Assembly: GCA_043820675.1 (NCBI GenBank)
Contig: JBDRDM010000079.1
Span: forward strand, 1-36,394
DNA from: Candidatus Micrarchaeota archaeon
Lineage (GTDB): Archaea > Micrarchaeota > Micrarchaeia > Norongarragalinales > SBBD01
DNA length: 36,394 nucleotides
Reading direction: 5' to 3'
Both the position numbers and the translations under genes were made by a program. The notes beneath the pieces are model-generated. The model made no database searches. It had not been told where the DNA came from and saw only the letters and a list, made by a program, of their open reading frames with translations. Shown here piece by piece: positions 1-36,394 of the stretch. Position 1 is the stretch's first letter. The number at the start of each line of letters is the position of its first letter.

Positions 1-212
1 AGCCAGGAAAGCAGCGGCTCTTTGATTTGGAAAATTACTGCCGTCAATATTGCAGCGGTTAGCATATGCCCAAAAGCCCAGCTAATTCCAAGCTTCATTG
101 CCGCCATGACGCTTTTTGCCCTTGCGAGCAAATTGGATACGGCAACCAGGTGGTCCGCATCGAAAGTGTGTTTTATCCCAAGGAACAGCGCCAGCGGAAG
201 GAATTCGGGCAT
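1..212 (-). CDS. NiCoT/HoxN/UreH-type nickel/cobalt transporter (5' part; continues beyond window start)
   Basis: Not in the ORF track. Manual translation from ATG at 212 gives MPEFLPLALFLGIKHTFDADHLVAVSNLL...SWAFGHML, which contains the H(A/T)FDADH and WxxGH signatures of the NiCoT/UreH family. Confidence 0.85.
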   Translation of the reverse strand, partial: MPEFLPLALFLGIKHTFDADHLVAVSNLLARAKSVMAAMKLGISWAFGHMLTAAILTAVIFQIKEPLLSW

Positions 213-430
213 TTCCCATAACCCAAAATAACCGGTAATTTAATCGGATTAATTAGTAGCAAATATTCTGCATTTTTCCCTTTAAAATACCTGCGCATTC
301 CTTTTGGTGCCAATCAAATTATCCTATGAAAAAAGGCCATATTCGGGATGCGGCATTTTGGTTCATTCCCCTGCGAAAGCATTCATGCCCCCTCCTTTAA
401 TTCATTTGCCGCCAATATCTTGGCGAACAT

Positions 431-1765
431 ATGAAAAAAATCTTCATCAAGACCTACGGATGCACCCTCAACAGGTCGGATTCCGATCTCATCGAGGGCA
501 TGCTTGTCGGGAAGGGCTATTTGCAGGCAAACTCGGAGGAGGAGGCGGATGCCGTCATAGTCAACACCTGCGCTGTCAAGGAAACAACGGAAAACAAGAT
601 ATTGTGGCACTTGAAGGAACTGGAAAGGAAAGGGAAACCTACGATCGTTGCCGGCTGCCTTCCGCCCGTTAGCATTAATGCCGTGAAGCGTGCGATCCCC
701 TCGGCACTTGGGATTCTTGGCCCGAATTCGATAGGTAGGATCCCTGAACTGCTGGAGGATAAATTTAGCCAGAGTTCAAAAAATAATGGGGATGGCCGTT
801 TGGCAATTATTGGCCCCCCAACTTCAACTCCAGAAGCTTTGATTGACCTGAAATCGGATTTCTCAACGAAATTCCCCCTCACAAAACTGTACGGTTCCGT
901 AATTGCAAGAATCCAGACCTCCTCCGGCTGCCTTAGCAATTGCACCTTTTGCGCGACCAAGATCGCCCGCGGGGGCTTCAAGAGCAAGCCGCCCTCCTTG
1001 ATTTTAAACGAGGCCCGGATGGCGATCAAGAACCATGCTAAAGAGATCCAGCTCGCCTCGCAGGACAACGGTTGCTATGGCTTTGATCTGCGCACGGACA
1101 TGCCCGAACTTCTCGTACAACTGAGCGATTTGGAGGGCCGATTCCGGATAAGGGTCGGCATGGCAAACCCGCAGCATTTTTTGAAGAGCTTGGATGAATG
1201 GGTTGAAGCCTTCCGGCTTGCGAAGGTTTACAAATTCCTGCATCTTCCGTTCCAATCCGGCAGTGAAAAGGTCCTTTTGGATATGCGAAGGGGCCATACC
1301 GTTGAGGATGCCGTTTTTGTCGTGCAGGAATTCAAAAGGAAAATCCCTTCTCTGACCCTTGCAACGGACATGATCGTGGGCTTTCCAGGAGAAACCCCCG
1401 AGGAATTCGGGCAAAGCCTTGAAATTTGCCGCAAACTCAAATTCGATGTCGTGAATTTCGCCAAATATTCCAAGCGCAGGGGCACAAAAGCCGCAAAAAT
1501 GAGGCAGTTCCACAGCAGGATACTAAAGGAAAGGGCCGAAATCATGAACAAGGTCGTGAAGGAAATTGCCCTTGAGCAAAACCTTCAATATGTTGGCGCA
1601 ACCTATCCGGATGTGCTGATTACCGAAAAAGCCAGGAACGGCTATTTCCAGGGACGGAACATCAACTACAAGGCGGTGCTGCTGAAAGGGGATGGGCTGG
1701 AGGTCGGGCAGTTTGCGGATGTTAAGATTGCCGGTGCTTCCGTTACGTCCCTGATTGCGGGATGA
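431..1765 (+). CDS. mtaB: tRNA methylthiotransferase, MiaB/MtaB family (archaeal MtaB-like radical SAM)
   Basis: UPF0004 N-terminus (TYGCTLN, VNTCAVK, VAGC), radical SAM motif CLSNCTFC, and C-terminal TRAM domain. Confidence 0.9.
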   Translation: MKKIFIKTYGCTLNRSDSDLIEGMLVGKGYLQANSEEEADAVIVNTCAVKETTENKILWHLKELERKGKPTIVAGCLPPVSINAVKRAIPSALGILGPNSIGRIPELLEDKFSQSSKNNGDGRLAIIGPPTSTPEALIDLKSDFSTKFPLTKLYGSVIARIQTSSGCLSNCTFCATKIARGGFKSKPPSLILNEARMAIKNHAKEIQLASQDNGCYGFDLRTDMPELLVQLSDLEGRFRIRVGMANPQHFLKSLDEWVEAFRLAKVYKFLHLPFQSGSEKVLLDMRRGHTVEDAVFVVQEFKRKIPSLTLATDMIVGFPGETPEEFGQSLEICRKLKFDVVNFAKYSKRRGTKAAKMRQFHSRILKERAEIMNKVVKEIALEQNLQYVGATYPDVLITEKARNGYFQGRNINYKAVLLKGDGLEVGQFADVKIAGASVTSLIAG

Positions 1766-1911
1766 TGCTAGTGGTTCACGAGAAGGAATCGCCTAATTAT
1801 TTTCGTGCTTTTATTTCCGAAGCCGATCCCCATTATTCGTCCTTTGTCGAATCAGTTAAGCTTTAATATCGCCAATACGTGAGCTTGCTACTAAAATTTG
1901 AAGGTGATTGG

Positions 1912-2451
1912 ATGGACTACAATCTTTGGATAGAGGTGTTGACAAAGCCCAAGGAGGTATTTGCCGCGCAGAAGACAAAAGGCGACCTAATGGCGGGTGT
2001 CATGAATCTTGGCATCGCATATTTTGTTGTTGGCTTGGTTAGCGCAATATTCCTTCTTGCAGATCCGGTGGTAGCAATTTCCAGCCTTATCGGGACGGTA
2101 GTTATTGGCATTATCCTGTCGATTATCGGCGTAGGGATACTTTACCTGATAGCGATGCTCCTTGGCGGCAAGGGTACGTTCACACAGCAATACTATCTGA
2201 TGTCCATATTTTCGGTTCCGATAGTGGTGCTGAGCCTGATTCCCATAGTGGGAATACTCGTATCATTGTATGGTTTGTACCTCCTGACGCTTGCGCTTAA
2301 GGAAGTGCATGCCTTTGATACGATGAAGGCGGTGCTGGTGTGGCTAATACCTGTGATATTGATGGTGATCCTGGCAGCAATATTTGCAGCAACCATCTTT
2401 GCTGCTCTTATGGGCGCAGCTGGCACAGGTGGAACGGGACTTCCCTTCTGA
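1912..2451 (+). CDS. Yip1-domain membrane protein
   Basis: N-terminal VLTKPKEVF motif, LLGGKGTF motif and about 5 hydrophobic helices. ATG at 1912 follows a GGTGA RBS. Confidence 0.8.
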   Translation: MDYNLWIEVLTKPKEVFAAQKTKGDLMAGVMNLGIAYFVVGLVSAIFLLADPVVAISSLIGTVVIGIILSIIGVGILYLIAMLLGGKGTFTQQYYLMSIFSVPIVVLSLIPIVGILVSLYGLYLLTLALKEVHAFDTMKAVLVWLIPVILMVILAAIFAATIFAALMGAAGTGGTGLPF

Positions 2452-2480
2452 TTTTTTCTTTTTTTTATTTTCTTTTTTCC
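2452..2480 (+). terminator. oligo-T tract, probable archaeal terminator
   Basis: Several T runs immediately after the Yip1 stop codon, in a convergent intergenic region. Confidence 0.5.
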
Positions 2481-2647
2481 GCATTCCTAGTCATACGCCA
2501 ATCGTCTAAACGACTACCCTAAATAGCGATTTTGAAACAATTTAGCACTATCCTCTTATTTGCTCTGCGAATTGATGGAGGAAGTTTCTTGCTGCAGCTG
2601 CTCCTTTTTCCCTTATTAAATTATTTTTCTATACCTGCTGTTATTCC

Positions 2648-4114
2648 TTATTTGAGCCTGCGTATCACTCCATGATTGGCATCCAGCTCAACAAGCTCTC
2701 CATCCTTGAACACCTTGCTTGCAATCTTTGTGCCAACAAGGCATGGGATCCCCAGCTCCCGGCTCACAATTGCCGCATGGGACGTAATGCCCCCCTCATC
2801 AGTCACAATTGCCGCCGCCTTCTTCATTGCAACAACGTATTCTGGATCCGTGGATGGCGCAACCATAATGTCTCCCCCCATAAGCTTGGATATGTCCTTT
2901 GAGCTTGTCAGGATGGCCACCCTTCCTATTACCCTTCCTGCGCTTGCGCAGATTCCGTGTATTTCGGCAAAATCCTCGATCCCCTTTTCATCCCCAAAAA
3001 TTTCCACATATTTTGTCCTAGCCTCTTTTCCAACAAATATTAGGGGGGTTTTATGCTTGAAGATTATAAGCGAGTAACCGGTCCGTTCCCTTAAGTTGGG
3101 CCCATTTAGCTTTTTTCCCTTCATGATCTCCGCAATTTCCCATGGGAAGGCGTTTTTCAGCTGAATTGCCGTTATGTCCAAACGTTTTGTCATTTCATTG
3201 AAAAGTAAATCGAAATAATGCATAGTCCTAATCCAGTACATCTTCCTGATATCCTGGAAATTGCCGAATTCGTCCATGATGGCAATAAATGGGAGCATTT
3301 CCGTACCTAGGTGTAATTTTTTTAGAATCGCGATTTTTTCCCTTTGTGTGATCGGTGTCTCCTTTGCCTTTTCCATTCGGTCATTTGCCTTTCCATCCGG
3401 CGCTTCTTGCCTAATTATCTCCCAAAAATACGCTCCGTCTAGCACTTTTGATTCGAGGGAGTTGTTTTCCATCCAAAACCATTTGCGGGAATGTGCTTCA
3501 ATCAATTTCTGGTGGTTGATTTGCAATTTCTCATAGGGCAATCCGACCATTTTTACTGGTATGGCCCTATTAATTTTTTCACGTTCGTATTCCTCCTGTG
3601 CAAGGAATGATTTTTTGGTTGGAGACAGGAGCCTTGAGAGAATTGTTGCCTTATCCGAAGGCAATTTCCCTTTCCCGCCGGTGATTTTTTCCAAAATCGC
3701 TTCCTCACCGGCAATTGGGACGCTATCTACGAAAATGCTGTTTCTCCACATCGAATAATAAGCGCTAGAGAGGGCAGAGTACAATTTAAGCAGTAGGGAA
3801 TTTTCAATTTTTCTCAAATCCGCCCTTTCGATTTTCATGTACGCTGATTCGAGCTCTTTCAAATCCTTCCGGAATGCCTTCCAGACCTTAATCTTGAATT
3901 TCACATCGTTCAATTTAGTGAATGCAATTTTCCCAATTTCCAGCAATTTCCTTCTTGGGGAGCTCCACCTGGCTTTCCCATTTTCTATCGCAACAATTGT
4001 TATGCCGTAATCAACCCCCCAATCCTTGCTCATCATCACGGAAGATTGGGCAATTGCGTAGGTGGAATGCACTCCTGAGGCATAAAACCAATCCGACCAT
4101 ACTTCATCTTTCAT
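2648..4114 (-). CDS. PEP-utilizer mobile (phospho-His swivel) domain protein, paralogue 1
   Basis: C-terminal [28 protein letters not shown]. No ATP-grasp domain. The ATG at 4114 overlaps the upstream stop (ATGA). Confidence 0.85.
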   Translation of the reverse strand: MKDEVWSDWFYASGVHSTYAIAQSSVMMSKDWGVDYGITIVAIENGKARWSSPRRKLLEIGKIAFTKLNDVKFKIKVWKAFRKDLKELESAYMKIERADLRKIENSLLLKLYSALSSAYYSMWRNSIFVDSVPIAGEEAILEKITGGKGKLPSDKATILSRLLSPTKKSFLAQEEYEREKINRAIPVKMVGLPYEKLQINHQKLIEAHSRKWFWMENNSLESKVLDGAYFWEIIRQEAPDGKANDRMEKAKETPITQREKIAILKKLHLGTEMLPFIAIMDEFGNFQDIRKMYWIRTMHYFDLLFNEMTKRLDITAIQLKNAFPWEIAEIMKGKKLNGPNLRERTGYSLIIFKHKTPLIFVGKEARTKYVEIFGDEKGIEDFAEIHGICASAGRVIGRVAILTSSKDISKLMGGDIMVAPSTDPEYVVAMKKAAAIVTDEGGITSHAAIVSRELGIPCLVGTKIASKVFKDGELVELDANHGVIRRLK

Positions 4115-4998
4115 GCCAGCCCACTTTTTATCCCAAAATAGGAAGAAAAATTGCCCTCCCATTTGTGTTTTTCCTTCAGGCGGGAAAATTCCCTCTCGAA
4201 AGCCCTTAATTCATCTGTTGGCCCATTCCGCTTCCCTTCCCTAGCTATCCAGATTATCTTGAATGGCAAAGAGCGCAATTTCAACTTTATGGCGAGTGCG
4301 AAATTGCAAATCAGCATTCCTTCAATATTCTTCCACTCATCCTCGTAGCTTTTCGTGATTTGGATTCCCTTTCCTAGCATTGCATGATAGAATTTGTAAT
4401 AGCATTCTGCCGTCTTTTCCCCTCCATAGGGTATTGTCGAGTACATTTTATCGATTATTTTTTCAGTTCCACTGGCTTCGATGCTTTTTTTCAGAATGGA
4501 ATCGGTCCCACGGGATAGTGAAATAATTGAAAGCCCTTCCCGCCTGTCGCTATCTATTCGATTCCCCTTCGCAACCACATCCGGAAACGGTTTGATCCCA
4601 ATTTCTTCCCTCTCAACTGCAAGTTCCACGAAATCATAATATATTTCCCTTGCTTTCGTGCCCCTCCTTGGTGTTTTAATCAGGGCAATGATCGATTCGG
4701 CAAGCGGATTTGCTAAATTGAATCCCTTCTTTATATTTCCTCCAATTTCAATTCCATTTTTCCCAAGTTCCTGAATTATTTTCTCATCTTCGATTTCCAT
4801 AAGTGGCCCAAATGCCTGCCGGAGCCTTTTTTCATAAAGCTCCATTCCCGAACCCTTCATATCCGAAACGAGCGTGCCGTTGAAATCGTAAAGGGCGGCT
4901 TTTTGATATCCGGATTTTGGCGGTTTACGGATTTTGATGCTATTTTTCAATAGTGCTTCAAGCATCCCTTTGATTCCCCCTTCCTTTTCATTAAGCAT
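4111..4998 (-). CDS. HAD-superfamily hydrolase (divergent; loosely resembles enolase-phosphatase E1/MtnC)
   Basis: Motif I LYDFNGTL, PFPDV, motif II SLSRG, motif III Lys (GGEK) and motif IV YEDEWKN. Confidence 0.65.
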   Translation of the reverse strand: MLNEKEGGIKGMLEALLKNSIKIRKPPKSGYQKAALYDFNGTLVSDMKGSGMELYEKRLRQAFGPLMEIEDEKIIQELGKNGIEIGGNIKKGFNLANPLAESIIALIKTPRRGTKAREIYYDFVELAVEREEIGIKPFPDVVAKGNRIDSDRREGLSIISLSRGTDSILKKSIEASGTEKIIDKMYSTIPYGGEKTAECYYKFYHAMLGKGIQITKSYEDEWKNIEGMLICNFALAIKLKLRSLPFKIIWIAREGKRNGPTDELRAFEREFSRLKEKHKWEGNFSSYFGIKSGLA

Positions 4999-5001
4999 TG
5001 T

Positions 5002-6543
5002 TCATTCCTCTAATTTATAGACGGCGCCATGGTTTGCCCGAACTTCTAGCAAATCATTATCCTTGAAAACCTTTGAAGCAATGGATGTACCGATGACGCA
5101 GGGTTTTCCAAGCTCCCTACTGACTATTGCAGCGTGCGAGGTTATACCGCCCTCATCTGTTACTATTGCGCAGGCAAGTTTCATTGCCGGCACAATTTCG
5201 GGCCTTGTTGCCTTTGCTACAAGAACATCGCCCTTTTTTATTTTCCAAATGTCCTTTGATGAGTTGATGATTTTTGCCCTCCCCACTGCATAACCCAGTG
5301 ATGCACAAACCCCGAGCAGGTTTGTTGGATTTTTCATTTTGACCCTAGGCTTTAATTTTAAAATTCCCCTTTCCTTTTGAATTGCTTCCAAACCATGGTA
5401 AATATTGGCACCATCAAAATCGTATGCCAATAGGCAGTTCTTTGCCCTTACCTTCAGTTGGGCCTTAAATGCTGGATCCAGTATAGTTTCGAGCTCGATT
5501 TCCTTTGGAAGGGCGTACACGATTTGAGCCTCGCTGATTCCCACCCTTCTTGCTATTTCCTTTGCAATCAATTGGGAGTAATATACTGATCTAAGCATGA
5601 GCGTTTTCCTGAAATCCTGGTAGTATGCAATTTTGCCTATTAGGTCAAAAAGCTTCTGCAATTCCCCCGAAATGCCGAGCTCTTTTATTGCCCGCCTTTT
5701 GCGCTTCCTCCAATCCGCCCTTTTAGCCCTTGAATTTGCGAGTTGCCTTTCTGCTTTCTTTCCCGTTTGCATTTTCTCCTTGATGGAATTCAGGAAATAA
5801 TCTAGCCCCAATTTAGACGTGGATGCATACGAGTTGCTGATCCAATGGTATTTCTTTGCATGTTCTTCAAGCATTCCAAGGATGATTGGGTGTTTTTCCA
5901 ATTCCTTCATTATTTTGCCCGAATCCTTGGAAAAGATCTTCTTGTACTTTGGGATTTTTTCAATCTCCAACAATATTCCCAGCAATTCCCTTTCCTCCTT
6001 GCCATGGAAGGGCTCTTTGTATATGGGGGTTAGGTCCACGAAATATTCGGAATAGTTTTTTTCCAGGTTGTTTTTTGCTAGCAGCGCCATCAGGAGGCCA
6101 ATTGCCTTTTGCTCCAGGTAAAAGTAGGATGGTTCGACAAGATACCCTGCGGCATAGCTGTTTGTATAGCGGCGGTTTATCTCGTTTTCAATCTCTATTA
6201 GTTTTTCTAGGGGTGTGGATGCCAGGTCCATTTTTTCGATCCTTTTAAATACCCTCATTATGCCGGATAAATGTTCCTTGAAATCTTTTAGCGCCCTTTC
6301 AAAAAGCCCCTTTTCCTTGAGAAGCCGGGAAACCATGAATTTGCCGACCCCAAGGGTTTCCTTTCTCCTGATGTAATAGCGCGCATGTATCCTTGTAATT
6401 GCCATCAGTTGTAGGTGGATCCCCCTACCCCAGTATTTTTCGGTTGGCCTGCCAAACGGTTCCAAAGGCGGTGAAACTAGTAGTGGTGTGCATTCCGCAA
6501 AGTATTCGTAGAATTCGGGCTTTTCCAATTGTTTATTGTTCAT
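5002..6543 (-). CDS. PEP-utilizer mobile domain protein, paralogue 2
   Basis: C-terminal [28 protein letters not shown] preceded by a ~400-aa helical N-terminal region. Confidence 0.85.
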   Translation of the reverse strand: MNNKQLEKPEFYEYFAECTPLLVSPPLEPFGRPTEKYWGRGIHLQLMAITRIHARYYIRRKETLGVGKFMVSRLLKEKGLFERALKDFKEHLSGIMRVFKRIEKMDLASTPLEKLIEIENEINRRYTNSYAAGYLVEPSYFYLEQKAIGLLMALLAKNNLEKNYSEYFVDLTPIYKEPFHGKEERELLGILLEIEKIPKYKKIFSKDSGKIMKELEKHPIILGMLEEHAKKYHWISNSYASTSKLGLDYFLNSIKEKMQTGKKAERQLANSRAKRADWRKRKRRAIKELGISGELQKLFDLIGKIAYYQDFRKTLMLRSVYYSQLIAKEIARRVGISEAQIVYALPKEIELETILDPAFKAQLKVRAKNCLLAYDFDGANIYHGLEAIQKERGILKLKPRVKMKNPTNLLGVCASLGYAVGRAKIINSSKDIWKIKKGDVLVAKATRPEIVPAMKLACAIVTDEGGITSHAAIVSRELGKPCVIGTSIASKVFKDNDLLEVRANHGAVYKLEE

Positions 6544-6581
6544 GTCGGATTCCTTAAATTAAATTGGTTTCAGTCCTGATG

Positions 6582-8120
6582 TTATTTTATTTTCCTGACA
6601 ATCCCATGTGCCGCCCTAACTTCGAGCATATCGCCATCCTTGAATGCCTTCGAGCCGACCTTGGTACCGACAACACATGGTGTTCCAAGCTCCCTGCTCA
6701 CGATTGCCGCATGAGATGTGAGCCCTCCTTCATCCGTCACTATGGCAGCTGCAATTTTCATGCCCCGTACAAAATCCGGGGTGGTTGCAAGCGTCACCAG
6801 GATGTCTCCTTTTTGGAGCTTTGAAAGTTCGGATGCCTTGCGGACGATTTTTGCAGGTCCAGTTACGTTGCCCCCACATGCGCAGGTACCCTTAACTTCT
6901 GAGGGCGCTTTCATTGCTAGCAAATCCAATCCTTCCCGCCTAACGAAAACTTTCGCCTTTTCCCCCTCATAAACCTTTTCGCCCTTGGCGTCAACATAGA
7001 GCACGCAAAGCCTCATCCGTTCCCTGATTTTTTGAAGGGGCACCTTTCTTCCTTTGGTGCACCAATCCACGATTTCCGGAGGGGTCAGGTAGCAGGATTC
7101 GAGCCATGTTAAACCGATCCTCCTTGCGATCTCCACCTGGATGGATTTTAAGAGAAAGTGGCATTTAGTGAATTCTTCCTTTTTCAAATCAATCAAATAC
7201 GAGCCTTCCTGCAATATTTTGAACAATGTGAAGTGCGCCTTATCCATTTCCAGCTCCCTTGCAAGGCGCTTTTGCCTATCTGCCAATCCCACAAAATAGC
7301 GCCTCATTTCCCGCAACCTTTTTTTTGCATCAAATCCGGTCTCGATGTAATCCCTTATGGTTTTGAGGAAATGCCTGCGGCTCCAAGTGCGCCCCGCATA
7401 ATCGAACGGCACCCAGAAGAATTCAGTCGAATGCTTACCTAGCATTTTTTTTATTTTGGGATATTTGCCTATTCGATCCAATGCCTGATCCAATGAGCGT
7501 TCAAGCAATGCCGCATACTCATTGTTTTTACCAATCTCCAATGTGAGTCCAAGGAGGCTTTCTTCCTCCCTTGTTGAGAATGGTTTATTTTGTGAAGCAG
7601 ATAGCAATGCGAAATATTCGCCAAACTTACCTGTCCGCCCCTTCTTTTCGAGCAGCGCTTTCAAATATCCTTCGAGCCTGCGCGCGAGCTCATCTCCTAT
7701 TACGAAGGGAAGTGGCTCGCTGTATTGGTAAATTTCAAGGTAGGTTTCAAAGTATTTTTTGTAAATTTCACCCAATTCCGGCGTTGTTTTTCCCTTTATG
7801 GAGCCGTCTGCAAAACTTGCACAAAATTTCTTGAATAGCGCGATTTCCCTCCGGAACCTTTTTGAGAAATCGAAAATCAGTTCCGGTTTCCTGCTTACTA
7901 GCTCATATGCCTTCCTTCCTACTATTGCGCTTTCCTTTGCCGGACCATATACCGCAAACCCCCCAGCATCGTGGAATATTGTGATCATCCTTCTATAATC
8001 GAACCCGAGCGTCCTCCCCATCCGGTAGGTGTAAGAGCCAGCCGGCAGGTAGAGTTGGTTCAAATGCCAGTTCTCCGCCCTTTCCTGCAAAGCGACCCAT
8101 TTATGTTTCATTTTTTTCAC
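6582..8120 (-). CDS. PEP-utilizer mobile domain protein, paralogue 3
   Basis: C-terminal [25 protein letters not shown]. The GTG start overlaps the upstream stop (GTGA); an alternative ATG lies 3 codons downstream. Confidence 0.85.
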   Translation of the reverse strand: MKKMKHKWVALQERAENWHLNQLYLPAGSYTYRMGRTLGFDYRRMITIFHDAGGFAVYGPAKESAIVGRKAYELVSRKPELIFDFSKRFRREIALFKKFCASFADGSIKGKTTPELGEIYKKYFETYLEIYQYSEPLPFVIGDELARRLEGYLKALLEKKGRTGKFGEYFALLSASQNKPFSTREEESLLGLTLEIGKNNEYAALLERSLDQALDRIGKYPKIKKMLGKHSTEFFWVPFDYAGRTWSRRHFLKTIRDYIETGFDAKKRLREMRRYFVGLADRQKRLARELEMDKAHFTLFKILQEGSYLIDLKKEEFTKCHFLLKSIQVEIARRIGLTWLESCYLTPPEIVDWCTKGRKVPLQKIRERMRLCVLYVDAKGEKVYEGEKAKVFVRREGLDLLAMKAPSEVKGTCACGGNVTGPAKIVRKASELSKLQKGDILVTLATTPDFVRGMKIAAAIVTDEGGLTSHAAIVSRELGTPCVVGTKVGSKAFKDGDMLEVRAAHGIVRKIK

Positions 8121-9640
8121 TTTCTCAATATTTTGACTATTCCTCTCGTCGCATCAACCTCCACTTCCATCCCGTCCTTCAGCACATCCGTTGCAATCTT
8201 GGTGCCTACGATGCAAGGAGTCCCAAGCTCCCGGCTAACAATTGCCGCATGGCAAGTGATCCCGCCCGTGTTCGTGACGATCGCAGCCGCCTTCCTCATC
8301 GCGGGCACAACGTCCGGATTTGTTGCCTGCGCCACCAGGATGTCCCCCTTCTTCATTTTGGGCAAATCGGAAGGCGAGAGGATCTGCCTGACAATCCCCC
8401 TTGCAAATCCGGGGTTGGCGCACTTGCCCTTAAGTTCGCTGACATCTGTTTTCACATTTTCCTTTTCCACATCCTCATCCAATATGTGCCTTGCCTCCAA
8501 TCCCACAAATACCCTCGTCGAATTGTTTTCGCTTATTGCCACGCAAAAACGGCCCCGCTCATCGAGCAATTCCCTATTGGCATTCCCATCAAATAGCGCC
8601 CCCTTCACCTCTTCTGGAAGCATCATCCGCATCCGTGCAAGCGTTATTCTTGTCCTTTTTCCTATTTCAACAAGAAGCGGATTGATCTGGAAATAGCTTT
8701 TTTGGTAAAGGTCCTTCCGTTCCGCCTTGAAGTGCAGGATTTCGGATGCGATTTCAAATAAGTTCCGCTCATGCGCGGTTAACGGAATTTCTGAGAATGC
8801 CATTTGCCTTGCCTCTTTTTCCCGTTTTCGCCTTTCCTCGATTTTCCCAAGTTCCGCTTTCGGATCCTCTCCTGCTTTGAGCATCCCCGATATCGCCGAT
8901 ACGAAATATTCCTTTTTCCAGGGCTCTCCCTCGAAAATAACCGGCAGCCAAGTGTAGTTTTCATGATGTGCACTTAGCATATTGAAGAACTGTGGGTGAT
9001 TTTTCTTCAAAACCGAAATAATTTCAGCCTCCCGTTTTGTCCTAAACAATTCCTCCAATTCCTTTTTTCCCGCCGCTTCGCATGCCAATTCCAGCAGCTC
9101 CATTTCCTCCTTGCGCATGGTCGTGATTTTATCCGGCGTGGTGAGGGCATTGAAGTATTTGGGGGTTTCGCCTTCCCTTCCCTTGAGGTATTTTCCCAAT
9201 ATTGCCTCCAATTTGGAACTCAAGAAGCCGGTCATATCGAGCGCGGGCGCAATCCAGCCGTATCCGCGTGCGATTTTCAGGCGTTTGCAGTATTCCAGGT
9301 AATAGTCTAGCAGCTCAGCATTCGTTTTTTTCCCAAGGTCCGCTCCGCAAACCTCTTCCGTGATCCTGAAGACTTGATCCATTGATTCGTAGGTTTTCTT
9401 GATTGCCTTCTCCACGAAATAGGGGTCCTTCTCGATTTTTTTTACCAATTCCTTCGCAACTTTCTCAAATTCCCCCCTCCTCTCGTAGTAAATCCAGTTT
9501 TTCCCATGGAAAGATACCATCAGGCCCGATAGTCCAGTTCCGAGCGCTTTTTCCATCGGAACGGTTGCGGATTCCAGCATCAGGAAGATCGGGAACAAGC
9601 TGGCATCGCTTCTGCTATCTCCCTTAGCCCATTTTTCCAC
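8117..9640 (-). CDS. PEP-utilizer mobile domain protein, paralogue 4 (first gene of operon)
   Basis: C-terminal [28 protein letters not shown] start with a G-rich RBS (GGGGGAT). Confidence 0.85.
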   Translation of the reverse strand: MEKWAKGDSRSDASLFPIFLMLESATVPMEKALGTGLSGLMVSFHGKNWIYYERRGEFEKVAKELVKKIEKDPYFVEKAIKKTYESMDQVFRITEEVCGADLGKKTNAELLDYYLEYCKRLKIARGYGWIAPALDMTGFLSSKLEAILGKYLKGREGETPKYFNALTTPDKITTMRKEEMELLELACEAAGKKELEELFRTKREAEIISVLKKNHPQFFNMLSAHHENYTWLPVIFEGEPWKKEYFVSAISGMLKAGEDPKAELGKIEERRKREKEARQMAFSEIPLTAHERNLFEIASEILHFKAERKDLYQKSYFQINPLLVEIGKRTRITLARMRMMLPEEVKGALFDGNANRELLDERGRFCVAISENNSTRVFVGLEARHILDEDVEKENVKTDVSELKGKCANPGFARGIVRQILSPSDLPKMKKGDILVAQATNPDVVPAMRKAAAIVTNTGGITCHAAIVSRELGTPCIVGTKIATDVLKDGMEVEVDATRGIVKILRK

Positions 9641-9687
9641 ATCAATCCCCCAATAACTAGAGCGATACCCTTTAGGAACCCCGAACC

Positions 9688-9746
9688 TATATAAATTTAC
9701 CCCCTATGTAGGGGTTAATCTACCTAACAGGAGCCTTTTTTTATAT
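9688..9746. promoter_or_regulatory. divergent promoter region with a palindromic operator-like site
   Basis: TTTATATA on the minus strand (9688-9695) and TTTTATAT on the plus strand (~9739-9746). A perfect inverted repeat CCCCTA-TG-TAGGGG (9701-9714) lies between them. Confidence 0.5.
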
Positions 9747-9760
9747 CGGTTTTCAATTAG

Positions 9761-10273
9761 GTGGTTATGCCAATTGCGCGTATGGATGAATGGGCGGAGG
9801 GAGCTGGCCAAAATAGGAAAAACCATTTCAGCATCAAGATAGGCTATGGTGTGGCGCATCCGGATGTTCGGAAGGAACTACTCGCGATATCGACTGGTAG
9901 GCGGAAAAAATACACTTTAAGGGCAATTGAGAAGGCGGCAATGTTTGCATCCCTTGGTATGCCCGCTGCGGCCATTGCGGGCACGGGGATGCGGCATAGG
10001 GCGAATGAAAAAAATTCCCAAATAATGGTTTCCCTCAATACAATTGCTCAAAGGCTCAAAACCGGAGAACTCCTAAATCCCAAACTGCATGGGCGGGAGG
10101 CCGAGGAGGGAAGGATATTTGCCCTCCTGAAAAAGCACAGCCTTCTTCACCCCCACTTTTATGTGCGCACCTTGGGTAAAAAATTGATAATCACTTCGAA
10201 ACCCTCCGAAAAACGGCTGCAGGCTCTCACCCATTTGAGGGGGATAGCAAGGCCCCAAAGGCCTGTTTTATGA
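9761..10273 (+). CDS. hypothetical basic protein (paralogue of the downstream ORF)
   Basis: Fills the gap after a TATA-like box. Shares a C-terminal motif (FYVRTLGKKLIITSKP) with the next ORF. Start may be ATG 9767. Confidence 0.6.
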   Translation: MVMPIARMDEWAEGAGQNRKNHFSIKIGYGVAHPDVRKELLAISTGRRKKYTLRAIEKAAMFASLGMPAAAIAGTGMRHRANEKNSQIMVSLNTIAQRLKTGELLNPKLHGREAEEGRIFALLKKHSLLHPHFYVRTLGKKLIITSKPSEKRLQALTHLRGIARPQRPVL

Positions 10274-10361
10274 TTATTTGCATGCCCGAAAATTTTTAGT
10301 CATTTTGTTAAACACCAATCCGTCCCTAATATTCTTATATTCTCCCGTTGTTCATTGGTGC

Positions 10362-10865
10362 ATGGCCAAGGAATTGGTGAGTATACGCTCTTCTGAGGCA
10401 CGTGGCCAAGCCGGTTTCGAGGCACGTTTCCACAAGGACGCTCTTGCGAAGCACCTTCAAGAGAAAATAACAGAATTCGAGCGCTTGAAACATAAAAAAA
10501 CCGCGGCAAATGCCTCCTCTATAGCCCTGGGTTCGTCTGCTGTTTTGGCATCGGCAATTCATCTGGCGCTGGGAACTGGCACGCTAGCATTGGCGCTTTC
10601 CCAAAGGAAAAGGGCGAGAACATTGGCTGAAAAGATGCATGAGAATATGGGTTTATTCCCAGCGCGTATTCACAATAGTTCGAATTTTTTTGGCCGCAAT
10701 TACCCAAATCGCCACAGGGATTGGAAGGAGTTCGAAAAGGCAATAAGGTCGCTTCCATCGGGGACCCAGCTGTATGTGGGCATAGTTGGCAAGGAATTAG
10801 TCATTTCGAACAAACCGCCCCATTGGCGATTTTTCACTAATTTTGGCCAGGTGCGTGTTAGCTAA
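10362..10865 (+). CDS. hypothetical basic protein with central hydrophobic segment
   Basis: Probable ATG at 10362 (MAKELV). C-terminal LYVGIVGKELVISNKP resembles the upstream ORF. Confidence 0.6.
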   Translation: MAKELVSIRSSEARGQAGFEARFHKDALAKHLQEKITEFERLKHKKTAANASSIALGSSAVLASAIHLALGTGTLALALSQRKRARTLAEKMHENMGLFPARIHNSSNFFGRNYPNRHRDWKEFEKAIRSLPSGTQLYVGIVGKELVISNKPPHWRFFTNFGQVRVS

Positions 10866-11513
10866 TCAAAATCTTTGCCGTAGGGCGGCCTTGATGATCC
10901 GTGCTTCCGCTTTCCGGATGTGCTCTCGAAAAGTGCTCTCATCCACGCCTTCCTTTCCAGCAATTTGCTCCGCGGAGATTTTCCTTGGGAATTCGTAGTA
11001 GCCAAGCAAGGCCGCTTTCTTGATTGCCGCCCTTTGCTTTTCCGAAAGGTGCTCGAACACATTGGGAAGGAACATGTCAACCGGCTCTTCATGAAGAGAA
11101 ATCAGCCAGATTTTAACGCCACTCATTTTTGCAATGCGCTTTTCCAAATCATGCAAGTTTTTCTTGCTCCATGAGGCGATCGTCCAAAACTCAAAGCCGC
11201 CTTTTCCGATGATGGGCTTAATGAAAATCACTTCCGAATTCATGACCTGCGCGTTGAAGGCGTCCATCCCCTCGTGCTGGTAAAACACCTGGTTTCCCTC
11301 GACAGTCCGGACCTTGCTTCCCATGTGAGAGACCAATAATTTAATGTAACCCTCCTTATCGGCCCCCTGTACCAGCGAAACCTTGTTCACGAATGCCTTG
11401 CCTTTGTGGCTGTAAACATTTAGGTAATAGGAGGCGACCACTACATCGAACTTTGCGGTTGCCGCTATCAGGACGGATTTTTCCCTCTTGATTTTGAGCT
11501 CTGCGATCCACAT
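10866..11513 (-). CDS. HTH_10 (bacterio-opsin activator-like C-terminal HTH) transcriptional regulator
   Basis: LSEKQRAAIKKAALLGYYEFPRKISAEQIA...STFREHIRKAEARI is the HTH_10 consensus. The N-terminal part is a probable sensor domain. Confidence 0.9.
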   Translation of the reverse strand: MWIAELKIKREKSVLIAATAKFDVVVASYYLNVYSHKGKAFVNKVSLVQGADKEGYIKLLVSHMGSKVRTVEGNQVFYQHEGMDAFNAQVMNSEVIFIKPIIGKGGFEFWTIASWSKKNLHDLEKRIAKMSGVKIWLISLHEEPVDMFLPNVFEHLSEKQRAAIKKAALLGYYEFPRKISAEQIAGKEGVDESTFREHIRKAEARIIKAALRQRF

Positions 11514-11543
11514 ATTTACGCGCCAAGCAGTCTGATTTACCGA

Positions 11544-12977
11544 TCAAACCTCAATTATCCTAACTTGCCCCTTTTTTGAATCGACCTCCAACAATTCCCC
11601 ATCGTGGAATGTTACGGTTGCAATTTCCGTTCCTACGATGCAGGGTATTTTAAGTTCCCGGCAGGTTATTGCCGCATGGGAGGTTATGCCGCCTTCGTCC
11701 GTTACGAGCGCTGCGCATCTCCGCAGGTAAGGCACGAAGTCCTGCCTTGTCATGGATGTCACCATCACATCCCCCCGCCTAATTTTCATAAGGTCCTTGT
11801 TGGTGTTGACAATCCTTGCCGGGCCCGTCGCGGCGCCCTTGGATCCGGCCCTGCCCATAAGGCATCCGGTTCCTTGGCGATTACTATTGCCAAGTTCAAG
11901 GCGCGCAATCCTTGCCGCTTCCGTTCCCCCGAAAATTTTCACCTCCTCGCCATCCTGGATTATCAGCCATTCCTTCCTGCGGTTGCGGATTACTTTTATT
12001 GTTGGCGCCTTACCGTTTTCCAGGAATTTTACAATCTCATCGTTTGTTAGCAGATTCGTTTCCTCAATGCCAAGATGCGCCCTCCTCCCAATTTCCAGGT
12101 ACAGTCTGCGCGCATGGAAATTGACCTTTTGCCTTAGCATGTCGCGGTAATCCCTCAAGTGGATCATTTCTGAATAAAATTCAAGAAGAGCAGCCAAGCT
12201 CCGTGTGGGCCTTAATTCCAAAATCGCCCGTTCATATTTCCCTTTCCTGCTTTCGTATGCGGCAGCCAGTTCCCTTAATTCCTTCCTTGGCTCCCTGATT
12301 CTCGAAATTTCCCCTTGAAAATGCGCTTTCGAAAAAGGTTCATGGTCGAAACCGTACATCGGCATATGGGTGAATTTTTCCGTGTGGGCTTCAATTAGCT
12401 CTTCGAATTCCCCCTTTCCGACCTTCCCCCTCAGGGATGCAATTTTCAAGGCATCCATTCTCTCCTCCTGAATATTGCTTAATCCCAAGGGGAAGGAGAA
12501 GATATTCAATAACCGGGCCGTTTTACCTTTGTTGTTTGTGGTTTCCTGCAGCTTTTTTTCAATTGCGGCCTCAAGCGGGTGGCTGATGCGGTAAACCATC
12601 CACATCCTTGCATAAAAAGAGGGCTGCATTTCCAGCACGAATTTCCTGAACAGTTTGGAGAGTCCGCGGTTGCTAATCCCTTGCAGATCGCCTGAAAATG
12701 ACCTTTCACTCCATGTTTCCGCCATCTCCAGGAATTGCCTGGCCTTTGGGCATGCGGTCTTTAAGAAACCCCCTCTATTGATCAGCCTTTCCAATTGGGC
12801 ATTGAACTTCCCGTATTCCTTCGCATCGACAAAGTAGTCGGTTGATTTTCCATTGAAATGCTGGAGCGTCCTGGAAATTGAGGTGCCGAAGTGCTTTTCG
12901 AAGGGATTCCCAAAACCCAAATTCCATGCAATAGCCATCTGGGGTGCGAGCCTGCGCGTGTTGATTTTTATCCACAT
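11544..12977 (-). CDS. PEP-utilizer mobile domain protein, paralogue 5
   Basis: C-terminal ALVTDEGGITSHAAITCRELKIPCIVGT. Probable ATG at 12977 (MWIKINTR). Confidence 0.85.
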   Translation of the reverse strand: MWIKINTRRLAPQMAIAWNLGFGNPFEKHFGTSISRTLQHFNGKSTDYFVDAKEYGKFNAQLERLINRGGFLKTACPKARQFLEMAETWSERSFSGDLQGISNRGLSKLFRKFVLEMQPSFYARMWMVYRISHPLEAAIEKKLQETTNNKGKTARLLNIFSFPLGLSNIQEERMDALKIASLRGKVGKGEFEELIEAHTEKFTHMPMYGFDHEPFSKAHFQGEISRIREPRKELRELAAAYESRKGKYERAILELRPTRSLAALLEFYSEMIHLRDYRDMLRQKVNFHARRLYLEIGRRAHLGIEETNLLTNDEIVKFLENGKAPTIKVIRNRRKEWLIIQDGEEVKIFGGTEAARIARLELGNSNRQGTGCLMGRAGSKGAATGPARIVNTNKDLMKIRRGDVMVTSMTRQDFVPYLRRCAALVTDEGGITSHAAITCRELKIPCIVGTEIATVTFHDGELLEVDSKKGQVRIIEV

Positions 12978-13070
12978 CTCATCCACTTGAGCAATTCGGC
13001 AAAATCCATCCGCTTTCTTCACAAAAAGCAAATTGATGTAATTTCATTCCTTGATCCTTCATCCGGTAAT

Positions 13071-15212
13071 TTAACAACCATGCTTCCCCCTGACAAACAG
13101 CCCGATCACTTCCGGCAAAAGCAGGTGCTCTTCTTTTAGGACCCTATCCGCGAGCCTCTCGGGAGTGTCCCCTTCAAAAACCGGCACCTTCCGCTGGCCG
13201 ATGATTGGCCCGCCGTCCACTTCCTCGGTGACGGTGTGCACGGTGCACCCGGATTCCTTCTCGCCGGCCCTTATCACTTCCTCGTGGCACTTAAGGCCCA
13301 TGCAACCCTTGAATTTTGGCAGCAGAGTCGGGTGGATGTTGATTATGCGGTCCTTGTAAGCATCGAGAAGCGTTTTTCCGACAATGCGCATATAGCCGGC
13401 AAGAACTATCAAATCAACGTTCCGCTCGTGCAAATGCCTAAGGATTTCCGCCTCATATGCTTCCTTGCAATGGAATTTCCCAGGATCGATGTGCGCGAAT
13501 TCGATGCCGTGCTTTTCCGCCCTCCTCAATGCCTGTGCATCCTGCCTGTCGCTGATTACGATCCCGACCCGTGCCCCCAATTTTTTATTCTCGATGTTAT
13601 CGATGATGCTCTGCAGGTTGCTGCCCCTCCCGGAAGCGAGAACCGCAATCGTGAAGGTTTTCCGATCCCCGTCGGTTTTCCTGCGCTGGGCATACTCGTG
13701 GATTTTCGTGGTCGGGTAGACGCCGGTTAGGCATGCCATGCAGTTGTCGTTTTCCGGAAGCGCCAGGGCGCTCTGCAAGGCATCGGTATCGTTGTATGTG
13801 ATGGAATCCGCTCCTATCTCGGAAGTGATCTGGGAGATGTTCCTATCGGCGGCAATGAGCTCTTTATATGTCGGGAAATCAATGCCCATAAAGCACGGGG
13901 ATATGACCGGCGGGCAGCTGACGAGCACGTGCACTTCCTTTGCGCCAGCTTCCCGGAGCATTTTCACGATCCTTTTCATCGTGTTGCCCCTGATGATGCT
14001 ATCGTCGACGATTGCGATCCGCTTCCCGGAAATGACGGATTTCACGGGGTTAAGTTTCAGTTTCAACAGGGCCTTGCGCTGCTCGTTGGCCGGCATGATG
14101 AACGTGCGGTGGATGTAGCGGTTCTTGATTAGGCCCTCCTCGTAGAGGGCGCCAGTAGCCCTGGCAAATCCCTTCGCGGTGGACCTTCCGGAATCGGGAA
14201 TCGGGATGATCACGTCGACCTCGTGCTTGAATACCTTGGCAAGCTCCTCCCCCAGCCTCACCCTTACATCGTAAACCGGCCTTCCCTCGATCACCGAGTC
14301 CGTCCTTGAAAAATAAACCCATTCGAACATGCAGTGGGCGTTCCTTTCATGGAATGGCTGGCGTGATTCAATCCGGTTGTTCCGAATGACGACGATTTCG
14401 CCGGGCATGATGTCGCGGTCGAATTGCGCATCCAGCGCATCAAGGGCGCACGTCTCGCTTGCAACGAATATCAGGTCGCTTACCAGTGTCTTTTTCCTTC
14501 CGATGCAAAAGGGCTTGAAGCCCTTGGGATCCCTTGCGGCAACGATGGTCCCATCGCTTACAAGGAGGGCGACCGAATACGCGCCTTCGAGCCTGCGCAT
14601 GACGCTTTCCATTGCCTTGAAATACGTATCTGTTGAGAAATCATGAGGCAATGCTTCGATCCCCCCCAAGGCCGTTTTATCCGGTCTGCTGCGCTTCCCG
14701 CTTGCCCCTGAATTTTTCAATTTGCCGTTTTCCCTTTTCTCATGCTGCATGAGCGCCTTGAGCTCTTTGGTGAACATCTTGACGATGAGCTCGGTGTCCG
14801 CCGAACAGCTAAAGGGCATCTGGTGAAGGTTCTCAAAATGGTTTTTCAGTTCCTCGTAATTTACGATATTGCCGTTGAAAGAGATGGCAACCTGGAGGCC
14901 GCGCTCCTTGTGGATCAGCGGCTGCGCGTTATCGATGGTGGAGCTTCCAGTTGTCGAGTACCTTACGTGCCCTATGCCCGCATTTCCCGCAAGCCTTTCG
15001 ATGTCTTCCGTAGTGAATATGTCTGAAACCAGCCCCATGTCCTTTTTTGTTGCGAGCTTGCCGTTTGCAACAACGGAAATTCCCGCGGATTCCTGGCCGC
15101 GGTGCTGCAGGGCGATAAGGCCATTGTAGATGTTGTATGGGACCTCTGCTGACTGGCCGCGTTCAGAATAGACGCCTATAACCCCACATTTCTCGCGGAC
15201 GTCTTCCCCCAT
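13071..15212 (-). CDS. purF: amidophosphoribosyltransferase fused to phosphoribosylglycinamide formyltransferase (PurF-PurN)
   Basis: PurF part: propeptide then CG, LQHRGQE, GHVRYST, VDDSIIRGNT and Fe-S cysteines. PurN part: VLASGRGSNL, LAGYMRI, INIHPTLLP, GCTVH, VDGGPII. One continuous frame. Confidence 0.92.
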   Translation of the reverse strand: MGEDVREKCGVIGVYSERGQSAEVPYNIYNGLIALQHRGQESAGISVVANGKLATKKDMGLVSDIFTTEDIERLAGNAGIGHVRYSTTGSSTIDNAQPLIHKERGLQVAISFNGNIVNYEELKNHFENLHQMPFSCSADTELIVKMFTKELKALMQHEKRENGKLKNSGASGKRSRPDKTALGGIEALPHDFSTDTYFKAMESVMRRLEGAYSVALLVSDGTIVAARDPKGFKPFCIGRKKTLVSDLIFVASETCALDALDAQFDRDIMPGEIVVIRNNRIESRQPFHERNAHCMFEWVYFSRTDSVIEGRPVYDVRVRLGEELAKVFKHEVDVIIPIPDSGRSTAKGFARATGALYEEGLIKNRYIHRTFIMPANEQRKALLKLKLNPVKSVISGKRIAIVDDSIIRGNTMKRIVKMLREAGAKEVHVLVSCPPVISPCFMGIDFPTYKELIAADRNISQITSEIGADSITYNDTDALQSALALPENDNCMACLTGVYPTTKIHEYAQRRKTDGDRKTFTIAVLASGRGSNLQSIIDNIENKKLGARVGIVISDRQDAQALRRAEKHGIEFAHIDPGKFHCKEAYEAEILRHLHERNVDLIVLAGYMRIVGKTLLDAYKDRIINIHPTLLPKFKGCMGLKCHEEVIRAGEKESGCTVHTVTEEVDGGPIIGQRKVPVFEGDTPERLADRVLKEEHLLLPEVIGLFVRGKHGC

Positions 15213-15305
15213 ACGCTCAACCCGCAATATCCAAATAAATCAGTCGGATGATATCTTTCGGGAATGCGCCTATTTTAACCTTTTGAACGCATTAAACCCG
15301 ATTTA

Positions 15306-17519
15306 TTATTGCATCCTCCTTTCGATTTCCCCCTCGAAATCATCCTTCATCGATGTTATCGCAAGGTCCACGAGCCGGTGCCTGCTGTCTGGGGAATCCA
15401 TTATGGTAAGGCGCCTTTCCAGCAACACCCTGCCAATATTGGTGATCTTTACGCCTTTTTCCTCCGCTAGCTTCGCGAGCTTTTGCGGCTCTTTTGTTGT
15501 CAGCACGAATCTCCCGTAGCTTTCTGAAAACAAGATGTCGTCGGGATCCATCCTTTTCCCCTTGGGGTGGAGCATGTTAAGGAACACCTGCGCGCCAAGG
15601 TTGCTGGCAATGCTCATCTCTGCAAGGGCAATTCCAAGTCCCCCCATGGATACGTCGTGGCATGCGCTTACGAGCTTGCGCCTGATGGCTTCATGCACAA
15701 GTGCCATGCCCGCCTTTTCGGCCTCGAAATTCGGGGCAGGAGGGATGCCGCCCTCAAGCCCGAAAATTGCCGAAAAATATTCGCTGCCACCTGTTTCGGG
15801 GGCGGTTTCGCCGATTACCATGATCGCATCGTCGGCGGATTTGAATTCCATCGTGCATATGTTGTCGAGGCTATCAAGAAGCCCCAGCATGACGACCACT
15901 GGTGCGGGCTTGATTGCCTTTCCCGACACATCATCCTCATTGTAAAATGACACGTTACCCCCTATAACCGGAATGCTTAGGGTTTTGAGCGCTTCTGCCA
16001 TGCCCTTCACGCTCTCGCAAAATTGCCAATAGACTTCCGGGTTGTTCGGATTTCCGAAATTGAGGTTGTCGGAAATTGCAAGCGGAATTCCGCCTACCGC
16101 CGTAATATTCCTTGCCGCCTCGAATACGGAGCCCGCAGAGCCGTTATATGGGTCGAGGAAGCAGTGCCGGAAATTGGTGTCGGTCTTAATGGCAATGCCC
16201 TTCTTGTCGCTTATTCGAAGCACCGCGCTGTCTGCCTGGCCGTCCTTGATGACAGTGCGGTCGCCCACCTCCGTGTCATATTGCCTGTAAATCCAATGGC
16301 GGCTTGCGATGTTTTCGCTTTTGAGGAGGGCCATCATTATGTCGTTGAGGTTTTGGGGCAGGTATGGCTTTTTTTGCTTAAGAAGGGCTTCGATATAATG
16401 GGGTTTTGTTGCGGGCAGGGTTAGTGTTGGCACTTCCGTCAATATCTCAATTGGCATATCCGCCATGCTCCTTCCATTTTCCTTAACCGCCAGCTTCCTA
16501 TCCTTCGTAAGTTTCCCTATTACTTTGTGCGCGAGGCCGTATTTTTCGAATATTTTCTCCAAGTGCTTGAGGTCCTTTGGCTGGCATGAAAACAGCATCC
16601 TTTCCTGGGACTCCGAAAGCATGATCTCAAATGCGGAAAGGGGTTCCCGCAAATGCACCTTGGCTACTTCGATTTCCGCCCCAAGGCCGCCCTTATAGGC
16701 CATTTCCGAAACTACGCACGTAAGGCCGCCCCCGCCAAAATCCTTGACGGCGCGGACCTTTCCGCTCTTTAGCGCTTCCAGGGTTGCCTCGATTATCATT
16801 TTTTTCAGGAACGGGTCTGGGATCTGCACCGCGGGCCTTTCATCCTCGCTTTTCCCATGCAGGTTCTTGCTTGCAAATGTCACGCCGTGGATGCCGTCCT
16901 TGCCTGTTGAGCTTCCAACCAGTACCAAAAGGTCCCCTGCCTCCTTGCCCTTGCCGTAGATGATTTTGTCGCGGTCGACAAGGCCAAAGCATGCGCAGTT
17001 GACAAGAACGTTGCGCTCATAGCAATGGTCAAAATTCGTCTCCCCGGCAACGGTGGCAATTCCCGTGCAGTTCCCGTAGTCCCCAATGCCCCTAACGACG
17101 TTATTCATGAGCCATCTCGAATGGGGTGAACTGAGCCTTCCAAAAAAGAGCGAATCCGTGAGTGCAATTGGCCTTGCCCCCACGGAAAGTATGTCCCGGA
17201 TTATCCCCCCAATGCCGGTTGCGGCGCCAGAATACGGATCGATTGCGGAAGGGTGGTTGTGCGTTTCCACCTTGAATGCGATGCACTGGTTGTCCCCGAT
17301 GTCCACGACTCCTGCGTCATATCCGGGGCCAAGGATAACCCGCTTGCCTTCTGTTGGGAGCAATTTGAGGAGATTCCGCGAACTCTTGTAGCTGCAGTGC
17401 TCGCTCCACATGATGTCGAGCATCCCCGCCTCCACTGCAGTTGGATCGCGGCCGAGCTTGCCAGTGATGTGCTTCATTTCCTCCTTAGTGAGGTCCACTT
17501 CAACTCCTGCGACTTTCAT
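15306..17519 (-). CDS. purL: phosphoribosylformylglycinamidine synthase subunit PurL
   Basis: MWSEHCSYKSS, KVETHNHPS, DFGGGGL, SESQERM and GGNVSFYN motifs. Confidence 0.97.
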   Translation of the reverse strand: MKVAGVEVDLTKEEMKHITGKLGRDPTAVEAGMLDIMWSEHCSYKSSRNLLKLLPTEGKRVILGPGYDAGVVDIGDNQCIAFKVETHNHPSAIDPYSGAATGIGGIIRDILSVGARPIALTDSLFFGRLSSPHSRWLMNNVVRGIGDYGNCTGIATVAGETNFDHCYERNVLVNCACFGLVDRDKIIYGKGKEAGDLLVLVGSSTGKDGIHGVTFASKNLHGKSEDERPAVQIPDPFLKKMIIEATLEALKSGKVRAVKDFGGGGLTCVVSEMAYKGGLGAEIEVAKVHLREPLSAFEIMLSESQERMLFSCQPKDLKHLEKIFEKYGLAHKVIGKLTKDRKLAVKENGRSMADMPIEILTEVPTLTLPATKPHYIEALLKQKKPYLPQNLNDIMMALLKSENIASRHWIYRQYDTEVGDRTVIKDGQADSAVLRISDKKGIAIKTDTNFRHCFLDPYNGSAGSVFEAARNITAVGGIPLAISDNLNFGNPNNPEVYWQFCESVKGMAEALKTLSIPVIGGNVSFYNEDDVSGKAIKPAPVVVMLGLLDSLDNICTMEFKSADDAIMVIGETAPETGGSEYFSAIFGLEGGIPPAPNFEAEKAGMALVHEAIRRKLVSACHDVSMGGLGIALAEMSIASNLGAQVFLNMLHPKGKRMDPDDILFSESYGRFVLTTKEPQKLAKLAEEKGVKITNIGRVLLERRLTIMDSPDSRHRLVDLAITSMKDDFEGEIERRMQ

Positions 17520-17548
17520 ATTTCCTCATCATATTGCAGGGATCCTTG

Positions 17549-18265
17549 CTATCCAACCCTCCTTCCCGTCAGGAATTCCCTCATGCTCTCAAACACAATT
17601 TGCGCCTTCTCGTTCCGGAATGGGCTAAGGATCCTTTCGGATGCCCTTTCCGGATGGGGCATAAGCCCAACGACGTTTCCCTCGAGGTTGCAGATTCCTG
17701 CGATGTTATCCAAAGAGCCGTTGGGATTCGCATCGGGCGATTCCCTGCCGTTTGGATCGCAGTACTTGAATACTACCTGGTCGTTGTCGTAAAGGGCCCT
17801 AAGGCCCGTTTGGCCTATGAAGTAATTCCCCTCCCCGTGGGCGGTTGGGGATTGGAAAATATCCCCGCGTGCGAATTTCTTGGAAAAAGCGCTCCTCGCA
17901 CTTATTACCTTCATGCTGATCCATTTGCAGATGAAGCGCGTGGATTCGTTCCTTAGAAGTGCGCCTGGCAGCAATTCCGCCTCTGTCAAAATCTGGAAGC
18001 CGTTGCAAATCCCAAGGATGGGCTTTTGCTCCCTGGCCATTTTCTTGATTTCGCGCATTGCGGGCGAATAGGCCGCGATTATGCCTGCGCGCAGCGCATC
18101 ACCGTACGAGAAACCCCCTGGCAATATTGCCGCCTCAAACCTGTTTTCCTTAAATTCCGTGTGCCAGACGAGCTCAGCATTAAGATGCATCACGTCTTTT
18201 AGTACGTGGTGGGCATCGAAATCGCAATTGCTCCCGGGGAATTGGATTATTGCTATTCTGGGCAT
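17549..18265 (-). CDS. purQ: FGAM synthase glutaminase subunit PurQ
   Basis: FPGSNCD, PGGFSYGD, GICNGFQ and MPHPER motifs. Start is 18265 or 18289. Confidence 0.96.
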   Translation of the reverse strand: MPRIAIIQFPGSNCDFDAHHVLKDVMHLNAELVWHTEFKENRFEAAILPGGFSYGDALRAGIIAAYSPAMREIKKMAREQKPILGICNGFQILTEAELLPGALLRNESTRFICKWISMKVISARSAFSKKFARGDIFQSPTAHGEGNYFIGQTGLRALYDNDQVVFKYCDPNGRESPDANPNGSLDNIAGICNLEGNVVGLMPHPERASERILSPFRNEKAQIVFESMREFLTGRRVG

Positions 18266-18313
18266 ATGCTTATCCCATCGTCCTACCATGTTGCCGTAAC
18301 GTCCAAATAGGCT

Positions 18314-18580
18314 TTACGTATGCTTCACTTCAATCGTGTGATTCTGCGCAACCGGATTTGCAAGCCGCAGCTCCTTGACCATCTTTTCCGCGGTTTCAAG
18401 GGCCTTCTTCTCGCTTGCGGCATTCAGTTTTACGCGCAGCACTTTGGCCATGCGCACTCCGCTGACCATTTCGAAGCCATGCCTTCTCATAAGGTCGGCT
18501 GCAATCACGCCGCCCTCCGGGTCCTTCAATACAGGCTTGCTTTCGATCGTGATCTCCACCAGGTATTCCTTGTCCGGCAT
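18314..18580 (-). CDS. purS: FGAM synthase subunit PurS
   Basis: KPVLKDPEG and LANPV motifs; located directly upstream of purQ. Confidence 0.93.
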   Translation of the reverse strand: MPDKEYLVEITIESKPVLKDPEGGVIAADLMRRHGFEMVSGVRMAKVLRVKLNAASEKKALETAEKMVKELRLANPVAQNHTIEVKHT

Positions 18581-18693
18581 GTCGCTCCCCCCGAAATATC
18601 AGAAAACTAGCAATGGTATAACAAAATGCGGGGTTAAATATCTTGCCCGGAAAGCAAAGGTATAAATATTGGAATTGAGAAAATGGGGGAAAA

Positions 18694-19584
18694 TCAGGGG
18701 ATCAGCTTCAAGTGCATCCCAATGGGCCTGCTTCTCATCACGAGATGGCTCAGGCTTACGAAATCCGCACCGGCCTTCAAGTAATCCTGCGCATTTTCAG
18801 GCGTGATCCCGCCGCTTGCCTCGATTAGGATATTTTTGTTTATTTTGCGGATGGATAGGGCGATGTGGGCGAATCTTCTTGGAGTTTGATTATCCACAAG
18901 AATTGCGTCCGCTCCCGTTATTGCGGCGGCGAGCGCTTCATCCATGCCCGTTACCTCCACCTCAACGAAATAATGCTTCTTCGTTTTTTTGCGATGGCAT
19001 ATTGCCTTTTCAACAGCATATTTGACCGCTTCTTCCGACCTCATTTTGCCCCTTTCCCTTAGCCATTCCAGGTGTGTATTTTTTATGAGATACCCATCCG
19101 AAAGATTCAACCTGTGTGCGAGCCCACCGCCGACCTGCACCGCCCGCTTTTCCGATAATGCCAGCAGTGGATGATTTTTTCGTATGGCAGCTACATTTCC
19201 CCTGCCCACCCGTTCGGCAAGACTCCTTGTTTGGGTTGCAATTCCGCTGAGCAATTGCAAGTAGTTGAGCATCGTCCTTTCCCTGCGCAATATTTCCTTG
19301 ATGTCCCCGCTCAAGAGCAATATTTCGGATCCTTTTGCAAAATTATCGCCTTCCTTGAGGCTGCAGGTGCATTGAAGTTTCCCCCTTGCGGCCATTGCTT
19401 CCACCAGCCCGCATAATATCCCTTGTTCCTCGGCAACAATTGCCGCCTTTGCACGTCCCTTCAATTCCAATGCCTTGGTTGTGATATCTGATTTGGAATC
19501 ATCCTCCAATGCCAATAAGGCGCGCTTGCCCATCTGTGCTTCGCTACCTGATAGATCCCTTGCAAAAATCTTTTCCTTCCCCAT
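18694..19584 (-). CDS. nadC: quinolinate phosphoribosyltransferase (nicotinate-nucleotide pyrophosphorylase)
   Basis: ALEDD..DITT, ERTMLNYLQLLSGIAT, HRLNLSD, EVEV, ILVDN and IEASGGI motifs. Confidence 0.88.
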   Translation of the reverse strand: MGKEKIFARDLSGSEAQMGKRALLALEDDSKSDITTKALELKGRAKAAIVAEEQGILCGLVEAMAARGKLQCTCSLKEGDNFAKGSEILLLSGDIKEILRRERTMLNYLQLLSGIATQTRSLAERVGRGNVAAIRKNHPLLALSEKRAVQVGGGLAHRLNLSDGYLIKNTHLEWLRERGKMRSEEAVKYAVEKAICHRKKTKKHYFVEVEVTGMDEALAAAITGADAILVDNQTPRRFAHIALSIRKINKNILIEASGGITPENAQDYLKAGADFVSLSHLVMRSRPIGMHLKLIP

Positions 19585-19645
19585 TATTCCCCCTTTTTTA
19601 GATTAAATCGAAATCATTAATAAAGAAGCATGGATTCATCCTTCC

Positions 19646-20233
19646 ATGCTGGATTTTGCATTCGATATGGCGGGATTTGTGAAATCATTCGCCCTCCTAT
19701 TTGCAATCATGGATCCATTTGCATCCATTCCCGTATTTCTGACGCTGACAAAAAAGCTCTCCTCCGTAGACCGGATGAGGGCCGCAAACCAGGCGCTTTA
19801 CGTAGCCACGCTTGTAATCTTGATTTTCCTTTTCTTCGGTACCTCTATTTTAGGCCTCTTTGGGATTAGATTATCGGATTTCATGATTGGAGGCGGTGCA
19901 GTGCTGTTGGTGCTTGGAAGCCAACTGGTGTTCGGGCAGGAAAAGCGGGAAAAAGCAACAAAGGATTATCATGTTGCTGCAACCATTATAGGCGTTCCCC
20001 TGATTACCGGTCCTGGAGTAATCACCACGACCATCGTGCTTGCAGCCTCGGAAGGGATATTCGTAACATTCCTTGCGGCTGCTGCCTCGCTGTTCCTTAA
20101 CTGGGTGCTGCTCCTGAATTCGGGCCGTCTCCTGAAGCTGGTTGGCTCCAATTCCGTGGAAATTTCTTCCAGGGTAATGGGGCTTTTGCTTATCGCAGTT
20201 GCCGTAAGCTATATCCGAACAGGCCTTGGTTAG
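19646..20233 (+). CDS. MarC family membrane protein
   Basis: LFAIMDPFASIPVF, PLITGPG and SRVMGLLL motifs. Confidence 0.92.
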   Translation: MLDFAFDMAGFVKSFALLFAIMDPFASIPVFLTLTKKLSSVDRMRAANQALYVATLVILIFLFFGTSILGLFGIRLSDFMIGGGAVLLVLGSQLVFGQEKREKATKDYHVAATIIGVPLITGPGVITTTIVLAASEGIFVTFLAAAASLFLNWVLLLNSGRLLKLVGSNSVEISSRVMGLLLIAVAVSYIRTGLG

Positions 20234-20505
20234 GCATCGGACACTTCGATCTTAATTCCTCCGATCTTATCCGCGGCAACATTGTAAATGAGTGCAATCA
20301 GTATGCCTATTACGAATCCCATTATGCCGTAAAATATGGGAATCCCGATGATGAATAGCAGGCTCATGAGGGGGTTTGCAATTGCCATAACTAATCCGAA
20401 AAATAACCCGAATATGAATCCTACTATTGCCATCAGCACCCCGTACAGCTTAGCCAGGGACATCGTATCAAAACTTTCCAGGACAAGCGCCCGCCTTTTT
20501 GCCAT
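20230..20505 (-). CDS. small two-helix membrane protein (DUF3566-like)
   Basis: ATG at 20505 with a GAGGTG RBS. Contains SLAKLYG and IYNVAADKIGGIKIE. Confidence 0.75.
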   Translation of the reverse strand: MAKRRALVLESFDTMSLAKLYGVLMAIVGFIFGLFFGLVMAIANPLMSLLFIIGIPIFYGIMGFVIGILIALIYNVAADKIGGIKIEVSDA

Positions 20506-20659
20506 AAAACCACCTCTAAGAATAACGTTAGGAGGAATATTAAGTTTGGGGGAAGCCTGAAAGTGTGCGTAGTAGGTAAAAATGAGAGAGGGAATTTGGG
20601 AATTTTGTATCCATTGAATCAATAATTCCCTAATCCAAAATTAGCTTGAAAGTTCGTTT

Positions 20660-23503
20660 CTACGGAAGGAAATCCTTGTTACTGATCTTTTCGGGCAAAT
20701 AGGTGTTTGAGATGTACTGGAGGTTCTTGCTGCTAAGGGATTGGATTTCCGCCTTTATTTTCTTTACCAGGAACTTGTCGATTTCCTTTTGCCATTCCTT
20801 TGACTTGAACCAGTCGTAGGCCTTCATTTCCGTTGCTCGCTTTATGTCGACCTCCTTTGCCTTGATTGTGACGGCCTTCAAATCATAGTGCTCGATGTCG
20901 GAAATGCTCATCCCCAGGAATTTCATTTCCTTGCATCCCAATCTTCCCGACTCATGCGCAAGCGCCATGGAGCCATATTTCATCGTGGAATAAATGTACC
21001 ACCCATACGGGTCGGCGTCCGTATTTGAAACCAGAATTTGCCCAATTCCTGTCACAAATGAATGAGCCGGAGATACCTCTATATCGTAAACCATGCCCTT
21101 TGTCGGTTGTATTTCGATAATTCTTTTCGTTTTTAGTAGAACAAGTCCGTTCTCCACGATATTCTTCAATACCAGCAGCTTCCTGGCTCCTTCGGCATCA
21201 AGTGCAGGTTCTTTTGAGGCGCGGCGCCATCTCCAGTCTCCCTTCACTTTTAGACCCTTCACCAAGCCTTTTGCAGCCATCCTCTTAAGCGCTTTAAAAG
21301 CGGTGATGAATTTGCTCCCAGTTGCCTTCGCGATCTCTGACGTGGAGATGGATTTTTCGGGGTTTGATGGGAGTGTATCAAGCAAAGTGTCCTTTATTAA
21401 CAGGCTTTCGGGTTTTTCACCAACAACTGTCAGTAAAGGTTCAAGCCTTTCAAAAGCAATCCGTTTCTGATTATTTACGAGGGGGGAAGTGCCCTTTTTC
21501 GAAATCTGGTATATTTCTTTCTGCACTTTTTTGATGATTTCGGAAGGCACGGATTTTCTGATCGAAAGTTTCGAAGTGGGCGCCTGCAAATATTTCCACA
21601 CCTTTTCCCTTTCCCCCCCGGCCTTGTCCATGACTGTTTCTGAAAGGCTCGCAAGTGTCTTGTGGTCCTGGATCACTATGTTGTATCGGTCTTTTTCAGT
21701 TGTCACTTTTGTAACGATGTGATTTACCGAAGCCCAGCCCCCAAGCTGGTGAATAAGGAATACTAAATCAGATGCAAGCTTGCGGCTTATTGTTGTTGCC
21801 GAGAGCCTGCATCCCCTTCTTGAGAAAACAAGGGTGCCGTCGCCCCGGAAGTAGCCCCTAATGAACTCCTTTTTCAGGTCATTAGGCGCGTTAAAAACTA
21901 TCCACGGAATCCTTTTGTTCCCTGCGCCTTCCCCCGCATCCAATAAATCCCGCAGGATTGCCTCGGTTAACATGCCCCCAAATTCTACCCGCAGGGAAGT
22001 TTTCCTGTCATGAACATGTGCCCTTACACCGAATGACCTCTCCGCGGCAACCGAGGCGTCCATTGCATATTCGTTTTCATGCGGACCGAATGTGAGGGCG
22101 ACTTTCCCCCCCAAAGAGCCCTCGCTGGCATAATAGCCCAGCAACCTGAATAGATCTGGTGAAAACGGAATTTTAGATTTTACGCGCACTTCGGATTTGC
22201 CCCATCGGATTTCTTTTATTTGCGATTTATCGAGATTCTTTATTGGTACGAAGCCAGACGATGCTTCTGTCCTCGCCTGCACGTTTTGAGAAATTCCGTT
22301 ATTCCCTAGAACCTCTCCTGCTATATCTATTTCCTTCATTTCTTGCACGTTAAGCGGATTTGATGCAGAAATGATGTAGTCGGCTTGCTTCAGTTCAACC
22401 GGCGGCCGTGAAACGATCTCAAATTTTTCAGAGTCAAACACCTTCAGGCTGTGGGATCGCGTTACCCTTGCGGAATATCCGCCCTCAGCTTCGATTTCAA
22501 GCAGGGGCTCGCTTATTTCGTGCCTCACTGCATTAACAATCATCCCGGTTTCAGCCTTCCCTTCTTTGCCGACTGCCAGTGAATCGCCGAGTGCAAACGA
22601 CTTCTGGAAATAGCCCATGTCTGTAATGCCATAAACTTGCATTGCATTGTCAACGAATTTCCCTATTTCGGGGCGCTTTATCAACCCATCCTCCCCGATT
22701 ATCATCAGTGGTTCGTTTGAATCAACGCTAAGGCAGTAGACCGGCAATTTGAGCTCATCGCTCATCCTTTGCAAAAGCCTCCTAGCGCCCCTTGCGGCCT
22801 GCCCAGCTGTCGTCATCAAAAGGCACTTGTTCTTCTTCCAGTATTCGTCCTCGTTCAAGCGGTCGAAGATGGCGTTCTTTTCCGCTACAAGGACGTATTC
22901 GATCTCGTGGTCCATGAATTCTATCTGTTCGACAATCGAGGGCACGGCAAGCCCGCCGCTCCCAAGCTTGCTCAGATCGATTATGGATTCCCTTTCGCGC
23001 ACGTAATCCTTTATCTTCATGAGGCCCGCCATCCTTCCCTTGGGCTCTGCGCGCAGGTGGAGCATTTCCCTAAACGTATCCAAAGAGACCTCGAAATCAA
23101 CTATTGCAAGGTCCGATTCCTTCTGCTCGTCGATCGTATCCTCCCTGGTTCCGGCAATGGTGCGCTTCTTTGCATAGTAAAGATCCCTAAGCGTTGCCGT
23201 AAGGTTATTTTCCAGGAGGTCCTTTTTCACATAGCTCGCAACGAGCATGGTCTGCATGAACCTCCTTGCATGGGACACATTGAACAAATACCTCTTGGCG
23301 ACCTTGCTGCCGAGCACGATCTTCTTGTTCTTTTCATCGAAGGCGACATTGCTGCTGCCCCTCACGGGAATGTCTATGTGCGGATTGTCGCCCTTTTCGA
23401 TCTCGGAAACGAGCTCGTCTGCGAATTTGCCGATCCTTCTTAGTGTCTCCTCGCGGTTCTTTTCGCGCTTCGCCATCCCGCCGATGTCCTTTTTTTCTGC
23501 CAT
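20660..23503 (-). CDS. top6A: DNA topoisomerase VI subunit A, intein-containing
   Basis: Catalytic LRDLYY, TOPRIM VAEK and TDADPYG motifs. Removing the intein restores LPVYCL/TDADPYGWYIYS and gives 378 aa. Confidence 0.95.
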   Translation of the reverse strand: MAEKKDIGGMAKREKNREETLRRIGKFADELVSEIEKGDNPHIDIPVRGSSNVAFDEKNKKIVLGSKVAKRYLFNVSHARRFMQTMLVASYVKKDLLENNLTATLRDLYYAKKRTIAGTREDTIDEQKESDLAIVDFEVSLDTFREMLHLRAEPKGRMAGLMKIKDYVRERESIIDLSKLGSGGLAVPSIVEQIEFMDHEIEYVLVAEKNAIFDRLNEDEYWKKNKCLLMTTAGQAARGARRLLQRMSDELKLPVYCLSVDSNEPLMIIGEDGLIKRPEIGKFVDNAMQVYGITDMGYFQKSFALGDSLAVGKEGKAETGMIVNAVRHEISEPLLEIEAEGGYSARVTRSHSLKVFDSEKFEIVSRPPVELKQADYIISASNPLNVQEMKEIDIAGEVLGNNGISQNVQARTEASSGFVPIKNLDKSQIKEIRWGKSEVRVKSKIPFSPDLFRLLGYYASEGSLGGKVALTFGPHENEYAMDASVAAERSFGVRAHVHDRKTSLRVEFGGMLTEAILRDLLDAGEGAGNKRIPWIVFNAPNDLKKEFIRGYFRGDGTLVFSRRGCRLSATTISRKLASDLVFLIHQLGGWASVNHIVTKVTTEKDRYNIVIQDHKTLASLSETVMDKAGGEREKVWKYLQAPTSKLSIRKSVPSEIIKKVQKEIYQISKKGTSPLVNNQKRIAFERLEPLLTVVGEKPESLLIKDTLLDTLPSNPEKSISTSEIAKATGSKFITAFKALKRMAAKGLVKGLKVKGDWRWRRASKEPALDAEGARKLLVLKNIVENGLVLLKTKRIIEIQPTKGMVYDIEVSPAHSFVTGIGQILVSNTDADPYGWYIYSTMKYGSMALAHESGRLGCKEMKFLGMSISDIEHYDLKAVTIKAKEVDIKRATEMKAYDWFKSKEWQKEIDKFLVKKIKAEIQSLSSKNLQYISNTYLPEKISNKDFLP
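21023..22729 (-). mobile_element. intein (569 aa) with LAGLIDADG homing endonuclease and a winged-HTH-like insert
   Basis: Starts SVDSNEPL; block B TRSH; LAGLIDADG motifs LLGYYASEGS and FIRGYFRGDG; block F VYDIEV; ends ILVSN followed by +1 Thr. Confidence 0.92.
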
Positions 23504-23609
23504 AACGATTTACCTTGATACGCCATTTAATCGGAAAATGGGTTTCCCCAATTTGCCGCCTTTGCAAAACAATTGTTTATGTTCAATATGCCCCCAAATC
23601 CCGCTGCTA

Positions 23610-25478
23610 TTATTCCTCGTCTTCCTCCTCCTTTTTCATGTCCTCGTCAATGCCAATTTCCTCAAGCGCTTCTTCCTTTTCCGCAAGCTTTGTCCGCTCC
23701 TCGGCAATCTTTCGGAGCATTTCTTGTATTTTGACCTTCTCAACCCCTCCCTTGATGTCATGGAGCGCTTCTGCAACTTCGCCAATATACCTGAAGAATA
23801 TTTGCCTTCGCCTCTCCTGGTCTTCTGCCTTCTGGAGGGAGTGGAGGTAAATCGAGATGTCCCTTGCGCATTCCATGAGCGCATTGCGGATCTCCTCTAT
23901 GATCTCTTCCTCCTGCGATATGGCAAGCTTACCTGCACCCGTATAAGGGACGTAAACGGAAACGAAATTGATGAAAATAGATATTGACATTTCCTCCCAT
24001 TTGCGTAAATCATACCTTGACCAATCGATGCTCTTGACGGCATCCATTGTGGCGCAGCTTCCGGCATCGAACAACAAAGGCACGGAATTTGCATACCTTA
24101 ATACCTCGCCGACCCTGTGCGTTCCCGGCGGCTTGTCGGATGCTTTTGCCGCAGCAACGGATGCTTCTACTCCAGCATTGCCCCCGTATGCAATTGCGGC
24201 CTCCACCATGAATGGGATGCCTCCCCGAAATACGCGCGGCTTTCGCACCGATATTTTCATTGCCTCTGGCTGCAATAGGTTCTTGAGGCTCTTTTCCAAT
24301 TGCCCTTCGCCGATAGGGATTAGCACGTCCGTTTCCGGAGCAATCCATTTAACCTTCTGGAAGGCCTCAACAATCCTTTCCGCCTGGGGCCATTGGAGCG
24401 TCCTTGGCTGCCTTCCGAAATCGAGGTATTCGGCGCTTTTAGCATCGATGCCAGCATTGACCAGGGTCTCAAGCTCTTTTGTCTTATCTGAGCTTACCCT
24501 GGTGAATTCCTGCTGGAGGAATGATGAGATCTTGCGGTTTTGGGAAACCAGGGCCATGTCCATCAAATCCGAGGTCGAAATCCCAAGCGGGTGCGGAAGG
24601 GAATCCTTTGCCTTTGGGGGAATTGCCGTGCTCGCCCTTGGGAAAACAATTATCTCCTTTGTTGGCTCGATAAGCGTAATCTGGACGTGCGGGTTGGCAA
24701 TTGCCGTGCGCCTCAGGTATTCGTAAACCGAATATTCCGACCGGTTGTATGCGACTTCCGCGAACTCGGCTTCGACCCTAAGGCCGCGGTAATTTCCGCT
24801 GTATTCCTTCTCGTTTGTGATGATGGGGCTGTTGTTCTTGACGTCAATGGATACTTCGCATTCGAATATTTTGTAATTGCCAAGGCTGGTTTTTACTTTG
24901 GTTGGCTTTCCGGTTGTAATTTGGGCAAAGAGCGTTGCTCCCTTCGCGCCAATTCCCTGCTGGCCCCTCCTTTGCCTCCTTTGGTGGAATTTTGTGCCGG
25001 AAAGGAGTTCCCCAAGGGCGTTCCCAACCTTTGATTTGGGTATGCCCGTTCCATTATCTTCCACAATTACCAGTAGGTGCCCGTTGACTTCCTGGATTTC
25101 CACCTTGATGTCGGGGAGGATTTTGGCATCCTCCGCGGAGTCGATCGAATTCGTGACGTACTCGTGGATGATAGTCGTAAGTGAGCGCACCTTGCCGGAA
25201 TATCCCAGCATCTGCCGGTTCTTCTTGAAGAATTCCGCGACCGAATATTCCTTGTATTCCTTTGCAAGCTGGTGCTCAATGTCCTCTGCAGTCGGTTCCT
25301 TTTGGGTGGCGGATTTGGGAATCTCTGTACGCGAGGGCCCCTCTTCCATGGCCCTGCGCGTGTTGGAAGGCTTGTCCATGGCCGCCTTTTCCGCATCCCT
25401 CCTCTGGTCCGCCTTCGTTCCGACTAGTTTTGCCGCATTCCGGGCGACTTCGCGCTGATCGTGCCTTGTTTGAACCAT
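23610..25478 (-). CDS. top6B: DNA topoisomerase VI subunit B
   Basis: SVAEFFKKNRQMLGY, GHKL motifs HEYVTNSID, EDNGTGI and RGQQGIG, plus RYANSVPLL. Confidence 0.96.
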   Translation of the reverse strand: MVQTRHDQREVARNAAKLVGTKADQRRDAEKAAMDKPSNTRRAMEEGPSRTEIPKSATQKEPTAEDIEHQLAKEYKEYSVAEFFKKNRQMLGYSGKVRSLTTIIHEYVTNSIDSAEDAKILPDIKVEIQEVNGHLLVIVEDNGTGIPKSKVGNALGELLSGTKFHQRRQRRGQQGIGAKGATLFAQITTGKPTKVKTSLGNYKIFECEVSIDVKNNSPIITNEKEYSGNYRGLRVEAEFAEVAYNRSEYSVYEYLRRTAIANPHVQITLIEPTKEIIVFPRASTAIPPKAKDSLPHPLGISTSDLMDMALVSQNRKISSFLQQEFTRVSSDKTKELETLVNAGIDAKSAEYLDFGRQPRTLQWPQAERIVEAFQKVKWIAPETDVLIPIGEGQLEKSLKNLLQPEAMKISVRKPRVFRGGIPFMVEAAIAYGGNAGVEASVAAAKASDKPPGTHRVGEVLRYANSVPLLFDAGSCATMDAVKSIDWSRYDLRKWEEMSISIFINFVSVYVPYTGAGKLAISQEEEIIEEIRNALMECARDISIYLHSLQKAEDQERRRQIFFRYIGEVAEALHDIKGGVEKVKIQEMLRKIAEERTKLAEKEEALEEIGIDEDMKKEEEDEE

Positions 25479-25550
25479 ATGGTGAATTCACTACTTGTTT
25501 TTCTGATGAATATTACGGTTGGCCAATTTGGCTTATTTTCCGAATCTCAA

Positions 25551-26075
25551 TCACTTCAAATTATACTTCCTTTCCCTGTTCTTTTTCTCCATATAAGCGT
25601 AAACGCCCGTGTGGGGCGAACCTTCAAGGAGCCGCAAGATTCCCTCCTTAGCAAGCTGCAGGTCGTCAAATTCCCCAAGGACCGCAACCTTGTGCCCCGA
25701 AACCGCGACGAAAGCCCCTGTAATTTCTGTGATCGTCGCTTTCGCCTTGCCGCCCGCGCCGATGATGCGTCCCTTGTACCTTTCTATCGCTTTCTCATTT
25801 GGAAGGACTAGGGCAAGGTCGATGATCTCGAGGAAATAGTTATCGCTGAAAAGTTTAAAAGCATGTTGCGGCAGGAAGCCGTAATTGATGGCTTTAAGCA
25901 CCTGTTCTGCCACCCAAACCTTTCCGCTCTCGCCATCCAGCTCGAGGTTGCCATCAGGATTCAGCTTTATTCTGACTTCGCCCTTCTTTTCGAGCTGCCT
26001 GCGGAGGCTTTCGCCATTCTTTGAAAGCGCATCTGCGGTTGATTTTGATATCGGAAGAAGTTCCATTTTTTCCAC
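25551..26075 (-). CDS. KH-domain rRNA-processing protein (aDim2/Pno1)
   Basis: KAINYGF, RYKGRIIGAGGKAK and GSPHTGVY motifs; usual position upstream of top6B. Confidence 0.9.
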   Translation of the reverse strand: MEKMELLPISKSTADALSKNGESLRRQLEKKGEVRIKLNPDGNLELDGESGKVWVAEQVLKAINYGFLPQHAFKLFSDNYFLEIIDLALVLPNEKAIERYKGRIIGAGGKAKATITEITGAFVAVSGHKVAVLGEFDDLQLAKEGILRLLEGSPHTGVYAYMEKKNRERKYNLK

Positions 26076-26173
26076 ATTTTTAGGGGCTTATTTCCCTTTA
26101 AGGGTCGAGTAATCCTCTCTAAAACCAATAGGCAAGGCCCTGTTTTCCCTCATGAATTAGAAAAAGCAGCCTT

Positions 26174-26332
26174 TTAATGGCTTCTGGAGCGAACGCGCAC
26201 GATTCCTTTTTTCCCATCCATTTCAACAAGATCGCCGTCATGCAGGGTGCGGGTGCCAAATTTCGTTCCGACTATGCACGGTATCCCAAGCTCCCGGCTT
26301 ACAATTGCCGCATGCGAGGAAATCCCGCCTCC
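26174..26332 (-). pseudogene. 5'-truncated remnant of a PEP-utilizer mobile domain gene
   Basis: Manual translation [52 protein letters not shown]. There is no start codon between it and an in-frame stop about 8 codons upstream. Confidence 0.8.
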
Positions 26333-26417
26333 CCCCTGCTTTCTGGCAGAATTGCGAAATTATAGATGGGCGCGCACTTGTACCTTCCGGCATAATGATA
26401 ATCGCGCTCATTTGGTT

Positions 26418-27968
26418 TCATTGTTTGATCCTCCTTACGGTGCCGTTGATTCCATCGACTTCAATCATATCCCCCGTCTTGAAAACCTTTGTCGCGTTCT
26501 TGGTTCCAACAATGCAAGGAAGCCTGAACTCCCTGCTAACTATTGCTGCATGCGAGGAAAGGCCGCCCTCATCAGTTACTATTGCGGCGACCTTCCTGAA
26601 CAGGGGAGTGAATTCCATCGTCGTCATGTAGGTGACAAGTATTTCGCCTTCCTTCACCAGATCCCTCTCCGCAGGCGTTTTCACTACCCTTGCCTTTCCT
26701 GTTGCTAAGCCACCGCATCCCACAATTCCGTGCAGCAAAGAGGCCTTTCCGGAGCTGGCAAACTGCCAATAGATGCCCTCCTCCCTCAAAATGGTTTCCT
26801 TATTTCCCGAATAGATTTTGAATGGCCTTCCATGGGAGATTGCAATATAGCCCTTTTTCCTTTTTTCAATTTCAGCTGGCGGGACTATCTCCCCCTTCTG
26901 GAGGAATAATTCAATTTCATCCAGGGAATGGAATGTGGCCTCTTCCTTGCTGCAATCCATCCTACGAGCTAATTCGGCAATCAAAGGCTGCCAATTTAAG
27001 TAGGCTTCCGAATATTTCCCCTTCGCCCAGTCCCTTTGGTTGGTGAATTCTTCGAGGACATCGAGGATGCGAAGGATTTTTTTGGGGGGTTTTAGGCGAC
27101 GGAGCAATTTGCGCTTTTTTGCCAAGGCGACCCTGTATCCAAGCAGCAAATCCGAAAGCTCCTCCTTGCAGTTCCTGCGCAAATCCCTCCTGAACGCCTC
27201 GATCCACTGGCTCCGGGTCCAGGGCACGCTCATGTACTCGCTAGTTGTCCAGGCGTAATCGGTGATATGTCTGTCGAATTCCCGCTTCAATTTGGGGTAC
27301 TTCTCAAACGCTTGCTCGATGCGAATGGGGGAATCCAAGTAGAATGCCTTCTGGACCTCCCCGTTCATTTGTATGCGGGAGGCGATCCCAAGGAAGCTTT
27401 CGCGCTCCCTGAACGGCACCGATTTTTCCCTGCTGGCAGATAGGGTTTCAACGCATTCCTGGTACCTATCCGTTTCATTCCATTCGGAAAATTTCGCAGT
27501 CAGGAATTTTGAGAGCTCGAAACGGGGGTTCCAGCAGCATTCTATTCCCCATAGCTGGACTGTGATAATCGGACCTATTGCCATGGCCTTCCGGAAATCC
27601 CTGAATAGCCCAAGCAGTTCTGCACCCCCCAATTTGCGCAAATTCGCGCCTCCAAAGGCCAATGACGCGTTATTCACCTTTTTAAAGAATTTGTTGGAAA
27701 GGGCGCTTAGCTTTTTTTGCGTGCACCTGCCTGTCGATATGTCCTCTTGGAATGCCTTTGTGTTCCTCCTCAGCTCCTGTTCGTCATAGAAAATGTACGC
27801 GCCGTCGCCTGGGGTGAAAGCCGCAAGGTAGTTGTGCCTGCTGAACCGAACTGCCGGAAAGTAGCCTTCGCCTTTAAGGCCTTCGGAAAAAAGTTCAGCC
27901 TGCGTAAGTGCCATATTCCTTCTGTGCGCCCAAACCCATTTGATGCCCGTTGGCTTGTAGACTTCCAT
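26418..27968 (-). CDS. PEP-utilizer mobile domain protein, paralogue 6
   Basis: C-terminal [28 protein letters not shown]. Same architecture as paralogues 1-5. Confidence 0.85.
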   Translation of the reverse strand: MEVYKPTGIKWVWAHRRNMALTQAELFSEGLKGEGYFPAVRFSRHNYLAAFTPGDGAYIFYDEQELRRNTKAFQEDISTGRCTQKKLSALSNKFFKKVNNASLAFGGANLRKLGGAELLGLFRDFRKAMAIGPIITVQLWGIECCWNPRFELSKFLTAKFSEWNETDRYQECVETLSASREKSVPFRERESFLGIASRIQMNGEVQKAFYLDSPIRIEQAFEKYPKLKREFDRHITDYAWTTSEYMSVPWTRSQWIEAFRRDLRRNCKEELSDLLLGYRVALAKKRKLLRRLKPPKKILRILDVLEEFTNQRDWAKGKYSEAYLNWQPLIAELARRMDCSKEEATFHSLDEIELFLQKGEIVPPAEIEKRKKGYIAISHGRPFKIYSGNKETILREEGIYWQFASSGKASLLHGIVGCGGLATGKARVVKTPAERDLVKEGEILVTYMTTMEFTPLFRKVAAIVTDEGGLSSHAAIVSREFRLPCIVGTKNATKVFKTGDMIEVDGINGTVRRIKQ

Positions 27969-28011
27969 AGGATGATATATCTCTTTGCCTCTACGTTAAA
28001 AAAACCCTTCA

Positions 28012-28026
28012 GTTAGTAATACTAAC
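28012..28026. promoter_or_regulatory. palindromic operator-like site in a divergent intergenic region
   Basis: Perfect inverted repeat GTTAGTA-A-TACTAAC ending just before the ATG at 28028. Confidence 0.4.
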
Positions 28027-28027
28027 C

Positions 28028-28546
28028 ATGGGCCCGCTATCCCACTTCGTGCTGGCGTTCATCCTGGTTATGTGGACTGCCACGACCCTTGGCATTGAAC
28101 TTACCCTTCCCGTATGGATACTTGCGATATTCGGCGGGCTCTTCCCCGATTTCACGCACGAGAAATGGGAGTTCGTAGGCTCCGCCCTTATTTCCTTTGG
28201 GGCCGCATATTTTTTCGGGTACTCCAATTCGGGCGATTTGGGCATGGGTTTCATCGCGGGAATAATTGCCATCGTGATACTCCTTTTTTTGCGCTCCCAA
28301 TATTTTATGCCCCGGGAATACAAGCAGCATCCGCGCTACGAATTTCGGAAGGAATGGTATGCTAAGGGAAGGTGGCTTCTTTCCGTCGAATACATGATCC
28401 TGTTTGCGCTCTTCGCCTTCCTGTTCACTGGTTCCTTAGCAATTGCGCTCCTCGCTTTCATTGCATACGCATCCCATGCGTTCGCTGACTGGGTATGGTA
28501 TGGGACGGATTTCGGAGTTAGGCACCTTGCCAAATACGATGTTTGA
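28028..28546 (+). CDS. membrane-bound metal-dependent hydrolase (YdjM-like)
   Basis: N-terminal SH, GGLFPD and C-terminal SHAFAD motifs in a hydrophobic protein. Confidence 0.75.
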   Translation: MGPLSHFVLAFILVMWTATTLGIELTLPVWILAIFGGLFPDFTHEKWEFVGSALISFGAAYFFGYSNSGDLGMGFIAGIIAIVILLFLRSQYFMPREYKQHPRYEFRKEWYAKGRWLLSVEYMILFALFAFLFTGSLAIALLAFIAYASHAFADWVWYGTDFGVRHLAKYDV

Positions 28547-29840
28547 ATCCGTTTTTAATTCGCAATCCCCTAAGCCTTGTGTGTTCAAGTTCCAACCCGA
28601 AGAATTCATCGTCGAGGAAATAACCTCCGGAGGGGAAGTGCTTGAAGTCGACAGGCAAATTACCAAGCTGGACGAAAAACTCGTTTCGAACAACAATTTC
28701 TTCTCCCATTTCGTTTTGCAAAAAAGGCTCTGGACGACTGGAAATGCGGTCCGGCAGATCGCGGATAGGCTGCACATCAATTCCGGCAGGATCAATTTTG
28801 CAGGGAACAAGGACCGCAATGCCCTCACGACGCAGCTTTGCAGTGCATTTGCAATTCAGCCAGAAAGGCTAAATTCCCTGAACATTAAGGACATCCGGAT
28901 TTTGGGGGCGTGGCTTGCCAACGAAAAGGTGAAATTGGGGGGCCTTTCTGGAAACCGCTTTACCCTAACCCTTACGGAGGAGAACATCGGGAAAGAGGAA
29001 TTTGGGAAATTAAGCGAAAAAAAGATCCTCTCCAAACTGAAAAAAAACAATTATACCCTCCCCAATTATTTCGGGGATCAAAGGTTCGGAAGCGCCAGGA
29101 AGAATACTGCAATTGTCGGGAAAATGCTTATCCTAGGGGCGTTCAAGGAAGCGGTCCTGAACTACCTCACCTGTACCGATGAAGGCGAAAGGGATGAAGT
29201 TGCGCGGGCCGCAAGGAAACGCCTTTCAAAGGAAATGGACTTCGGGCAGGCGCTTAATTACTTCCCCCATTTCCTAAGGATTGAAAAGCAGATGCTCTCG
29301 CACCTAGTGAATAATCCGAATGATTTTCTGGGCGCATTCCGAAGGCTTCACCGCCCGCTGCAGCTTCTATTCATCCATGCATACCAAAGCTACCTGTTCA
29401 ACCTTCTTTTGGAAAAACGGGTGAAGGGGAAAAAATTGCTAATGCCGGAGATCGGAGGCCATTACTGCAAGCTGGACGAGTTCGGTTTCCCAGAGGATGA
29501 AAAAGCTGAGTTTATCAATTCCAAGCAGAAAGTGAAGGATGTCTCGAAACTGATCAAGGAACGGACGGCAGTTCTTCTTGGCCAGCTCATTGGCTATAAT
29601 TCGGCGCTTTCCAAGGGGGAGGAAAAGCTGCTTGCCAAGGAGAAAATCAAGAAGGGGGAATTCGTGATGAAGAGCACACCAGAGCTCAACTCCAAGGGCG
29701 CACTTAGGCCCAATTTCGTATTTCTTAGGGATTTTTCCTGCGAGGAATTTAATGAAGGCGGGAAACGCAAGATCCGTCTCCGTTTTGCGCTCCCATCCGG
29801 AAGCTATGCGACGGTCGCATTGAAAGAGATATTAAGTTGA
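28539..29840 (+). CDS. truD: tRNA pseudouridine(13) synthase TruD
   Basis: PEEFIVEE, FAGNKDRNALTTQ, GNRF, PNYFGDQRFG and LPSGSYAT motifs. Probable ATG at 28539 overlaps the upstream stop. Confidence 0.95.
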   Translation: MFESVFNSQSPKPCVFKFQPEEFIVEEITSGGEVLEVDRQITKLDEKLVSNNNFFSHFVLQKRLWTTGNAVRQIADRLHINSGRINFAGNKDRNALTTQLCSAFAIQPERLNSLNIKDIRILGAWLANEKVKLGGLSGNRFTLTLTEENIGKEEFGKLSEKKILSKLKKNNYTLPNYFGDQRFGSARKNTAIVGKMLILGAFKEAVLNYLTCTDEGERDEVARAARKRLSKEMDFGQALNYFPHFLRIEKQMLSHLVNNPNDFLGAFRRLHRPLQLLFIHAYQSYLFNLLLEKRVKGKKLLMPEIGGHYCKLDEFGFPEDEKAEFINSKQKVKDVSKLIKERTAVLLGQLIGYNSALSKGEEKLLAKEKIKKGEFVMKSTPELNSKGALRPNFVFLRDFSCEEFNEGGKRKIRLRFALPSGSYATVALKEILS

Positions 29841-30535
29841 AGGATTCTAATTCGAGGGATATCTCCATGTTCGATCCATCCATCTGGAAAAAGCTCAAAA
29901 GGGGCCCGCAGATAATCACCCTAAAGGATGCCTCCTTAATTTCCGGTTTGACGGGCCTGCAAAGCGGGGATCTGGTAGTAGATGCCGGTGCGGGAAGCGG
30001 CTATCTGGCAGCATATTTGGGCTCGATTGTGGCGCCGGCTGGTAAGGTCATAACCTATGAAATCCGGCCCGAGTTCGCCGAGCTTGCAAGGAAAAATATA
30101 GCCCGGGCGGGCATGGATAAATTTGTTGAATTGAAGGAAAAGGATGCCTTTGCTGGGTTTGATGAGCATGATGCGGATCTTATAACCTTGGACATGGCCG
30201 AAAGCGAAAGGGTGCTAGGGCATGCAAAAACTTCCCTTAGGATGGGCGGCTGGATTGTGGGCTACCTCCCGAATGTGGAGCAGGCAGGCAAATTTGTCGC
30301 GGAAGCGGAGAAATTAAAGCTTAGGGTGGAACGGGTAACGGACGCTTTCCTTCGCGATTGGAAGGTACGCAGCTACGGGAGCCGGCCTGAAAATACCGGG
30401 TTAATTTTCACGGCCTTTTTGGTTTTTTTAAGGAAGATCAGCGAGGAGGAATTCGACAGGGCAAGGGAGGAAAACACCAAATCCAACCGGAGGGATAGGC
30501 GGATTAGGGGCAAATTGGATTCTCAAAGCAAATAG
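29837..30535 (+). CDS. trmI: tRNA (adenine-N1)-methyltransferase TrmI/Gcd14 family
   Basis: KRGPQIITLKD, DAGAGSG, TYEIRPEF, LD and YLPNVEQ motifs. Confidence 0.88.
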   Translation: MKDSNSRDISMFDPSIWKKLKRGPQIITLKDASLISGLTGLQSGDLVVDAGAGSGYLAAYLGSIVAPAGKVITYEIRPEFAELARKNIARAGMDKFVELKEKDAFAGFDEHDADLITLDMAESERVLGHAKTSLRMGGWIVGYLPNVEQAGKFVAEAEKLKLRVERVTDAFLRDWKVRSYGSRPENTGLIFTAFLVFLRKISEEEFDRAREENTKSNRRDRRIRGKLDSQSK

Positions 30536-30628
30536 GGGGGAGGCGGCGACACGTGGTGGGGGGTTACCCCCCATTGGGTGTCGAGGAAAACACCAAATCC
30601 AACCGGAGGGATAGGCGGATTAGGGGCA
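30467..30628 (+). repeat. perfect 46-bp direct repeat (30467-30512 and 30583-30628) flanking a hairpin element
   Basis: GAGGAAAACACCAAATCCAACCGGAGGGATAGGCGGATTAGGGGCA occurs twice, 70 bp apart. Confidence 0.95.
30533..30582. repeat. REP-like hairpin element, copy 1
   Basis: TAGGGGGGAGGCGGC-GACAC-gtgg-TGGGGGG-tta-CCCCCCA-ttgg-GTGTC; a related copy lies at 32024-32075. Confidence 0.75.
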
Positions 30629-30642
30629 GGCTCGGCTGATAT

Positions 30643-31302
30643 TCATCTTCCCTCATCTTGGTCCTTTTTGATTTTTGCGCGAAGTGCCGCAAGGTCCATC
30701 TTATTGACATCGGACTTATCCGAAGCGGCCTGTTCTTTTGGTTTTTCCAGATCCTCAAATGGCGGAGTTGCGCTTCTATTTGACCCATCTTTTTCAGCTT
30801 CATTGGAAATTGGCTTTACCTCGAGTGTCGCAATTATTAGTCCCCCGGTATCCGGCAGCTCAATTGCGGGCGCATGGATCTCATTATTTTGGGGAGCCGC
30901 TCCGGGTTTATCGGGAAGCGTGATTTTGGGGGTATCGACCTTTACCGCTTTTATCGGGACGGCGTTTTCGCCATCATCATATCCCAATTCATAACTGGTG
31001 CCCTTCCCCTCGCTTTTTGCTTTGCCCTCTTCCCCTATTATCACCTTTTCCGGCTCGTCGCTTGCGCTTTCATTCGAACCGATCTTGTAGGCGAATGTGG
31101 GTTTTCCAATTGCGTTCTTGATTTCCTTTGCGGAGTTCCTATGCTCCCTGTTCATCCGAAATACGTATGTGATATATATGAAAATGCCAACGGCCAGGAA
31201 ACTCGAAAATACCGCGATCATCCAATAGAAGCCCTCGCGCCGAAGAGCCGAGACTGCCGTCAAAATCAGCAAAAGAAGGAATATGGCAACAACTCTCCAC
31301 AT
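30643..31302 (-). CDS. hypothetical membrane-anchored protein with low-complexity acidic/Pro-rich tail
   Basis: Two N-terminal hydrophobic helices followed by a disordered-looking tail. Confidence 0.7.
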   Translation of the reverse strand: MWRVVAIFLLLLILTAVSALRREGFYWMIAVFSSFLAVGIFIYITYVFRMNREHRNSAKEIKNAIGKPTFAYKIGSNESASDEPEKVIIGEEGKAKSEGKGTSYELGYDDGENAVPIKAVKVDTPKITLPDKPGAAPQNNEIHAPAIELPDTGGLIIATLEVKPISNEAEKDGSNRSATPPFEDLEKPKEQAASDKSDVNKMDLAALRAKIKKDQDEGR

Positions 31303-31338
31303 ACTTACCGAAGCAATTAACTTCCTGCCATTAAAAAG

Positions 31339-31950
31339 TTATTCTATTAGGTATTTCACTGCCTCCTCGAGATTGCTAACGCGAATAATCCTAATGCCCA
31401 TTGCGACTTCGCCCTCGTCCTTGATTTTCTGTCCGTTTGAAACCAGGAAAAAGGCCCTGTTGCCCTCTTTAGCCGCGATGATCTTTTCCTCGATGCCCCC
31501 GACTTCCCCAAGCTCCCCGCTTTCGGTGATTACGGCGCTGATTGCAACGTCCTGCCTAAGCGTCCTGCCGGTTTCAAGCGCGATGATGGCAAGTGCAAAC
31601 ATGCCCCCGGCGGATTCGCCAGAAACTTGGCTTGCCTCCCCTTTCACGGAAAGGATGATATCCACCTTTTCCGGGCTGATGCCAAGGTACTTTTCGGCGT
31701 TGAAACGCGCCTTCCTTAATGCGTATTCGACATCGTCCTTGAAGTTCGCATTCCCGATGCTGACAAGAGTGCGGCCCTCCCCCCTTGCAAGCTGCATTTC
31801 GAAATCAATCAGGTTGCCCTTCCCCGAATCCGTGATTGCGGGAGCCGAAAAAACAAGCTTCTTCCCCGACGGGAAGGCTGAATAACCCAAATTGAAGGCA
31901 ATTCCCATAGCAATGAGCAGCAGCACCGTAGCTACTATTTTTGGTTCCAT
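31339..31950 (-). CDS. stand-alone Lon-type (S16) serine protease domain with N-terminal anchor
   Basis: VSGESAG (catalytic Ser) and VGGIEEKI (catalytic Lys), an N-terminal TM helix, and no ATPase domain. Confidence 0.85.
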   Translation of the reverse strand: MEPKIVATVLLLIAMGIAFNLGYSAFPSGKKLVFSAPAITDSGKGNLIDFEMQLARGEGRTLVSIGNANFKDDVEYALRKARFNAEKYLGISPEKVDIILSVKGEASQVSGESAGGMFALAIIALETGRTLRQDVAISAVITESGELGEVGGIEEKIIAAKEGNRAFFLVSNGQKIKDEGEVAMGIRIIRVSNLEEAVKYLIE

Positions 31951-31973
31951 TGGTTTCACTTGAAAATAATAAA

Positions 31974-32198
31974 TGCCTAGGGAGGGATTTTCCGTGCCTT
32001 CCCATATTCCATATATTTGAATTTAGAGGGGGAGAGGCGACACGAGTGGGGGAACTAGTTCCCCCCATAGGTGTCATTTGAACCCTCGACTTCCAGATGC
32101 CACGAATGCCTTAAATATTTCATAGCTTTTCCAAGCTCAAAACTCGTAAGGGTATTCCTTATGAGTCTGGCACTCTTACCAAGCTGAGTTACCTAGGC
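31974..32198 (-). tRNA. tRNA-Met(CAT), probably elongator, with two interruptions (anticodon-loop intron ~32099-32159; T-loop insert ~31987-32075)
   Basis: Joining the exons gives a 75-nt cloverleaf: GCCTAGG/CCTAGGC acceptor, ACTC/GAGT D-stem, CCAGA-CTCATAA-TCTGG anticodon arm, GAGGG-TTCAAAT-CCCTC T-arm, discriminator A. Confidence 0.85.
32024..32075. repeat. REP-like hairpin element, copy 2 (inside the tRNA-Met T-loop insert)
   Basis: TAGAGGGGGAGAGGC-GACAC-gag-TGGGGGAACTAGTTCCCCCCA-tag-GTGTC, flanked by ATTTGAA at 32015-32021 and 32076-32082. Confidence 0.75.
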
Positions 32199-32249
32199 AG
32201 GGTAGAGATTAATGCGGTGAAGGAATAAAAAAGCGTGCAGGGGGGTTTT

Positions 32250-32735
32250 TCAGGTGGGCATGTTGCTGGGCCGCCTTCTGTGGGTGCTTTTTGCCTCCCA
32301 TTCAGGGAGCGGCGGGTTATTGAAGGGATTGAAATGCTCATTTGGGCTAAATTTCTTGCTAATTCGATTATATGTTCCAACGATCCATTGGGGCGGCACC
32401 CTTCTGAACATTTGGGCAAATCGGTTTACATAGTCCGCTCTTGGATTAATGGTGCCGTGTGAGGCGTCCCTCACAAGTTCCCTTGCATGTTCTGGAACAT
32501 ATGCTACGACCACATTCCTTGAGCCCATGTGGCTAGTTCCAATCTCCCTTTCGAATTCCTTATCAATCCGGCTATGTTCCGTTGCTGTTGATTGCACAAG
32601 GGTCCTTATTATTAGCCCCGTCTTCAACGTCTCATCTGCTACCTCTTCCGAGCTCCTATGTAAAAGCAAGATGCCCTCAGGTGCGCCGCGGGAATTAAGA
32701 TGGCTCCTTATCCGTTCGACTGCTTCGCTTGGCAT
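32250..32735 (-). CDS. hypothetical protein, possible ADP-ribosyltransferase-like fold
   Basis: Ordered motifs LLLHRS..TGL, VQSTA, VVVAYVP, VPPQWIVG and FSPNEHFNP. Start is 32735 or 32768. Confidence 0.55.
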   Translation of the reverse strand: MPSEAVERIRSHLNSRGAPEGILLLHRSSEEVADETLKTGLIIRTLVQSTATEHSRIDKEFEREIGTSHMGSRNVVVAYVPEHARELVRDASHGTINPRADYVNRFAQMFRRVPPQWIVGTYNRISKKFSPNEHFNPFNNPPLPEWEAKSTHRRRPSNMPT

Positions 32736-32825
32736 AATTGAATTATTCCGCGCCGCTATTTTTATCATTAGCGCTTCAGCATACCCCTGCTAAAGTTTAT
32801 AATAAACACCAACATTAAAGCTACC

Positions 32826-33869
32826 ATGGACCTCCTCGAATCGCTGCTGGCAAATGTTTCCATCCTTCTAGATAAGGACTATTATCCCGTATTGATCATA
32901 CTTGCATTCCTCGCACTTGCTTTTTCGAAGCACCGCCGAGTCCTGATCGTGAGCTTCCTCGTCGTAATTCTGCTTACGGCAACGCTAAAAACATTTTATC
33001 AGGAGGATCGGCCATGCAAGCTCTTTCCTGCCCTTGTCGATTGCAACGATTACGGCTTCCCTTCGGGCCATACCATAACCTCGATATTGCTGCCGGCCGC
33101 AACCCTTGGAAGCTGGGCCATGTTCATGTTTTTGCCTCTGGCATTCCTCATCGCCTTCTCCCGGATTTATGTGGGTGTGCATACCCTGAACCAGGTCGTT
33201 GCGGGTGTGTCGCTTGGGCTTTTCGTCTACTTTGCGCTTGAGCGCCTCCATGAGGGCCTTGAGCCCATTCGAAAGAAGGCAAGGAAGGGGATGGCCCTAA
33301 TTGAGGGGGGCCGCCAGGTCATCCACATTCTTGCGGGGTTAATTGTCATTTGCCTTTTGCTTTGGTTCGGGTTGGATGAATCCGGGCTTGCATCGGTTGA
33401 AATGCTGCTTTTGGGCTTCCTGATATCCGGAATGATGCTAATCAACATGCGCATGCTTGGGATGTGGGTTGGGCCATTTGGGAAAGTGCTGGATATGTTC
33501 GACAGGAAGGGCGATATCTTCCCCGGCAGGGGCCCATTGATGTACCTCGTGGGGCTTTTGCTCATCATGGCCTATTCAAAGGATTTCAATTTCATGCTTG
33601 CGGCGATTTCGATATTTTCATTGGGTGATGGGCTCTCGACCCTTGTTGGCACGAGGTATGGCTCGCATAAGCTAAGTTGGAACCCCGGAAAATCGTGGGA
33701 GGGCATGGCGGCCTTCTTTATTTCCGGTTCTGTTGCCGCCTATCTTTTTATAGGCCCTATTGCCCTATTTTATTCGGGCATCCTTGCGCTTGTCGAGACG
33801 CTCGATTTCCACATCGATGACAATTTGCTCATACCATTCTTTGCGGTCGTTATCCATACATTCTTGTGA
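32826..33869 (+). CDS. PAP2 phosphatase fused to a CTP-dependent polyprenol (dolichol/phytol) kinase-like domain
   Basis: PAP2 motifs KxxxxxxRP, FPSGH and SRIYVGVH. Kinase motifs RQVIH, GDGLSTLVG, KSWEG and DDNL. Confidence 0.85.
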   Translation: MDLLESLLANVSILLDKDYYPVLIILAFLALAFSKHRRVLIVSFLVVILLTATLKTFYQEDRPCKLFPALVDCNDYGFPSGHTITSILLPAATLGSWAMFMFLPLAFLIAFSRIYVGVHTLNQVVAGVSLGLFVYFALERLHEGLEPIRKKARKGMALIEGGRQVIHILAGLIVICLLLWFGLDESGLASVEMLLLGFLISGMMLINMRMLGMWVGPFGKVLDMFDRKGDIFPGRGPLMYLVGLLLIMAYSKDFNFMLAAISIFSLGDGLSTLVGTRYGSHKLSWNPGKSWEGMAAFFISGSVAAYLFIGPIALFYSGILALVETLDFHIDDNLLIPFFAVVIHTFL

Positions 33870-34519
33870 TGGCCATGATAGGAAAACTCATAGTGATTGA
33901 AGGCACGGATGCCGTAGGCAAGGGCACCCAATCAAAGCTGCTCGCAAAGCGCCTGGAAGCTTGCGGGAAAGCCGCGGAAATAATCAATTTCCCAACGTAT
34001 GGGAGCGAATTTGGAAAACTGATCAAGCGCTACCTTGCTGGGGATTTCGGGGACAAGGAAAGGTTTCCGCCGGAGGTTATTTCGATGCTTTATGCCCTCG
34101 ACCGCTACCAATACTCGCAGACCCTGGGCAAAAAATTGCGGTCCGGTTCATACCTTATTTGCAACCGCTATTCCCAAAGCAATCTTTACCAGGCGGCGAA
34201 AATTCCCTCTGGAAAAGGAAGGGAAAGGTTCATAATATGGTTCGAATCCATGGAAAGCCGCCTTCCAAAGGCCGATGTTGTGGTTTTCCTCAACCTCCCG
34301 GGTAGGGCGTCAAGGAAGCTGCTCAAAGCGCGCGGGGAAAAAATCGACATACATGAGAAGGATTTGCACTACCAGGAAGCGGTGCGCAAGCTATACCTTT
34401 GGGAGGCCAGGAAGAGGAAGTGGATCGTGATAAACTGCTCAACCGGTGGCGCACTAAAATCAAAGGATGCGATTTCCCAGGAAATTTTTTCGGCGCTTAA
34501 AAGGAAGCTGAATTGCTAA
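33869..34519 (+). CDS. tmk: thymidylate kinase
   Basis: IVIEGTDAVGKGTQ P-loop, LYALDR, CNRY and DIHE motifs. Confidence 0.9.
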   Translation: MAMIGKLIVIEGTDAVGKGTQSKLLAKRLEACGKAAEIINFPTYGSEFGKLIKRYLAGDFGDKERFPPEVISMLYALDRYQYSQTLGKKLRSGSYLICNRYSQSNLYQAAKIPSGKGRERFIIWFESMESRLPKADVVVFLNLPGRASRKLLKARGEKIDIHEKDLHYQEAVRKLYLWEARKRKWIVINCSTGGALKSKDAISQEIFSALKRKLNC

Positions 34520-34536
34520 TCTTTTTTTCCGTATTT

Positions 34537-34760
34537 ATTCGCGAATCTTACTTAGGCAGGGGAACGACCGGTTTGGTCAATGAGGGCGATAGATTTTTCA
34601 ACCAAGACGAATTCACAGAAGTAATTAGGGGGGGAACGAAAACTTTTTTCAATGCCTTGCCCCTTTCTTTCCGGAAAGAAAGCGGCGATGGCTCCGCTGG
34701 AAAGAAAGCAATTTTGATTCGCGAATCTAATGTAGGAAGGGGAACGAACAATCGGTTCAA
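34537..34760. repeat. three degenerate ~42-44-bp direct repeats
   Basis: ATTCGCGAATCT..TAGG.AGGGGAACGA.....TCAA at 34537-34580 and 34717-34760, with a weaker copy at 34611-34652. Confidence 0.65.
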
Positions 34761-34790
34761 GGGGAAACCTGGGTTTCCCCGTCGCCGATA

Positions 34791-34864
34791 CGGGCTCGAA
34801 GGGATTTGAACCCTTGACATTTCGGTTAAGAGCCGAACGCTCTGCCAAGCTGAGCTACGAGCCC
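34791..34864 (-). tRNA. tRNA-Lys(CTT)
   Basis: GGGCTCGTAGCTCAGCTTGGCAGAGCGTTCGGCTCTTAACCGAAATGTCAAGGGTTCAAATCCCTTCGAGCCCG folds as an intronless cloverleaf. Confidence 0.95.
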
Positions 34865-34977
34865 CCCAATAAATCCCATTTGGCCGGCCGATTCCGCATT
34901 ATTCGGACGCCCGATGAATCCAAACGGCATTAGCATCAGAGGTTATATTTTCTGCATTGTTTCCAATAAAAACGCTT

Positions 34978-36393
34978 CTATTCGGGAGGTTTTAGGGGCT
35001 GGGGTGCGCCTTCCTTTAGCGCATCCGGGGTTTTTTGTACTTCCGATCCCGTTGCTTTAACCGGCTTCCCCCTGCCTTCCATCCTGTTATCGAATTCTGC
35101 AATGCGGGTATTAACTTCAGTAAGTTCCTTTTGCTTTTGCGTCATGGCCATGTTGTATGTGTCGAAGGCAAGGTCGCGTTTGAGGTAATGTATCTTGAGG
35201 GTATTCATTTCTTCGAGGATGCTGCGCTTGCGCTGGTGGAGCATATCTCCCATTTTCTGCTCCCTTTCCAATTTAGAAAGCACATGGTATAGCGCATATG
35301 ATATCAGCATCATTCCGATGAAGATCGCCGAATAGAATAGAAACTCGTTCTCCTTTACCTGCACGTAAAGCGGCTTTAGGCTTGCTTTTTTGCCTATCGG
35401 GAGGCTGAGTTCCTGCAGGCCGGATTCGTTCAAATCGTTTTCGAGCTCGATTGTATATTTGCCCGCAAGCAGCCTTGGGAACTTTGGCGTTATATCGCAC
35501 CTGAACCTGGAAAAGTTGCCCCCGAAGGAAGCATGGCACTCGCATGCCGCGGCAGTTGCCCGCTTCGGGTCGCTTGGCGAAGGGTAGCAGACTGGATCCT
35601 TGAGGGGGTATTTGCTGTCGGTCAATGCGATTAGGATTACGCGCGATGATTCCCGTATGAGCTCTGGCTCGTATTCGGACTTGAGTACCTTGATGATGTT
35701 GAATATCGCCTTGTTGGTCGCGTTTTGTATCTTCGAGAGGGTTTCATCCGATACCTTGCCCCTAAGGTCCGCTACCGGGTCTTCCTCTAGGGGATTCAAT
35801 TTCTGGAAGCCTGGAGTTGGCGATGGATATTCGCCTGCAAATGGGGATGGTTCCGGCGAGGGTGATGTTTCAGAACTGCCGCTTCCACCTGTTCCACCCA
35901 AATTTGTCGGTGCGGGACTGGATGCCTGCGCGCATTGTATGCCCTCAGTGCTCCAAATGAAATTGCCATTTTCCTCGATGCAATAGTATGTGGCCCCCCC
36001 GCAGTTGATGCCCCCCTTTAACTTGCATTTGTTGTCGCGGTCGCAGTTAAAGGTGGAGTACTCGCATATGCCCACTGCAAGGTTCGCGCCGCATCCAGTG
36101 CATGCGCCCCCTATCTTGAGCGACTTGCGTGTTGGATCGCTGCATACTTCGGGAATGCATGCTCCATCTTTGGGAAGGGTCGAGCAACCCGTTTGGTTGG
36201 AGCAGGAAGGGGCGCAGCAACCTCCCTGCCCGGCTGCGCAGGCAACCGTCTCACGAACCTCGCAAAGAAGGCTGTTAGGGTTGGGCGCGAATTTTTTATA
36301 TGAAATATCGCCGCTATCCGCGCGCTGGCAGAAATTTCCAACCGAGCATTTGTTTGCGGGCGTGAACGCACCGGTTGGGGATCTTGAGCAGCC
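34978..36393 (-). CDS. Cys-rich cell-surface membrane protein (3' part; start lies beyond the window end)
   Basis: The frame stays open upstream of the listed GTG at 36075 to the window edge (GCSRSP...KCSVGNFC...GGCCAPSC...CTGC). It continues with a Pro/Ser linker, one TM helix and a C-terminal coiled coil. Confidence 0.8.
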   Translation of the reverse strand, partial: GCSRSPTGAFTPANKCSVGNFCQRADSGDISYKKFAPNPNSLLCEVRETVACAAGQGGCCAPSCSNQTGCSTLPKDGACIPEVCSDPTRKSLKIGGACTGCGANLAVGICEYSTFNCDRDNKCKLKGGINCGGATYYCIEENGNFIWSTEGIQCAQASSPAPTNLGGTGGSGSSETSPSPEPSPFAGEYPSPTPGFQKLNPLEEDPVADLRGKVSDETLSKIQNATNKAIFNIIKVLKSEYEPELIRESSRVILIALTDSKYPLKDPVCYPSPSDPKRATAAACECHASFGGNFSRFRCDITPKFPRLLAGKYTIELENDLNESGLQELSLPIGKKASLKPLYVQVKENEFLFYSAIFIGMMLISYALYHVLSKLEREQKMGDMLHQRKRSILEEMNTLKIHYLKRDLAFDTYNMAMTQKQKELTEVNTRIAEFDNRMEGRGKPVKATGSEVQKTPDALKEGAPQPLKPPE

Positions 36394-36394
36394 G

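Follow-up and report, generated by a model that had tools for sequence, protein, structure and literature searches.

A candidate family of acceptor subunits of a split small-molecule dikinase in a micrarchaeal genome

Six genes of a Candidatus Micrarchaeota archaeon (contig JBDRDM010000079.1; the whole 36,394-nucleotide stretch analysed is referred to here as the window) probably specify the acceptor half of an ATP-dependent, two-component dikinase that acts on small molecules and belongs to the rifampin phosphotransferase (RPH) superfamily, with one charging subunit paired with many acceptors. Computational analysis showed their architecture and fold, an invariant histidine, the presence and co-occurrence of an ATP-grasp gene, gene fusions, and the retention of orthologues. 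The trans-phosphorylation step, its products and the kind of substrate are proposed by analogy with HpeHI, PpsAB and RPH. A separate 320-aa ATP-grasp protein, encoded on contig C48, would bind ATP and phosphorylate the conserved swivel histidine in trans (His464 in the 8117–9640 protein); the swivel would then dock on its own N-terminal domain and hand the phosphate to a bound molecule, with substrate-phosphate, AMP and phosphate as products. A single charging subunit would thereby serve ~16 acceptor subunits, and up to ~25 in congeners, such that a tiny archaeal genome would have a one-charger, many-acceptors layout of the known two-part dikinase split.

The preliminary description had placed six minus-strand genes with a conserved C-terminal swivel in this region, and coordinates, Pfam matches and motif agree in all six. 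Its sizes were given as ~480–515 aa, the actual lengths being 495–516 aa. The features are as follows.

2648–4162, minus strand: paralogue 1, 504 aa, PF00391 at residues 430–498
4111–4998, minus strand: accessory gene inside the array, 295 aa, conserved in the arrays of genomes G004 and G007
5002–6543, minus strand: paralogue 2, 513 aa, PF00391 at residues 435–506
6582–8120, minus strand: paralogue 3, 512 aa, PF00391 at residues 436–506
8117–9640, minus strand: paralogue 4, 507 aa, PF00391 at residues 430–500, with His464 in the swivel
10866–11513, minus strand: HTH_10 DNA-binding protein, 215 aa, PF04967 at residues 156–208 (E 1.1e-15)
11544–13031, minus strand: paralogue 5, 495 aa, PF00391 at residues 418–488
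26195–26329, minus strand: relic swivel C-terminus, ~45 codons, PF00391 positions 31–72 (52.3 bits)
26418–27968, minus strand: paralogue 6, 516 aa, PF00391 at residues 439–509

All six paralogues share one architecture. PF00391 (PEP-utilizers mobile domain) was the single Pfam family matched in each protein at E ≤ 0.01, at about residues 418–509 and with 75.8–90.7 bits against a cut-off of 23.1, and the motif TxxGGxxxHAAIxxRE was present in 6/6 aligned sequences. Paralogue 4 heads a tightly packed run and overlaps the next gene by 4 nt, paralogue 1 overlaps the 295-aa gene by 52 nt, and paralogue 6 lies 13 kb away from the array among housekeeping genes. Pairwise identity was 38.9%–58.9% (mean 48.4%) over the C-terminal ~110 residues and 14.1%–23.5% (mean 19.0%) over the N-terminal ~395 residues, which are barely alignable, as had been noted before. 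Nevertheless, profile searches showed the N-terminal regions to be mutually homologous, in line with the expected resemblance between them. A profile built from the six regained each window gene at E ≤ 1e-185, plus more full-length copies elsewhere in the genome; the six-gene family is far above chance expectation.

The genome (1.24 Mb, 85% complete, 131 contigs) holds 14 full-length paralogues in addition to fragments, based on profile searches, and the window contains six of the ~16 genomic copies. The histidine and flanking GG...HAAI..RE residues are invariant in all 14 full-length copies, whose swivel domains are on average 49.6% identical. Neither the ATP-grasp family PF01326 nor the PEP/pyruvate barrel family PF02896 was matched on the window's contig, consistent with the earlier statement that both were missing from the six genes and the window. 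In the whole assembly, PF01326 matches were confined to contigs C70 and C48, and PF02896 to C70 alone, which encodes one true PEP synthase (970.7 bits versus an NCBIfam cut-off of 598). The C48 gene is the one stand-alone ATP-grasp gene found in this assembly, and a 130-aa ORF and two paralogues come after it in the same orientation; the window copies do not adjoin it on these fragmented contigs. The ratio of ~16 acceptors to apparently one ATP-binding half suggests one charger with many substrate-specific partners.

An AlphaFold model of the 8117–9640 protein (pLDDT 89.8) predicts an RPH-type substrate-binding domain at about residues 1–395, followed by the phospho-His swivel domain. The six best Foldseek matches of the model were all RPH-Lm entries (E 4e-14 to 1e-11), and VIA-align matched it to RPH-Lm 5fbt with Z 20.0 over 455 residues (model 1–506 to chain 327–867); the N-terminal domain alone (model 1–393) aligned with RPH 326–751 at Z 12.3. 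The N-terminal region, which the preliminary description proposed comparing with RPH, is thus modelled as the RPH substrate-binding fold, rather than an ATP-grasp or a PEP barrel. RPH has its ATP-grasp domain at residues 1–314 and its swivel at 767–865 (excerpted text of PMC4844700), and from these borders and the structural alignment the paralogues correspond to RPH minus its ATP-grasp domain. The full-length profile matched RPH over query residues 259–513 (E 3e-26), the best PDB match of an N-domain-only profile was also RPH, albeit weak (E 0.009), and the NCBIfam RPH model aligned with paralogue 6 below cut-off (277–511 to 622–861). All NCBIfam matches were far under their cut-offs, and therefore no characterised equivalog applies to the paralogues. 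At the columns of Arg666, Glu667 and Lys670, K/R, D/E and K/R occur in 10/14, 6/14 and 10/14 copies in an alignment that is unreliable at such divergence, and RPH phosphate-site residues appear to be kept only partly.

The search for stand-alone ATP-grasp genes, proposed at the outset, returned one in each of the seven genus genomes (this genome and six others), versus 4–25 N-domain matches. The survey covered 41 genomes of the order, 28 with N-domain matches and 13 lacking them; such genes (frames ≤425 aa, or truncated at a contig end) were found in 16 of the former and 0 of the latter, noting that these genomes are related and non-independent, and that match counts do not equal exact copy numbers. 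The gene adjoins paralogues in G002, G003, G004, G006, G011, G017, G020, G023, G031 and G040, leading a run of seven in G004, and a MAG labelled Patescibacteria repeats this layout, with a stand-alone ATP-grasp after three paralogues in tandem. Among the 150 top-ranking database representatives, 7 also contain an ATP-grasp, one of them an RPH-like form of 829 aa, and locus L025 encodes an 813-aa fusion of ATP-grasp and N-domain. Co-occurrence, adjacency and fusion all accord with the shared ATP-grasp partner that had been postulated.

Alternatively, the same acceptors could receive phosphate from the genome's PEP synthase, either through its own ATP-grasp domain in trans or from PEP via its C-terminal domain. 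We consider this unlikely, although some match-rich relatives show PEP synthase as the sole candidate donor. Of the 28 family-bearing genomes, 12 yielded no stand-alone ATP-grasp, among them G007 (16 matches, ~90% complete, 8 contigs), G015 (13), G009 (10), G010 (8) and G035 (5); in G039 (11 matches) the ATP-grasp match sits inside a 1305-aa frame. Only a PEP-synthase-sized ATP-grasp was seen in G007, G015, G009, G035 and G013 (2 matches), and a more specific ATP-grasp profile likewise found only a PEP-synthase-sized gene in the five re-searched genomes of those 12. In such genomes, either the partner is unassembled or a different donor works. The swivel of the genome's own PEP synthase is 40%–58% identical to those of 13 of the 14 copies (36% in the fourteenth), about as near to them as they are to one another; the swivel part has PEP synthases as its top matches in PDB and NCBIfam, and the C48 ATP-grasp shares 44% identity with the N-terminus of PEP synthase. 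However, PEP-synthase-sized matches are present in the thirteen paralogue-free genomes, and PEP synthase therefore does not track the family, whereas among the 41 genomes the stand-alone gene was found only in those with the family, usually adjacent, and in some proteins ATP-grasp and N-domain are fused. To our knowledge, there is also no precedent for a PEP synthase charging a foreign swivel domain.

Under the favoured reading of a dedicated ATP-grasp charger, acceptors would differ in substrate, as implied by their old, conserved divergence. Five orthologue groups are common to two other genera (support 100/99–100), with 38%–57% identity to orthologues versus 28%–36% to paralogues. Paralogue 1 groups with G004_2959 (51%), paralogue 2 with G007_3682 and G004_4410 (48%), and paralogue 3 with G007_8273 (39%) and G004_8952 (38%), each with clade support of 100/100, while paralogue 4 has orthologues in G004 (49%) and G007 (47%). 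Paralogue 5 has no orthologue in the two loci compared (best matches only 26%–30%), and both it and paralogue 6 are on long branches (1.84 and 1.85, respectively). Judging from sequence comparisons, window copies have 1:1 orthologues in two other genera and have probably retained function. Orthologues kept across genera fit old divergence better than the "hypervariable" N-terminal domains previously described. A view of the copies as decaying or selfish duplicates, none with a function of its own, is scarcely credible: the relic at 26195–26329, a 373-aa truncated copy next to an integrase gene on contig C57, long branches and low N-domain identity point that way, but all fourteen frames are intact with the histidine invariant, orthologues persist, packing is operon-like (overlaps of 4 and 52 nt), and the database holds 1340 representative clusters of the family at E ≤ 1e-30.

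The relic, the 295-aa gene, the HTH_10 gene and the copies outside the window had been overlooked previously. The relic lies in a 61-aa open frame, keeps the His motif, is missing the N-terminal part, and shares 55%–69% identity with the C-terminal ends of all 14 paralogues; it is either a seventh-copy remnant or a partial duplication. The HTH_10 protein, 68% identical to a 215-aa protein encoded at the corresponding position of the G004 cluster, is likely a transcription regulator kept with the array, and G002 and G007 clusters also contain HTH_10 genes. The 295-aa gene had zero Pfam or NCBIfam matches even at E ≤ 10, and shares 46% identity with a 269-aa gene of the G004 array and 39% with a 286-aa gene of the G007 array. 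Its Atlas features are similar to HAD clusters (0.94, TM ~0.5), a low-quality structure model (pLDDT 64.2) matched no fold clearly, and hhalign returned a probability of 0.3 against the cluster's canonical HAD. It may be a HAD-like protein, though a highly divergent one (motif DFNGT). In G004 and G002, a HAD-type hydrolase gene (PF00702, 197/198 aa) separates the ATP-grasp gene from the HTH_10 gene, and one database protein of 721 aa combines a paralogue with a HAD domain in a single chain.

These hydrolase links bear on two further explanations. The first, which we judge decidedly unlikely, is a histidine relay for transient activation, either as in the prodiginine ligases PigC/RedH/HapC, where phosphorylation activates a carbonyl for condensation, or as phosphorylation, modification and dephosphorylation with associated hydrolases. 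The latter order has precedent in the Hpe pathway, in which phosphorylation is followed by carboxylation and dephosphorylation (excerpted text of PMC12167813). Several paralogues match the NCBIfam PigC and RedH models as well as they do the RPH models, the matches spanning the swivel and part of the N-domain (e.g. 316–501 to 688–880); however, these matches are far under family cut-offs, condensation or carboxylation partner genes were not seen beside any copy, and the 295-aa gene is not confirmed as a HAD. The second, very improbable in our view, is action on polymers or cell-surface or host-derived macromolecules, in a cycle with dedicated phosphatases like that of the starch-type glucan water dikinases. 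Glucan water dikinase is described as part of the same His-swivel dikinase group, and the canonical HAD of the cluster begins with a long hydrophobic stretch in its consensus sequence, suggesting a membrane location. Nevertheless, the predicted N-domain fold is the small-molecule-binding fold of RPH, the Pfam search found no carbohydrate-binding module or other extra domain in the six proteins, and the paralogues are without a hydrophobic segment (maximum 19-residue Kyte-Doolittle mean 0.93–1.33) and therefore soluble and cytoplasmic.

Small-molecule acceptor subunits, as we propose here, resemble several known enzymes in part. Beyond the similar swivel, the paralogues differ from PEP synthase (the C70 enzyme; PDB 8a8e) in having neither ATP-grasp nor PEP/pyruvate barrel, and reach 109–133 bits against the NCBIfam PEP synthase cut-off of 598; their nearest Atlas clusters are named "hypothetical protein" or "PEP-utilising enzyme mobile domain-containing protein", contrary to the PEP synthase mislabelling that had been anticipated. 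NCBIfam PRK08296 models of ~600 aa, which we take to represent PpsA-like proteins, match the window proteins over the swivel part only (50–106 bits, cut-offs 578–730). RPH-Lm (PDB 5fbt, 5hv1) shares the substrate-binding and swivel fold over the whole length of the paralogues, but carries its own ATP-grasp at the N-terminus of the same chain, at 15%–18% identity and 49–85 bits against an NCBIfam RPH cut-off of 999. The paralogues also mirror the divergence among RPH homologues, in which the RIF-binding region is described as diverging fast while ATP-grasp and swivel are conserved (excerpted text of PMC4844700). The system is not undescribed, as first suggested, given that the two-component split is already in print for HpeHI, CreHI and PpsAB (excerpted text of PMC12167813). 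According to that text, PpsAB(C) (phenylphosphate synthase) and CreHI (4-methylbenzyl phosphate synthase) need both components for ATP-dependent phenolic phosphorylation, and are homologous to HpeHI, the hydroxyphenylethanone dikinase of Rhodococcus rhodochrous GD02; HpeH comprises RIF-binding-like and swivel domains with an essential swivel histidine, and HpeI is an ATP-grasp protein of ~40 kDa, both being needed. By its published description, HpeHI has the same split as proposed here, with HpeH at 71 kDa versus ~57 kDa for the paralogues. PpsAB(C) and CreHI are described as single-copy bacterial systems linked to the breakdown of phenol or cresol, and HpeHI as one pair per pathway in an aromatic-catabolism operon of a large bacterial genome, whereas here, with no catabolic gene context around the copies in this genome, one ATP-grasp accompanies ~16 acceptors in a 1.2-Mb archaeal genome.

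Six minus-strand paralogues of 495-516 aa, delimited by ORF listing and Pfam, occupy a quarter of the window (9,159 of 36,394 bases):

2648-4162, minus strand, paralogue 1
5002-6543, minus strand, paralogue 2
6582-8120, minus strand, paralogue 3
8117-9640, minus strand, paralogue 4
11544-13031, minus strand, paralogue 5
26418-27968, minus strand, paralogue 6

The C-terminal phospho-His swivel domain PF00391 (75.8-90.7 bits) was the sole Pfam family in each of the six, and a full-length alignment gave 14.1-23.5% identity over the N-terminal ~395 residues (the N-domain) versus 38.9-58.9% over the last ~110. Coordinates, Pfam matches and identities agree with the preliminary description of six genes with a conserved swivel C-terminus and a poorly alignable N-terminus. 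The swivel His and its neighbouring residues were invariant in all 14 full-length copies in the genome. The PF01326 ATP-grasp was absent from all six paralogues and from the rest of the window's contig, and no hydrophobic segment was found in the paralogues. Nor did they contain a PF02896 PEP/pyruvate barrel, only the swivel being present; the sole PF02896 match of the assembly lies on contig C70, in a bona fide PEP synthase (970.7 bits vs an NCBIfam cut-off of 598) that also accounts for one PF00391 place. NCBIfam matches of the window paralogues were all sub-threshold and mostly swivel-only, to models for PEP synthase (NF005057, 109.3-132.8 bits vs a cut-off of 598), RPH (rifampin phosphotransferase; 48.7-85.1 bits, NF041857 cut-off 999), PigC (56.9-82.8 bits, cut-off 1300), RedH (54.1-91.6 bits, cut-off 1350) and the ~600-aa 'PRK08296' models. 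The acceptor family passed none of the curated family cut-offs.

The ORF listing and Pfam also show an archaeal-type small gene set in the window, comprising topoisomerase VI A and B, purine synthesis, TruD and a KH protein. An intein with a LAGLIDADG endonuclease domain interrupts the gene for topoisomerase VI subunit A (20660-23503, minus strand, 947 aa). The minus-strand gene at 13071-15227 (718 aa) joins a glutamine amidotransferase and phosphoribosyltransferase (PurF-like) to a C-terminal formyltransferase (PurN-like), and from its sequence looks like a fusion of two purine-pathway enzymes.

We examined the fold of the N-domain in an AlphaFold model of the 8117-9640 protein, built on an alignment of the 14 genomic paralogues (mean pLDDT 89.8, pTM 0.82), which is mostly helical and then ends in a beta-rich C-terminal domain. 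The top six Foldseek matches in the PDB were all Listeria rifampin phosphotransferase entries (E 4e-14 to 1e-11). VIA-align superposed 455 residues on RPH (model 1-506 onto chain 327-867, Z 20.0), and the N-domain alone also aligned (model 1-393 onto chain 326-751, Z 12.3), whereas chains of PPDK, PEP synthase, enzyme I and pyruvate kinase aligned with the swivel part only. An ATP-grasp or PEP-barrel fold for the N-terminal region was rejected: the long matches of the model were to RPH substrate-binding plus swivel alone, and those to PPDK and PEP synthase spanned ~100-109 residues of swivel only. The claim that these regions are neither ATP-grasp nor barrel is upheld by this comparison. [quoted passage not shown] The RIF-binding-domain fold was tested on this one paralogue, to which the others are tied by profile homology. 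A full-length profile matched RPH over query positions 259-513 (E 3e-26), and for an N-domain-only profile RPH was the best, albeit weak, PDB match (E 0.009). In that weak HMM alignment, the columns aligned to the RPH phosphate-site residues Arg666, Glu667 and Lys670 were only partly conserved: of the 14 copies, 10 had K/R at the first, six had D/E at the second and 10 had K/R at the third.

A separate ATP-grasp partner had been predicted for these proteins, and a genome search for stand-alone PPDK_N recovered one. PF01326 occurs at two places in the genome, the PEP synthase and a stand-alone 320-aa gene on contig C48, outside the window, which matches positions 2-311 of the 328 in the family model (333.9 bits). 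The encoded protein is 44% identical to the N-terminus of the PEP synthase, and in the PDB it matches PEP synthases and the RPH ATP-grasp best. Downstream of the gene on C48, in the same orientation, come first a 130-aa ORF and next paralogues of 515 and 533 aa. The 130-aa ORF had no identifiable family and did not match the HAD hydrolase of a related genome's cluster (G004, below); it is 26% identical to a 125-aa ORF in the same place in another relative (G002). The ATP-grasp gene adjoins the two C48 copies here and paralogues in G002, G004 and others, and the six window copies lie on another contig of this 131-contig assembly. Complex prediction from ATP-grasp and paralogue alignments, run without controls, scored 0.24 against a mark of 0.32, and we count it neither for nor against an interaction.

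We assessed how the two components are distributed with an N-domain profile search of 41 genomes of the same order (0.7-1.6 Mb, this one included). The N-domain was found in 28, and a single genome gave as many as 25 matches; match counts are not exact copy numbers. Of the 28 family-bearing genomes, 16 had a stand-alone-sized ATP-grasp, vs 0 of the 13 that lack the family; as the genomes are kin, this is a count and not a test, and the Fisher p of 4e-4 treats them as independent and so overstates the association. The count includes G033 with two short ATP-grasp frames, of which the 422-aa one may be a cut PEP synthase; a match within a 1305-aa frame (G039) was counted as not stand-alone and one cut by a contig end (G023) as stand-alone. 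All seven genomes of the genus had exactly one stand-alone ATP-grasp vs 4-25 N-domain matches, and coordinates place the ATP-grasp next to paralogues in at least 10 genomes. It was not found in 12 of the 28 family-bearing genomes, and in five of these searched again with a specific ATP-grasp profile (G007, G015, G013, G035 and G009) only the PEP-synthase-sized gene was detected. G007 has 16 N-domain matches on eight contigs and is ~90% complete. In such genomes, either the gene is unassembled or the carriers can be charged by PEP synthase or PEP, a donor also put forward in the preliminary description.

Comparison with related genomes also placed the window array in a wider gene cluster. In G004 the cluster runs from an NFACT_N gene through the ATP-grasp (320 aa), a HAD hydrolase (197 aa) and an HTH_10 gene (215 aa) to seven paralogues interrupted by a 269-aa ORF; the version in G002 is shorter. 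The window's HTH_10 gene (10866-11513) is 68% identical to that of G004, and its 295-aa gene (4111-4998) is 46% identical to the G004 array ORF and 39% to an array ORF of G007, a genome from another genus. On the basis of these identities, the window array belongs to a conserved cluster whose parts lie on separate contigs in this assembly. The canonical cluster HAD hydrolase is encoded in two of these genomes:

L035:12647-13240 (a locus of G004), HAD hydrolase, PF00702, 197 aa
L036:3708-4304 (a locus of G002), HAD hydrolase, PF00702, 198 aa

It begins with a long hydrophobic stretch, and the usual second Asp is missing from its motif I (DFVGV). The same holds for the 295-aa gene, whose DFNGT has Asn in place of the second Asp of HAD motif I (DxDx[TV]). 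The hydrolase's nearest homologues in the present genome map to contig C9, the start of which truncates one of them. The 295-aa gene may itself encode a divergent HAD-like protein, a lead that comes from this motif and from Atlas (features 0.94, TM 0.43-0.53 to HAD clusters). Support did not come from Pfam (no HAD family, and no match at E<=10), from a low-confidence model (pLDDT 64.2) whose best Foldseek (E 2.5e-3) and best wide VIA (Z 6.2) matches were to non-HAD chains, or from hhalign against the cluster's HAD (probability 0.3). Paralogue 4 and the HTH_10 gene, directly adjacent in G004, are separated here by a 1.2-kb gap, which is filled by two adjacent candidate ORFs whose C-terminal ends look alike:

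9761-10273, plus strand, candidate ORF, 170 aa
10278-10865, plus strand, candidate ORF, 195 aa

Neither had a Pfam or PADLOC match. PADLOC anti-phage families were absent from all nine proteins submitted (three paralogues, the ATP-grasp, the 295-aa and HTH_10 gene products, the 130-aa ORF and these two plus-strand ORFs), a result that does not prove absence.

Beyond the window, the assembly (1.24 Mb, 131 contigs, 84.7% complete) has PF00391 at 18 places. Full-length paralogues (479-533 aa) account for 14. Six of them are the window genes, contigs C48, C1 and C26 carry two apiece, and the others are single copies on C61 and C86, of which the C86 one is open at the 5' end of its contig. A further place is a fragment at the end of contig C53. 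Swivels of 13 of the 14 copies are 40-58% identical to that of the genome's own PEP synthase, as close as to one another. Neighbours of the dispersed copies (C1, C26, C61, C86 and the truncated copy on C57) are unrelated housekeeping or mobile genes, including HMG-CoA reductase, HerA, phosphoglucomutase, a GT2 glycosyltransferase, Sua5, a DNA alkylation repair protein, a DEAD helicase and an integrase, and these neighbourhoods gave no clue to substrates. The HerA-type ATPase (1022 aa; L039:1608-4676, plus strand, on C1), directly upstream of a paralogue, contains an intein and is the second intein-bearing gene seen in the genome, after topoisomerase VI A. Degraded copies, one beside a mobile gene, were also observed:

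L043:4440-5561 (a locus on contig C57), minus strand, truncated paralogue, 373 aa, PF00391 swivel intact
L043:5645-6481, plus strand, adjoining phage-integrase-family gene
26195-26329, minus strand, swivel relic in the window, ~45 codons, His motif intact, no N-terminal part

A mobile element may have cut the C57 copy. The relic, which is 55-69% identical to paralogue C-termini, lies immediately downstream of paralogue 6, within a spacer of 340 nt.

The age of the paralogues was assessed by a maximum-likelihood tree and best-hit analysis of 27 proteins (14 from this genome, seven from G004, six from G007; all rows kept, four long branches flagged). Five orthologue groups, with support of 100/99-100, joined window or C48 copies to those of G004 (same genus) and G007 (another genus), and identity was 38-57% to orthologues vs 28-36% to paralogues, implying an old, maintained divergence. 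This fits distinct functions of the paralogues rather than ongoing hypervariation. Of the earlier characterization of the N-terminal domains as hypervariable, the low identity (14.1-23.5%) stands, whereas ongoing hypervariation does not agree with orthologues kept across genera.

A search of 1.84 billion representative proteins with the N-domain profile gave 6116 matches at E<=1e-3, of which 4461 reached E<=1e-10 and 1340 reached E<=1e-30. Among the best 150 matches, 109 are 440-560 aa, 23 exceed 900 aa with two to five unit repeats, and seven also carry an ATP-grasp; the last include an 829-aa RPH-like fusion, chains of one ATP-grasp followed by several units, and a 2309-aa prediction with four units and one ATP-grasp. 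One 721-aa database protein fuses a unit to a HAD domain. Six predicted proteins of 1300-2300 aa (P0001, P0002, P0033, P0051, P0116 and P0126) have two to five tandem units, some starting with an ATP-grasp. Such long predictions may be real multi-acceptor chains, or may be gene-calling fusions or read-through artefacts, for example of a reassigned stop codon. Within a phylum sample, the N-domain was found at E<=1e-10 in 32 of 201 genomes, in large numbers in this order only (at most nine candidates per genome scored). Relatives also turned up in a scan of species genomes: in three Patescibacteria-labelled MAGs, a 0.9-Mb chromosome, a Gammaproteobacteria-labelled MAG with an 813-aa fused form, and a MAG carrying the label Candidatus Woesearchaeota. 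One Patescibacteria locus (L022) has three tandem units and then a stand-alone ATP-grasp, and at the Woesearchaeota locus four units lie in tandem. A look-up of sequencing runs listed none of RNA; two DNA runs, both labelled as groundwater metagenome, contained small shares (0.15 and 0.10) of the sampled words, and we base no claim on habitat or expression on them.

By analogy with RPH and with the two-component enzymes HpeHI, CreHI and PpsAB, we propose that each paralogue is charged on its swivel His by the stand-alone ATP-grasp protein, after which the swivel would pass the phosphate to a ligand held by the N-domain of the same chain. ATP-dependent phosphorylation would then need both components and yield AMP and phosphate. 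In those two-component enzymes, as far as described in the available text of PMC12167813, an ATP-grasp subunit and a RIF-binding-like/swivel subunit are both required and the swivel His is essential. The split RPH-like dikinase is already known as a kind of system, and the suggestion of an undescribed system type gives way to these published examples. A broader picture that we regard as possible, if rather doubtful, is a hub-and-spoke system in which one ATP-grasp charger, possibly backed by PEP synthase, loads 4-25 interchangeable, substrate-specific phospho-His carriers, with orthologue sets kept across genera of ultra-small archaea and the array-plus-one-charger arrangement also present in Patescibacteria (CPR). 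Reduced, probably host-dependent cells would have in such a system a main means of trapping, activating or neutralising many different molecules from hosts or neighbours, and the linked hydrolase-like genes without the second Asp would provide a second phospho-step.

The family takes up ~1.7% of the DNA (14 full-length genes of ~1.5 kb in this assembly) in genomes of ~1.2-1.6 Mb without most metabolism, offering a testable case of a modular one-to-many enzyme system with an unusual share of a minimal genome. If the proposal holds, one ATP-grasp charging many acceptors would be a modular organisation undescribed for dikinases in the literature searched, and a large set of phosphorylated metabolites would await discovery in DPANN-type archaea and CPR bacteria. 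No paper on the family's expansion in DPANN or CPR genomes was found in a limited search of texts without their supplements; in the available text of a Nanobdellota preprint (10.64898/2026.05.13.725050), 'dikinase' has no occurrences and PEP synthase is treated as KEGG K01007 only. Metabolic reconstructions of such genomes should beware of counting the paralogues as PEP synthase. For new small-molecule kinases driven by ATP, the family offers a ready supply; lignin valorisation is one use already being explored for two-component relatives (PMC12167813, available text), and RPH relatives are regarded as a proto-resistome (PMC4844700, available text).

Compared with known systems, the paralogues share with RPH and PigC/RedH the RIF-binding fold and the PF00391 swivel with its catalytic His, but have no N-terminal PF01326 ATP-grasp in the same chain. 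From the ATP-grasp, swivel and PF02896 barrel of PEP synthase and PPDK, they keep the swivel alone. Their layout of substrate-binding region and swivel His, lacking an ATP-grasp, is likewise that of the HpeHI, CreHI and PpsAB acceptor subunits, and, as in those systems, a separate ATP-grasp subunit is encoded in this genome, on C48. The arrangement differs from the described two-component dikinases in having one charger and many acceptors, in occurring in very small genomes, and in lacking a catabolic context.
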